The notes: generated from the letters alone by a model not told the origin. A stretch of DNA of 64,000 nucleotides from Ranitomeya imitator (GCF_032444005.1 NC_091283.1:715108001-715172000); one strand, 5' to 3'. Positions 1-64,000 are shown, numbered from the stretch's first letter. Numbers and translations: made by a program.

Positions 1-1400
1 AATTTCATCTCAATACTTTGTAATATATCCTTTGTTGGCAATGACAGAGGTCAAACGTTTTCTGTAAGTCTTCACAAGGTTGCCACACACTGTTGTTGGT
101 ATGTTGGCCCATTCCTCCATGCAGATCTCCTCTAGAGCAGTGATGTTTTTGGCTTTTCGCTTGGCAACACGGACTTTCAACTCCCTCCAAAGGTTTTCTA
201 TAGGGTTGAGATCTGGAGACTGGCTAGGCCACTCCAGGACCTTGAAATGCTTCTTACGAAGCCACTCCTTCGTTGCCCTGGCGGTGTGCTTTGGATCATT
301 GTCATGTTGAAAGACCCAGCCACGTTTCATCTTCAATGCCCTTGCTGATGGAAGGAGGTTTGCACTCAAAATCTCACGATACATGGCCCCATTCATTCTT
401 TCATGTACCCGAATCAGTCGTCCTGGCCCCTTTGCAGAGAAACAGCCCCAAAGCATGATGTTTCCACCACCATGCTTTACAGTAGGTATGGTGTTTGATG
501 GATGCAACTCAGTATTCTTTTTCCTCCAAACACGACAAGTTGTGTTTCTACCAAACAGTTCCAGTTTGGTTTCATCAGACCATAGGACATTCTCCCAAAA
601 CTCCTCTGGATCATCCAAATGCTCTCTAGCAAACTTCAGACGGGCCCAGACATGTACTGGCTTAAGCAGTGGGACACGTCTGGCACTGCAGGATCTGAGT
701 CCATGGTGGCATAGTGTGTTACTTATGGTAGGCCTTGTTACATTGGTCCCAGCTCTCTGCAGTTCATTCACTAGGTCCCCCCGCGTGGTTCTGGGATTTT
801 TGCTCACCGTTCTTGTGATCATTCTGACCCCACGGGGTGGGATTTTGCATGGAGCCCCAGATCGAGGTAGATTATCAGTGGTCTTGTATGTCTTCCATTT
901 TCTAATTATTTCTCCCACTGTTGATTTCTTCACTCCAAGCTGGTTGGCTATTGCAGATTCAGTCTTCCCAGCCTGGTGCAGGGCTACACTTTTGTTTCTG
1001 GTGTCCTTTGACAGCTCCTTGGTCTTCACCATAGTGGAGTTTGGAGTCAGACTGTTTGAGGGTGTGCACAGGTGTCTTTTTATACTGATAACAAGTTTAA
1101 ACAGGTGCCATTACTACAGGTAATGAGTGGAGGAAAGAGGAGACTCTTAAAGAAGAAGTTACAGGTCTGTGAGAGCCTGAAATCTTGATTGCTTGTTTCT
1201 GACCAAATACTTATTTTCCACCATAATATGCAAATAAATTGTTAAAAAAAACAGACAATGTGATTTTCTGGATTTTTTTTTCTCAGTTTGTCTCCCGTAG
1301 TTGAGGTCTACCTATGATGTAAATTACAGACGCTTCTCATCTTTTTAAGTGGTGGAACTTGCACTATTGCTGACTGACTAAATACTTTTTTGCCCCACTG
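1..1400 (-). mobile_element. Tc1/mariner DNA transposon; one end lies outside the window
   Basis: The terminus reads CAGTGGGGCAAAAAAGTATTTAGTCAG on the - strand, ends at 1400 and is followed by TA. The element contains the transposase ORF 10-1032. Confidence 0.95.
10..1032 (-). CDS. Tc1-family DD34E transposase, uninterrupted 340-aa ORF
   Basis: N-terminal paired-like HTH with GRPR-like 'GAP', catalytic [12 protein letters not shown] and SPDLNPIE. I counted 34 residues between the second D and the E. No stops or frameshifts. Confidence 0.93.
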
Positions 1401-1424
1401 TATATATATATATATATATATATA
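1401..1424. repeat. (TA)12 microsatellite between the Tc1 end and the CR1 tail
   Basis: Read directly from the sequence. Confidence 0.95.
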
Positions 1425-2249
1425 GTAACATAGTAACATAGTTAGTAAGGCCGAAAAAAGACATTTGTCCATCCAGTTCAGCCTATATTCCATCATAATA
1501 AATCCCCAGATCTACGTCCTTCTACAGAACCTAATTGTATGATACAATATTGTTCTGCTCCAGGAAGACATCCAGGCCTCTCTTGAACCCCCCGACTGAG
1601 TTCGCCATCACCACCTCCTCAGGCAAGCAATTCCAGATTCTCACTGCCCTAACAGTAAAGAATCCTCTTCTATGTTGGTGGAAAAACCTTCTCTCCTCCA
1701 GACGCAAAGAATGCCCCCTTGTGCCCGTCACCTTCCTTGGTATAAACAGATCCTCAGCGAGATATTTGTATTGTCCCCTTATATACTTATACATGGTTAT
1801 TAGATCGCCCCTCAGTCGTCTTTTTTCTAGACTAAATAATCCTAATTTCGCTAATCTATCTGGGTATTGTAGTTCTCCCATCCCCTTTATTAATTTTGTT
1901 GCCCTCCTTTGTACTCTCTCTAGTTCCATTATATCCTTCCTGAGCACCGGTGCCCAAAACTGGACACAGTACTCCATGTGCGGTCTAACTAGGGATTTGT
2001 ACAGAGGCAGTATAATGCTCTCATCATGTGTATCCAGACCTCTTTTAATGCACCCCATGATCCTGTTTGCCTTGGCAGCTGCTGCCTGGCACTGGCTGCT
2101 CCAGGTAAGTTTATCATTAACTAGGATCCCCAAGTCCTTCTCACTGTCAGATTTACCCAGTGGTTTCCCATTCAGTGTGTAATGGTGATATTGATTCCCT
2201 CTTCCCATGTGTATAACCTTACATTTATCATTGTTAAACCTCATCTGCC
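1423..2249 (-). mobile_element. CR1-type LINE, 5'-truncated: RT C-terminus plus 3' UTR
   Basis: ORF 1531-2304 contains FNNDKCKVIHMG, LYKSLVRPHMEYCVQFWAP and LRGDLITMYK. The 3' tail on the - strand is a short ACTATGTT-type repeat typical of CR1. Confidence 0.9.
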
Positions 2250-3134
2250 ATATATTTCTGCTAATGCCTAATGTTTTGTTGTGCCTGCCATTAAAGTTCT
2301 GCAATATTTTACAAATCTCTTTGAATCGTTTTTTAGGAGAAAAAAAAGTTTTGTGTGTATTAGACCTTTAAGGCCATATTAACATGTCCAGTATTTGGTT
2401 AGTATTTTACATCAGTATTTGTAAGTCAAAACCAGGAGTGTGAAAATCAGAGGAAAAGTATAATAGAAACACGTCACCACTTCTGTATTTCTCACCCACT
2501 CCTGGTTTTAGTTTACCAATACTGATGTAAAATGCTGAACATGTGAACATAGCCTTAGGCTACATTTCCAGGATGAATTTTTGGTGAGTATTTTACTCTG
2601 CATATTTTAGAAAAAATTCAAGTAATGATGTGAGCATTCAGCATGCCAGCCAGCAGAGGCAGTAAGCTGTGCATGCTAGCACAGCTCAATGCTACGTGGT
2701 GACTCGAGTAAGTTGTGCGGAGTTCATACCCAATGAACTTCGTTCACCTCACTGATGTCAGTGCGAGTGTGAGAACATTCCCATGGCGCTCGTGCTAATG
2801 TCAGTGAGGTGAATGGAGTTCATTGGGTATACATCATTGTATATATTTGGGGATGTAGTGGATATCACAATGTATGGACAACTATGATCACCATCATACA
2901 GTGTGGAGGCATACAGTTTTTTGATGACAACATGGTGGGCAGTATGAGGGCACAGTGTGAAAAGGGGCCCAGAATGGATAATGCTGGGGGGGGGGGGGGC
3001 AGTGTGGAGATATAATGAGTGTAAAGGAAAATTAGAGTGGGAACAGCCATGCTAAAAGTCGTGGTTCATAAGAATGGAAGGTGTAGCAGTGATAGCTGAT
3101 AATAATAGACAATGTGGTGGGTGTAGCTGATTAA

Positions 3135-4154
3135 CCCCTTTCTGCCAGCTGACATACTATTTCATCAGCTGGCAGTATCCCCTGCTTTGAGATGGGCTCT
3201 GGCGGCGAGCCCACCTCAAAGCCACGATGTGTCAGCTGCTTTTAACAGCTGATGTGCCCGCAATAGGCGCCAGTGGAATCGCGATCCACTCACGCCTATT
3301 AATTAGTTAAATGCCGCTGTTAAACGCTGACAGGGCAATATAAGAATAGCTTCCGGCCACCGGGCCGGAATTACACGCACTACTGACCCCCGTCAAATGA
3401 TCGAGAGACATCGGTGCATTGCCATCACAGCCACAGGTCTCCTCGAGACCTCTATGGATGTTGATAATGGATTGCTATGAGCGCCACCCTGTGGTTGGCG
3501 CTCATAGCAATGCTGTAATTCAGCTACATAGAGGTGATATGTGCATCACCTCTATTTAGCAGAGGCGATCGAGTTATGGCACCTTCTACCCTAAACGGCG
3601 CTAAACGGCGTGGCGAGAAAAAAAATCAAAACGCCAGAATTTTTTTGCGACATTGCACTAAAATGCAATAACGGGTGATCAAAAGAACGTATCTACACAA
3701 AATTGGTATCATTAAAAATGTCAGCTCAGCGCGCAAAGAAATAAGCCCTCACCCAACCCGAGATCACGAAAAATTTTCTACAGGTAACAGAATTTTTTTT
3801 TTTAGCAAATTTTGGAATTTAGTTTAACCACTTAGATAAAAGAGAACCTATACATCTTTGGTGTCGATGAACTCGTAATGACCTGGAGAATCATATTGGC
3901 AGATCAGTTTTAGCATTTACTGAACCTAGCAAAAAAGCCAATAAAAAAACAAGTGTGGGATTGAACCTTTTTGCAATTTCTCCGCACTTGGAATTTTTTT
4001 CCCGTTTTCGAGTACATGACATGGTAAAACCAATAGTATTGTTTGGAAAAAATAAGCCCTCACATGGCCATATTGATGGAAAAATAAAAAGTTATGGCTC
4101 TGGAAAGAAGGGGAGCGAAAAACGAAAGCGAAAAAAGCTCATGAGGTTAAAGGA
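3135..4154. mobile_element. Non-autonomous TTAA-flanked piggyBac-like element, degenerate
   Basis: TTAA|CCCCTT at 3131-3140 and a degenerate AAGGA|TTAA at 4150-4158. The interior resembles the ends of the 29455-33880 element. Confidence 0.6.
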
Positions 4155-4749
4155 TTAAGGCAGGCAATGTGGAGGTCATATACCATAGGAGGCTTATTTA
4201 GGGAATAGTATGGACAGATATTTTTATGCAGAGGGCATTTTAATAACGCTCTCATTTTTAAGTGCACAATGTCGGGATGTGCTGTAGAAGAGGGAATAAG
4301 AAGAGAAGAGAGAAGAGGTCATCCATAAAGTACCTGAATATAAATGTTTACTTGTTGATACTCACTACTTCTCATCATCAGTACTGTGGTTCCTGTATGG
4401 TCGGGTAATGACTGAAACTCACAGCATCTCTTTATACTTGTTAAGGACCTATTGGGAGTTTTAAGTTCATGAAATACAAATGTACATGGGCCTGACTTAG
4501 AAGGATTCCGATAGTCAGTTATTCTTCATGTGATATCATAGACCTAATGGAAAAGGGAATAATTAGGTGGGTATAAAGGCAAAATGATTAATTGTAAGTA
4601 CACTGTGCTATATAATATGATGATTCCAATATATTAAGAGGCTATCAATTTTGATAGGAGGAGGAGAAGGAGTGCTTCTTTAAAAACAATCATACGTATC
4701 CTTATCTCTTTATTTATAATGGGGTCTGTATAGTTTCCATTGGGGTATC

Positions 4750-6060
4750 CACCACATGCTGCACACTTTAATTGAAACCAAACGGCTCCCATTATAGTTC
4801 TTATATTACCGTATTTTTTGCACCATAAGGCTGGAGCCACACTACCGTATTGCATCCGATGCGAGAGCAGTGGATGTGATATGCTAGTGACCCTCGGCTT
4901 CTGCTCTGCTGCGAGTGGGAGCCGAGTGTCATGTGTCTGTGCTTCGAGCCTCTCGCACAGGGAGGATCGGAGCACAGCTGTGGAGGAGGCGGAGAAACTA
5001 ATTTCTCCATCTCCTCCATTGCCGGGGTCAGCGTATAACTCACATCACTCGGATGATATCTGAGTGATGTGCGTTGTCTCACTCGCACCCATAGGCTTAT
5101 ATAGGTGCGAGTGAGCCGAGACTCGGCCGAGTGTCGGTGACAATCGCAGCATGCTGCGATTTCACTCGCACACTAAAAAAATTTCCACGGCAATTCCGAC
5201 GTGTGCACATAGCCGTAAAGTTTTTTCCACAACTGGATGTGTTTAAATAAAATGTCCTTATGCTGAGATAATCTTATAAATGTGCCACAGCCGTGTACTG
5301 TGTAATGGCCGTGCCAGATTGTACAGGAGCATGGTCTGATCATACCACAGCTCCTGGGCAGGGGAGAACACAAAAGAGAGGATACAGGCATGAGAGCAGA
5401 GATCACACCTGATTTATTATTTGAGGTAAATCATTGTTTAAAGACAGGCAGTGAAATGTTTTACTGCACGCAAAGAGTCATCTGTGATTACATGCTGTAA
5501 TGTCTGTATCCTCTTTTGCATCCTCCCCTGCCCAGGAGCCGTGGTATGATCAGACCATGTTCCTGCAGACACAGTTATTAGGCCGGTTTCACACGTCAGT
5601 GGCTCCAGTTTGTCAGGTGACAGTTTCCTCACGTACCGGAGACACTGACTCACGTAGATACATTAAAATCAATGTGTCTCTGCACATGTCAGCGTGTTTT
5701 CACAGACCGTGTGTCCGTTTGAAAAACACGGAGACATGTCGGTGTTTGTGGGAGCGCACGTATCACACGGACCCATTAAAGTCAAAGGGTCCGTGTAAAC
5801 ACGTACCGCACACGGATGCTGTCCACGTGCTGTCCGTGTGCCGACTGGGTACCACACGCACCGTGCAGGAGACAGCGCTAGAGTTAAGCGCTGTCCCCTG
5901 CTTTGGGTGCTGAATCCAGAATTCATTCCTTCTTCCCAGCAGCGCTTGCTGGAGAGAAGGAATGAAAAATCAGGTGTTTTTTTTGTGTGTGTTTAAAATA
6001 AAGTTCCCAGTCAGCTCCCGCCTCCCTCCCCCTGTGCGCCCACCCAGAGGATTACCCCTC
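4750..6060. mobile_element. Cluster of partial PIF/Harbinger-like MITEs
   Basis: Terminal-type motifs GTGTGCACATAGCC (about 5201) and TTAGGCCGGTTTCACACG (about 5578), with internal short palindromes. Boundaries are approximate. Confidence 0.45.
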
Positions 6061-6799
6061 TTTGATTAATTGTTTTTGGTTTGGTGGTTATCAAAAATAA
6101 CATAAGGATGACAGATGTTGCAGTCTTATTTGGGGTTTTAGCATTCAGCACCTGTTCATCTATCTTATTTCCTGCCTTTTCTTTCCAATATAGGATGGAA
6201 TAGGGATATCAGGGACAGCCTAAAAGGTATTTTAAGAGATTTACTTATGTTAGCTGTTTTGGCTTAGATTTCTGGCTTCAGATCTGTTTTCTATTTTGAC
6301 ATGCACCCATTCACTAATATGGTTACGTGCAATTCGAATTTTGTATGGAATTGCAGCATGCTGCAAGTTTTTTTGTTCAGTCCAATCGCAATCGGAGCAG
6401 GAAAAAACTCAATTGTGAACACAAGCATAGGATTAAATTGGTACGAATGTAATCCGATGAGTAGTTGGGTTGCATTTGTCCAATTTAATTGGTAATGGGA
6501 GCGAGCTCTTACAGCTAGAATTGATGTGTTCCAAATGGAGTAAAAAGATATAGAAAAGGGGAAAAGGGAAAAGAAAACTTTGCTCACCAAAATAAACCTG
6601 AGACCATCCGTGCCGGGAGATCAGTGGCTGTCTACCACATGTGTGCAAATAGAAATAGAAGACTTCCTGAACAGGAAAGATGGCAGGTGTAAAATGATGG
6701 CAGGTGTAAATCAGGTCTGAATTTACCTACTAGCACATTAGACCTGTAGCAATATGTGTCTATATGTTAAGGATGCCTGGGAAAGAGAACATTCACATG

Positions 6800-9382
6800 C
6801 ACTACCGTTGAAAAGTTTAGGGTCTCCAAGACAATTTTGTATTTTCCTTGAAAACACATACTTTATTAATCAAATGAGTTGCCAAATGAATTTAAAATCT
6901 AGTCCAGACATTGACAAGGTTCTAAAAATGATTTTTATTTGAAATAATAATATTCTCCTTCAAACTTTGCTTTCATCAAAGAATGCTCCCTTTGCAGCAA
7001 TTACAGCATTTGCAGACGTTTGGCATTCTAGCAGTTAATTTGCTGAGGTAATCAGGAGAAATTTCCCCCCATGCTTCCAGAAGCCCCTCCCACAAGTTGG
7101 TTTGGCTTGATGGGCACTTTTTTCGTACCATACGGTCAAGCTTCTCCCACAATAGCTCAATGGGGTTGAGATCTGGTGACTGCGCTGGCCACTCCATTAC
7201 AGATAGAATACCAGCTGCCTGCTTCTTCCCTAAATAGTTCTTACATCATTTGGAGGTGTGCTTTGGGTCATTGTCCTGTTGTAGGATGAAATTGGCTCCA
7301 ATCAAGCGCTGTCCACAGGGTATGGCATGGCGGTGCAAAATGGAGTGATAGCCTTCCTTATTCAAAATCCCTTTTACCTTGTACAAATCTCCCACTTTAC
7401 CAGCACCAAAGCAACCCCAGACCATTGCATTACCTCCACCATGCTTGACAAATGGCGTCAGGCTCTCTTCCAGCATCTTTTCAGTTGTTCTGCATCTCAC
7501 AAAGGTTCTTCTGTGTGATCCAAACACCTCAAACTTGGATTTGTCTGTCCATAACACTTTTGTCCACTCTTCCTCTGTCCAATGTCTGTGGTCTTTTGCC
7601 CATATTAATCTTTTCCTTTTATTAGCCAGTCTCAGATATAGCTTTTTCTTTTACACTCTGCCCTGAAGGCCAGCATCCTGGAGTCGCCTCTTCACTGTAG
7701 ACTTTGACACTGGCGTTTTGAGTGCACTATTTAAAGAAGCTGCCAGTTGAGGACCTGTGAGGAGTTAATTTCTCAGACTACAGATTCTAATGTACTTGTC
7801 TTGTTGCTCAGTTGTGCAGCGGGGCCACCCACTTCTCTTTCTACTCTGCTTAGAACCTGTTTGTGCTCTCCTCTGAAGGGAGTAGTACAAACCCTTGGTG
7901 GAAATCTTCAGTGTCTTGGCAATTTCTCGCATAGAATAGCCTTCATTTCTAAGAACAAGAATAGACTGTCAAGTTCTTTGTTTCTGGCCATTTTGAGAGT
8001 TTAGTGGAACCAACAAATGTTATGCTCCAGATTCTCAACTAGCTCAAAGGAAGTCGACACAGTCCAAAATTTGTAAGCAAAAACGTCTATCGTTTATAAC
8101 TGCAAACACAACCTCAAACCTTATGCAGAGGCTTGATGATAAATTGCAATGAGATATTATGTAATAAAAGTTCAATTTTTATTTTAAACATTCAGAAATG
8201 TATAGCTAAAGCTCAGGAACATACAAAGAGTGCAGGAGCATTGGGACATGAATAATGGAATGTACAGGAAAAAATGCATACAAATATAAGGAAAAGCACT
8301 AAAAGTGCAAAAACAATATGAAAAAAATAATAATTTTGATACTTTCCAGATAAAGTGCATAGTGCATATTGCAAGTATTAAAATTTGTGCATAAGTTGTG
8401 CATGGGCTTTTAACCTAAATGTAATAAGTGCTATTAAACAAATAAAAAAATGAAGCTCATGTGAAGCTCGTAATATTAGAAAAAGTGCAGTACCTGAAAA
8501 GTGCTGAGTGCAAAAGTGTCCCTGCTATCTAACGCTCTCACCCCGACAGCGCCATTTCCCTTCGTGCTTCTTCCTTGGGGGCGTGTTCCATGGAAGAAGC
8601 ATGAAGGGAAATGGCGCTGTCGGGGTGAGAGCGTTAGATAGCAGGGACACTTTTACACTCAGCACTTTTCAGGTACTGCACTTTTTCTAATATTACGAGC
8701 TTCACATGAGCTTCATTTTTTTATTTGTTTAATAGCACTTATTACATTTAGGTTAAAAGACCATGCACAACTTATGAACAAATTTTAATACTTGCAATAT
8801 GCACTATGCAGTTTATCTGAAAAGTATCAAAATACATTTTTTTCATATTGTTTTTGCATTTTTAGTGCTTTTTCTTTATATTTGTATGTATTAGATGCAA
8901 TTTTTCCTGTACATTCCATTATTCATGTCCCAATGCTCCTGCACTCTTTGTATGTTCCTGAGTTTGAACTATACATTTCTGAATGTTTAAAATAAAAATT
9001 GAACTTTTATTACATAATATCTCATTGTAATTTATCGTCGAGCCTCTGCATAAGGTTTGAGGTTGTGTTTTTAGTAGATCAAAGGAATGTCAGGTGTATA
9101 GGTTCTCTATTCAGCCAAACTGTTTTCAGCTGTGCTAGCATACTTGCACAAGGGTTTTCAAGGGTATTCTTACTATCCATTAGCCTTCTTACACAGTTAG
9201 CAAACACAAAGTCCCATAAGAACACTGGAGTGATGATTGATGGAAATGGGCCTCTATACACCTATGAAGATATTGTATTACAAACCAGACATTTGCAGAT
9301 AAAATAGTAATTTACCACATTAACAATGTATATAGTGTATTTCAGAATAATTTAACGTTAGCTTCATCGGAAAAAACTGTGT
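6800..9382 (-). mobile_element. Degenerate Tc1-like transposon interrupted by the 8054-9074 insertion
   Basis: Terminus CACTACCGTTGAAAAGTTTAGGG at 6800. Transposase fragments WTDKSKFEVFGS, QQDNDPKH and SPDLNPIE occur in separate frames. Tc1 sequence appears to resume after 9075. Confidence 0.8.
8054..9074. repeat. About 1-kb inverted repeat (two arms of about 480 bp, 9-nt loop) inserted with a TSD of about 14 bp
   Basis: 8104-8578 is the near-perfect reverse complement of 8588-9070. Flanks are TAGCTCAAAGGAAG (8040-8053) and TAGATCAAAGGAAT (9075-9088). Confidence 0.85.
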
Positions 9383-9519
9383 AAACCTTAAATTACTGCC
9401 GGGCAAGTGCATGTCTGACCTTTGTTGTAATTCCTACTAATATTAATTAGCTAAAGGTGTAAATGTAACCTTATGTTGGCTATTTGCCTGCTTGGTGACA
9501 TGTCACTTTTTCTATGCAG

Positions 9520-9665
9520 GTACATACATCTACACGCTGAATGGCACAGATCCTGAAGGCCACCCAGTCATATATGGTCTAACCTTTGAACCTGGATCAA
9601 AACGCTACTTTTCCATTGACTCTATCCGTGGAAATGTCACTGTGATTGAGGAACTAGACCGGGAG
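9520..9665 (+). CDS. CDHR1: Cadherin-related family member 1, coding exon (EC1; equivalent to mammalian exon 3)
   Basis: TTTTTCTATGCAG acceptor and GAG|GTAAAT donor, 146 bp. Encodes (G)TYIYTLNGTDPEGHPVIYGLTFEPGSKRYFSIDSIRGNVTVIEELDRE, which matches the CDHR1 YTLNGTDPEG...EELDRE sequence as I recall it. Confidence 0.95.
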
Positions 9666-9808
9666 GTAAATTTCTGACATATATTGTATATATGACTGTG
9701 TCTTTTCAGTCGTAAAATTTCATAGGTTTTATCCACATTCAGTGTTACATAGAAGTAAAATATATTCCCTAAAGTTTTATTGTCATAAATTATTTTTGTA
9801 ATTTACAG

Positions 9809-9859
9809 AAACAAGATGAGATTGAGGCAATTGTCAGCATTTCAGATGGAATAAACAAG
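9809..9859 (+). CDS. CDHR1: CDHR1 coding exon (51 bp)
   Basis: TTTACAG acceptor, AAG|GTAAGG donor. Encodes KQDEIEAIVSISDGINK in frame with the previous exon. Confidence 0.93.
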
Positions 9860-10569
9860 GTAAGGGTAATGTATTAATAAGTCTAAGAATAAGTGGGGGA
9901 TGAGCATCATGCAATTTGTACCAGTTTAAATGTATTTACATTTACATCACTGAGTTACTCACAAATTTAGCAGCTTTAGCCTGACAGATTCGCTATAATT
10001 TGCAAAAGACAGTGGTGTAACTTACAGCAAAAAACTACTTATAGCAGAAATCCTTCTGGATAGATATGAATGGGAAGTGCTACTTAATAAAAGCCAGAAA
10101 AATCATTCACAAGTACAATCTTAACCTCCTTTATTCTAAGCTACTAAAATGGTATTTTTATTGCATTATGCATTAAAAAAAACTATTGTCTCGACTTGTT
10201 TGTATTCTCGTTAGTGACTGATACAAATGTCAGCTTGTTTATTAACACAAGTATACATGAAATGTACCCACTTGGATACTGTGGAATAAACCTAAAATGG
10301 ATCTTTCAAAAGACTTCACAACACAAACGGCATAGATTACTTAATAGATATCGCTAACCTGCGTAGGCTGGTGTAATTACTTGGAAAATTTAAGTCAGAA
10401 TAGCTGCATTATCTTGATTTTAATGGCTGTGAACATCTGACAAAATATAAATTATTTATATATTGTATTTGTTATGTTGAGTTAAACATGTTGCAATAAA
10501 TTTCAATCTTTAATCATCCGCTTTCACCCTGGTATGCATAATGCAACTTGCTTCTACTTTCATACTTAA

Positions 10570-11071
10570 AGCGAACCTGTCATCAGTAAACTATAGGCAT
10601 TGTCATGTTGGCGTTATTACACTGAGCAAAATGATTCCTCGGGTGATGAAATCCATCTTGTGGTTCTTGTGTAATCGGTGTTAGAAGTTTTCAGTTAATG
10701 CTCCAGGCCGGCACTGTAGGCAGAGTCTTATCTTTCTGCTTAAGCCAGATAAAACAAGGAAAGACCTGCCCACAGGCCTCCCCGAAGAACAAACATGTTC
10801 CTCATCATAGAGACAGAGAGACTGTTTGTGCTTCGGGGTGGCTTGTGGGCAGGTGTTTCCTTGACTTCTCTGGCTTAGAGCAGGAAGATAAGATCTGCCT
10901 ACCATCCTGCCTTGGAGCATGGGCATTTCATTAGCTGAAAACTTGTAACAATGATTACACAACAACCACAAGATGGAATTCTTCACCCAAGGTATCATTT
11001 TAATCAGTATAACAATGCCAACATGACAATGCCTGTAGTTTACTTAGCAAAATCCTGATGACAGATTCGCT
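10570..11071. mobile_element. Kolobok/T2-family MITE
   Basis: TTAA|AGCGAACCTGTCA ... TGACAGATTCGCT|TTAA, with palindromic arms. Confidence 0.8.
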
Positions 11072-11642
11072 TTAACAAATTTTGAAGAGTCTGTCTCATT
11101 AATAAATACAGGCCTCCTTCAGATTTCTCTCCCTCTTTTCCCTGCAGATTCTGTAAAAGTTCTCATATCTTTCTATCCCTACACAGATGGTGTTTGTGTA
11201 CAGGGCCACATTTACCACTGACATGCACTAAACCGTAAGAGCCCAATGTATCAAGATCAGTGTTTTTCACACTGCTCTTGATGAGGAGATGAGCTAGAGT
11301 CATACGACCTGGATTAATGAAGAAGTTTACCTATCTTCATGAATCAGGAGAATTGGACATATGGCCTTAGCGTACACCTCTGTGTTGGCAGTGCCATAAA
11401 TCCGACTCCATTCCCTGCTTGAGTATCATGTCCAGCCCAAGTGAAAATGGCACGAGAATGCCAAGTCACATCTTCTTTTAAGCGTAGCCTCGTTGTGTCA
11501 AAATTATGCAATTTTCCAAGTGTTTTTACACCAGAAAAGTGAACAAAAAGATTTGATGTATTGGACCCTATGTCTGTTTATACTCATGGTTGCCTCTACT
11601 TCTTCTAGTGCTGCCACCTCTTTCCAGCTGTTCCCTATTAGT

Positions 11643-11892
11643 ATAATAATAATAATAATAATCTTTATTTTTATATAGCGCTTTACATTTTGCACACATT
11701 ATCATCACTGTCCCCGATGGGGCTCACAATCTACATTCCCTATCAGTATGTCTTTGGAATGTGGGAGGAAACCAGAGTACCCAGAGGAAACCCACGCAAA
11801 CACAGAGAGAACATACAAACTCTTTGCAGATGTGGGGTTTGAACCCAGGACTCCAGCGCTGCAGGGCTGCTGTGCTAACCACCGTGCTGCCC
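11643..11892 (-). mobile_element. tRNA-derived SINE (V-SINE/DANA-like)
   Basis: On the - strand: head GGGCAGCACGGTGGTTAGCAC with a B box GGTTCAAACC, central GTGTTTGCGTGGGTTTCCTCTGGGTACTCTGGTTTCCTCCCACA, and an (ATT)n tail. Confidence 0.8.
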
Positions 11893-12067
11893 ATGCTTCT
11901 GGTTTTCCAAATAATGTGTCTGCTGTGCTGCCCAGTCAAGAGCTGCAATAATGTGCCATAATGAAAACCCAGAGTATGACACTGCTAATTACAAAGTATC
12001 ATACTGATTGTATTCTGTAGCGAATTGTTCCACAAAATACTGAGTGTATCATATGGAATATTGCCAT

Positions 12068-14842
12068 CAGAGGCGTAGCTAGAGCTTTTGCCGCCCGGGG
12101 CTGTTCCCGAGTTTGGCGCCCCCCCCCCCCCGGCTCAATACACACAAAGGTTACCAAAAACGGTTTTCCTGTTTTGTAGAACTTAAACTGGGCCTAATGG
12201 TGTCACCCCCACATGCCACACCTGTGACTTAATACCACCACACCATGACCAGGCCACATAGTGACCGAATAATACTACATACAAGGGACAAATACCACAA
12301 CACCATTTCCAGACCACATATTACCACCACATAGTGACTGAATACTACAATACTGATCAGTAATAAAAAAAAACCCACAATACTATCACCATAAGTGCCA
12401 GTATTCACAGGAGATCTGTACTTAGTATGCAGTGTCTGTGTAGAGGTAATACAGTGATCACTGGTGACATTGTACACAGGACCGCTGTATATAGTATACA
12501 GTGTATAGTGTCAGTGTATAGGTAACACTGACTCACCAGTGACGTCTCTAGGTGAAGTCCTTCATCTTTCATCCAGCACAGACCGCCATCATTCCTTCCA
12601 GCCAGGACTCGTTTCTGCAGGAAATAACACAGTTATCTCGAGCTCCGCTTGCAGAACACATTACTTAATTTTTCACAACTTCTACATTACATCACATGAA
12701 GAAAAAAAGGTGATATAGTGTCACTCTGCACAGTAACAGGACCGCCCCCCCATTTAAAACAGTATACTCAAAAAATAAAATAAATACATCACTGCAGTAA
12801 TAATATCCCTTAATTAGCCCCTATGGTAATAATATTCCCCACCCTGGCCCCGTTTCTCATTCCTGGCTCCAGCCATATGTTCTCGCATCCTGCCCTCATG
12901 AGTATCCATTCTACCCCATATGATCTCCACATCCTGCCCCACCAGCCTCCATCGTATCCGTCCTGCCCCATGATCCAATCCTGCCCCGTGTCTCCAATCA
13001 TGCCCCGTATCTACATTCTGCCCATGCCTCAAGTCCTGCCCCCAGTGTGTCCAGCATATTACCCCCATGTTGTCCAGCAATCTGCCCCAGTGTGTCCAGC
13101 ATATTACCCCCATGTTGTCCAGCAATCTGCCCCAGTGTGTCCAGCATATTACCCCCAGTGTGTCCAGAAATCTGCCCCAGTATGTCCAGCACTGCCCCCA
13201 GTGTGTCCAGCAATCTGCCCCATGGTCTCCTGTATTGCCCCAGTGTGTCCAGCAATCTGCCCCAGTATGTCCAGCACTGCCCCCAGTGTGTCCAGCAATC
13301 TGCCCCATGGTCTCCTGTATTGCCCCAGTGTGTCCAGCATTCTGCCACATGGTCTCCTGTATTGCCCCAGTGTGTCCAGCAATCTGCCCCATGGTCTCCT
13401 GTATTGCCCCAGTGTGTCCAGCATTCTGCCACATGGTCTCCTGTATTGCCCCAGTGTGTCCAGCATTCTGCCCCATGGTCTCCAGTATTGCCCCAGTGTG
13501 TCCAGCAATCTGCCCCATGGTCTCCTGTATTGCCCCAGTGTGTCCAGCATTCTGCCACATGGTCTCCTGTATTGCCCCAGTGTGTCCAGCATTCTGCCCC
13601 ATGGTCTCCAGTATTGCCCCAGTGTGTCCAGCAATCTGCCCCATGGTCTCCTGTATTGCCCCAGTGTGTCCAGCATTCTGCCACATGGTCTCCTGTATTG
13701 CCCCAGTGTGTCCAGCAATCTGCCCCATGGTCTCCAGTATTGCCCCAGTGTGTCCAGCAATCTGCCCCATAGTCTCCTGTATTGCCCCAGTGTGTCCAGC
13801 ATTGCCCCAGCCCCAGACAGTCAGACATAAAGAAAAAAAAAAAAGTCCAATCCTGCCCCGTGTCTCCAATCATGCCCCGTATCTACATTCTGCCCATGCC
13901 TCAAGTCCTGCCCCCAGTGTGTCCAGCATATTACCCCCATGTTGTCCAGCAATCTGCCCCAGTGTGTCCAGCATATTACCCCCATGTTGTCCAGCAATCT
14001 GCCCCAGTGTGTCCAGCATATTACCCCCAGTGTGTCCAGAAATCTGCCCCAGTATGTCCAGCACTGCCCCCAGTGTGTCCAGCAATCTGCCCCATGGTCT
14101 CCTGTATTGCCCCAGTGTGTCCAGCAATCTGCCCCATGGTCTCCTGTATTGCCCCAGTGTGTCCAGCATTCTGCCACATGGTCTCCTGTATTGCCCCAGT
14201 GTGTCCAGCATTCTGCCCCATGGTCTCCAGTATTGCCCCAGTGTGTCCAGCAATCTGCCCCATGGTCTCCTGTATTGCCCCAGTGTGTCCAGCATTCTGC
14301 CACATGGTCTCCTGTATTGCCCCAGTGTGTCCAGCAATCTGCCCCATGGTCTCCAGTATTGCCCCAGTGTGTCCAGCAATCTGCCCCATGGTCTCCAGTA
14401 TTGCCCCAGTGTGTCCAGCATTGCCCCAGCCCCAGACAGTCAGACATAAAGAAAAAAAAAAAAAGTAAAATCCTCACCTCTCCCGTTCCTAGCGCAGGTC
14501 CGATGCAGTCAGCGTCTCTCCGGCTCTGCGACGCTCAGGACAGAGAGGCAGAGCGGCGCGCACAGTAGTGACGTCATCGCGCCCTCTGCTCTGAGACGTC
14601 GCAGAGTCAGAGGACGCTGTAGCTGCCGGCGCCGCAGGAACCAGGAGAGGTGAGTATAGAGCAGGGGGCGGGGTCCGGTGGTGGGGGGAGCTGGCCCTGG
14701 TCGTGGCGGCGGACGGCGCCGCCCGAAGATTTAAAGGGGCGTCTTTTTTTTTTTTTTTTTCTTCTCCTGCAGCGCCGGCCGCCCCCCGCATTGTGCCGCC
14801 CGGGGCGGACCGCCCCCCCGCACCCCCCTTCCTACGCCACTG
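12068..14842. mobile_element. Non-autonomous hAT element carrying a minisatellite
   Basis: Terminal inverted repeats (TIRs) CAGAGGCGTAG / CTACGCCACTG. 8-bp TSD ATTGCCAT at 12060-12067 and 14843-14850. Confidence 0.9.
12976..14466. repeat. 42-bp minisatellite within a higher-order duplication (blocks of about 870 bp and 620 bp)
   Basis: Unit CCCCAGTGTGTCCAGCAATCTGCCCCATGGTCTCCTGTATTG. The block start CAATCCTGCCCCGTGTCTCC occurs at about 12976 and 13848, and both blocks end in CCCCAGACAGTCAGACATAAAG(A)n. Confidence 0.92.
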
Positions 14843-15779
14843 ATTGCCATGTATAGTGCCCCATACAGATTTTTGGCATAAATAGTACCACTGGGTACAC
14901 CACTGTATGGAACAGAACAGTCTACCATGCTACTCCACATAATGAATGAAACTCTTTTGGTATATTTTACGTGAGACCTTATGTAAATGTTTAGTGTATG
15001 CATCCAGACCTTTTCCATGAAGGAACATGATGTGAACACATACTGTCCATGACGTGAAACGTGCCACATCTCTGACTGCCTGGCACACTGGCTATAAAGG
15101 ATTTACCAGAACAATAACCAGAAGTGTTTTGCTCTCAGATCTACTTTGGAAGCAGCAGCTCCGTAAGGGCTCAGTCACACTGGCAGATAATGCGGAAGAG
15201 TGCAATGTGAGAAGATCCCTTACTGCACTCTGACCAGTGTTATTTAATGAGGCAGAGCATGCCGCGATTGGCAGCATATCTCAGACGGCGGGCACCTATT
15301 CAAATCAGTGTGTGCGTGCAAAACATCGGACTGCATTCGGATGTCATCTGACTAATATCTCCTTCTTTTCCTCACTTGTAATCCAATTCTTGCATGCAAG
15401 AGGATCAGATAACAATAAAATGACACTCACCTCACGCTCACAGCCAAGCGTCATTAGCATATCGCACCCAATACTCTAATGTGATCTCAGCATTAGATCT
15501 GTAAAATAATTATTTAGTCTTTAACACATGAAAATTTTCTGACATTTTGTAATGAATACTATTTAGGAACTTGATTAATTTAGCATTTAGGGAGCAAATG
15601 CCCTTTAAATCTTTAGAACTATGCATCTAATCAGTATGTCTCAGAGCCAACCTCTCAATCACATTCCCTCTGATGTTAAAAGGATTGTCCTGGGTGTACA
15701 ATCATAATTGTAAAATAAGTCATCAGTATGGGATTGGTGCTGGTGTGACACTCAATACACCCACCTATTAGCTGATATA

Positions 15780-17660
15780 CAGTGGCATGTAAAAGTTTTG
15801 GCACCCCTGGTCAAAATTACTGTAATTGTGAACAGATAAGCAAGTTGAAGATTAACGGATCTCTAAAAGGTTTAAGGGTATGTTCACACGTTCAGGATTT
15901 CCATCCTTTTTTTTTCAGGACAGTTTTTTTAAAAAAACTGCAGCTCTTGGCAGAAAACGCAGGTCCTTTTTTTGTCCGTTTTTGATGCGTTTTTGATGCG
16001 TTTTTTGATGCGTTTTTTGATGCGTTTTTTTATCCTTTTTTTACTGTGTGTTTCCTAGGAAGCTTTTTAGGGCTAAANNNNNNNNNNNNNNNNNNNNNNN
16101 NNNNNNNNNNNNNNNNNNNNNNNNNNNNNNNNNNNNNNNNNNNNNNNNNNNNNNNNNNNNNNNNNNNNNNNNNNNNNNNNNNNNNNNNNNNNNNNNNNNN
16201 NNNNNNNNNNNNNNNNNNNNNNNNNNNNNNNNNNNNNNNNNNNNNNNNNNNNNNNNNNNNNNNNNNNNNNNNNNNNNNNNNNNNNNNNNNNNNNNNNNNN
16301 NNNNNNNNCCAATGGGGGTGACAAAGTGGGGGGGTGTCATTTACTATTTTTTTATTTTGATCACTGAGATCGGTTATATCTCAGTGATCAAAATGCACTT
16401 TGGAGCGAATCTGCCGGCCGGCAGATTCGGCGGGCGCACTGCGCATGCGCCCGCCATTTTGCAAGATGGCGGCGCCCAGGGAGAAGACGGCCGGACGGAC
16501 ACCGGGACGCCGGGTAAGTATAAGGGGGGGAGATTAGGGCACGGGGGGGCCTCGGAGCACTGGGGGGGGCATCGGAGCACGGGGGGGGGGCATCGGAGCA
16601 CGGGGGGGCGGGATCGGAGCACGGGGGGGCAGCCACACTCCGCCCACGCACTTCCGCCCGCTCCCCCGCACTTCCTGCTGCAGCAGTTCTGCACATCAAA
16701 TCGCAATAAAACCCGCAGATATATTTTTGATCTGCGGGTTTTACTGCGATTTTGACCTCACAATGGAGGTCTATGGGTGCAGAACCGCTGCGGTTCAGGA
16801 AGAAGAATTGACATGCTCCTTCTTTTTTCCGGGAGCAATTCAGCGCGTCTTTTTTTTTACAATTTCCGGACCATGTGCACAGTGTGTCCTGTTTTCCATA
16901 GGGTACAGTGTACTGTACCCTGCATGGAAAACAGCTGCGGAACCGCAGCGGCAAAACCGCCGCGGTTCCGCGGTAAAAAACGCACTGTGTGAACTTGGCC
17001 TAAGGTTAAATACAACACATTTCCTTTGTATTTTAAGCAAAATGAAAATACATTGTCTTTGTTTTTTCATTTTAAAAATTACAAAAAAGAAAATGGGTCA
17101 ATGCAAAAAGTTTGTCGAACCTCGGAACGCTCTGCTCAGATAACTGTGACCAAGGTTTCAATCCTTAATTAGCCTGTTAGGGTTATGGCTTGCTGACTAT
17201 CATCATGAGCAAATTTCCAAGCTTCATAAAAACCCAGCCCCCTCTAACCTTGTGACAAAAAAAACAGCAGCCTTGGGTTCTTCTAAGCAGCTGCCTAGCA
17301 CTCTGAAAAAGAAAATGGTGAACAGCCACAAAGCAGGTGAAGGCTATAAGAAGATAGCAAAGTGTTTTGAAGTAGCCATTTCCTCTGTTAGAAATGTAAT
17401 TAAGAAATGGGAACAACCATGGTCAAGATACGATCTGGAAGACCAAACAACATTTCAATTAGAGCTGCTTGTAGGATTGCTAGAGAGGCAAATCAGAACC
17501 ACTGCTTGACTGAAAAAAGCCTTAAGAAAGATTAAGCAAACTATAGAGTTGTGGTATCTTGTTCTACTGTTCAGAGACACATGCACAAATATGACGTTTA
17601 TGGAAGAGTCATCAGAAGAAAACCTCTTTCTGTTCTGCGTAGTGTGAGCATAGTGTGAGC
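15780..17660 (+). mobile_element. Tc1-like 5' fragment interrupted by a Harbinger-like composite (about 15875-17000)
   Basis: TA|CAGTGGCATGTAAAAGTTTTGGCACCCC terminus and an N-terminal transposase fragment (HKAGEGYKKIAKCFEVAISSVRNVIKKW, ORF 17252). The inserted block begins AGGGTATGTTCACACG. Confidence 0.65.
16078..16308. other. Assembly gap or masked run (231 N)
   Basis: Read directly from the sequence. Confidence 0.99.
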
Positions 17661-17789
17661 ATAGGGAGAGTGAAAGCAGCATATAGGAAGAGTTTGTGAT
17701 TACAAAAAGCTCTTTTAAGAGCTATTGAGAGTAAAGATTAGTTCACTGTTAGGTGGAGATAGCATTGGGAGAGATTTAATACAAGGGAA

Positions 17790-18711
17790 AGGCAGGCATT
17801 TATGTTTTCTCATGCAGTTGTGCGACTTCTGCAAAGCCTGCAGAGATGCGCAAACGTCACAATTTACCAGTGCCAATAATTTTTCTTACTCTGCTATTGC
17901 CATGTGCCAGAAAGGCAATATAAAAAATACTAATTTTCTATTGGTTAAATTAATAGCGTATATTTATTTAGCAGTTGTGCCACTTCTGCAAAGCCTGTAG
18001 AGATGCGCAAACATCACAATTGAACAATGCCAATAACTTTCCTTACTCTGCTGTTGCCATGTGTCAGAAAGGTGATATAGAAAACCTATTCACCTGTAAT
18101 TTTCATGAGCCTGCTGTTGCCGTGTGCAATAAAGCTGATATCTGAAAAAAATACTCACACATTGCTAGATACAGGGAATTTGTACATACCACCTCTGTGA
18201 AGGTACTTGTGAAAAATAAAGCCAGGAAATTTTTCTTTCATAATGCATTCAATATGGGAAAGAGAGAAGTTAAGGAATGTGGACATGAATGTGGTGGTGT
18301 CCGCCAAGGCCATGTGAAAGATCAGAAGGTGACTGTATCTCATTCTAGCTTCCTGTCAAAATTTGGTCAGCGTGCTACGCCACTAACGAACCCAGACAAG
18401 TGTGAGGATGTTGTGGGTTGGATGGCAGACAAAGGCTCCAGTGTGTTGACAAGTAGCACCACCAAGTCTTCCATACGGTCCAGTGTCAGTGACCAAGTGG
18501 CTGGGCCTCACAATCCTCATCCTGATCCTCCTTCCTCCCCCTATCAAGAGTCCCAGGAGACATATGACTTCAACGCTGGCCACTCCGAGGAACTGTTTAT
18601 GTTCCCTTATAATTTTTCAGGCCAGTCAATGTGCAGCATTAACGAAGGTCATGAGGAGATGGATTGCACTGATGCAAAAACATTTGAGCACCCACAGGCA
18701 GTTGAAACCAC
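17790..18711 (+). mobile_element. Probable decayed hAT-element 5' region (subterminal repeats plus transposase N-terminus)
   Basis: Repeated TTCTGCAAAGCCTG(C/T)AGAGATGCGCAAAC units, then a low-complexity ORF segment (RATPLTNPDKCEDVVGWMAD) resembling N-termini of frog hAT ORFs as I recall them. No catalytic motifs seen. Confidence 0.35.
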
Positions 18712-20230
18712 TATCATGATCCAGGCCGGAGTTTGTTTCTTGCTATGCTGTCCTCCATCTGGTCATGCAGGGGTTAACTTTCCTCTGCCTCGTTTTGGGA
18801 TCTCTTTGGCTATTTCTGCCCGCTGCTGTCTGCAGGCAGTGTGAGTTATAGTTTCTGCCCAGGCTTGAGTGGCTGATCCCATTACTCCCTGATTTGTCTT
18901 CTGCCCGTTTGCTCACACCTCGTACTTTCCCACTCCTGTTACCCAGCTTGACTTCGTGTTTGTTCCCCGTGCTCTGACCTCCTGGTATCTGACTTGGCTT
19001 GACCTCTGACTAGTTTGTCTGTCTCATGTCTCTGGCATTTCGGTTCCTGTCTGGCTTCTCTGGCTTGCATCTGACCATATTTGTTGCTGTTTCTTCTGGT
19101 ACTGCGTTTCCTGACCGTTAGTGACTTCGCTTGTCTGACCACGATCTTGTCACCTTGTGGCGTCTGCACTGCCGCACAGTGATGCTACACTGTGAGCGCA
19201 ACCTTTCTTCCTCCACCAGCTCCCCCTGGTGGAGACTGTGCATACTGCGTTACGGCAGCATTACATTATAATTGACCCTAGCAATTAAAAGGGGCATTTA
19301 ATTTTTTCTCTCTCGTCATGGATCTGATCCATAATCTAGCGGATCTAGTGTCCAGTTTGATGCAGATGATGCGGGAATTATCTTGGAACACAGGGCTCTG
19401 GCCACGTCTCAAACTCAATTACAGAAAGAATTGACTGAGACTTTCAAGGCTGTGCAGGGCACCACCTCTCATGTTGCCAGTAAGCCTGGTGATTCCATAG
19501 ATGTCTCTTTACACTCCCCTGAACACTCTGTTAAGCTTCCTGTCACCTTTTCTGATGAGAAGGATACATTTTGTGCGTTCAAGGAGAGTTGCAAATTATT
19601 ATTTTCACTCAGACCTCGATCATCGGGGGATGAGAGTCAGCGGGTGGGGATAATTATCTCCCTACTCAGGGAGGGTTTCCAATCTTGGGATTTCTCGCTG
19701 CCCCTACTGCCCCTTAACGGATGTCTGTGGATAGGTTTCTTGAGGCTTTTGGATTTATCTGTGACAAACTGGACCGTGTCAGGGTGGCAGAGGACACTAC
19801 CATGGGCCTTGCTCATTTAAAGCTCTCAGCCAAGTGGTATTGCTCGGAGTTTAGACGATAGTCCCCGGAGGTGTCCAGAGACCACTCTGCGCTCAGGTGC
19901 CAGTTCCAGAGAGGACTTTCTGATCATCTGAAGGACACTCTGGCTCTCCATCCACCTTCTCACTCCTTGGAGGCTAAAACTCAGGCCATCCAGAGGGATC
20001 GTAGGCTGTGGGAGAGGGGTGTTATACAGAGGGAAGTTCCTCTATTCCCGAGTAATTTCAACATTACACCACATTCTGAGCCCATGGAGGTGGGGACCAC
20101 CACTGTCAAGAGAAAAGAGGAGACGTCGAAGGGAAAGGAATCTTTGCTTCTACTGCAGTAGTCTGGGACACTGGAAAAAGGACTGTCCCTCCTGTCCTCT
20201 GATCCCCAAGGTGCCGGGAAACACCTAAGT
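18712..20230 (+). mobile_element. Degenerate Gypsy (Tf1/sushi-like) 5' LTR plus gag fragment
   Basis: LTR-like segment about 18712-19265, then frameshifted gag pieces (KLPVTFSDEKDTFCAFKESCKLLFSLRP...VGIIISLL) and a CCHC knuckle CFYCSSLGHWKKDC. These are homologous to the gag at 46049-46900. Confidence 0.75.
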
Positions 20231-21580
20231 CTGGGTAACTATCAAGGAGGTTTCCCAAACTTTCAGGTACCTTTTTCCTCATTGCTTAAGTTACAGTTGG
20301 AAGTGGAACTTTATGTTCAAAACTGTTGCATTCCCACTTCCACTGTCCATTGTGAAGCCTTTTAGAGATAATTTCATCTTCAACTTGCTTAGCTGTTTAC
20401 AATAACAGTAATTTTGATCAGGGGTGGCCAAACTATTACATGTCACAGTATGCTCCAGTAGCAGCCAGAAATAAACAAAGCATGGAGCAGATCACTGTAG
20501 CTCCATACATGGTTTAGCGGCCACTGACAAGAACTGCAGTTTATCTCCCGCTTGTCTACAGATAGGTCAACAATATGTAAGTCCTTGACAACTCCTTTTA
20601 TAAACCCTCGTAGGGCAGGCACTGCCAGCTGATTTGAAGAGGTTACAGCTATTTCAAAGACTCACAAATGCCCTCTATAATATTGGCAAATTCTTCAGGG
20701 TAAATGGGACACCAGCCAGTATTTGACTGAGTAGAATCAGTTTAGTGAACTCTTGTAGATGAGTAAGGCTTCACTAATTATATTCAAGTATACAATGTAT
20801 TTGCTCTCGGACATGCTGATTATAGGTATAAACATTCCCACAAATACAACTGGACACCATTATTATTTTATACTAGTCTTCATAAACCAGCTGACCTTGT
20901 TATCAGCCATAAATACAATGCAAACAAGGAAACAATAAATACACTTTTGCTAGTACATTAATTTATCATAGTAACAATAAAGTTTTGATAGACATATTGT
21001 TATATTTAAGGCCATATTTTCTTCATTTATTTATCATTATTGATGTCAAAGCTGCAGCCTGTAATTGCTGCAGAGCTGCTGAGTTCAGTGATTGGTTGCA
21101 GCAGTGATCTGAGCTGTTGATGTGACTTAATCTCTGCAGCCAAAACTTGGTACATTCGCACCTATGATGAGGTGGGATATATTGAAAAGCAAGTGTACTG
21201 TCAGTTCTTGTAACAGATATTTAGAAACAGTAAAAATGGGCAAGCATAAGGATTTACTATGTACAATTTCCGGAGTGTTTAACCCCTTCATGACTTGTGA
21301 TGCAGTCATATGAGGTAGTATGTACAGTATGTACTGTATAGCAGTGTTTGGAATCTGGGTGGAGGTTTATTTCTACTATATAGTGGAATAGAGGATAATG
21401 ACATTTGAGCACTGTATGATAGTTTTATTTAAGCTTATAATTAGAATCTATGGAGTTGAAATCAAGTAAAATTCTTATTCAGTGTTGCCTTCCTTCAGAT
21501 GTAATGTAACGATTCATCCCTGCTCCAAACTTTCACATGTAAGACAAGATATAAAGCACCAGAAAGGCCATAACGCTTAA

Positions 21581-22023
21581 AGGGATTATCAGAGACAATG
21601 GTTATTTTTTCCTGTGGGGTTAAGAACTTGCTAACTACCTGCCTGTTCTACCAGTCAATGATTTATGCCATCACAGAGAGGTTACGCCGATTCTACTTCT
21701 TTCGATGACGTTGACAGAGCAGCATCTTCTCAACTGCTCTGCTCGGTTGTCGGTACGTCACTGATGAGGTGATGCTGATTGGCAGCAGCCTAACTGCAAG
21801 GAGCCAGCTATCAATCAGCATGACGTTGGCAGTGATGCCCAATTGACAGAGCAGAGCGTAAGAGAAGGAGCTGCTCTGTTAACGTGCGGTGAAATTAAGC
21901 AGGACAGTTTCTGCTGAGCCGCAAGAGATCATCACAGGGCAAAACAGGCAGCTAGTTTTCAACTTCCTGGTTGTAAGTTCTAAGTCACATAGGAAAAAAT
22001 ACCTTAAGTCCTGCATAATTCCT
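21581..22023. mobile_element. Kolobok/T2-family MITE
   Basis: TTAA|AGGGATTATC ... CATAATTCCT|TTAA. Confidence 0.7.
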
Positions 22024-23882
22024 TTAAATTTTATTCATTTCATGTTAAAAGACAACATCATGTTTCGGCTGTGCAATGCCTTTCTGAAGCCAGAACAGCC
22101 CTATTCCTGTTTGTGAATTCGGAACATCTTGCACATCCGAAACGTGATGTTACCTTTTATGATAAAATAAAACAAAAAGATAAGCTTCAACCATTTCATG
22201 ACATACGATGTAAATGTACAGCGCATGGAAGTACAAGAAAGAGGTATGCAAAACAGGGACGACCAAACAAGAGACGTTTTATAAAAGTATGATGAACATA
22301 TGAGAAGCAAACAAATGAAAAGCATTTTATAAAAGAAAACCAAACATGGCTCCCCAGAACCACAAGCCAAAACAACCTATGATATGGTTGCTAATGGTCC
22401 CAGAACAGGATTGTGGAGCATATAAAGTAGAGTTTATGTAAACATAAACATAAAAGAGCAAAAGAGCTAGGTGGAATAATATATGGGCAAGATTCAACAG
22501 AATCAAATCTAATGAAGGACAAGAAGACGGGAAAAAGATATATCCCATATCTCGTATGTACAGTATGCTAAATGCACAATGTCCTCAAGACATATATTAA
22601 TGCAAAGTATAATAGAGGCAGCAACTGAAACAAAAGTACAAAACCAACATGGACAATAGTAGGCAAAATAGCAAGTCAGAGAACAACAGCAAAAAATACT
22701 TAACATAATCTCTGGAATTTTTTTTACCAATTAAATAAAAAAGAACCTATACATGTTTGGTACATACAATCTTGTAATGACCTGAAGAATCATAATGGTA
22801 GGTCAGTTTTACCATTTGGTGAACATGGTAAAAAACAAAAGAAAACAATTGTGGAATTGCACTTTTTTTTTGCAATGTCACTGCACTTTGATTTTTTTTT
22901 CTTTTTTTCCAGTAGAAAATATGGTACAGGTGAATCTCACCAAATTAGAATATCATCAAAATGTTAATTTATTTCAATTCTGCAATACAAAAAGTGAAAC
23001 TCCTATATTAGATAGAGTCATTACAAATGTATTTCAATTCTGCAATACAAAAAATGAAACTCGTATATTAGATATAGTCATTACAAAGTGATCTACTGTA
23101 TTTCAAGTATTTATTTCTGTTAAGGATTATGGCTTACAGCTAATGAAAACTCAAAAGTCATTGTCGCAGTAAATTATGATACTTTATAACACCAGCTTGA
23201 AAAAATGATTTTAAGAGGGGGCGTGGCCTGAGCTCTGGCGATGTAGGAGGTAAGAGCTCTGAGCTCCCACTAAAGAACCCAAAAAGCGACGAAAAAAATC
23301 CACAAGAGGCATTTATTTATAATTTTTATTGAGTTATTATCCCTCTACAACAGAATTGGAACATTTTACTGTCAAAAAATGCTTTCAATCAAGAATTTTT
23401 ACTTCATAGAATGTAGGAGATAAAACCAGAGACAACATTTGAAAAGCGGAGGGATACCTTTACCTATTTTTATTTTTTTTTCTCACACCAGAATTCAACT
23501 TTAAGGTCAGTGCTTGCATTTTCCACCTAAGAGCCAATTGGACAGTTATCCCTGGTCATTTGGGTGCCCATATTGCTGAGATTTCTTTTTATTTGGGTCT
23601 CTTGTGCACTGAAACAGCATTCTTCCCTATGGTGTAAAGGCGGAGGGATACCCACTTCATATATTTTTTGACTGTAGGATATAATTAAATTGATGACCAG
23701 TGCACCTAGTTTTCACTCAGTGGACAACTTAGATTTATCATCCTGTCATTTTGACACATATATCTGAAAGATTAGAGGTGGCACAACCGAGATTTACCAG
23801 TAAAACCCGGCTGGAATACTGCACAGCTTAACAGCATTCTCACCTGAGGTAGAAAGTAGTTCCGGCAGCTCCATTTGACTTA

Positions 23883-24378
23883 AGGTACCGTCACACTTAG
23901 CGACGCTGCAGCGATACCGACAACGATCCGGATCGCTGCAGCGTCGCTGTTTGGTCGCTGGAGAGCTGTCACACAGACAGCTCTCCAGCGACCAACGATG
24001 CCGGTAACCAGGGTAAACATCGGGTAACTAAGCGCAGGGCCGCGCTTAGTAACCCGATGTTTACCCTGGTTACCATCCTAAAAGTAAAAAAAACAAACAG
24101 TACATACTTACCTACAGCCGTCTGTCCTCCAGCGCTGTGCTCTGCTCTCCTCCTGTACTGGCTGTGAGCACAGCGGCCGGAAAGCAGAGCGGTGACGTCA
24201 CCGCTCTGCTTTCCGGCTGACCGACGCTCACAGCCAGTACAGGAAGAGTGCAGAGCACAGCGCTGGAGGACAGACGGCTGTAGGTAAGTATGTACTGTTT
24301 GTTTTTTTTACTTTTAGGATGGTAACCAGGGTAAACATCGGGTTACTAAGCGCGGCCCTGCGCTTAGTTACCCGATGT
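23883..24378. mobile_element. PIF/Harbinger-like MITE, right end deleted
   Basis: TTA|AGGTACCGTCACACT start. Near-identical to 52694-53418 but stops at CCCGATGT, where L1 ORF2 resumes. Confidence 0.85.
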
Positions 24379-24645
24379 GTGTTGGAAAACTCTTCTTAAA
24401 CCTCCAAGAAAAATTTTTGACAAATCAGAGCAAATTATGAAATTTCCTCTTCATCTATTGGCATTGATATATGATCTTCCACTTTCAGAAATTTGGGCCA
24501 AATCAGGCATTAAAAAAGTTGGACATATCTATAACGGGAGGAATTTTCTCACCTTTAGCGAAATTAAGACTAAATTTAACTTACCCTCATCTGAATTAAT
24601 ATTCTTTTTAACCCTGAAAGAGCATATACAGAAATTACTGACTAG

Positions 24646-26508
24646 TAGTGTTGAGCATTCCGATACCGCAAGTATCGGGTATCGGCCGATACTTGCGGTA
24701 TCGGAATTCCGATACCGAGATCCGATACTTTTGTGATATCGGGTATCGGTATCGGATACATAGGGATCTGTAAAATAAAGAATAAAAATAAAAAATATTG
24801 ATATATTTACCTCTCCGGCGGCCCCTGGACTCAGCGCGGGTAACCGGCAGGCTTCGTTGTTCAAAATCAGCGCTTTTAGGACCTGAGAATCACGTCCCGG
24901 CTTCTGATTGGTCGCAGGCCGCCCATGTGACCGCCACGCGACCAATCACAAGCCGCGACGTCACCGCAAGCTATTGACGCGCTCATTTTTAAAAATGAGC
25001 GCGTTAATGGCTTTGAAAGACATAGCGGCTTGTGATTGGTCGCGTGGCCGCGACCAATCACAAGCCGCAACGTCACCGCAAGCTATTGACGCGCTCATTT
25101 TTAAAAATGAGCGCGTCAATAGCTTGCGGTGACGTCGCGGCTTGTGATTTGTCGCGGCCACGCGACCAATCACAAGCCGCTATGTCTTTCAAAGCCATTA
25201 ACGCGCTCATTTTTAAAAATGAGCGCGTCAATAGCTTGCGGTGACGTCGCGGCTTGTGATTGGTCGCGGCCACGCGACCAATCACAAGCCGCTATGTCTT
25301 TCAAAGCCATTAACGCGCTCATTTTTAAAAATGAGCGCGTCAATAGCTTGCGGTGACGTCGCGGCTTGTGATTGGTCGCGGCCACGGTCACATGGGCGGC
25401 CCGCGACCAATCAGAAGCCGGGACGTGATTCTCAGGTCCTAAAAGCGCTGATTTTGAACAACGAAGCCTGCCGGTTACCCGCGCTGAGTTCAGGGGCCGC
25501 CGGAGAGGTAAATATATCAATATTTTTTATTTTTATTCTTTATTTTACACCTCCCTATGGATCCCAGGGCCTGAAGGAGAGTTTCCTCTCCTTCAGACCC
25601 TGGGAACCATGAGAATACCTTCCAATACTTGATGTCCCATTGACTTGTATTGGTATCGGATATCGGTATCGGCGATATCCGATATTTTTCGGGTATCGGC
25701 CGATACTATCCGATACCGATACTTTCAAGTATCGGACGGTATCGCTCAACACTGTTGTGAATTCTGTGGCTGAGTTCACTTCTGTGGTCACAAGTGGTAT
25801 TGCAGTCTCTGGGCTTCCTCCCTCAGGTGTTTTGGTGAGCTCGTTGGCTGCCTTGCTATTTAGCTCCACCTGAGTCTGTCTTCCTTGCTCCTTGTCAATG
25901 TTCCAGTGTTGGATCTGAGCTACTGCATCTTTCCTTGGGCCTGCTGCTCTGCTAGATAAGTGCTTCTAGTTTGTTTTCTGTTTTTTCTGTCCAGCTTGCT
26001 ATTAACTTTTGCTGGAAGCTCTGAGAAGCAAAGGGGTGCTCCGCCGTGCTGTTAGTTCGGCACGGTGGGTCTTTTTGCCCCTTTGCGTGGTTTTCGTTTT
26101 AGGGTTTTTTGTAGACTGCATAGTTCTCTTTGCTATCCTCGCTCTGTCTAGAATATCGGGCCTCACTTTGCTGAATCTATTTCATTCCTACGTTTGTCTT
26201 TTCATCTTGCTAACAGTCATTATATGTGGGGGGCTGCCTATTCCTTTGGGGTATTTCTCTGAGGTAAGTCAGGCTTGTATTTCTATCTTCAGGCTAGTCA
26301 GCTCCTCAGGCAGTGTCGAGTTGCATAGGTAGTGATAGGCGCAATCCACTGCTGCTTATAGTTGTGTGAGGATAGATCAGGTACTGCAGTCTACAGAGAT
26401 TCCACGTGTCAGAGCTCGTCCTATTGTTTTTGGTTATTGCCAGATCTCTGTATGTGCGCTGATTACTGCACGCTGTGTTGCCTGATTGCCGGCCATAACA
26501 CAACACTA
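24646..26508. mobile_element. Non-autonomous hAT element (TAGTGTTGAGC termini)
   Basis: 8-bp TSD CTGACTAG at 24638-24645 and 26509-26516. Palindromic interior with alternating hairpin units of about 112 bp. The right TIR is interrupted by a solo LTR. Confidence 0.92.
25753..26500 (+). mobile_element. Solo LTR, related to the LTRs of the 42041-47791 provirus
   Basis: TGTTGTGAATTCTGTGGCTG ... CATAACA, with a 6-bp TSD CAACAC at 25747-25752 and 26501-26506. Confidence 0.92.
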
Positions 26509-29195
26509 CTGACTAGCCAACCATTAAATTTAGAAATTCTTTCTTCATTACTGTGTAGTGTAAAGAACAAACATATATGGAGTCTAAATAACCTCTACAG
26601 TCACTTCAATAGAGATACCTCTTGTTTTAAAAATATATACATGAAAAAATGGGAATCAGACCTCAACATTTCTTTACAAGTTGAGCAATGGGACAAGGCC
26701 ATTAAGGATACATACATGTCTACCATTTCAATGGCTCTACAGGAGTCCTACTTCAAGGTGATCACACGTTGGTACTACACACCAATTAGACTTGCGCATA
26801 TATATCACGATCACTCTCCTTTGTGCTGGAGGAAGTGCGGATATCAAGGAAATCTTTTTCATCTTTTTTGGGGCTGCCCGAAAATAAAACCTCTATGGTC
26901 AAAAGTTTCATTTCATATTAATTTATTTGTTAAAAATTTTGTGATTACTCCCCAGAGGGCTCTCCTTTCTCTGGACATGGAAGGAATTGATCCTCAGGTC
27001 AAATACATCCTAATACATATATTTCTAGTAGTCAAAAGTACAATTGCACTCTGGTGGAAAAAATCAGATTCACCCAGCTTTACAGATATTCTGGATAAAA
27101 TCTATCAGCATAGTGCATTAGAATGGAGATTTGCTGCCAACACCAATGGTATTAGAAAATATCTGAAAAAATGGAAGATTTGGAATGACAAGTTTTGTAA
27201 AGAGTAAATCTCTTGTAGTCATGCAAAGTGGATAAAGATTGTCACTTTATATCTCTTTCCAATGCATTGCATAAGAAACATTGTAGTATATTCTATTCAA
27301 AAGATCATATTTAATGTCTTTTTTTTCTTGTCTATTCGAGATTGATATTTGGTTCTCTAATTATATTGATTCCCTTTTCCCTCACCCTTTTTTTTTTTTT
27401 TTTCCTTTCTCCAATGTTAACCCCTTCCCCATCTTCCCTTCCCTTTATCCCCTACCATTTCTTATGCAAAATTTCAATAAAAATATTTAAAAAGAAAAAA
27501 TGATTTTAAAATCCGCAATGTTGGCCTACTGAAATGTATATTCAATAAATGCACTCAATACTTGGTCGGGGCTCCTTTGGCATCAATTACTGCATCAATG
27601 CGGCATGGCATGGAGGCGATCAGTCTGTTGCATTGCTGAAGTGTTATGGAAGTCCAGGTTGCTTTTATAGCAGCCTTCAGCTCCTCTGCATTGTGGGGTC
27701 TGGAGTCCTCTTGACAATATCCCATAGATTCTCTATGGGGTAAAAGTCAGGTGAGTTTGCTGGCCAATCAAGCACAGTGATACTGTTGTTTTTAAACCAG
27801 GTATTGGTACTTTTGGCAGTGTGGACAGGTGCCAAGTCCTAATGGAAAGTGAAATCTCCATATCCAAAAAGATTGTCAGCAGAGGGAAGCATGAAGTGTT
27901 CTTAAATTTCCTTGTATATGCCTGCTCTGACTTTAGTCTTGATAAAACACAGTGTACCTACACCAGCAGATTACATGGCCCCCAAACTATCACTGATTGT
28001 GGAAACTTCACACTAGACCTCAAGCAGCTTGGATTGTGTCCTCTCCACTCATCCTCCAGACTCTGGGACCTTGATTTCCAAGGTCTATTGTGAAGTATCC
28101 ACAATCAATGATGGTTTTGGGAGCCATGTCATCTGCTAGTGTAGGTCCATTGTGCTTGATTGGCCAGCAAACTCACCTGACCTTAACCTCATAGAGAATC
28201 TACGGTGTATTGTCAAGAGGAAGATGAGACACCAGACCCAACAATGCAGATGAGCTGAAGGCTGCTATCAAAGCAACCTGGGCTTCCATAACACCTCAGC
28301 AGTGCCACAGACTGATCGCCTCCATGCCACACAGCATTGATGTAGTAATTGACGCAAATGGAGCCCCGACCAAGTATTGAGTGCATTTGCTGAACATATA
28401 TTTCAGTAGGCCAACATTTCGAATTTTAAAATCATTTTTTTAAGCTGGGGTTATAAAGTATTCTAATTTACTGAGATGATGCTTTTGGGTTTTCATTGGC
28501 TGTAATCCATAATCATCAACATTAACAGAAATGAACACTTGAAATAGATCACTCTGTTTGTAATGACTCTATATAATATGTGAGTTTCACTTTTTGTATT
28601 AAAGAACTGAAATAAATTAACTTTTTGATGATATTCTAATTTTGTGATATGCACCTGTAAAACCAATGGCGATATTCAAAATTACAACTCGTCCCACAAA
28701 AAAAGCCCTTATATGCCCATATTGATGGAAAATAAAAAAGTTATGACTCTGGGAAGAACAGGAGCAGGAGCAAAACACAAATGCAAAGAAGGAAAATTGC
28801 CCCAGGGTGAAGGGGTTAATGAATCTACAGTGTTGTTCTGTATGCCCTGCATGGGAATAGTTCTTATGCATTGCATGGTAATATTAGCTTTAGCTCACCA
28901 TTTAATCACTGCAAAGAGGACATTTGGGTAATGTCCCCACATTAATGCAGCAGTCTGAGCCATCTGTATTCTGTGATAGTTCCAATTATCTAAATTGTGC
29001 ATTATGTGCTATTTGGGCTATTAGGAGATCACACCTTGGGATATGCTGACTTTAAATAGGACAAGTCACTCAGATGACAGCTCCACTTTAAACCCTTAGG
29101 ATATCTACAAAATATTAGTGATCAAAGCTACAGAGACCATAAAAGCTGAAAACACTGAAATGATGTTGTGCTCTATTTTTCTGAACTTGTTACAG

Positions 29196-29285
29196 GTGTC
29201 TGAGAGAGTCCGAGTTCTGGTGACAGATGCCAATGATGAGAGCCCAGAGTTTCTCAACACACCTTACATTGTGACTGTTCTTGAG
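29196..29285 (+). CDS. CDHR1: CDHR1 coding exon (90 bp; EC1-EC2 linker)
   Basis: TTGTTACAG acceptor, GAG|GTACAG donor. Encodes VSERVRVLVTDANDESPEFLNTPYIVTVLE, including the DxND calcium-binding motif. Confidence 0.95.
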
Positions 29286-30359
29286 GTACAGTTAAACTCC
29301 TTTCATAGGTTTCTTGGTGGGCTGAAACTACGTTTTTTAATCAGATTTCAGTGTCTATGAATGTGTAGGAAATATTCAAACTAAAAGCTGTTCCTAGAAC
29401 AATAAGGGAGTGTGTTTTCATGGTCTATCAATAGACTTTGTCAATTTTCCTTAACCCCTTCCCGACCCATGACGCCACGTAGGCGTCATGAAAGTCGGTG
29501 CCATTCCGACCCATGACGCCTATGCGGCGTCATGGAAAGATCGCGTCCCTGCAGATCGGGTGAAAGGGTTAACTCCCATTTCACCCGATCTGCAGGGACA
29601 GGGGGAGTGGTAGTTTAGCCCAGGGGGGGTGGCTTCACCCCCTCGTGGCTACGATCGCTCTGATTGGCTGTTGAAAGTGAAACTGCCAATCAGAGCGATT
29701 TGTAATATTTCACCCATTATAATGGGTGAAATATTACAATCCAGCCATGGCCGATGCTGAAATATCATCGGCCATGGCTGGAAATACTAGTGTGCCCCCA
29801 CCCCACCCCTCCGATCGCCCCCCCCACCCCCCCGATCTGGCCGGTACACTGCTCCGGCTCCCCTCCGTCCAGTGCTCCGCTCCCCCCCGTGCTCGTGTCC
29901 GCTCCCCCCGTGCTCCAATCACCCCCCCGTGCTTCAATCACCCCCCCTGCACTCCGATCCACCCCCCCGTGCTCCGTTCCACCCCCCCGTGCTCCGTTCC
30001 AGCCCCCCCGTGCTCCGTTCCACGCCCCCCGCGCTCCGTTCCACCCCTCCCGCACTCCGATTACCCCCCCCCGTGCTCCGATCCCCCCCCCCGTAATCCC
30101 CTCCACCCTATCATACTTACCGATCCAGCCGTGGTCCCGTCCGTCTTCTCCCGGGCGCCGCCATCTTCCAAAATGGCGGGCGCATGCGCAGTGCGCCCGC
30201 CGAATCTGCCGGCCGGCAGATTCGTTCCAAAGTGCATTTTGATCACTGAGATATGATCTATCTCAGTGATCAAAATAAAAAAAATAATAAATGACCCCCC
30301 CCCCTTTGTCACCCCCACAGGTAGGGACAATAAAAAAATAAAGACATTTTTTTTTTTCC

Positions 30360-30543
30360 NNNNNNNNNNNNNNNNNNNNNNNNNNNNNNNNNNNNNNNNN
30401 NNNNNNNNNNNNNNNNNNNNNNNNNNNNNNNNNNNNNNNNNNNNNNNNNNNNNNNNNNNNNNNNNNNNNNNNNNNNNNNNNNNNNNNNNNNNNNNNNNNN
30501 NNNNNNNNNNNNNNNNNNNNNNNNNNNNNNNNNNNNNNNNNNN
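30360..30543. other. Assembly gap or masked run (184 N)
   Basis: Read directly from the sequence. Confidence 0.99.
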
Positions 30544-30883
30544 GTATTCTGGTCCTCTGCGGATTTTTCCGCTGCGGATTTGATAAATCCGCAGTGCTAA
30601 ACTGCTGCGGATTTATGGCGGATTTACCGCGTTTTTTTCTGCGCATTTCACTGCGGTTTTACAATTGCGATTTTCTATTGGAGCAGTTGTAAAACCGCTG
30701 CGGAATCCGCACAAAGAAGTGACATGCTGCGGAATGTAAACCGCTGCGTTTCCGTGCAGTTTTTCCGCAGCATGTGTACAGCGATTTTTGTTTCCCATAG
30801 GTTTACATTGAACTGTACACTCATGGGAAACTGCTGCGGATCCGCAGCGTTTTCCGCAGCGTGTGCACATACCTTTAGAATTA

Positions 30884-31227
30884 GGCTATGTGCACACGGT
30901 GCGGATTTGGCTGCGGATTCGCAGCAGTGTTCCATCAGGTTTACAGTACCATGTAAACATATGAAAAACCAAATCCGCTGTGCCCATGGTGCGGAAAATA
31001 CCGCGCGGGAACGCTGCGTTGTATTTTCCGCAGCATGTCAATTCTTTGTGCGGATTCCGCAGCGTTTTACACCTGTTCCTCAATAGGAATCCGCAGGTGA
31101 AATCCGCACAAAAAACACTGGAAATCCGCGGAAAATCCGCAGGTAAAACACAGTGCCTTTTACCCGCAGATTTTTCAAAAATGGTGCGGAAATATCTCAC
31201 ACGAATCCGCAACGTGGGCACATAGCC
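30884..31227. mobile_element. PIF/Harbinger-like MITE; a second copy ends at about 30874
   Basis: TTA|GGCTATGTGCACACG ... CGTGGGCACATAGCC|TTA. The upstream neighbour ends GTGTGCACATACCT|TTA. Confidence 0.85.
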
Positions 31228-31400
31228 TTAGGGTTAGGGTTGGAATTAGGGTTGTGGTTAGGGTTAGGGGTGTGTTGGGGTTAGTGTTGTGGTTAGGGGT
31301 GTGTTGGGGTTAGGGTTGTGATTAGGATTATGGCTACAGTTGGGATTAGGGTTAGGGGTGTGTTGGGGTTAGTGTTGGAGTTAGAATTGAGGGGTTACCA
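31228..31400 (+). repeat. Degenerate (TTAGGG)n-like tract inside a transposon
   Basis: TTAGGGTTAGGGTTGGAATTAGGGTTGTGGTTAGGGTTAGGG... Confidence 0.85.
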
Positions 31401-33230
31401 CTGTTTAGGCACATCAGGGGTCTCCAAACGCAACATGGCGCCACCATTGATTCCAGCCAATCTCGTATTCAAAAAGTCAAATGGTGCTCCCTCACTTCCG
31501 AGCCCTGACGTGTGCCCAAACAGTGGTTTACCCCCACATATGGGGTACCTGCATACTCAGGACAAACTGCGCAACAATTACTGGGGTCCAATTTCTCCTG
31601 TTACCCTTGTGAATCTAAAAAAATGCTTGCTAAAACATAATTTTTGAGGAAAGAAAAATGATTTTTTATTTTCACGGCTCTGCGTTGTAAACGTCTGTGA
31701 AGCACTTGGGGGTTCAAAGTGCTCACCACATATCTAGATAAGTTCCTTGGGGGGTCTAGTTTCTAAAATGGGGTCACTTGTGGGGGGTTTCTACTGTTTA
31801 GGCACACCAGGGGCTCTGCAAACGCAACGTGACACCCGCAGACCATTCCATCAAAGTCTGCATTTCAAAAGTCACTACTTCCCTTCTGAGCCCCGACGTG
31901 CGCCCAAACAGTGGTTTACCCCCACATATGGGGTATCAGCGTACTCAGGACAAACTGGACAACAATATTTAGGGTCCAATTTCTCCTATTATCCTTGGCA
32001 AAATAGGAAATTCCAGGCTAAAAAATCATTTTTGAGGAAAGAAAAATTATTTTTTATTTTCATGGCTCTGCGTTATAAACTTCTGTGAAGCACCTGGGGG
32101 TTTAAAGTGCTCAATATGCATCTAGATAAGTTCCTTGGGGGGTCTAGTTTCCAAAATGGGGTCACTTGTGGGGGAGCTCCAATGTTTAGGCACACAGGGG
32201 CTCTCCAAACGCGACATGGTGTCCGCTAACAATTGGAGCTAATTTTCCATTCAAAAAGTCAAATGGCGCGCCTTCTCTTCCGAGCCCTGCTGAGTGCCCA
32301 AACAGTGGTTTACCCCCACATATGAGGTATCGGCGTACTCGGGAGAAATTGCCCAACAAATTTTATGATCCATTTTATCCTACTGCCCATGTGAAAATGA
32401 AAAAATTGAGGCGAAAAGAATTTTTTTGTGAAAAAAAATTACTTTTTCATTTTTACAGATCAATTTGTGAAGCACCTGAGGGTTTAAAGTGCTCACTAGG
32501 CATCTAAATTAGTTCCTTGGGGGGTCTAGTTTCCAAAATGGGGTCACTTCTGGGGGAGCGCCAATGTTTAGGCACACAGGAGCTATCCAAACGCGACATG
32601 GTGTCCGCTAACGATGGAAATAATTTTTCATTAAAAAAGTCAAATGGCGCTCCTTCCCTTCCGAGCCTTACCATGTGCCCAAACAGTGGTTTACCTCCAC
32701 ATGTGAGGTATTGGTGTACTCAGGAGAAATTGCCCAACACATTTTAGGATCCATTTTATCCTGTTGCCCATGTGAAAATGAAAAAATTGAGGCTAAAAGA
32801 ATTTTTTTGTGAAAAAAAAGTACTTTTTCATTTTTACGGATCAATTTGTGAAGCACCTGGGGGTTCAAAAATTTTGTTTTATTTTTATGGCTCTGCATTA
32901 TAAACTTCTGTGAAGCCCTTGGTGGGTCAAAGTGCTCACCACACATCCAGATAAGTTCCTTAGGGCGTCTAGTTTCCAAAATGGGGTCACTTGTGGGGGA
33001 GCTCCAATTTTTAGGCACACGGGGGCTCTCCAAACGTGACATGGTGTCCGCTAAAGAGTGGAGCCAATTTTTGATTCAAAAAGTCAAATGGCGCTCCTTC
33101 CCTTCCAAGCCCTGCCGTGCGCCAAAACAGTGGTTTACCCCCACATATGAGGTATCAGCGTACTCAGGACAAATTGGACAACAACTTTCGTGGTTCAGTT
33201 TCTCCTTTTACCTTTGGGAAAATAAAAAAA
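31400..33230. repeat. Tandem array of about 380-440-bp units (about 5 copies)
   Basis: GTTCCTTGGGGGGTCTAGTTTC(C/T)AAAATGGGGTCACTT recurs at about 31742, 32131 and 32512, with a variant at about 32955. Confidence 0.85.
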
Positions 33231-33905
33231 TTGTTGCTAAAAGATAATTTTTGTGACTAAAAAGTTAAATGTTAATTTTTTCCTTCCATGTTGCTTCTGC
33301 TGCTGTGAAGCACCTGAAGGGTTAATAAACTTCTTGAATGTGGTTTTGAGTACCTTGAGGGGTGCAGTTTTTAGAATGGTGTCACTTTTGGGTATTTTCA
33401 GCCATATAGACCCCTCAAACTGACTTCAAATGTGAGGTGGTCCCTAAAAAAAATGGTTTTGTAAATTTCGTTGTAAAAATGACAAATCGCTGGTCGAATT
33501 TTAACCCTTATAACTTCCTAACAAAAAAAAATTTTGTTTCCAAAATTGTGCTGATGTAAAGTAAACATGTGGGAAATGTTATTTATTAACTATTTTGTGT
33601 CACATATCTCTCTGGTTTAACAGAATAAAAATTCAAAATGTGAAAATTGCGAAATTTTCAAAATTTTCGCCAAATTTCCGTGGTTATCACAAATAAATGC
33701 AGAATTGATTGACCTAAATTTACCACTAACATGAAGCCCAATATGTCACGAAAAAACAATCTCAGAACCGCTAGGATCCGTTGAAGCGTTCCTGAGTTAT
33801 TACCTCATAAAGGGACACTGGTCAGAATTGCAAAAAACGGCAAGGTCTTTACGGTCAAAATAGGCTGGGTCTTGAAGGGGTTAAAGGGGATGAACTACTG
33901 TAGTA

Positions 33906-34743
33906 CTGTATATACTTGTGTATAATCCGAGATTTTCAGCACAACTTTTTGTGCTGAAAATACCCCCCTAAGCTTATACACAAGTCAATTGTCCAGAACG
34001 CTGGCGGTGGAGGGGGTGCGGCGCCGGCTAACAGAAGACATCATACTCACCCTCCATCTCTGCATCTTCTTCCCTGTATTTCCCTTATCCCGGCGCCGGT
34101 GGCTCTGCTCAGCTCAGCAGTCACGTGGTACCGCTCATTAAGGTAATGAATATGAACGGGTCTCCACTCCCATGTGCATGGAGCGCATATTCATTACCTT
34201 AACGAGCGGTACCATGTGACCGCTGAGAAGAGGAGAGACACCGGTGCCGGGATAAGGGAGATGCAGGCGCAAGGAGGGTGACTATGATGGGGAGGGGGGC
34301 AATGTGAGCCATGCATACAACCAGGGGAATGGGGGAGCCGAGCCATGGGGGACGGGGGAGCTGAGCCATGGAGGACAAGGGAGCCGAGCCATATGGACTG
34401 GGGGAGCTGAGCAATGCTGGATCGGGGGAGCCATGCATACAACAGGGGAGCCACACATACCATTATAGGACAGGGGGAGCCACATACCAGAACAGGGCAG
34501 GGAGAGCCACATACCAGGACAGGGGGAGCCACACATAGCAGGACAGGACAGGGGGAGCCACATACCAAGACAGGACAGGGGGAGCCATGCATAGCAGGAC
34601 GGGACAGGGGGAGCCACAAACGAGGATGAGGGGGACAATGCATACCTGGCTTATATGCGAGTCAATAAGCTTACCCAGTTTTCCGTGGCAAAAGTAGGTG
34701 CCTCGGCTTATACTTGGGTTGGCTTCTACTCGATTATATACAG
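33906..34743. mobile_element. Tc1/mariner-superfamily (pogo/Tigger-like) MITE with a GA-rich minisatellite
   Basis: TA|CTGTATATACTTG ... CTCGATTATATACAG|TA, with repeated GGGGGAGCCACATACCAGGACA-type units at about 34280-34620. Confidence 0.7.
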
Positions 34744-34998
34744 TACAGTATATAAGTTATCCCCTTATTGATCACTAATGGTGACGTGGTGGAAAAAACA
34801 AAAGCACAAAAATTTAAATTCACAGCGTCAATAAGGGGTTAATAAGAAATTTGAACCACAGTTATTATGATTCCATGGTATTTAAAAAGAGGCGGTGAAG
34901 GGCGTGCTGAAAGTGGCTGGAATCAAAAGGAAATGGAAAATCAGAGCAATTAAATTGTATTATTCCCACAGTGATTACATGTATGTTGTGTTTTCTAG

Positions 34999-35085
34999 GA
35001 CACTCCTTCTGGCAGCAGCATTTTCCAAGTAGAGGCAGTAGACAAAGACACAGGGTCTGGTGGAAGTATTACGTATTTAGTGCAG
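34999..35085 (+). CDS. CDHR1: CDHR1 coding exon (87 bp; EC2)
   Basis: TTTTCTAG acceptor, CAG|GTACTT donor. Encodes [29 protein letters not shown], including the DxD motif. Confidence 0.95.
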
Positions 35086-35958
35086 GTACTTAATTTTTTT
35101 TTACATAAAATATATTTCCTGTTTGATATTTTGTGTGTTTATATGCACATTTTATATGTAACTGTTGTAAAACACATGTTTACCTTAAAAAAAAAAACAG
35201 AAAAATATCTTAGACAAGTTCTGGATAGTTTTATTATTTACTGCAAACATAATTTGTAAGTTGATATTTTTGGTCAGTTAGTAATTTGTTTCTTGTAATA
35301 TGCAGTAGAATATGATTAGTTACTATCTGAAATATCCAAACGCCTTGTAGCTTCAAATTTAAAACAAAAGGAAGATGGTTAAGATGTCACAGTGTGTAAG
35401 AGGTAATGATTCTCCCTGCATAGACTGGCATGTTCAACTTGACATGCCAAGGTGAGGAGACTTTTAAGCCTTGCAATGCTCCTCTGGGAAATATGCAAAT
35501 TGTCTGTTCAGAGAGGAAGTGTGTATTCATCTATATATACAATTTGTGTGCGTGTGAAAAAAAATGCTGCAAAGTAAGGATGTTTTCAGAAATAGAAGTG
35601 TTAATAATTTTTTATTAACTTAAAAAACACAAAATGAATAAACAATGGAAATCTAAATTACATCAATATTTGCAAATTCAATTTTATTTTTTATGCTACT
35701 CTAAATAACAAAAAACAATCAACAGGTATAAAATTACATATCTTTATATCTCTAAATGTTTGCCTGTTATTTGTTTCATACTTGCCATTTTCCTCCAGAC
35801 GTTTAAAATAATTGTAAAATAATTGTAAAATAATGTCTGCCTCAACCTGTGCAGTAAATGTAGAAAGTTGCTTTTTTAGGTAAAATTAGAAAGTCCTTTT
35901 TATTAAAGTGGTTGTACCAAGTTTGGAACTCATCTCCTATCCATTATGCAGGTGATAA

Positions 35959-37144
35959 TGGTGTGCCCCCAGACACAGGGCCACAGGTTCTCGGTACCGG
36001 TCCTCTCTGTCTCGGTGCTGGGGTTATCATGGTGGCTGGACCCGGTCCGTGACCCTGCTAAGGGGCGTCCAATGAAAGGGGTGATGATAGTTTGTCAAGG
36101 GTTCGTGACGCCACCTGTGGTGTTCGGTCAGGGTGACCGACGCTGCTTAGGGGTCCGCTGGGGTGATGGAATGGCAGCTAGATGGTATACCTTCCCACAG
36201 GTGAAGTGTGTCCCCAGGGCTTCCCAGTAGTATAGGTGGCCATGGTGTGAGGCGCAGTTAATAACGAGGACACAGGGTTGCAGTCTCTTTACCTTTTACT
36301 GAAGACTTCGGGATCCTCAATCCAGAGCACTGTTAACTCGGCTGTCTGAGACCGGCCGGTCCGAAGGCACATCCAGAGTTCCCTTTGCAGGTGGAAATCA
36401 GTGCCTACCACTATCGCCTGTGTGTTGTAGTTCTTCCCTGCTGAGCATTCAGGATAGTCCTCACAACTCTCATGTTCGTTCTTTCTCTCTCTCTCTCTGT
36501 CCCCCAAGTTTATCTGGATAGGATGCACCCGTTTGACGGGAAGGCTCGGAGCTATTCTGGGACCCTAGAGACGCCCCTCTCCACACTTGCCCCCTACGTC
36601 TTCTTAGGTGATGTATCGTAGACAGCCAACCTATAATCAACTGTCCTGCGGTATTTGAAGTAATGCTTGAAGTCAGTTACTCCCTCGGTGTTCCGGTCAC
36701 CGGCTATGTGCCTCAGTAGGATGTTGCCGTTCTCGGGGCACAACTCCTACTGGCTCTCCTTTGTGCTTTGATCTCGTTTCTCACTTTTCCACAATATCCT
36801 TCTCTTCCTGTCCTTCCTTGGGATACCGCCGCAAGGTAGTGCAGGCGCGATTCCGTCACTCTCTATCCTTTCTGCTAGGCCCCTGTCAGGAACCCACCCC
36901 TGACAGGTCCTCCCTGGAGCTCTCTCAGGCTGCGTACTGTTCTAACTTCCTATCCGACCCCCAGTTTTACCAGTGTGAGGAGTGGCCTAATACATAGTGC
37001 CTTTTGCTCCCCCTGGTGGCCGGAGTGTGAAGTGTGCTTGTGATACCTGGTCAGGTGAACTCCTTTAGTGCAATCAGACATAACATCACTCCCCTTAGTG
37101 GCAGAGCAACATTACTGCAACGACCAGGACTCTGGGGTGCTGCA
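35959..37144 (-). mobile_element. Solo LTR of a different LTR family (about 1.19 kb)
   Basis: TG...CA ends (TGGTGTGCCCC / GGGGTGCTGCA) and a 4-bp TSD ATAA at 35955-35958 and 37145-37148. The terminal repeat is imperfect and the strand is inferred. Confidence 0.7.
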
Positions 37145-37739
37145 ATAACATCTCTACTCTATTCATTCTCAATGGGACAGCAGGAGATGGCCAAGCACTG
37201 TGCTCTACAGCTGTTAGACATACCCAATAGGAAAGGTGCGCATGCTCGCCAACTGCTCCAATCCTCATTTTCAGGATCAGTAGGGGGCCTTGTTATTGAA
37301 CCTCATGCAATCAGGAACTTATTCCCTATCTCATGGATAGGGGATAACTTTCAATCTTTGTACAACCCCTTTGCGTCAATGCTATAACATGAAATTATAT
37401 TCTACATTGATCTTGAGTTCTCTACTGTACTTTATGTTTTTTCCTATCTTGACAAGGTGTTCCAATATTTAGGCTTGTTAGGTGGACATGACACCCAATT
37501 GCTTTTTTTCCTGTGTTTGCTTTCTCTTCTTGCACTTATAGTTTTTAGTTATACAATAGCTGCATCTTGTGCTACAATGTCCACAAAAATAATAACATAC
37601 CTACTCCTATAGGGATGCCTAATTATACTACTTTTTGTTGGTTAGATTTGTAGTCATTGTAGAGACTGGCATTCTTTCAATACTGTTTCAGCCTGCCCCA
37701 AAATAATTTTCCCACCAAACAGAAACACTACTTATTTAA

Positions 37740-38267
37740 AGGGAAACTGTCATCCCCAAAATCAAAGATGAGCTAAGCCCACCAGTATCAGGGGCTTATC
37801 TACAGCATTCTGTAATGCTGTAGATAAGCCCCCTATGTATCCTGAAAGATGAGAAAAAGAGGTTAGATTATACTCACCCGTGGGCGGTCCGATCCGATGG
37901 GCATCGTGGTCCGGTCCGGGGCCTCCCATCTTCTTACGATCACGTCCTCTTCTTGTATTCACACTGCGGCTGCGGCGCAGGCGTACTTTGTCTGCCCTGT
38001 TAAGGGTAGAGCAAAGTACTGCAGTGCACAGGCGCTGGGCCTCTCTGACCTTTCCCGGGGCCTGCGCACTGCAGTATTCCCTCAACAGGACATCATCATA
38101 AGAAGATGGGAGGCTCCGGACCAAACCGTGACGCCCATCGGACCGGACAGCAGCGGAACCGCCCCTGGGTGAGTATAATCTAACCTCTTTTTCTCATCTT
38201 TCAGGTTACATCGGGGGCATGCCGGTGGGCTTAGCTCATCTTCGATTTTGGGGGTGACAGGTTCCCT
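37740..38267. mobile_element. Kolobok/T2-family palindromic MITE
   Basis: TTAA|AGGGAAACTGTCA ... TGACAGGTTCCCT|TTAA, with arms inverted along most of the length. Confidence 0.9.
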
Positions 38268-39730
38268 TTAATAATAGCATACCTCTCAACTGTCCTGGAT
38301 CCAGTGGGACAGTCCTGAATTTGGTGAGCTGTCCCACTGTCATGGGACATAGGGATTATTTTCCAGCTTCAACTTCACCTGTTTCCTCAGATCACAGACA
38401 CAATGAAATACAATGGTGGAGAAGGGAAACAGATAGATCCTGGCATAACTATTCTGTCTATGTAAAGTTTAAAAGTCCTGCACTGACCTGCCAGCCATGT
38501 AACCTGAAAATGTTACACAACCTGGATGTCTAGGTAGATTTTCAGGCATTACCTAGGCTGGCAGCATATGAGGCCAGTAACACAGGAGCAAGGTTGTGTT
38601 AGATAGCCATTGTTATGCTTGTGTGGTGGTAGGACTTAGGCTATCACACTGTTTGTGGTGAAATGTACTGTGCAGGCATCATACTTGGTAAGGGAGACTG
38701 TGGTGGAATTATACTTTTGAGCGGAGAATTTATTGGACTGCAGGGACATCATACTCTGTGATAAGCAGAGAACCATACTTTGCATTAGGGAACGTACATT
38801 GTGGCATCATACTGTGTGGGGGGGAATGTAGTTTCTAGAGAGCGTGAAACTGTGTGGGGAAATAGGAGTGAGGAACAGACCGTGACAACATCATAATCTG
38901 TGTGGGGTGATGTTGGGTCATCATACGGTGAGTGTGGGAATGTACTGCTGAGAGACATAATACTGTGTAAGGAGGAATGTAATGTGAGGTAATCATTCTG
39001 TCTGTGGGTGAATGTAGTTTGTCAGCATCAGACTATGCATGTAAGGGAGCCTGTGAAGACATTGTACTGTGTGTTGAGGGGTACCGGAGAGAAACAATGA
39101 AAACAGTATTGCACTGTGTGAGAATATAATTTGTTAGAGAGGAGCAAATCAATGTGCTGCAAATTAAAATCAAATCAAATGTCCTGAAATTCTCCAGTTT
39201 TAGAATATTCAGAACAATATTCAGAATAATTTGCAATTTGATTAATGAGATTCGCAAAAAAAAAGTCAGCTCATCTATACTCCTATTTCCAACACTGGCT
39301 GCTCTTGTCAGGCACTGCTCTACAGCAGAGCTGGCGGCACTATGCAAGGAGAGCTGCAGCTGTAGATGTGTTTGTAATAAGACAGAGTTCATCTCTGCTG
39401 TACTGTGGTAGTTCGAATCATTACACTCAACCCTACAATGAGATCAGGAGAGGAGACCATCAGTCATTACAAGTATTACACTGGTAATGCCCCTTTTAAT
39501 TTAAAATAAGCTCTGGATGCAGATTCTCAGGAAGATTTACATCCGGGCAATGGATCTTAACACCTCATTTACATTTTAAGGAAAAAGGTGTGCTTCTCTG
39601 GAATAAGACATCGAATCATAGAAATTAGGATATCATTTTATTCTACTTCCTATAACGATTAATAGCACATTTTTCTTTTGTCACCCACGACAAACAAAGA
39701 GGGCAGTTTAAATATACAACTTATAATATA

Positions 39731-41352
39731 CAGTACAGACCAAAAGTTTGGACACACCTTCTCATTTAAAGATTTTTCTGTATTTTCATGACTATGAAAA
39801 TTGTAAATTCACACTGAAGGCATCAAAACTATGAATTAACACATGTGGAATTATATACTTAACAAAAAAGTGTGAAACAACTGAAAATATGTCTTATTTT
39901 CTAGGTTCTCCAAAGTAGCCACCTTTTGCTTTGATGACTGCTTTGCACACTCTTGGCATTCTCTTGATGAGCTTCAAGTGGTAGTCACCGGAAATGGTCT
40001 TCCAACAGTCTTGAAGGAGTTCCCAGAGATGCTTAGCACTTGTTGGCCCTTTTGCCTGCGGTCCAGCTCACCCCAAACCATCTAGATTGGGTTCAGGTCT
40101 GGTGACTGTGGAGGCCAGGTCATCTGGCGTAGCACCCCATCACTCTCCTTCTTGGTCAAATAGCCCTTACACAGCCTGGAGTTTTGTTTGGGGTCATTGT
40201 CCTGTTGAAAAATAAATGATGGTCCAACTAAATGCAAACCGGATGGAATAGCATGCCGCTGCAAGGTACTGTGGTAGTCATGCTGGTTCAATATGCCTTC
40301 AATTTTGAATAAATCCCCAACAGTGTCACCAGCAAAGCACCCCCACACCATCACACCTCCTTCTCCATGCTTCACGGTGGGAACCAAGCATGTAGAGTGC
40401 ATCCATTCACCTTTTCTGCGTCGCAAAGTCACAAAGACACGGTGGTTGGAACCAAAGATGCCAAATTTGGACTTATCAGACCAAACCACAGATTTCCACT
40501 GGTCTAATGTCCATTACTTGTGTTCTTTAGCCCAAACAAGTCTCTTCTGCTTGTTGCCTGTCCTTAGCAGTGGTTTCCTAGCAGCTATTTTACCATGAAG
40601 GCCTGCTGCACAAAGTCTTCTATTAACAGTTGTTGTAGAGATGTGCCTGCTGCTAGAACTCTGCGTGGCATTGACCTGGTCTCTAATCTGAGCTGCTGTT
40701 AACCTGCGATTTCTGAGGCTGGTGACTTAGATAAACTTATCCTCAGAAGCAGAGGTGACTCCTTTCCTGGGGCGGTCCTCATGTGAGCCAGTTTCTTTGT
40801 AGCGCTTGATGGTTTTTGCCACTGCACTTGGGGACACTTTCAAAGTTTTCTCAAATTTTCTGACTGACTGACCTTCATTTCTTAAATTAATGATGGCCAT
40901 TCAGTTTTCTTTACTTAGCTGCTTTTTTCTTGCCATAATACAAATTCTAACAGTCTACTCAGTAGGACTATCAGCTGTGTATCCACCAGACTTCTGCTCA
41001 ACACAACTGATGGTCCCAACCCCATCTATAAGGCATGAAATCCCACTTATTAAACCTGACAGGGCACACCTGTGAAGTGAAAACCATTTCCGGTGACTAC
41101 CTCTTGAAGCTCATGAAGAGAATGCCAAGAGTGTGCAAAGCAGTCATCAAAGCAAAAGGTGGCTACTTTGAAGAACCTAGGATAGACATATTTTCAGTTG
41201 TTTCACACTTTTTTGTTAAGTACCGTATATAAATCCACATGTGTTAATTCATAGTTTTGATGTCTTCAGTGTGAATTTACAATTTTCACAGTCATGAAAT
41301 TACTGGAAAATCTTTAAATGAGAAGGTGTGTCCAAACTTTTGGTCTGTACTG
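39731..41352 (-). mobile_element. Full-length but decayed Tc1-like transposon (1622 bp)
   Basis: TA|CAGTACAGACCAAAAGTTTGGACACACC at both ends, with long TIRs. Transposase fragment WSDKSKF...QQDNDPKQ...SPDLNPI* is disrupted. Confidence 0.92.
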
Positions 41353-42700
41353 TATATAATATCAAACAAGGCTTTCAACTTTTTTTTGTCCAGCCTGAAA
41401 AGTGTTTGTGGTACAACAATATTACTGTTTATTCATGGAAATTTATTTCCATGGGTGAACCTACCAAGTTCCAACTAATGTAACATTCTTTTACAGCTTT
41501 TTGATGGGGTGGTGGTAAGATGATAGTTTTTGGTTTCTTTTATTTTAATTTAAAAACATTATACAAACATTTTACTTGTTTTATATGTGCTTTACTATGC
41601 CAGTCTGGCAGTTATACACTCCTCAACTATAGTTTTTTGGGCAGGCGGAAATCTGCTTTAACCAAAAATCTGAAAATAAATTATTACACTAAATTTTAAA
41701 ATCATTTAATGGTGCAGGTCTGTTTGGAAATGCCTGTTTAAGTTGTCATATTGAAGGAACATACACATCACACCTAATTAAAAGACAGTAGCTTCTTTGG
41801 TCATCAAGTGTAACATGCCTAAAATTTTTGGTTGATTTCATATTTTTCAAAGATTGGACAAGTGTGGTACATTTTGTTGATCCAAAATATAGACTTGTGA
41901 TAATTGTCAAAATGTACTATACATTACATGAAAAAGTGATACCAAGATGTGGTAGAGTGAGAAAAAATATCTTCATGCCATGTTAAAAATGTGGGAGCCC
42001 CTAGCACGGCCCCTAACACGACCTTCACTGCTAGCAGCACTGTTATGTTTGCTAATGACAGGTGTTATGAAGGCAATCCAGAAACACAGTGTGCTTAGCG
42101 ATCAGAGCGCACACAGTGATCTGACAAATACCCAAAAATACAAGAACGAGCTCTGAGACGTGGAAACTCTGTAGACTGCACACCTGATCCTATCCTAAAC
42201 ACAACTAAAAGCGGCTGTGGATTGCACCTAACAACTACCTAGGCAACTCGGCACAGCCTAAGAAACTAGCTAGCCTGAAGATAGAAAAATAGGCCTGACT
42301 TGCCCCAGAGAAATTCCCCAAAGGAAAAGGCAGCCCCCCACATATAATGACTGTGAGTAAGATGAAAAGACAAAACGTAGGGATGAAATAGATTCAGCAA
42401 AGTGGGGCCCGATATTCTAGGACAGAGCGAGGACAGTAAAGCGAACTTTGCAGTCTACAAAAAACCCTAAAGCAAAACCACGCAAAGGGGGCAAAAAAAA
42501 ACCCACCGTGCCGAACTAACGGCACTGCGGTACACCCTTTGCGTCTCAGAGCTTCCAGCAAAACAAAAGACAAGCTGGACAGAAAAAAAGCAACAAAAAA
42601 GCAAAAAGCACTTAGCTATACAGAGCAGCAGGTCACAGGAACAATCAGAAGAAGCTCAGATCCAACACTGAAACATTGACAAGGAGCAAGGATAGCAGCA

Positions 42701-45700
42701 TCAGGCGGAGTTAAGTAATGAAGCAGTTAACGAGCTCACCAGAACACCTGAGGGAGGAAGCTCAGAAGCTGCAGTACCACTTGTGACCACAGGAGTGAAT
42801 TCAGCCACAGAATTCACAACAGTACCCCCCCATTGAGGAGGGGTCACCGAACCCTCACCAGAGCCCCCAGGCCGACCAGGATGAGCCGCATGAAAGGCAC
42901 GAACAAGATCGGAAGCATGAACATCAGAGGCAAAAACCCAGGAATTATCTTCCTGAGCATAACCCTTCCATTTAACCAGATACTGGAGTTTCCGTCTAGA
43001 AACACGAGAATCCAAAATCTTCTCCACAATATACTCCAATTCCCCCTCCACCAAAACCGGGGCAGGAGGCTCAACAGATGGAACCATAGGTGCCACGTAT
43101 CTCCGCAACAACGACCTATGGAATACATTATGTATGGAAAAGGAGTCTGGGAGGGTCAAACGAAAAGACACAGGATTGAGAACCTCAGAAATCCTATACG
43201 GACCAATAAAACGAGGTTTAAATTTAGGAGAGGAAACCTTCATAGGAATATGACGAGAAGATAACCAAACCAGATTCCCAACACGAAGTCGGGGACCCAC
43301 ACGGCGTCTGCGATTAGCGAAAAGTTGAGCTTTCTCCTGATCAAATTGTCCACTACCTGAGTCCAGATCTGCTGCAACCTATCCACCACAGAATCCACAC
43401 CAGGACAGTCCGAAGACTCAACCTGTCCTGAAGAGAAACGAGGATGGAACCCAGAATTGCAAAAAAAATGGAGAAACCAAGGTAGCCGAGCTGGCCCGAT
43501 TATTAAGGGCGAACTCAGCCAACGGCAAAAAGGACACCCAATCATCCTGGTCTGCAGAAACAAAACATCTCAGATATGTTTCCAAGGTCTGATTGGTTCG
43601 TTCGGTCTGGCCATTAGTCTGAGGATGGAAAGCCGAGGAAAAGGATAGGTCAATGCCCATCCTACCACAAAAGGCTCGCCAAAACCTTGAAACAAACTGG
43701 GAACCTCTGTCAGAAACAATATTCTCAGGAATGCCATGCAACCGAACCACATGCTGAAAGAACAAAGGTACCAAATCAGAGGAGGAAGGCAATTTAGCCA
43801 AGGGCACCAGATGGACCATTTTAGAAAAGCGATCACAGACCACCCAAATGACTGACATCTTTTGAGAAACGGGAAGGTCAGAAATGAAATCCATCGAAAT
43901 ATGTGTCCAAGGCCTCTTTGGGACCGGCAAGGGCAAAAGCAACCCACTGGCACGAGAACAGCAGGGCTTAGCCCTAGCACAAATCCCACAGGACTGCACA
44001 AAAGTACGTACATCCCGTGACAGAGATGGCCACCAGAAGGATCTAGCCGCTAACTCTCTGGTACCAAAGATTCCAGGATGACCAGCCAACACCGAACAAT
44101 GAAGTTCAGAGATAAGTTTATTAGTCCACCTATCAGGGACGAACAGTTTCTCTGCTGGACAACGATCAGGTTTATTCGCCTGAAATTTTTGCAGCACCCG
44201 CCGCAAATCAGGGGAGATGGCAGACACAATGACTCCTTCCTTGAGGATACCCGCTGGCTCAGATAAACCCGGAGAGTCGGGCACAAAACTCCTAGACAGA
44301 GCATCCGCCTTCACATTTTTAGAGCCCGGAAGGTACGAAATCACAAAGTTGAAGCGGGCAAAAAATAACGACCAACGGGCCTGTCTAGGATTCAAGCGCT
44401 TGGCAGACTCGAGATAAGTCAAGTTCTTATGATCAGTCAATACCACCACGCGATGCTTAGCTCCTTCAAGCCAATGACGCCACTCCTCGAATGCCCACTT
44501 CATGGCCAGCAACTCTCGATTGCCCACATCATAATTACGCTCAGCGGGCGAAAACTTCCTGGAAAAGAAAGCACATGGTTTCATCACTGAGCAATCAGAA
44601 CCTCTCTGTGACAAAACCGCCCCTGCTCCAATCTCAGAAGCATCAACCTCGACCTGGAACGGAAGAGAAACATCTGGCTGACACAACACAGGGGCAGAAC
44701 AAAAACGACGCTTCAACTCCTAAAAAGCTTCCACAGCAGCAGAAGACCATTTAACCAAATCAGCACCCTTCTTGGTCAAATCGGTCAATGGTTTGGCAAT
44801 GCTAGAAAAATTACAGATGAAGCAACGATAAAAATTAGCAAAGCCCAGGAACTTTTGCAGACTTTTCAGAGATGTCGGCTGAATCCAATCCTGGATGGCT
44901 TGGACCTTAACTGGATCCATCTCGATAGTAGAAGGGGTAAAGATGAACCCCAAAAATGAAACTTTCTGCACACCGAAGAGACACTTTGATCCCTTCACAA
45001 ACAAAGAGTTAGCACGCAGGACCTGAAAAACCATTCTGACCTGCTTCACATGAGACTCCCAATCATCTGAGAAGATCAAAATGTCATCCAAGTAAACAAT
45101 CAGGAATTTATCCAGATACTCACGGAAGATGTCATGCATAAAAGACTGAAACACAGATGGAGCATTGGCAAGTCCGAACGGCATCACTAGATACTCAAAA
45201 TGACCCTCGGGCGTATTGAATGCAGTTTTCCATTCATCTCCTTGCCTGATTCTCACCAGATTATACGCACCATGAAGATCTATCTTAGTGAACCAACTAG
45301 CCCCCTTAATCTGAGCAAACAAGTCAGATAACAATGGCAAGGGATACTGAAATTTAACAGTGATCTTATTAAGAAGGCGGTAATCAATACACGGTCTCAG
45401 CGAACCATCCTTCTTGGCTACAAAGAAGAACCCTGCTCCCAGTGGTGATGACGATGGGCGAATATGTCCCTTCTCCAGGGATTCCTTCACATAACTGCGC
45501 ATAGCGGCGTGTTCGGGCACGGATAAATTAAATAATCGACCTTTAGGGAATTTACTACCAGGAATCAAATTGATAGCACAATCACAATCCCTATGCGGAG
45601 GTAGAGCATCGGACTTGGGCTCTTCAAATACATCCTGATAATCAGACAAGAACTCTGGGACCTCAGAAGGGGTGGATGACGAAATCGACAAAAATGGAAC

Positions 45701-46900
45701 ATCACCATGTACCCCCTGACAACCCCAGCTGGATACCGACATGGAATTCCAATCCAATACTGGATTATGGGTTTGTAGCCATGGCAACCCCAACACGACC
45801 ACATCATGCAGATTATGCAACACCAGAAAGCGAATAACTTCCTGATGTGCAGGAGCCATGCACATGGTCAGCTGGGCCCAGTATTGAGGTTTATTCTTGG
45901 CCAAAGGTGTAGCATCAATTCCTCTCAATGGAATAGGACACCGCAAAGGCTCCAAGAAAAACCCACAACGTTTAGCATAATCCAAATCCGTCAGATTCAG
46001 GGCAGCGCCCGAATCCACAAACGCCATGACAGAAAACGACGACAAAGATCATATCAAGGTAATGGACAGAAGGAATTTGGACTGTACAGTACCAATGACG
46101 GCAGACCTAGCGGACCGCTTAGTGCGCTTAGGACAATCAGAAATAGCATGAGTGGAATCACCACAGTAGAAACACAGACCATTCAGACGTCTGTATTCCT
46201 GCCGTTCAACTCTAGTCATAGTCCTATCGCACTGCATAGGCTCAGGTTTAACCTCAGGCAGTACCGCCAAATGGTGCACAGATTTACGCTCGCGCAAGCG
46301 TCGACCGATCTGAATGGCCAAAGACAAAGACTCATTCAAACCAGCAGGCATAGGAAATCCCACCATGACATCCTTAAGAGCCTCAGAGAGACCGTTTCTG
46401 AACAAAGCTGCCAGCGCAGATTCATTCCACTGAGTGAGTACTGACCATTTCCTAAATTTCTGACAATATACTTCTATATCATCCTGACCCTGGCACAAAG
46501 CCAGCAAATTTTTCTCAGCCTGATCCACTGAATTAGGCTCATCGTACAGCAATCCGAGCGCCAGGAAAAACACATCGACACTACTCAATGCAGGGTCTCC
46601 TGGCGCAAGAGAAAATGCCCAGTCTTGAGGGTCGCTGCGCAAAAAAGAAATAATAATCAAAACCTGTTGAATAGGATTACCAGAAGAATGAGGTTTCAAG
46701 GCCAGAAATAACTTACAATTATTTTTGAAACTTAGAAACTTAGTTCTATCTCCAAAAAACAAATCAGGAATAGGAATTCTTGGTTCTAACATAGATTTCT
46801 GATCAATAGTATCTTGAATTTTTTGTACATTTATAACGAGATTATCCATTGAAGAGCACAGACCCTGAATATCCATGTCCACACCTGTGTCCAGAATCAC
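42701..46900 (-). pseudogene. gag-pol polyprotein with two in-frame stops and two frameshifts
   Basis: Gag CCHC (CFYCGDSTHAISDC), PR FVDSGAA, RT YLDD, RH VEVDASE, IN HHCC and catalytic core, chromodomain YLVKWKGY. TGA at 46049-46051, TAG at 44720-44722, an extra base in A8 at 43461-43468, and a small deletion at about 43340. Confidence 0.92.
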
Positions 46901-46999
46901 CCAAATGTCTAGGGGGGAAAAAAAAAAGTGAACACAGAGCAGAAAAAAAAAAATGATGTCAGAACTTTTTCTTTCCCTCTATTGAGAATCATTAGTTAG

Positions 47000-47008
47000 G
47001 CTCCTTGT
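47000..47008 (-). promoter_or_regulatory. Putative self-priming primer-binding site (PBS) of the provirus
   Basis: ACAAGGAGC lies 2 nt after the 5' LTR and is complementary to GCTCCTTGT in the LTR (47649-47657). No tRNA-type TGG PBS is present. Confidence 0.7.
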
Positions 47009-49375
47009 ACTGTTATGTTTGCTAATGACAGGTGTTATGAAGGCAATCCAGAAACACAGTGTGCTTAGCGATCAGAGCGCACACAGTGATCTGACAAATA
47101 CCCAAAAATACAAGAACGAGCTCTGAGACGTGGAAACTCTGTAGACTGCACACCTGATCCTATCCTAAACACAACTAAAAGCGGCTGTGGATTGCGCCTA
47201 ACAACTACCTAGGCAACTCGGCACAGCCTAAGAAACTAGCTAGCCTGAAGATAGAAAAATAGGCCTGACTTGCCCCAGAGAAATTCCCCAAAGGAAAAGG
47301 CAGCCCCCCACATATAATGACTGTGAGTAAGATGAAAAGACAAAACGTAGGGATGAAATAGATTCAGCAAAGTGGGGCCCGATATTCTAGGACAGAGCGA
47401 GGACAGTAAAGCGAACTTTGCAGTCTACAAAAAACCCTAAAGCAAAACCACGCAAAGGGGGCAAAAAAAAAACCACCGTGCCGAACTAACGGCACGGCGG
47501 TACACCCTTTGCGTCTCAGAGCTTCCAGCAAAACAAAAGACAAGCTGGACAGAAAAAAAGCAACAAAAAAGCAAAAAGCACTTAGCTATACAGAGCAACA
47601 GGTCACAGGAACAATCAGGAGAAGCTCAGATCCAACACTGAAACATTGACAAGGAGCAAGGATAGCAGCATCAGGCGGAGTTAAGTAATGAAGCAGTTAA
47701 CGAGCTCACCAGAACACCTGAGGGAGGAAGCTCAGAAGCTGCAGTACCACTTGTGACCACAGGAGTGAATTCAGCCACAGAATTCACAACACAGCACCAT
47801 CACTAGTAGAACCAAATGCAGGTCACACTTGGCAGGAGTATTAATGGGGAGAATGCAGAGAGCATGATGAAATATACATCATGTGATTAAATGCCCATTC
47901 TTCCACACACTCTTCCAAATTTGAAGGTTCTGTGGGCTCCTTCTACTAACTCTGATCTTTATTTTCTTCCATACATTTTCGGATTCGGGTCAGGTGATTG
48001 GCTGGGTCATTCTAACAGTTTTATTTTCTTTTTCTGAATCCAATTGAGATTCCTTGGCTTTGTGATTGGGATCATAGTCTTGCTAAAATGTCTACCCTTG
48101 TTTTATCTTCATCATCCTGCCTTGATACAGGTCAAATTTTGACACTTTATTAACTTTCCAGAAATCATTACAAAACCGTAATGATCTGTCCAACTTTGGA
48201 ATTAGTACAATGGATTAGCCGACTCACTCCTCAACTCCTCAATGACTCTTAGCTAGAGGATTTTGTCACCTCCTTCATGACAGCTTGTCTCCGGGCCTTC
48301 GTCACATGGTATGGTTTCATTTGTAACCTTACCGGAGGCTCGGTGACTATGTTATGTCAGATCACAGATATACAACCGGGCAGTTTCAAGAATTCGTCTG
48401 TATTCCGCTGCACTAAATTCCAACCCTCCCATCTCTGCTGTTTCTAGAGAGTGTTGCTTATCCTCACCTCATTTTCAATCTTTCCCGGGCTGGTTCCAGA
48501 GGGTCCAAAGAAGATACAACCGGAGTCGTATGCTACCATCTTCTGTATTATCCAGCATCTTTCCACTCATCTACTCCGTGACATCACCACTCTTCAGACT
48601 CTTCAAGTCACTCTATTCTCTATGTGTGAGCCAGAAGTCTCTTTTACAATGTAAGTCTATGGAGCTGTGTTCTGACGCCCCATAGGCTTTTTTTGGAAAG
48701 CCACTTTTGGGTCGCACAGAGCACTGTGTGACCTGAACATTCTGAAGAGTGGAGTGGCGCTGTATCCCGAAGAAGGTGATAGAAGATGAGTATATTAACG
48801 CACACAATAGTACCTACACAAATGCAAAGTCTTAGGGAAAATGGGGCTTCTTTATTGTGTTTTCCACTTCTTGTTTCACACCATAATAGTGTACTATGCG
48901 GTAGAAGAAACTACCTAGTGCTCCAAGAGTAGTAGTCTTCCCTATGTGCTCCTTCACAGTGTTGAAGCGCGCACTGTGTGCATCCTGCAGAGCAATGTTG
49001 CACACTGTGGATGCAGGATGCAGTTAAAAGTGGTGGTCACTCAGAAACTGGTTGCTTCCCGAATACTTAGTTCTAGTGATGCAACTGTTTTTGGGCTTAT
49101 TTTACAGTGGCTCTTCTAGAGAAATGTGATCTACGTTCATATTAGGCATTATACCCATAGTATTAATTACATTTTATTAAGTCTTTTCTGATGTCCCAAT
49201 AGGTTTCTTTTCTTACCATGCAAAAATGTTAACAAGCAGAAAGGAAGTTTAAAAATTATTGTTACTGTAAGTGAAGCAGTGAGTATATAGAGTTATTTTC
49301 ATCAGCAGTGTCCTAAGCATATATAACACTCTAAAAAAAGATAATTTATGACACTCATAACACCTTTATTTTCAG

Positions 49376-49492
49376 AACTCACATAGCGCCAAATTCACAG
49401 TGGATCGTCATAGCGGTGTTCTTCGTATCAAAGCCGGGGTGTCATTGGACTTTGAAAAAACAAGAACTCATTTTGTCACAGTCTTAGCCAAG
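49376..49492 (+). CDS. CDHR1: CDHR1 coding exon (117 bp; EC2)
   Basis: TTTATTTTCAG acceptor, AAG|GTAGGT donor. Encodes [39 protein letters not shown], matching the CDHR1 VDRHSGVLR...LDYE motif. Confidence 0.95.
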
Positions 49493-49980
49493 GTAGGTCC
49501 TTTGTTTTATTAACTTGATTATTCACATGGTGTTTGGTGTATACATTGAAGGTATTCCCCAACAAATGCAACTGTATAGCTATGCACAATGCATATGGAA
49601 TACAAGTGGCCCACTGTATAAAAAAGGACAATATGCAATTTTCTGAACAAAATTTTGGCCTTCATGGGGAAAAAAGGGGTCTTTGGCTGCATAGGATGTG
49701 TGCACCAGAAGCTTTCCATGTGAAAATGTTGACTGGAAATACAATGTAAATTCAGTTTAAGAGACAAAAAGGCACAAAAGACGATATAGTCTGGCACATG
49801 GTAGGGGGTGTCAACCGTGGCATTCTCAAAACAAAATCATGAGTAAAATAATTGGTGTTGTTTGGTATTTTGAATGTGTAAACAAGTGTTTTTTTTATAG
49901 TGTTTATTATAAGCAGTGCACAGTACAAGGAATGAAAGTGAAGGCTCTGGTGCCTGACTTAAGACGTGCCTCATCAGCAC

Positions 49981-50944
49981 AAGGGTTGAGCGAAACGGGT
50001 CGGCCATTTTCAGAAGTCGCCGACTTTTGGCAAAGTCGGGTTTCATGAAACCCGACCCGACCCCTGTGTGGGGTCGGCCATGAGGTCGGCGATCTTCTGA
50101 ATCTGGTATCGGAATTCCGATCCCGAGTTCCGATATGTTTGCAATATCGGAAATCGGTGTAGGAATCCATATTTAAGTGTAAAATAAAGAATTAAAATAA
50201 AAAATATTGCTATACTCACCCTCGGACGCGCCCTGGTACTAACCGGCAGCCTTCCTTCCTTAGAATCAGCGCGTGAAGGGCCTTAGATGACGTCGCGGCT
50301 TGTGATTGGTCGCGCGACCGCCCATGTGACCGCTCGCGCGACCAATCACAAGCCGCGACGTCACCAAAGGTCCTTCAAGCGCTGATTCTTAGGAAGGAAG
50401 GCTGCCGGAAAGAAGCAGGGCGCGTCCGAGGGTGAGTATATACCTAATATACCTAATAGGAATATACTCACCCTCGGACGCGCCCTGCTTCTTTCCGGCA
50501 GCCTTCCTTCCTAAGAATCAGCTCTTGAAGGACCTTCGGTGACGTCGCGGCTTGTAATTGGTCGCGCGAGCGGTCACATGGGCGGTCGCGCGACCAATCA
50601 CAAGCCGCGACGTCATCTAAGGCCCTTCACGCGCTGATTCTAAGGAAGGAAGGCTGCCGGTTAGTACCAGGGCGCGTCCGAGGGTGAGTATAGCAATATT
50701 TTTTATTTTAATTCTTTATTTTACACTTAAATATGGATCCCAGGGCCTGAAGGAGAGTTTCCTCTCCTTCAGACCCTGGGAACCATTGGAAACCCAATGC
50801 ACTGCATTGGGTTTCGAGTTTCGGCCGACCCCGACCCCGACTTTTTTTATAGGATCGGCCGATTTCACTCGACCCGACTTTTGAAAAAGTCGGGTTTTGT
50901 GAAACCCGACCCGATCCTATAAAAGTAAAAGTCGCTCAACCCTA
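49981..50944. mobile_element. Non-autonomous hAT element with a doubly palindromic core
   Basis: (A)AGGGTTGAGCG ... CGCTCAACCCTA, with an 8-bp TSD ATCAGCAC at 49973-49980 and 50945-50952. Confidence 0.92.
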
Positions 50945-52693
50945 ATCAGCACCCCTCTTTACTTGTCTCCCACTCCTTCCCAATTTTCTGCACCTACAAC
51001 TAATTTTTCTATGATATGTTGGTTTGAGAAAACTCACAGACAGACTGCAGACATGTGTCTTCTGATGTTTTGGTCCCTTTTCCCTGAACACCAATGGTAA
51101 ATAAATGTCTACTCATTTTCCCATGTGAAAATGTAAAATCTGGGGCTAAAGCACTGCTCTTGTGGTAAAAATGTAATCATTTTTCTTTTCTTCACTGCTC
51201 AATGGTGTAAATGTCTGGGACACGCCCGTGGTGTCAAAATGATCACTTCTTCTGTAGATGAATTTATTGAGAGGTGTAGTTTGTAAAATGTGTTCATTTA
51301 AGGAAGGGTTCTGCTGTTCTGGCACCACAGGAGCCAGGGACAGACACTGACAGTGAAGGGCCCATGAGCTGGACATTTTATGGCTCATTCAGATGATTGT
51401 GTATCATGTACTGTCCGTTGAGCTTGAGCAGCATGTAGAATCAGTCATCATGCAATTTTTCATACGTATTGATGATCTGTGTGAAAAAAATTGCAGCATG
51501 TAATAGTCTGGTCTGTTTTATAAAGCCAACTAGTGCATGTCAATTGCAGTCAGCCATTGTACTTTTTTGCCATGCACACAGAACCTGTCACAGCTGCAAT
51601 TTGCGGACATGACTGGCTCTTCTGTCAGGCGACCACTGCTGACAAAATGTTATTTTAAGTGGTTGTCCATCACTCGGATAACCTTGTGTCATCCAACATG
51701 TTCCCTTAGTAAAATAACAATCTTACGTTTTATTGGATAGTACTCGGACCAGTGTTGTACTATGGGCAGTGCTGACCAGCACTTTTTTGTTATGCCGATT
51801 CAGCATGAGAAAAAATCGAAGCATGGTGAGATTGGCTCCGATATTCAGATCACGCGCACCTATACACATCGATTAGTGCATGTGAAACATTGTCATTCCG
51901 ATTACCGCAGACATAAGCAATGACGAAGATGGAGATATTATGTTCACCGTCTTCTGCACACCTGTGATCCGATTCTCTCACACTAGATTATCGGATCACA
52001 CTAAGGTGACACTCAGAGCACCCTCTGACAGAGTTTGTTCTGAGTGACAATAGCATAATCAGCCTTTTTCTGTCACATTAAAATCTACTGCCATGTGACC
52101 CCTGCCTGATACTCATCTCTAGTGCATCACTGTTCAAGCAGTGTCGTCACTCGCTTTCCCAGGGCTGACGTGACATTATGTATCACAATTGCTGCGGCCA
52201 ATCAGCGCTGGCTTCACTATACCTTCCTTCAGACAAAGCAGACATCAAGAGGAAACCAGAGCTGATTGGCCGCAGGGATCGCATGACATAATCTCACGTC
52301 CTGGGAGTGCGAGTGACGACACTGCTGGAACAGCACCGGCACTGGAGATGAGCAGAGGTGTTGTTATCTTACTGGTGGCAAATAATCAGATTGAGAAGGT
52401 GGTGTCCAAGTAGTGAACAACCCCATTAACATAAATTAAGTTTTATTTTGTTAAAATTCTTACATATTTTTCACACGAGACTGTAATTGTCAGACTTGTC
52501 CATAGTCCTCTTTTCAGCTTCCTCTCCAAGATGTGATTCATTGGTACAGAAGACACTTTTTCTTCCTCCCCTGTCAGCCCACCAAAGATGTTCTTATAAA
52601 GCAAAGTCAACGACTGGCTGACAGAGGATGAGACCCCAATATCCTTTTGTGCAGGTCTTTGAACTTTACAAGAGGCCCTCTATAGATGTCTTA

Positions 52694-53418
52694 AGGTACC
52701 GTCACACTAGACGATATCGCTAGCGATCCGTGACGTTGCAGCGTCCTCGCTAGCGATATCGTCCAGTGTGACAGGCAGCAGCGATCAGGCCCCTGCTGTG
52801 CTGTCGCTGGTCGGGGAAGAAAGTCCAGAACTTTATTTCGTCGCTGGACTCCCCGCACACATCGCTGAATCGGCGTGTGTGACACCGATTCAGCGATGTC
52901 TTCACTGGTAACCAGGGTAAACATCGGGTAACTAAGCGCAGGGCCGCGCTTAGTAACCCGATGTTTACCCTGGTTACCATCCTAAAAGTAAAAAAAAACA
53001 AACACTACATACTTACCTACAGCCGTCTGTCCTCCAGCGCTGTGCTCTGCACTCCTCCTGCTCTGGCTGTGAGCGTCGGTCAGCCGGAAAGCAGAGCGGT
53101 GACGGCACCGCTCTGCTTTCCGGCCGCTGTGCTCACAGCCAGTACAGGAGGAGTGCAGAGCACAGCGCTGGAGGACAGACGGCTGTAGGTAAGTATGTAG
53201 TGTTTGTTTTTTTTTACTTTTAGGATGGTAACCAGGGTAAACATCGGGTTACTAAGCGCGGCCCTGCGCTTAGTTACCCGATGTTTACCCTGGTTACCAG
53301 CATCGTTGGTCGCTGGAGAGCTGTCTGTGTGACAGCTCTCCAGCGACCAAACAGCGACGCTGCAGCAATCCGGATCGTTGTCGGTATCGCTGCAGCGTCG
53401 CTAAGTGTGACGGTACCT
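52694..53418. mobile_element. Complete PIF/Harbinger-like MITE
   Basis: TTA|AGGTACCGTCACACT ... AGTGTGACGGTACCT|TTA, with nested palindromes. Confidence 0.92.
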
Positions 53419-53572
53419 TTATAGTGGCTATGGACAATGCACACACAGACACTAAACTCTATTGTCTCTCCCTCCCTAGCAATCCCCCCTCACCCACCTC
53501 ATGCAGATCAAAATGACAGCATTCATGCTGTGCTGTGAGGACTGGTATCATGCCACAGAGAGCACCCCTCAC

Positions 53573-53740
53573 TAGGGTTGAGCGACTTTTACTTTTTTAG
53601 GGTCGAGTCGGGTTTTGCGAAACCCGACTATCTCAAAAGTCGAGTCGAGTGAAATCGGCCGATTATGGCAAAAAGTCGGGGATCGACCGAAACACAAAAC
53701 CCAATGCAAAGTCAATGGGAAATCTATCTTGTTTTTTTTT

Positions 53741-53784
<44 letters not shown>

Positions 53785-54051
53785 GAAAAGCTGGTGTTAC
53801 ACATTGCAAATCGCTACAGCGCACAAGCGAGAAGATGGCGATAGGCGTCCACGCCCATAAGACCTATGTCATCACTCTGCCCACGCTCCTTCATTGGCTG
53901 AAAAAATATGAAATATGAAACGCGACTTTGGCGCGAAGATCGCCGACCGCATGGCCGATCCCACACTAGGATCGGGTCGGGTTTCATGAAACCTGACTTT
54001 GCCAAAAGTCGGCGACTTTTGAATTTGTCCGATCCGTTTCGCTCAAGCCTA
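53573..54051. mobile_element. hAT MITE containing a (CT)n microsatellite at about 53745-53782
   Basis: TAGGGTTGAGCG ... CGCTCAAGCCTA, with an 8-bp TSD CCCCTCAC at 53565-53572 and 54052-54059. Confidence 0.9.
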
Positions 54052-54399
54052 CCCCTCACCCCTGTGTGCCATGCAGATGGACATAAGGAGTCGCACACAT
54101 AATGTAACTGTGAGAATCAGTTTGAGTTTTTTCCTACAGTCTTCTGAATCTTGTCTCCTGTATCACAATTCTAGCTGCATCAGCAAGAGGAGAGGAAGGG
54201 GCATCATCCAGTGTCTTTTGCAGAATGCAGCAGAGAAACCCACCCCCTCTATCTGCAAATGATTTAGGTACAGCCCCCTTCCTCTCCACGTAGTGTTCAT
54301 GCTGTTGCTGGATCTATGATTTAATCATAAAGTTTTAGGTGTAGTCTGGGCCCCCTTTCCTCTGGAGCCCCTGTGCAGCTGCACTGGCAGTATGTTCGC

Positions 54400-56070
54400 C
54401 CCTGTCAGTCAAGGCACCTGCAAATGATACCAGCTAAATCTGCACTACAATATGGCTCTCCTTCCATTCTGTGCTTTCCATTGAGTCTGAAAAGTATTTC
54501 CCGATTACATGTAGGGTATTGGCAAACTCAGGTGAAATTGCACAATAAACTGCGAGGTTCATTTTTTCCTATTAGCCCTTATAAAAGTTATTATTCTTTC
54601 TTCAGTGCCCAATGGTATAAAATCCTGAGGCACAAGAGGTATAAATATGCTCACAGCACCCCCAGATGAATTTATTGAGATCCAATATGGCACCTTTTCC
54701 CTTCTGAGCTTTCCATTATGCCTCAAAAGTAGTTTTTCACCACATATGGGATATTGCCATACTTGGAGAAATTGCAATTGTACTGCCCATTTACTCACCC
54801 CAAAGTTATACAATTCTGTGAATTACTTGAAGGTTAAAAATACTCACTAATCCCTTAAATGAATTCCTTGAGAGGTGTAGTTTCCAAAATTGGGTCACTT
54901 GTGGGGGTTTCTGCTATTTTGGCATATCAGGGGTTCTTCAAATGCGTTTGCAACCTATTCTAGCCAAAATGGCATTCTGTCCCTTATTAGACGTGTGCCC
55001 AAAGTGTGATATTTGTTTTACTACTCAAAGTTATACATTTCTGTGATGCACTTGTAGTTCAAGATGCACACCACACCACTAGATAATTTCCTTGAGTGGT
55101 GTAGTGTCCAAAACAGGGTCACTTGGGGGGGCTCAAGGTTATACAATTCTTTGAAGTGCCTGTGGGTTGAAGGTTCTTACCACACGTCTGAATTCCTTGA
55201 GGGGTGTAGTTTGCAAAATGGGGCCATTTGTAGGGGGGTTTCACTCTTTAGGCACATCAGGCACATCATCTGCTAACGTGACATGACGTCCACTATCTAT
55301 TGCAGTCAGTTTTGCATTTCAAAAGTCAAATGGTGCTCCTTCCCTTCCAAGCTCTGTCGTGCATGCAAACATTACTTTTCCAACATATTGTAGAACAAAT
55401 TATATGGTCCATTTTCTACTGTTACCCTTGTGATAATGCAAATTATGGGGCTAAAGTTACATTTTTGTGGGAAAAAGTGATATATTCATTTTTTCCTTAA
55501 ATATTGCTTTAATTCCTGTGAAGTACCTGAAGTGTTAATAAACTTTTTGAGTGTGGTTTTTAGCACTATGAGGGGTGCAATATTTAACATGGTGTCATTT
55601 TGGGGTATTTTCTGTTACTTAGGCCCCTCAAAGTTACTTCAAATGTGATGTGGTCCTCCCCAAAAAAAGGGTTTTGTAAAGTTTGTGGGAAAAATGAAAA
55701 ATTGCTGATAACTTTTAACCCTTCTAACTTCCTAACAAAAAATTATGTTTGAAAAATGATGATGATGCAAAGTAGACATGTGGTAAATGTTATTTATTAA
55801 GCAATTTTCTGTGATGTAACTATCTGGTTTAAGAGCGTAAAAATTGAAAGTTTTAAAATTGCGAAATGTTTCACCAAACTTTTGATATTTTCACAAGCGC
55901 AAAAATATCAACCTAAATTTACCACTACCATGAAGTACAACATGTGAAAAAAAGTCTCAGAATCACTGGAACATTTGAAACTTTCCAGAGTTATTACCAC
56001 ATAAAGTAACACTGGTCAGAATTGTAAAAATTGGCCTAGTCTGGAAAGGAAAAACAGGCTTTGGCGCGAA
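54400..56070. mobile_element. Decayed relative of the 29455-33880 piggyBac-like element (tandem units plus end region)
   Basis: Recurrent TTCCTTGAG...GTAGTTT(C/G)CAAAATGGGG units and similarity to 33240-33850. A shorter piece lies at about 51000-51370. Boundaries are approximate. Confidence 0.6.
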
Positions 56071-56339
56071 CCTGCTAATTTTGCCGTGTTGCCACATGAG
56101 AGAACATGACTGCTATGCAAGGCTGAACCAATAGGCTTAAATTAATTCTAATCAATGTTAATATTAACATATTATTTATAAATATTATTAAATAGTAATT
56201 ATATCATTTAATATTGAGCAGAAATAAGCTGAAATCCCACTATATAAACTAGATATTGAAGCTTGTGGGAAATAATTTGCATATTTCTGTTGCATTCTGG
56301 GAAGAATGAAGAGTTGCCACGAGTCTGAAGGATCTTTGG

Positions 56340-57632
56340 TTGTAGCAGGATAGAGCTGCTCGAAGGGAATCGCCAAACCGCATGCCGCTAGGAGGGCAAA
56401 TATTTACAGTCATTCCACAGAAACTTGTTTTGTTAAATATGGAAAAGGATATGGAATTTTACACTGTGTGCTATATGTTTACAGAATTGCCAGAGGAAAA
56501 GACAAACTTTACGTGCCAGAAATGCAAGCTTGTGACAGTAAGAAGAAAAGGTGCAAAGCCTTCAAGAGAAAATAGCTATACTGAAGCTCATCAAAGAAGA
56601 TGATTTCCTTGACAGAGCAGAATGTTCCAAGAGAAGAACTTTTCTGTGTTCCTGCAGAAGATAATAACAGAGTAGAAAACAGTATTCAGAATGTTTGAAA
56701 ATAAGCACCTTTCAATGTACCTGCAGAAGAATATTGGATGCTTGTGACCCCAAGAAGCAGGAGAATGAGGAGGCAGTCAGCACCCAAACTGCTGAAGAAC
56801 TGCTACCAGGGGCTCTCAGGACATTACTTCACGAGCAGTGTGCTATCTTCCAGGTGCCTAAATCAAAGATGTGTCTTATCAGGTATCAAGACTCTTCGGT
56901 GCTAAATACAACTAAGCATGTCCATTGATGCACGTAGGAACAAATCACAAAGCAAGAAAGGACCTGGAAACTATAGGCGGTGACTTTGAAGACCTAGGTG
57001 AGAAAGTGAAGGAATTGGCAGCGCAGGTCATCTTCTCATCCATCCTCCCAGTGGATGGACATAGACCAAGGAGATTGAACAGGATTCTACAGGTGAACAA
57101 CTGGCTATGTCAATGTTTTTTGATCATGGAGTGTAATACCTGTATAAAGGACTCCATGCTAGAGATGGGTTGCATCTTATGAAAATAGGAAAACACATTT
57201 TTGGTAGACGCCTTTCTATACTCATCAGGAGAGCTTTAAACTAAAGCAATATGGGATGGGAAATATATAGCCATGAAGAAATATACAGCTAATGAATTCT
57301 GCTATTAGAAGTGGAAATGACAAGCAAAAACAACAAATTCTGAATGAAAATAGAGGAGCAAGAGAAGCAAACTACAAAATAAAATGTGTCTATACAAATG
57401 CACATAGCATGGGAAACAAATAAGGAGAATTGGAGCTTCTAGCACAGGAAGAAGATATGATGTCATAGGCATCACAGAAACATGGTGGGATAATACACAT
57501 GCTTGAAATACAAACCTTGAATGCCACAACTTATCTCTTATAAACAGGATTAACAAGAATGGAGGAGGTGTTGTATTGTATGTTTTGAAATCATATATCT
57601 CCACAGAGATCCAAGCTTCAAAGACTGGTAGC
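56340..57632 (+). mobile_element. Decayed CR1-type LINE 5' part (ORF1 zinc finger and esterase, ORF2 endonuclease start), cut by the hAT insertion
   Basis: VCYMF...FTCQKCKLV zinc finger, HVGTN...VIFSSILPV SGNH-esterase motifs, and endonuclease-like GITETWWDNTH. Several frameshifts. Confidence 0.8.
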
Positions 57633-58559
57633 TAGTGTTGAGCGATACTTTCCGATATTCGGAAGCATCGGTATCGGATTGGATCGGCCGATATCGAAAA
57701 AATATCGGATATCGCCGATACCGATACCCGATACCAATGCAAGTCAATGGGACAAAAATATCGGAATTGAAATAAACCCTTTCTTTCCTTGTGGTTAATT
57801 CCACATGAAGGAAAACAACAAAGAATAACGTAGATTGGGGGAGGTGGAGGAGACATTAAAGGCATAGAGGTTTAGCCCAAATGAAATGGAAGAACAGGAA
57901 TTATTTTTTTTTTAAGACGTTCGGAGTTACAAAGATATTAACTATGTTTAGATTTTTTATATTTTGTCACATATTTATGTTTCACTACTTCCATTCTCTG
58001 CACCTTTTTTTTTTACTTCTCCCACACTTTCCTCTTCATCATCCTCAGCAGCAGCATCTTTTTCATCAACATCTTCTTCACCTTATTCATCTTCTTATTC
58101 ACCTTCTTCCTATTATTCTTTTTGTAAAAATTCTCCATATTCTTCTTATTCAACTCTTATTCTTCTTCATATTCTACATCTTCATGTTCTTCATATTCTT
58201 CTTCTTCATAATATTGTTATTTGTGACAGCCATTCCTGTAGTTGTTATCTATAAAAATTTGAAGATTACACCTTCCGTTCTGCCTGTCACAAAAGATTTG
58301 CAACAGTATTTGTCCGCATTCAGTTTTGCCTGCAGCAGCAGGTATTTTCCAGGGGCACCACGAGGAGGAACGGACTCACCCCCATACACTGCTTAATCTT
58401 CTTCTGCTTATAATTTAGATAATATTTTTTGCTCCGATTTTTAGTCTTATGCTTAACGTTCTTCTGCTTTTTGTTCTGCAACTTCTTGTTCTTCTGCTTC
58501 TCGGTCTTCAGGGTCATCATCTTTAGGGTCTTGAACTTGGAAATGTAGCAGAAGGTACA

Positions 58560-61500
58560 AGAGCAAAAGACCATGCCGAGAACAAGCTGATGGTACTGGA
58601 ACCCGGATGGCTAGCCGAAGGTACAACAAGAGCCAATGGAACAACCGAGGACCAGCTTACGTTACTGGAACCTGGTTACTAAGCAGGAGGTACCCGTGCA
58701 AGAAAGCAGAACCAAGGACCACCTGACGTTGGTGGAACTTGGATACCCAGAAGGAGGCACCTAAGCCAAAGGCTCTGCCCGGTACCAGCTGACGGTGCTG
58801 GAACCAGGATGGGGAGCAGAAGGCAGAAGAGCAAAAGACACTGCCGAGAACCAGCTGATGGTACTGGAACCCGGATGGCTACCTGAAGGTAGAAGAGCCA
58901 ATGGCACGACCAAGGACCAGCTGACGGTACTGGAACTCGGTTACTAAGCAGGAGGTACCCGTGCCTGAAAGCACTACCAAGGACCACCTGACGTTGGTGG
59001 AACTCGGATACCCAGAAGGAGGCACCTAAGCCAAAGGCTCTGCCCGGAACCAGCTGACGGTGCTGGAACCAGGATGGGGAGCAGAAGGCAGAAGAGCAAA
59101 AGACACTGCCGAGAACCAGCTGACGGTATTGGAACCCGGATGGCTACCCAAAGGTAGAAGAGCCAATGGCATGACCGAGGACCAGCTGACGGTACTGGAA
59201 CCCGGTTACTAAGCAGGAGGTACCGTGCCTGAAAGCACTACCAAGGACCACCTGACGTTGGTGGAACTCGAATACCCAGAAGGAGGCACCTAAGCCAAAG
59301 GCTCTGCCCAGAACCAGCTGACGGTGCTGGAACCAGGGGGACCTAGTCAAGATTGTCTTCCCAAGAACCACCTAACGGTGCTGAAACTCAGATAGGCAGC
59401 AGAAGGTCCACAGGAAAAGAAACAATAGCTAGGCCGTGAGCCAGCCGCAGTTATCGAAAAACCACAGTCCTACAAGGGGAGCTTGTCCTATTGGCACTAC
59501 AGAACCAGCCTTGATTGCCACTTCCTGTAGCCCACATAGGAAGCACCTAAACTGCAGGCACCATGGAGTCGGCTAACCCGACCGCAACACGACAGGACAA
59601 CGTTTTGGAGTCTAAGTGACCTTGACACTTCCCGGAAACAGCAGGTGTGCTGGAACCAGGCTGGGCAGGAGGGAGTATCCGTGCCAATGACACAGCCAAG
59701 AACCAGCTGACGGTACTGGAACCCGGATGCATTGCCCAAGGTGCAAGAGCCAATGGCACGACCGATGACCAGCTGACGGTACTGGAACTTGATTACTAAG
59801 CAGGAGGTACCGTGCCTGAAAGCACCATCAAGGACCACCTGACGTTGGTGGAACTCGGATACCCAGAAGGAGGCACCTAGGCCAAAGGCTCTGCTCAGAA
59901 CCAGCTGACGGTGCTGGAAGTAGGGGGAACTAGTCAAGATTGTCTTCCCTAGAACCAGCTAACGGTGCTGGAACTCAGATAGGCAGCAGAAGGTCCACAG
60001 GAAAAGAAACAATAGCTAGGCCGTGAGCCAGCCGCAGTTACGAAAAACCACAGTCCTACAGGGGGAGCTTGTCCTATTGGCACTACAGAACCAGCCTTGA
60101 TTGCCACTTCCCGCAGCCCACATAGGAAGCACCTAAACTGCTGGCGCCATGGAGTCGGTTAACCCGACTGCAACACGACAGGGCAACATTTTGGAGTCTA
60201 AGTGACCTTGACACTACCCGGAAACAGCAGGCGTGCTGGAACCAGACTGGGCAGGAGGGAGTACCCGTGCCAAAGACACTTCTGAGCAGCAACTGGCAGT
60301 GTTGGAGCCCAGGGTCATAGCTAGAAACTGACTGTAATAATTGCCGCACACACAGCTGGGGATCAGCTGACGTTACTGAACCCCAATAACAGAGGAGCAG
60401 CTGATAACTGTGCAGACAGCATTTCCAAGCACGAACTGGCGGTGTAAGTGCCCAAGGACAGCAGGAGGAGCAGAGTGTAGGCCGAAGCCTGCATTGGAGG
60501 CAGTTTAATATCTGATGTTGTGCCAGCATGTTGGTTGCATGACACATTGCTGCACACACAGCTGGGGATCAGCTAACGTTACTGAACCTCAATAACACGG
60601 CAGCAAGTGTTGACTGTGCAGACAGCACTTCCGAGCATGAACTGGTGGAGTAAGTGCCCAGGGTCAGCATGAGGAGCAGAGTGTATGCCGAAGCCTGCAC
60701 TGGAGGCAGTTTAATATCTGATGCTGTGCCAGCGTGGCGGTCGCATGGCACATTGCCGCACACACAGCTGGGAATCAGCTGACGTTACTGAACCCCAATA
60801 ACAGAGGAGCAGCTGTTAACTGTGCAGACAGCACTTTCGAGCACGAACTGGCGGTGTAAGTGCCCAGGGACAGCAGGAGGAACAGAGTGTAGGCCGAAAC
60901 CTGCACTGGAGTCAGTTTAATATCTGATGTTGTGCCAGCGTGGTGGTTGCATGACACATTGCCGCACACACAGCTGGGGATCAGCTGATGTTACTGAACC
61001 CCAATAACACGGCAGCAAGTGTTGACTGTGCAGACAGCACTTCCGAGCATGAACTGGTGGAGTAAGTGCCCAGGGTCAGCATGAGGAGCAGAGTATAGGC
61101 CATTGCTGGATACACAGCAGGGGAACAGCTGGCAGTACTAAACCCCACTGACACATGAGCGAGTGTTTTTCTCTGTGCAGCCAGCACTTCTGGGCACCAA
61201 CTGGCGGTATTGGAGCCCGGGGAATCATGGAGGAGTAGAATGGAGGCAGGTTAATGTCTGTTGTTGTGCCAGCGTGGCTGTCGCTGGACACATTGCCAGA
61301 TACACAGCAGGGGAACAGCTGGCATTACTGAACCCCACTGACACATGAGCGAGTGCTTTTTTCTGTGCAGCAAGCACTTCCAGGCACCAACTGGTGGTAT
61401 TGGAGCCCGGGGAATCATGGAGGAGCAGAATGGAGGCAGGTTAATGTCTGTTGTTGTGCCAGCGTGGCGGTCGCTGGACACATTGCCGGATACACAGCAG

Positions 61501-61790
61501 GGGAACAGCTGGCGTTACTGAACCCCACTGACACATGAGCGAGTGTTTTTCTCTGTGCAGCCAGCACTTCCGGGCACCAACTGCCGGTATTGGAGCCCGG
61601 GGAATCATGGAGGCGCAGAATGGAGGCAGGTCAATGTCTGTTGTTGTGCCAGCGTGGCGGTCGCTGGACACATTGCCGGATACACAGCAGGGAAGCAGCT
61701 GGCATTACTGAACCCCAATAACACTGGGTCAGGTGTTGACTGTGCGGCCGGCACTTCTAAGCAGCACCTGGCAGTGTTGGATGCCAGGGA
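58560..61790. repeat. Layered tandem array: monomer of about 65 bp in higher-order units of about 265, 206 and 190 bp, plus a 587-bp duplication
   Basis: The core CCAGCTGACGGT(A/G)CTGGAACC recurs about every 65-67 bp in 58581-59330. CACAGCTGGGGATCAG recurs every 206 bp (about 60558, 60764, 60970) and CAGCAGGGGAACAGCTGG every 190 bp. Confidence 0.88.
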
Positions 61791-61855
61791 TTAAAGTTCA
61801 GGTGGTAAAAACATGAACACAACAGGAGACCTGGATCCTGTTGCCAACCAAGTAT

Positions 61856-64000
61856 TTAATCTGGTGGAGGAGTGGCAAATTCCTGCGAGATCCAGGCCTT
61901 GTTCATTTTCAGAAAAGTAAGCCGGTCGACGTTATCGGAGGATAGTCGCATGCGACGGTCTGTTAGTACACCACCTGCGGCACTATAGACACGTTCCAAT
62001 AATACACTAGCAGCAGGGCAAGCCAGCACCTCCAATGCATACTGGCTTAGCTCTGGCCATGTATCCAGCTTAGAGACCCAAAACTTGAAGGGGGAAGAGC
62101 CGTCTGGGAGTACGCTGAGAGGGCAAGACATGTAGTCTGTCACCATCTGATGGAAACGTGACCTCCTACTGAGTGCACCCGTCTGTGATTGTGTAGACAT
62201 TTGTGGCGGGCACACAAAACTTTGCCACTGTTGGGCCAGACTGGTCTTGCCTTGGGCTGAGGCAATGCTTCTGCTCCCTGTTTGTGCAGAGCTTCCTCCA
62301 CTGCCTCGATGCACTGAGCTGCTTTGTAAAGCAGTAGCAGCACTTCTCTCGATTGGACTGGTGAAGATGATGGACTGCACCAGTTTGTCTTGGTACTCCC
62401 GCAGTTTACGCTCCTGCTGCAACGGTGTTATGAAGGTTTGTAAGCGGTAGCGCGGATCTAGGAGGGTGTACACTCAATAATCAGCCGTGGTAAGAATGTG
62501 GGCGATGCGGCGGTCGTTTCTCAGGCACTGCAGCATGAAATCAACCATGTGCTGCAGACTGCCAACTGGCCAAGAAACGCTGTCACCCCAGCCTCGCTCT
62601 ACATACTGACTACTGGAGATTTGTGTAACTCCCTCCTCTGGACTGATCTCTTCCTCCTCCATTGACTCCTCCTCATCCTCCTCACAAAGTGTCTCCTGCC
62701 AAGGCTTTGTGTGGAGCCACGTGGCGCAGACTGTCCAGAAGCAGATGGCATTTCTACCTCCTCATCCTCCACCTCTTCCACCTCATCCCTTAGCGCTTGC
62801 AGTGTTCTTTCAAGCAGGCAGATAAGGGGTACAGTCATGCTGACTAGTGCATCATCTGCACCCGCCATCCGCGTGGAATCATCGAAGGCACGCAACACCT
62901 GGCAGACGTCCTTCATAGTGGCCCACTCAGTGGTTGTGAAGTCTGAACGGTGCGCACTGCGACTTCTTTGCGCCTGATGCAGCTGGTACCCAATTACTGC
63001 TGGCTGCTGCTCACACAACCGCTCCAACATATGTAACGTTGAAATCCACTTGGTGGGTAGGTCACATATGATGCGATGTTCCGGAAGGCGGAATCGGAGC
63101 TGCAGAGTTGCTATGCACGATCTTGCCATGCTGGAACGCCGCAAGTGAGCACACTCTAGGCGGACATTGTGCAGCAGTGCATCAAGATCTGGATAGTCCA
63201 TCAAAAAACTCTGAACGACCAAGTTGAGCACATGTGCCAGACATGGGATGTGAGTGAGATTGCCTAGGCCCAGAGCTGCCACCAGATTTCGGCCATTGTC
63301 ACACACTACCATGCCTGGCTGGAGATTCGCTGGAACAAACCACACGTCGCTCTCCTGCTTGATGGCATTCCAGAGCTCCTGCGCTGTGTGGCTTCGATTC
63401 CCCAAAGAAATTAATTTCAATACGGCCTGTTGACGTTTGGCCACGGCTGTGTTCATATCGGTCAGATCAGGTAAGCATTCACGGGTCCATGTGGAGGTGG
63501 ATCGTGACGGCTCCTGCAGCGATGATTCTGAGGAACTGGAGTATGAGGAGGAGTCAATGTGCACAGACTGGATTCCTGCAATCTTTGGAGTTGGCAGAAC
63601 ACATAGAGCGCCACTCTCACGATCTGTACTCGGCTCCACAACATTAACCCAATGGGCAGTGAGGGAAAGGTGTCGTCCCTGTCCATGGTGACTGGTCCAC
63701 GCATCAATGGTGAGGTGGACCTTGCTACTGACGGTGTTTAGTAGCGCATGTTTAATGATTCCCTCCACATGCTTTTGCAGGGCAGGGATGGCTTGCCTGC
63801 TGAAATAAAAGCGGCTAGGCACATTGTATTGTGGGACTGCCAATGCCATCAAGTTACGGAAGCTGTCAGTCTCCACCAGCCTGAATGACAGCATTTCAAG
63901 GGACAGTAGTTTTGCAATGCCAGCATTCAGAGCCTGTGCTCGTGGGTGGTTTGCCGAGAATGGCCGCCTTTTCTCCTATGCCTGTGCTACCGATGGCTGT
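61856..64000 (-). pseudogene. hAT (Ac/ZBED-like) transposase, disrupted
   Basis: VHLTIDAWTS, VVCDNGRNL, CLAHVLNL, and the C-terminal dimerization domain WPELSQYALEVLACPAASVLLERVYSAAG. In-frame stops at 63976-63978 and 62474-62476, and a frameshift at about 62700. Confidence 0.9.

Follow-up and report, generated by a model that had tools for sequence, protein, structure and literature searches.

Engineered activation-tagging transposons of the Sleeping Beauty T2/Onc type pair a promoter with a splice donor and can thereby drive, and be spliced to, host exons that lie downstream. Among natural elements, MaLR/MT LTRs of mouse oocytes have been described as suppliers of both a promoter and a splice donor (Franke et al. 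2017, as described in PMC13408016). The major splice donor of foamy virus is a U1 site that silences the poly(A) signal of the 5' LTR (PMC3694450; reviewed in PMC3826338), introners are transposons that create introns (bioRxiv 10.1101/2022.06.06.494994 / PMC9860276, PMC12130899), and transposon-derived genes hijack bidirectional CpG-island promoters (PMC2777200). T2-MITE/Kolobok elements of Xenopus are defined by a TTAA target and an AGGRR terminus (PMC6004289).

The analysis reported here covered one 64-kb stretch of frog DNA (the window), in which six families of non-autonomous repeats (A to F) carry sites with extensive complementarity to U1 snRNA in CpG-rich cores.

Enrichment of the extended donor motif

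The comparison with dinucleotide-shuffled controls proposed in a preliminary description of this DNA, when run on the window, revealed enrichment of GGTRAGTAT: 15 exact matches on the two strands against a mean of 1.0 in the shuffles (maximum 3). All 14 sites located previously were exact matches at the coordinates and on the strands given, and the 15th was found at position 2583 (plus strand). As had been cautioned, the sites were not independent: when copies and arms were merged by flank alignment, the 15 sites collapsed to seven contexts, namely A, B, C, D, E, F, and a lone context, against 0.78 expected (Poisson P = 1.8e-5; 1.6e-4 for six contexts and 1.3e-3 for five). The flanks of the six families were unrelated, except for a weak relationship between A and E and the copy pairs, confirming the recurrence of the motif in unrelated non-autonomous elements. 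The further claim that every site lies inside such an element was correct for the 14 previously listed, all in the six repeat families, but not for the lone site (2583-2591, plus strand), which was outside any CpG-rich core or repeat; this site is consistent with the approximately one match that chance predicts, and is not regarded as part of the feature. Two dispersed copies each of A, C (with its relative C'), and D, and one each of B, E, and F, were present in the window; A, C, D, E, and F were palindromic modules nested in larger repeats (1-2 copies in the window). The ORFs compared with Pfam all lay outside the modules.

In a scan of all 9-mers, GGTRAGTAT ranked approximately 17th among non-trivial words, and approximately 220 patterns, chiefly A/T-rich, had P values equal to or below its own. 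Its P value of 1.8e-5 would fail correction over all words; nevertheless, the motif still carries weight because the word was biologically pre-defined.

Complementarity to U1 and orientation of the sites

All 15 sites matched positions -1 to +8 of the 5' splice site recognized by U1 (register CAG/GTAAGTAT), and the transposon-borne sites paired at 9-10 of 11 positions with the U1 5' end (G at +3 counted as a wobble pair), in keeping with their earlier designation as near-perfect U1 sites. Twelve sites had a complementarity of at least 10/11, against 1.65 in shuffles (maximum 4). AT at positions +7/+8 was present in 6/6 families with CpG-rich cores and in 1/10 other GGTRAGT contexts (Fisher 9e-4). 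The same dinucleotide completes pairing to the U1 5' end.

The polarity of the palindromes was as originally described: the minus-strand site was in the left arm and the plus-strand site in the right arm, both pointing outward (both copies of A, B, and both units of C; coordinates below). In palindromes with CpG-rich cores, the outward site scored at least 9/11 in each and inward sites at most 8, whereas palindromes without such cores scored 7-8 in both directions; this orientation test was weak (5-6 families; two-sided p 0.03-0.06). The proposed location of the sites at the boundary between a GC-rich core and an AT-rich arm applied to A, B, C, C', and the left site of E, but not to D, the right site of E, or F, in which the sequence was GC-rich on either side of the site; G-runs lay downstream of the site in D and at the right sites of E and F. 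When conservation of the 9-mer relative to its flanks was assessed on the arms and copies in the window, as had also been proposed, a partial excess was found: 4 differences in 45 nt between partner arms and copies, against 19% mismatches and many indels in the flanks, with mismatches alone being borderline (p 0.05).

Several other identities were rejected. An introner-type layout was ruled out by the position of the donors at the inner boundaries of the core and by their outward direction at either end. Rfam gave no match to a U1 snRNA gene or pseudogene at the gathering score for any part of the window; the sequence beyond ATACTYACC does not continue as in U1. A recursive splice site was rejected in family A, in which TAG/GTAAGTAT is present but the upstream 25 nt are purine-/G-rich and include no pyrimidine tract, and in the other families, which have no AG at -2/-1.

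Organization of the modules

The core of A copy 1 (24113-24282; GC 0.62) is a palindrome centred on GGTGACGTCACC, with TGACGTCA at 24193-24200 and CCGGAAA words on its flanks. It is bounded by two exact, outward GGTAAGTAT donors (TAG/GTAAGTAT), at 24104-24112 on the minus strand and 24283-24291 on the plus strand, located 85-88 nt from the palindrome centre; the left one is followed by a U-rich tract and, 34 nt later, by AG. Copy 2, which is inverted relative to copy 1 and shares 97.8% identity over 499 nt, has exact GGTAAGTAT donors at 53009-53017 (minus) and 53188-53196 (plus), and its central word, TGACGGCA, is one substitution from TGACGTCA. The palindromic core of E (14479-14648; GC 0.65, CpG o/e 1.05), weakly related to that of A, contains TGACGTCA at 14569-14576. 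Its left, outward donor-like site (14470-14478, minus) is the variant GGTGAGGAT, with 1 mismatch and a 13-nt T run on the outward side, while its right donor (14649-14657, plus) is an exact GGTGAGTAT (GAG/GTGAGTAT, 10/11 in the U1 register) with downstream G-runs; an acceptor-like polypyrimidine tract and CAG (14745-14772, plus) close a 123-nt intron-like interval.

Element B (37740-38267) is a T2/Kolobok-type MITE with inverted termini (AGGGAAAC). Of the superfamily labels given previously, its own was the only one verified, by TTAA duplications (37736-37739 and 38268-38271) and AGGGA termini, which fit the published definition (PMC6004289). Exact, outward GGTGAGTAT donors at 37870-37878 (minus) and 38168-38176 (plus) flank a CpG-rich core (37879-38167; GC 0.61). 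On the left side, AAGAAGATGG is located 54 nt upstream of the donor, and CTAAC, a polypyrimidine tract, and CAG follow within 36 nt downstream. The donor-to-CAG block is 100% identical between the two arms (0/40 differences against 14/69 upstream), whereas the sequence upstream of the donor differs by 13% and an 11-nt indel. The acceptor-like sites of A and B, 34-36 nt past the donor, are too close for a normal vertebrate intron.

C is a double palindrome (50162-50741) of two units, 50162-50449 and 50454-50741, each with a core containing CCAAT and CGCGACGTCAC (GC 0.61, CpG o/e 1.3). Exact GGTGAGTAT donors point outward from unit 1 at 50212-50220 (minus) and 50431-50439 (plus), and from unit 2 at 50464-50472 (minus) and 50683-50691 (plus). 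The arms are AT-rich; AATAAA is restricted in them to the inward-reading strand, and the count of AATAAA/ATTAAA hexamers per 500 nt is 3-4 on that strand and 0-1 on the outward one, an asymmetry seen in C and C' only. In C' (24754-25564), the outward sites at the homologous positions, 24803-24811 (minus) and 25507-25515 (plus), are the variant GGTAAATAT (+5 G to A); the core between them (24812-25506; GC 0.56, CpG o/e 1.47) repeats the CCAAT-box and CGCGACGTCAC words in 112-nt palindromic sub-repeats. In F, the left donor (34043-34051, minus) is an exact, outward GGTGAGTAT with AAGAAGATGC 17 nt upstream, the core includes a CACGTG E-box word at 34121-34128, and the right, outward site (34277-34285, plus) is a decayed partner, GGTGACTAT, followed by G-run repeats.

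In D, NRF1- and YY1-type words come first, followed by an ATG in Kozak context and then the donor. In copy 1, the NRF1-type GCGCATGCGC (16441-16450, plus) and the YY1-type AAGATGGCGGC (16463-16473, plus), which contains an ATG, are in sense with an exact GGTAAGTAT donor (CGG/GTAAGTAT, 10/11; 16513-16521, plus); G-run tandem repeats follow directly (16523-16633), and an acceptor-like CAG is found 170 nt past the donor. The same-direction donor-to-acceptor-like spacing in copy 2 is 531 nt. Copy 2 has an exact GGTAAGTAT at 30113-30121 (minus), and its NRF1/YY1 block (30157-30189) and 9-mer are conserved with copy 1, whereas divergence affects both the intervening stretch of approximately 25 nt and the sequence downstream, leaving the 9-mer as an island amid scrambled sequence. 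ATG-to-donor phase was 0 in D copy 1 and 2 in D copy 2, and 1 and 0 at the left and right of B, respectively. Each of the two D copies adjoins an N run (16078-16308 and 30360-30543), in both cases at its promoter-upstream end, with the donor sites at distances of 205 and 239 nt from the gaps; in the visible sequence beside the gaps, D looks one-directional. The finding is independent of continuity across these gaps because the D cassette is located wholly on one side of each.

CpG-rich cores, promoter-type words, and predicted RNA folds

Fourteen of the 15 sites were inside CpG-island-like stretches, which occupy 10.6% of the window. The cores had a GC content of 0.55-0.65 and CpG o/e of 0.7-1.5, against 0.44 and 0.51 for the window. 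By the compositional definition of a CpG island (GC of 0.55 or more, with a CpG o/e no lower than 0.6-0.75, sustained for 200 nt or longer), the window contained 16 such stretches, of which 10 were the donor-bearing elements; these were short (170-890 nt). The high CpG may only reflect the youth or recent insertion of the elements, given the 95-99% identity of arms and copies in A and C.

Promoter-type words, namely TGACGTCA, GCGCATGCGC, AAGATGGCGGC, CCAAT-box words, and CACGTG, were found 45-150 nt upstream of the sites and in sense with the donor, corresponding at the motif level to CRE, NRF1, YY1, CCAAT, and E-box types; this is the arrangement of a putative transposon-borne promoter, first exon, and donor. 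GCGCATGCGC was found twice (0 expected), AAGATGGCGGC twice (0.03), TGACGTC 14 times (3.2), and the CCAAT-box word 20 times (3.2), these words, several of them short, having been selected after inspection of the sequences; the CRE word CGRTGACGT also emerged from the unbiased k-mer ranking. AAGATG[GC] was located 17-65 nt upstream of the donor in D, B, and F, and U-rich tracts or G-runs lay downstream of the donors.

RNA folding predicted that, in read-through RNA of the palindromic families, the donor pairs with its own complement in a near-perfect hairpin (dG -206 to -267 kcal/mol, z -22 to -30). In outward half-transcripts begun in the core, the donor was predicted to be free.

Discussion

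We tentatively propose, at slightly less than an even chance, that the modules are transposon-borne miniature promoters of the CpG-island type, mostly bidirectional, in which a short first exon leads to a strong U1 site, bidirectionality being proposed where the module is a palindrome. The GC- and CpG-rich core, which contains binding words for factors active ubiquitously or in the germline (CRE/ATF, NRF1, YY1, NF-Y/CCAAT, and E-box), would initiate transcription running outward through a first exon of approximately 45-150 nt to a 5' splice site that may pair at 9-10 of 11 positions with U1, next to U-rich or G-run sequence. U-rich and G-run sequences are classically described enhancers of U1 recruitment, and the licensing of transcription by U1 has been described for the U1/poly(A) axis and promoter-proximal 5' splice sites. 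With U1 bound beside the promoter, productive transcription in the outward direction would be licensed, and the RNA may also be spliced to the next host acceptor. The contrast in C between inward- and outward-reading AATAAA/ATTAAA is the asymmetry expected from the U1/poly(A) axis, and favours this reading. It is favoured too by the enrichment that persists after merging, the unrelated flanks of the families, the location of 14 sites in CpG-island-like stretches, the promoter-type words in sense with the donors, the outward orientation, the AT extension, the partial excess conservation of the 9-mer, and the predicted folds, with the MaLR LTRs as a precedent. The pay-off would be an open, unmethylated state in which the element stays accessible to transposase, with alternative first exons for host genes as a by-product, and in host read-through RNA the palindrome would keep the donor hidden. 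Since a non-autonomous element gains nothing obvious from transcription, this benefit is speculative.

An unlikely alternative is that several families independently acquired a fragment of a host promoter, first exon, and donor, which later became palindromic by fold-back repair, with the donor as a passenger of no role for element or host. DNA transposons prefer to insert close to the 5' ends of genes and on occasion copy adjacent DNA, as this explanation presupposes; the cassettes, D especially, resemble ordinary housekeeping 5' ends, the ATG-to-donor phase varies between copies or arms, and young copies would explain the high CpG. On the other hand, AT at +7/+8 occurs at approximately background frequency in ordinary donors and yet is present in all six families, fold-back should yield inward and outward layouts with equal frequency, but all are outward, the 9-mer has been kept between diverged arms and copies amid scrambled neighbours, and palindromes centred exactly on TGACGTCA are unlike a captured host promoter.

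The preliminary description had suggested that the elements splice into host exons or recruit U1 on host pre-mRNA. The former fits the results: with promoter-type motifs 45-150 nt upstream of the sites, in CpG-island-like cores, the layout is that of a first-exon donor. In the latter, either orientation would offer a U1 site that suppresses premature cleavage and polyadenylation, making the element tolerable in very long introns; we consider this improbable. It would account for U1 complementarity that exceeds the needs of splicing and for the inward-strand AATAAA upstream of the far-side donor in the AT-rich arms of C. Furthermore, the major splice donors of retroviruses act through U1 to silence poly(A) sites close by (PMC3694450, PMC3826338), and poison-frog introns are longer than 20 kb and dense with transposons, their tolerance being an open question (PMC6278860). 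However, it is disfavoured for the palindromic families because the hairpin predicted for read-through RNA would sequester the donor, an argument that is thermodynamic only and weakens rather than refutes it. It also leaves the fixed distance of the sites from promoter-type words in CpG-rich cores unaccounted for, D seems one-directional and is hence not orientation-independent, the poly(A) hexamer asymmetry is confined to C and C', and the window yielded no host exon that would place the elements in an intron.

Genes of vertebrate DNA transposons commonly have 5' UTR introns, and the cassettes might be the promoter, non-coding first exon, and first intron of autonomous elements, kept in deletion derivatives and functional only in the parent element. 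The same-direction donor and acceptor-like pairs of E (123 nt) and the two D copies are in line with such an origin, which is nevertheless very improbable: transcription would head outward to the nearest terminus and not inward to a transposase gene, no autonomous relative with the same cassette was present in the window, the hAT and Tc1 genes of the window share nothing with the cassettes, and the same extended 9-mer in six families would still need accounting for. That a few chance 9-mers were multiplied by copying and palindromy and noticed after the fact is barely credible, even with 15 sites reduced to seven contexts (or five CpG-core contexts, with A and E merged and the lone site set aside), the many patterns of equal or smaller P, and a site at 2583 resembling pure chance, because five to seven contexts still exceed the 0.78 expected, and co-location with 10.6% of the window, the single orientation, and the AT extension bias are each independent of the raw count.

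Beyond the promoter-and-donor reading of the individual modules, we regard it as rather unlikely that unrelated DNA-transposon families of a giant frog genome converged on a self-carried, miniature bidirectional CpG-island promoter, its outward RNAs being licensed by a full-length U1 anchor that the palindrome masks in host transcripts. If so, small non-autonomous transposons would exploit the promoter-directionality logic of the host (U1 sites versus poly(A) signals) and so remain open and mobile, and thousands of copies would seed alternative first exons and U1 sites across very long frog introns, with a direct bearing on how these introns are transcribed and tolerated.

Comparison with known systems

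As in the MaLR/MT LTRs, a mobile element here appears to bring together promoter, short first exon, and donor, in a layout from which transcripts may start and be spliced to host exons downstream. Those elements are one-directional retrotransposon LTRs supported by transcripts, whereas the frog elements are small non-autonomous DNA elements, mostly palindromic and so two-directional, with CpG-island-like cores and unusually complete U1 complementarity. The retroviral donor is likewise a strong U1 site just downstream of the mobile element's own promoter, with a role for U1 binding beyond splicing such as that proposed here; however, it protects the genomic RNA of the virus, while the frog elements apparently encode nothing and are without a known RNA stage. 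The Sleeping Beauty T2/Onc type has the same order of parts within a DNA transposon, first a promoter and then a splice donor, but is man-made, one-directional, and equipped with acceptors and poly(A) traps, whereas the putative frog layout is natural, palindromic, and present in several families. Introners, not known from vertebrates, are also non-autonomous DNA elements with spliceosomal signals under apparent selection, but their donor and acceptor are placed so that the element itself is spliced out; the donors described here point away from the centre, and the element is not excisable as an intron. Element B shares the TTAA target and AGGRR terminus of Xenopus T2-MITE/Kolobok elements, in the description of which the words 'promoter' and 'intron' are absent from the text (PMC6004289). 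The transposon-derived genes of PMC2777200 share the idea that parasitic DNA associated with a bidirectional CpG-island promoter is protected from silencing; there, the element lands beside a host CpG island, whereas the frog element appears to carry its own.

Occurrence and independence of the U1-type sites

GGTRAGTAT (R = A/G), a U1-type match to the 5' splice donor, was found without mismatch at 15 positions in the whole 64-kb window, both strands included. All 14 sites of the preliminary description proved exact in sequence, coordinate and strand, and the fifteenth was found at 2583 (+). The chance expectation proposed there, approximately one match, was reproduced by dinucleotide-preserving shuffles (n = 100; mean 1.0, maximum 3), and its caution that the sites are not all independent was justified, since oriented flanks revealed many of them to be mutual copies. 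Contexts were defined by aligning the 100-nt flanks of each site locally, with shuffled controls: A (24104-, 24283+, 53009-, 53188+), B (37870-, 38168+), C (50212-, 50431+, 50464-, 50683+), D (16513+, 30113-), E (14649+), F (34043-), and G (2583+), of which A to F are repeat families and G is a lone site. Among these seven contexts, flank alignment detected a weak upstream relationship of E with A only (z 6.7). A first flank clustering (55% ungapped identity, 30 nt) yielded 3 clusters, and was dropped as too loose for GC-rich sequence.

When every 9-mer with one transition-degenerate position was ranked against a first-order Markov expectation, with copies collapsed by calibrated flank alignment, GGTRAGTAT occurred in 7 independent contexts versus 0.78 expected (Poisson 1.8e-5). 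The words ranked above it were mostly A/T-rich and of low complexity; among non-trivial words it was approximately 17th, with two neighbouring words, GRTGAGTAT (4th) and RGTGAGTAT (6th), placed higher. Since this Poisson value would not withstand correction for the full set of possible words, the argument rests on a biologically pre-defined word and on tests independent of the raw count. In the U1 register CAG|GTAAGTAT, 12 sites had at least 10 of 11 pairs, versus 1.65 in shuffles (maximum 4). GGTRAGT alone was present at 25 sites in approximately 16 contexts in the window, and AT at +7/+8, which completes pairing with the U1 5' end, was found in 7 of these contexts versus 5-7% expected: all six CpG-core transposon families versus one of the ten other contexts (Fisher 9e-4). 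G was located in neither a repeat nor a GC-rich core, and is what a chance expectation of about one match predicts. As a sequence feature the site set is genuine, and chance is a very improbable explanation for it.

Structure of the site-bearing elements

Families A, B, C, E, and F were palindromes whose left arm carried the minus-strand site and whose right arm carried the plus-strand site, a layout that bore out the outward orientation (away from the palindrome centre) described for the palindromic elements. C consisted of two palindromic units as a head-to-head dimer. A one-mismatch search at homologous arm positions located variant or decayed partner sites: GGTGAGGAT in the left arm of E (14470), GGTGACTAT in the right arm of F (34277), and GGTAAATAT in both arms (24803 and 25507) of C' (24754-25564), a relative 80% identical to C. 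When every palindromic element of the window was scored, a CpG-rich core went with an outward site of at least 9/11 and an inward maximum of 8, whereas elements lacking such a core scored 7-8 in both directions. The sole strong inward pair (27750/28169) was rejected as part of this class because the sites were within a fold-back of Tc1 coding sequence. This fold-back (27495-28440), a Tc1-like coding inverted duplication with arms 90% identical and inward CAG|GTGAGTTT sites, was unrelated to the CpG-core cassettes. Introner and recursive-splice-site readings were ruled out by the layout of the sites.

The boundary between GC-rich core and AT-rich arm, at which each site had been placed, was present in A, B, C, C', and E-left (GC falling from 0.60-0.74 to 0.18-0.46), but not in D, E-right, or F, which were GC-rich on both sides. 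The superfamily labels were upheld in part, for B, which conforms to the T2/Kolobok definition. In A, B, C, C', and E-left, the 30 nt downstream of the site were 43-73% T, and D, E-right, and F-right carried 4-7 G-runs per 100 nt downstream. U-rich tracts and G-runs just 3' of a donor are classically described enhancers of U1 recruitment, a role that the U-rich tracts here, and the G-runs found in D, E-right, and F-right, may have. As for T runs as Pol III terminators, no A/B-box-like words were found by eye. A 42-nt satellite array (12974-14535), arranged as a pair of 98% identical blocks with a period of 872 nt, adjoined the left arm of E, the outward T-run of which ran straight into the array.

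Acceptor-like sites (polypyrimidine tract and YAG), which had a density of one per 490 nt on each strand of the window, were located 34-36 nt past the donor in A and B, and 43, 50, 123, and 170 nt past it in C'-left, F-left, E-right, and one D copy (D1), respectively. The 36-nt interval of B included CTAAC, a branch-like word. Intervals of 34-36 nt are below normal vertebrate intron length. The donor-to-acceptor-like intervals in A and B were fully conserved between arms (24104-24145, 37835-37878, 50162-50220, and their partners).

CpG-rich cores and promoter-type words

The cores, which lie between or upstream of the sites, had a GC content of 0.55-0.65 and a CpG observed/expected ratio of 0.7-1.5, versus 0.44 and 0.51, respectively, in the window as a whole. 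The window contained 16 CpG-island-like stretches, ten of which were donor-bearing elements, and 14 of the 15 sites were inside such stretches, which make up 10.6% of the window. Promoter-type words were found in the cores, 45-150 nt from the site: TGACGTCA at the centres of A (24193) and E (14569), with CCGGAAA words flanking that of A; repeated CCAAT-box and CGCGACGTCAC words in C and C'; GCGCATGCGC followed by AAGATGGCGGC, in sense, 48-69 nt ahead of the site in D; and a CACGTG word in F. AAGAAGATG words were present 17-65 nt upstream of the site in B and F. The C' core (24933-25386) was built up from palindromic sub-repeats of 112 nt that each contained a CCAAT-box word and CGCGACGTCAC, a dense array of approximately nine CCAAT words in 450 nt.

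Window counts versus those in shuffles were 2 versus 0 for GCGCATGCGC, 2 versus 0.03 for AAGATGGCGGC, 14 versus 3.2 for TGACGTC, and 20 versus 3.2 for the CCAAT-box word, and are supportive, not decisive, because the promoter words were picked after the sequences had been read. In the unbiased 9-mer ranking, the CRE word CGRTGACGT was found at 10 sites in 4 contexts (0.18 expected). The factor set of these words is typical of bidirectional CpG-island promoters.

Conservation among copies and families

One arm or copy was taken as given, and differences were counted in its partner. The 9-mer showed 0 differences in B and D, and 1 each in E and F; C differed from C' at 2 of its positions (one within the R position), and the aligned flanks of partner arms or copies differed by 13-28% with many indels. 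With indel columns included, the 9-mer was better kept than its flanks among partners in the window (p 3e-5); on mismatches only (4/45 versus 19% in flanks; p 0.05), the difference was borderline. Between the two D copies, an NRF1/YY1 block and the 9-mer were retained, and the sequences between and after them were scrambled. The B arms had 0/40 differences from donor to CAG versus 14/69 immediately upstream (Fisher 0.002), where there was also an indel of 11 nt.

A single shared captured module was ruled out: flanks were unrelated except for A with E, and the D and B cassettes were unalignable (z 1.5 or less). No U1 or other RNA family was matched in the window by Rfam, and the sites are therefore not U1 pseudogenes. 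An arm word of family A outside the 9-mer had six matches among metagenome contigs, all in GC-rich bacterial contigs, and these were attributed to chance because their flanks were unrelated. The A and C/C' modules were adjacent at both loci (23882-25610 and 50105-53419). They do not form one composite unit, as the intervening DNA was non-collinear at the two loci; their adjacency may be due to chance or to insertion preference near each other.

RNA folding and potential mechanism

Read-through RNAs were predicted to fold into near-perfect hairpins in A (dG -226 kcal/mol; z -30), B (-267; z -22), and one C unit (-206; z -25), with the donor fully paired with its complement in the other arm, whereas outward half-RNAs from the core were predicted to have ordinary energies (z +0.2 to +0.8), with most of the donor left unpaired. 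On thermodynamic grounds, co-transcriptional kinetics aside, the palindrome should thus hide the donor in host transcripts and leave it accessible in core-started RNA alone. In C and C', 3-4 poly(A) hexamers were present on the inward-reading strand versus 0-1 on the outward strand, which is the expected direction; families other than C and C' had no such asymmetry. Judged from one 64-kb window, the likeliest mechanism, which we propose tentatively, would be a transposon-borne promoter with a short first exon and a U1 site.

Independence of the families would mean that they converged on the shared word; should some of them descend from an ancestor too remote for alignment, the word has persisted longer than the sequence around it. 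In both cases, the pattern among the sequences compared is hard to explain as neutral, and neutral capture of host gene starts, the cassettes then being fragments with a host promoter, first exon, and donor, is unlikely. Such capture would still be worth documenting, as it would imply a strong capture bias. The preliminary description had suggested that U1 bound on host intron RNA might suppress premature polyadenylation, or that the elements might splice into host exons. The first of these, telescripting, appears less probable still, since the donor is predicted to be buried in the read-through hairpins of A, B, and the C unit; this predicted masking speaks for donors of first exons rather than for sites that recruit U1 on host introns. 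In the whole window, no host exon was found. That the cassettes are remnants of parental transposon genes is highly doubtful. In A, C, C', and E, the "exons" that read outward had no ATG open to the donor, and in D, B, and F they had one in a phase differing between copies or arms, so that a coding first exon was ruled out; there was no conserved coding sequence.

Other elements in the window

The window was transposon-dense. An intact Tc1/Sleeping-Beauty-like transposase of 340 amino acids (10-1032, minus strand) was 96-98% identical to proteins of Ranitomeya imitator (GCA_958301615.1), with no record of an exactly identical protein, and the window thus derives from this poison frog or one closely related to it; the identity of the transposase to catfish and salmonid copies (84-89%) was unusually high between frog and fish, and is compatible with horizontal transfer. 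A Ty3/gypsy LTR retrotransposon (42039-47308, minus strand) contained gag, RT, RNase H, and integrase ORFs. Its ends were 100% identical over the 300 nt compared (42039-42338 and 47009-47308), suggesting a very recent insertion, and a fragment of approximately 750 nt (25751-26501) was 85% identical to it. hAT transposase ORFs (61856-63894, minus strand) were adjoined by tandem repeat blocks of 66/67, 206, and 190 nt (58530-61790), which may be internal repeats of the hAT element. An interstitial telomere-like tract of degenerate (TTAGGG)n (31223-31396) was followed by a unit of about 388 nt, tandemly repeated approximately five times (31420-33394). Two runs of N (16078-16308 and 30360-30543) each adjoined a D copy, on the promoter-upstream side in both; the D sites were 205 and 239 nt from them, and each entire cassette was on one side of the gap. 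This suggests badly assembling sequence at the same D position in both copies, which might be a long homopolymer or an additional arm.

Comparison with known systems

In a related poison frog, introns longer than 20 kb are saturated with transposons, and their processing was left as an open question (PMC6278860). The first-exon reading, if true, would provide a concrete and testable handle on how poison frogs cope with such introns (PMC6278860), and alternative first exons would have a large natural source in these elements. If borne out by genome-wide and RNA data, it would show that non-coding parasites have convergently evolved a promoter and U1 device that mimics the host. We found no description in the literature of promoter-plus-donor cassettes in vertebrate MITEs, nor of bidirectional ones or ones with complete U1 complementarity. 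Transposon-carried promoter-plus-donor cassettes are already known for retroelements. Introners have a layout unlike the cassettes here. Engineered promoter-plus-donor transposons exist, and are among the closest known things to these cassettes. Also among the closest are LTRs with a promoter and a donor (PMC13408016), and retroviral major donors, which use U1 beyond splicing (PMC3694450, PMC3826338).

Follow-up and report, generated by a model that had tools for sequence, protein, structure and literature searches.

Palindromic transposon cores in a Ranitomeya imitator locus resemble small divergent CpG-island promoters with outward splice donors

Do the CpG-rich palindromes scattered through a stretch of the Ranitomeya imitator genome behave as mobile promoters, each with its own first exon? 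This idea came from a sequence-only reading of 64,000 nt of one strand (GCF_032444005.1 NC_091283.1:715108001-715172000; hereafter the window), in which motifs for housekeeping transcription factors were seen next to 5' splice sites. The modules are the internal, CpG-rich, near-palindromic parts of non-autonomous DNA transposons (Table 1), and every motif listed in that reading was recovered where it had been placed. The resemblance of the cores to small divergent CpG-island promoters with short first exons is real, and it goes further than first described: two additional cores of the same design, E (34.0-34.3 kb) and G (37.7-38.3 kb), had escaped that reading.

Table 1. Coordinates of the modules and their carrier elements in the window, with base composition of the cores
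Feature	Coordinates	Strand	Region measured	GC	CpG o/e	Description
Core A	14465-14665		201 nt	0.63	0.96	degenerate palindrome, TGACGTCA on axis (14569-14576)
Family B, copy B1	16309-16640	+	16321-16800	0.60	0.90	motifs, hairpins, donor, minisatellite
Harbinger MITE, copy C1	23882-24378	+	core, 187 nt	0.60	0.72	TTA target duplication on left; terminal repeat AGGTACCGTCACAC; truncated on right
hAT-type non-autonomous element D	24646-25753	+	core, 721 nt	0.55	1.48	terminal repeats TAGTGTTGAGC (left), GCTCAACACTG (right)
Family B, copy B2	29880-30359	-				mirror arrangement; hairpins, NRF1 and YY1 sites and donor as in B1
Core E	34043-34290					palindrome; GGTGAGTAT at 34043(-), mutated partner GGTGACTAT at about 34267(+)
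Palindromic MITE G	37736-38275					outward GGTGAGTAT at 37870(-) and 38168(+)
hAT non-autonomous element F	49972-50945	+	core, 479 nt	0.58	1.23	terminal repeat (A/T)AGGGTTGAGC; 8-bp target duplication ATCAGCAC
Harbinger MITE, copy C2	52696-53420	-				complete, about 725 bp; TAA target duplications on both sides

Two element types were confirmed: a Harbinger MITE with a TAA/TTA duplication and a hAT element with a duplication of 8 bp. The complete Harbinger copy ends as TAA-AGGTACCGTCACAC...GTGTGACGGTACCT-TAA, and it is short and non-coding, with the terminal inverted repeats and the 3-bp TWA duplication of PIF/Harbinger MITEs. In the truncated copy, the core (24104-24291) carries a CRE (TGACGTCA) at 24193, precisely where the 24017-24378 palindrome has its axis and 85-88 nt from each of two outward GGTAAGTAT donors at 24104(-) and 24283(+), in line with the distance of about 90 nt from each U1 site originally given. 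The axis of C2 reads TGCCGTCA in place of the CRE, which is lost, and both donors are kept (53009(-) and 53188(+)); the two copies show two differences mirrored on both arms, with the stem preserved. The only other TGACGTCA in the window is that of core A, found as first read between a variant donor (about 14472) and the 14649 donor. The former is a minus-strand GGTGAGGAT at 14470-14478, and the latter is a GGTGAGTAT followed by G-runs, a T16 tract and a CAG at about 14772. Cores A and C share distant homology (z 6.2).

The palindromic core of element D (24754-25564) includes a 112-bp unit repeated about four times and carries 10 CCAATCA, 4 TGACGTCG, CATGTGAC boxes and weakened donors (GGTAAATAT); its terminal repeats match, and no target duplication was visible, as another repeat abuts the element. 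Element F, bounded as ATCAGCAC-AAGGGTTGAGC...GCTCAACCCTA-ATCAGCAC, has the short terminal inverted repeats and 8-bp duplication of a hAT element and holds two palindromic units in its core (50211-50440 and 50463-50692), both ending in outward GGTGAGTAT, with donors at 50212(-), 50431(+), 50464(-) and 50683(+). Between the two inner donors, which point at each other, lie 25 nt; such a donor-to-donor junction is what would remain after an interior deletion from a parent carrying one module per end. The CCAATCA boxes earlier assigned to the hAT cores are indeed there: D and F together hold 13 of the 29 CCAATCA and all eight TGACGTCG of the window. The two cores are 80% identical overall and agree at every position of a 29-nt block that combines a CRE-like motif with CCAAT.

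Within 82 nt, family B brings together an exact NRF1 11-mer, a pair of YY1 sites, an ATG in Kozak context and a donor. In B1, two short hairpins are followed by TGCGCATGCGC (16440), CCGCCATTTT (16451), AAGATGGCGGC (16463, enclosing the ATG in Kozak context) and GGTAAGTAT (16513), and then, after the donor, by a 21-nt G-rich minisatellite (16543-16629). The mirror block that the sequence-only reading had put at 30113-30190 corresponds to B2, where TGCGCATGCGC lies at 30180(-), AAGATGGCGGC at 30157(-) and the GGTAAGTAT donor at 30113-30121(-). Identity between the two copies is 95.7% in the promoter block and 75.6% in the 'exon' part, and the donor is retained. Both assembly gaps adjoin the upstream side of this family: 132 nt separate the gap at 16078-16308 from the B1 motif block, and 170 nt separate the gap at 30360-30543 from the B2 block. 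All motifs and donors lie clear of the gaps. Since the homology extends to the gap edge in B1, the upstream boundary of family B is unread in both copies. MITE-like pieces of another type (16725-16950 and 30632-30849) lie beside B, on different sides in the two copies. Cores E and G, picked by their donors alone, carry GTCACGTGGT (34122) plus CCATGTGACCGC, and GCGCAGGCGT (37975) and AAGAAGATGGGAGG, respectively; 3' of each donor, G also has CTAAC, a pyrimidine tract and a CAG.

The feature that unites the cores is the donor. Against a chance expectation of 1.0 from dinucleotide shuffles of the window, GGTRAGTAT was found 15 times, and 14 of these occurrences bracket CpG-rich repeat cores. Each donor matches the 5' end of U1 snRNA perfectly over 9-10 nt and points outward, its exon side being purine-rich and its intron side U-rich or provided with G-runs; an ATG in AAGATG context lies upstream of it in B, E and G. 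Several of the 'mini-introns' 3' of donors measure only 34-36 nt, too short to splice, which counts against a promoter and leader-exon function. The candidates of U1 snRNA pseudogenes, rejected as similarity stops after ATACTTACCT, and of Pol III units ending at T-runs, dropped as A or B boxes were not seen, were both set aside, and no Rfam family matched at gathering score anywhere in the window.

Other motifs are likewise in excess: TGACGTCR was found 12 times (1.4 expected), GACCAATCAC 10 times (0.14), and the exact YY1 (AAGATGGCGGC) and NRF1 (TGCGCATGCGC) 11-mers twice each (0.04 and 0.02), all these counts, that of GGTRAGTAT included, being inflated by same-family copies (B1/B2, C1/C2 and D/F, with A distantly related to C). 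Among the cores, relationship is confined to A/C and D/F, and a single cassette common to all families was accordingly rejected; A and C being distantly related, the cores fall into five independent families. Motif density was 10.4 per kb in the seven cores first described versus 0.75 per kb in the remaining window, and all nine cores (2,574 nt) hold 23 of the 67 matches, or about 8.9 per kb. A motif from a fixed panel of 10 CpG-island promoter motifs is present in 5/5 independent donor-bracketed families, about 50-100 nt inside a donor, and in the central 200 nt of 0/6 donor-less palindromes. The sequence-only reading had cautioned that GC-rich inverted repeats yield CRE and NRF1 sites more easily by chance, and had called for a comparison with matched shuffled palindromes. 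In composition-matched palindromised shuffles of each core, the probability of at least one panel match was lowest for C (0.08) and highest for G (0.23), with A and E at 0.11 and F at 0.18; none of these is individually significant. Family B, in contrast, is clearly non-random, with P = 0.016 (palindromised) and P = 0.001 (plain shuffles) for at least the observed number of matches. CRE and NRF1 sites, being palindromes, are favoured on a palindrome axis, which also tells against a promoter.

CpG o/e reaches 0.7-1.5 in the cores versus 0.51 on average in the window, and CpG-island composition (at least 200 bp, GC at least 0.5, CpG o/e at least 0.6) holds for the regions measured in Table 1, core C (187 nt) being slightly short. 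CpG transitions make up 0/7 of the inter-copy differences in B, 1/30 between D and F and 0/5 in the C core, with no elevation between diverged copies; these numbers are small and give at most an indirect hint of an unmethylated germline state. As RNA, the core folds at -190 kcal/mol (z -24); because this hairpin is so stable, a donor would be masked unless transcription begins inside the core, and the folding thus predicts a free donor only in RNA starting within it.

Expression was approached through 19 sequencing runs, all available as Logan contigs and none on record as RNA. Contigs from four runs were aligned over 23600-25900; in these contigs, which drop rare forms and cannot show RNA starts, neither a GT-AG joint nor a loose end at a donor was seen, nor any pile-up of starts or ends. 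The best-supported breaks are transposon ends, many contigs breaking at 23880-23884, the left end of C1. Contig starts at 24806 and 24810, beside a donor, are explained by low-complexity sequence (24770-24805) skipped in the alignment. No autonomous element with such a module was found within the window. Metagenome and viral-contig scans with the conserved hAT-core block, the hAT arm and the family B block gave no matches, and an exact look-up of the window's Tc1 transposase returned no record. Relatives of the window's hAT transposase, at most 59% identical, come from dendrobatid and other frogs; the loci of two of them, in Mantella (27.8 kb) and Eleutherodactylus coqui (20.8 kb), contain 0 and 1 GGTRAGTAT, respectively, and show no similarity to any core, as a rough outside control only.

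Our tentative explanation, to which we give somewhat less than an even chance, is that the modules are transposon-borne promoter and leader-exon units carried into deletion derivatives. The core would read as a small, divergent, CpG-island-type RNA polymerase II promoter, with binding-site-like motifs for ubiquitous factors (CREB/ATF, NRF1, YY1, NF-Y, E-box) in its middle, where we infer that such factors may bind and transcripts start, and an outward U1-matching donor about 50-100 nt on either side of the putative promoter centre. Autonomous relatives, from which the modules presumably descend, would express their genes via such a module and a spliced leader, and deletion derivatives would then carry the modules along, duplicating them in mirror image. 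Each insertion would thus be a latent two-way promoter plus splice donor that could start transcripts spliced to host exons further downstream; RNA merely reading through the element would have its donor buried in the very stable hairpin. The donor excess, the recurrence of a panel motif in all five families, the family B block and the CpG o/e speak for this explanation, as do the identical D/F block, the donor-to-donor junction of F, the outer hAT repeats, the masked donor and the nematode and Xenopus MITE precedents (see below), together with the lack of a central panel motif in donor-less palindromes. Against it stand the per-core P values of 0.08-0.23, the loss of the CRE in C2, the lack of an autonomous element in the window and the contigs, with neither joint nor loose end at a donor and with their best breaks at transposon ends; moreover, a cut-and-paste non-autonomous element needs no transcription. 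A plainer variant, deletion derivatives with inward promoters at both ends, fits the centre of F and was rejected for C, whose donors diverge from one axis. Overall, the proposal of mobile promoter and first-exon units is only partly supported: the likeness to a promoter holds, while the shuffles are clear in B alone, one Harbinger copy is without a CRE and the expression data are limited to contigs.

Perhaps what counts is the hairpin and the two very strong U1 snRNP sites, and not a promoter: inserts might thereby be rendered harmless within introns of host genes, or cryptic polyadenylation signals of the A/T-rich arms be suppressed, and the transcription-factor motifs would be by-products of CpG-rich palindromes. 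Matched shuffles do yield a panel motif in 8-23% of cores, leaving most matches unremarkable, and the donor 9-mer is the sole feature common to all families, retained at both positions in C2 even where the CRE is not. D and F have two or three AATAAA per strand just upstream of the core and a sense U1 site beyond; in the HIV-1 5' LTR, a donor so placed silences the upstream poly(A) site. However, the arms of A, C and G are devoid of canonical AATAAA, the read-through donor is paired in the -190 kcal/mol stem and hard for U1 to reach, and neither the exact NRF1 and YY1 11-mers of family B, nor CpG o/e above 1, nor the perfectly conserved CRE/CCAAT block of D and F is accounted for, so that we consider this possibility rather unlikely. 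It is highly doubtful that the modules, B above all, are captured pieces of host housekeeping genes, each comprising a promoter, the first exon and the beginning of intron 1, and having no role in the transposon. B does look like a gene 5' end, in that its NRF1/YY1 sites overlap the Kozak ATG and 16 open codons lead to a consensus donor and then G-runs, and it adjoins the pieces of a different MITE type; yet a 1-nt indel after codon 4 breaks the frame between B1 and B2, and five separate captures would be required, each made palindromic with the same 9-mer at both ends.

Transposition itself offers another source of constraint. hAT transposases bind short repeated subterminal motifs, ZBED1, a hAT-derived factor, binds a TCGCGA-type site, and the hAT cores consist of GGTCGCG...CGCGACC and GACCAATCAC units that recur in either orientation; the mirrored differences between C1 and C2, with the stem kept, would also suit cores that serve in cis as transposase or host-factor sites or as a cruciform palindrome, their promoter likeness being accidental. 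There is only a slim chance of this, as the outer arms, within 100-250 bp of the ends of F and D, already hold typical short subterminal repeats (GTCGG, TATCGG), and the core is therefore not needed to explain transposase binding; in addition, the same architecture occurs in different superfamilies with different transposases, and the outward donors are left unexplained. Pure coincidence in GC-rich inverted repeats, which the per-core P values for any panel motif (0.08-0.23) would allow, is scarcely credible given the 15 GGTRAGTAT (1.0 expected), which all point outward and are spread over five or more unrelated families, the exact 11-mers of B expected 0.02-0.04 times, and the 0/6 donor-less palindromes with a central motif.

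Promoter-carrying transposons are already known among retroelements and, in nematodes, among MITEs. Sleeping Beauty T2/Onc is an engineered activation-tagging/gene-trap transposon. Like the frog modules it places a promoter and then a splice donor inside a cut-and-paste transposon, whose insertions can drive host exons; it is man-made and one-directional, whereas the frog modules, as far as their sequence tells, are natural and palindromic. Introner-like DNA transposons, reportedly described by Huff in 2016 and Gozashti in 2022 as creating introns, are also non-autonomous and bear consensus splice sites, but they carry or create a donor and an acceptor at opposite ends, the whole element being spliced out; here the donors point outward from the centre on both strands, and there is no acceptor at the opposite end. 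Vertebrate bidirectional CpG-island promoters and their U1-PAS axis, said to have been characterized by Xie in 2005 and Almada in 2013, share with the cores the NRF1, YY1, CRE, NF-Y and E-box motifs, a CpG o/e around 1 and a 5' splice site a short way downstream of the putative start in each direction, but real ones are single-copy and not perfect palindromes, and it is their start sites and lack of methylation that define them. Transposable elements have been described beside such promoters (PMC2777200). In Caenorhabditis elegans, MITEs supply a third of germline promoters, and CERP2/CELE2 are, like the frog elements, small non-autonomous DNA transposons with a promoter-like motif arrangement spread by transposition (PMC9757741). 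Nematode activity was demonstrated by accessibility, nuclear RNA and the dedicated factor HIM-17, whereas the frog modules are known from sequence only; their motifs are those of ubiquitous vertebrate CpG-island factors, and they also have outward splice donors, which are not reported for the nematode elements. In Xenopus tropicalis, hAT, Harbinger and Kolobok MITEs, of a frog host and the same superfamilies, are enriched in transcription-factor sites and lie at liver-specific open chromatin (PMC12676858); in contrast to the present cores, they are distal, tissue-specific and enhancer-like, were selected as non-promoter regions, and are not described as having a CpG-rich palindrome or a splice donor. 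In the literature, we found no report of vertebrate cut-and-paste elements that combine a design common to several superfamilies, a CpG-island-type core and outward U1 sites.

A more far-reaching scenario, which we regard as distinctly unlikely, is that unrelated superfamilies in this frog lineage each acquired or exchanged a palindromic promoter and donor cassette; active in the germline or early embryo, it would keep the element unmethylated and accessible to transposase and act as a natural two-way activation tag, having seeded first exons and chimeric transcripts in great number throughout a large genome, while the hairpin would hide the donors from host pre-mRNAs. If the cores do not fire, the recurrent outward donors still demand an explanation. 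If they do, every insertion would be a potential new first exon in either direction, which would suggest a selfish rationale, that of staying unmethylated and accessible, and would offer a way, open to direct testing, in which promoters are born and chimeric transcripts arise in large amphibian genomes.

The sequence-only reading had proposed that the palindromic cores of several MITEs may be mobile, bidirectional promoter and first-exon units, and every motif on which it drew was confirmed at its position. The 5' splice site GGTRAGTAT (hereafter the donor), which faces outward from the cores, was found 15 times in the window against 1.0 expected, TGACGTCR 12 times (1.4 expected), AAGATGGCGGC twice (0.04), TGCGCATGCGC twice (0.02) and GACCAATCAC 10 times (0.14). 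Self-comparison of the window revealed that many of these motifs are copies of each other: identity reaches 86% between B1 (16313-16630) and B2 (30317-30002), 98% between C1 (23882-24378) and C2 (53419-52921), and about 80% between D (24.6-25.8 kb) and F (50.0-50.9 kb). Cores A and C share an ordered and significant similarity (z 6.2), and a search with the donor 9-mer alone recovered two palindromes absent from the earlier reading, E and G. Because A is related to C and D to F, with B, E and G standing apart, the cores can be assigned to five independent families, {A, C}, {B}, {D, F}, {E} and {G}.

Positions of cores, carrier elements and neighbouring features in the window
Feature	Position	Strand	Description
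Tc1 element	10-1032	-	
Minisatellite	13063-14428		adjoins core A on its left
A	14465-14665		core
N run	16078-16308		assembly gap
B1	16309-16640	+	copy of family B
C1	23882-24378	+	copy of C
D	24646-25753	+	related to F
Hairpin chain	29440-29790	-	past the B2 minisatellite
B2	29880-30359	-	copy of family B
N run	30360-30543		assembly gap
E	34043-34290		palindrome, carries GTCACGTGGT
G	37736-38275		palindrome, carries GCGCAGGCGT and AAGAAGATGG
Gypsy element	43.4-46.9 kb		
F	49972-50945	+	related to D
C2	52696-53420	-	copy of C
Tandem array	58560-59340		downstream of the hAT transposase gene
hAT transposase gene	61.9-63.9 kb		

The window (GC 0.44, CpG o/e 0.51) is transposon-dense and rich in non-autonomous palindromic elements; its hAT transposase has its nearest relatives in dendrobatids and other anurans. 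The Tc1/Sleeping-Beauty-type transposase ORF is unbroken over 340 aa, with HTH and DDE_3 domains, and may be part of a young, intact copy. The minisatellite beside core A has a C-rich 42-bp unit, arranged as one array of about 18 and another of about 12 copies (90-91% matches), and the tandem array, in which 'ACCAGCTGACGGTRCTGGAAC' recurs, has a period of about 66 or about 198 nt.

A common layout was apparent in all five families, consisting of a single GC-rich core unit of 170-300 nt with an outward donor at both ends; the D core, at about 720 nt, exceeds this range owing to repetition of its unit. CpG o/e is 0.7-1.5 across the cores, D included, the purine fraction on the exon side of the donors is 0.50-0.85 against a background of 0.50, and the intron side is U-rich or G-run-rich. 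In the carrier elements C, D and F, the promoter-like sequence sits internally as a module, the left and right outer arms being different. C is classified here as a PIF/Harbinger MITE; C2 is complete, with TAA on either side of AGGTACCGTCACAC...GTGTGACGGTACCT, C1 is flanked by TTA on the left, and contigs from many other copies break at its left end (23880-23884). Contigs of 495-1164 nt from three runs cover the low-copy sequence to the left of C1 (23600-23882); their match ends precisely at the edge of the MITE, 23882, beyond which they continue into sequence absent from the compared stretch, and this may reflect either a polymorphic insertion or a graph artefact. F belongs to the hAT non-autonomous elements; it shows the terminal repeat (A/T)AGGGTTGAGC and an 8-bp target duplication, ATCAGCAC, and the ends of D are related to its own. 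Two modules abut donor-to-donor in F, with 25 nt between them, a layout that would be left by an interior deletion in a parent whose two ends each bore a module.

Promoter motifs were scored with a fixed panel of ten (NRF1, E-box, ETS, ZNF143, NF-Y, SP1, AP1, M8, CRE and YY1), its source being Xie et al. 2005, where these are reportedly over-represented in vertebrate promoters. Matches occur at 10.4 per kb in the seven cores recognised initially and at 0.75 per kb in the remainder of the window. Once E and G are included, 23 of the 67 matches in the window fall within the nine cores, which total 2,574 nt and thus have about 8.9 matches per kb. As a matched control, one arm of each core was shuffled at its dinucleotide content and mirrored, yielding a rebuilt palindrome. 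In this comparison, which the sequence-only reading had itself proposed, B alone stands apart (probability of at least as many hits as observed, 0.016 with palindromised and 0.001 with plain shuffles); for the remaining cores tested, at least one panel hit arose in the shuffles with a probability of 0.11 for A, 0.08 for C, 0.18 for F, 0.11 for E and 0.23 for G. Core by core, the enrichment is weak, B being the only family for which it is convincing. Six donor-less palindromes served as a natural control: panel motifs are missing from the central 200 nt of all six, and CpG o/e is below 0.6 in most of them. The resulting pattern, five of five families versus none of six controls, is suggestive.

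Family B counts as promoter-type sequence by any standard, be it the transposon's own or captured from a host gene. A stretch of 82 nt combines a perfect palindromic NRF1 site, an inverted YY1 pair, an ATG that lies inside AAGATGGCGGC in Kozak context and is followed by 16 open codons, and the donor, GGTAAGTAT, with G-runs after it. The hairpin-NRF1-YY1 block is 95.7% identical between B1 and B2, and from this block to the donor identity is 75.6%, with frame-breaking indels and the donor kept. Both N runs adjoin B on its upstream, hairpin side, and B1-B2 homology reaches the gap edge in B1; neither gap is crossed by a motif or donor, the nearest being 132 and 170 nt off. B1 is flanked on its donor side by fragments of a different type of MITE, and such fragments also occur beyond the gap next to B2. 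The two copies have opposite orientations and are separated by 14 kb, and the assembly breaks at matching points directly upstream of the hairpins in both; this coincidence of the breaks suggests a hard-to-assemble feature, possibly a palindrome axis or a homopolymer. The nearby chain comprises five or six short perfect hairpins and ends at TTAA; one hairpin has an inverted CCAAT pair and two have inverted CATGACGCC half-CRE pairs.

Comparison of diverged copies revealed a block, TGACGTCGCGGCTTGTGATTGGTCGCG, that is 100% identical over 29 nt between D and F, whose cores are about 80% identical overall. Of the differences between copies, none of 7 was a CpG transition in B, 1 of 30 in the comparison of D with F, and none of 5 in the C core; although these numbers are small, such unelevated rates would fit a lineage unmethylated in the germline. 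The CRE placed by the sequence-only reading on the Harbinger palindrome axis is present in C1 and in the contig majority, while C2 has TGCCGTCA instead. In the contigs of four runs, most family C sequence has both the CRE and the donors, with no variant at 10% or above at 24193-24200, 24104-24112 or 24283-24291. C1 and C2 differ at nine places, and two of these changes recur in mirror image on the opposite palindrome arm (24085/24301 and 24100/24295, compared with 52921-53284), so that the stem stays paired. Most contigs of the family have the 24100 G>C variant. Arm homogenisation or selection for the hairpin is suggested by these observations.

We rank as most likely, albeit tentatively, that the cores are putative promoter and leader-exon modules carried by transposons, which deletion derivatives would have inherited and which would have a latent capacity to act as promoters in both directions and as splice donors. 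A less likely alternative sees in them modules of U1 sites and a hairpin, with the factor motifs as by-products. Folded as RNA, the C core forms a near-perfect hairpin (-190 kcal/mol, z -24), and in a read-through transcript each donor would therefore be paired with its own complement; it would be free only in a transcript starting inside the core, which speaks more for the first-exon reading than for a role in host pre-mRNA. Contigs were available from 19 runs, none recorded as RNA, and four runs were compared with 23600-25900, where they mark transposon ends. No GT-AG joint or well-supported loose end was seen at a donor in these four runs' contigs, in which rare forms are dropped and starts are invisible, and this is weak evidence against frequent donor use.

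Captured host 5' ends, an explanation concerning mainly B with its ATG and open codons, are improbable, and cis-acting transposition sequences slightly more so; the hAT arms already hold short repeats, GTCGG and TATCGG, as expected for transposase binding. Coincidence is very improbable.

In Caenorhabditis, MITEs have an established role as promoters (PMC9757741), and in Xenopus their presence at tissue-specific open chromatin is established (PMC12676858). Introner elements also contain splice sites, but in an arrangement that differs from the outward donors described here, and our literature search found no report of this combination of features. GGTRAGTAT was absent from a Mantella aurantiaca locus (L001, 27.8 kb) and occurred once in an Eleutherodactylus coqui locus (L002, 20.8 kb), neither of which showed similarity to any core. 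Since both loci are nearly without the donor 9-mer and lack core similarity, the density of these cassettes in the Ranitomeya imitator window may be lineage-specific.
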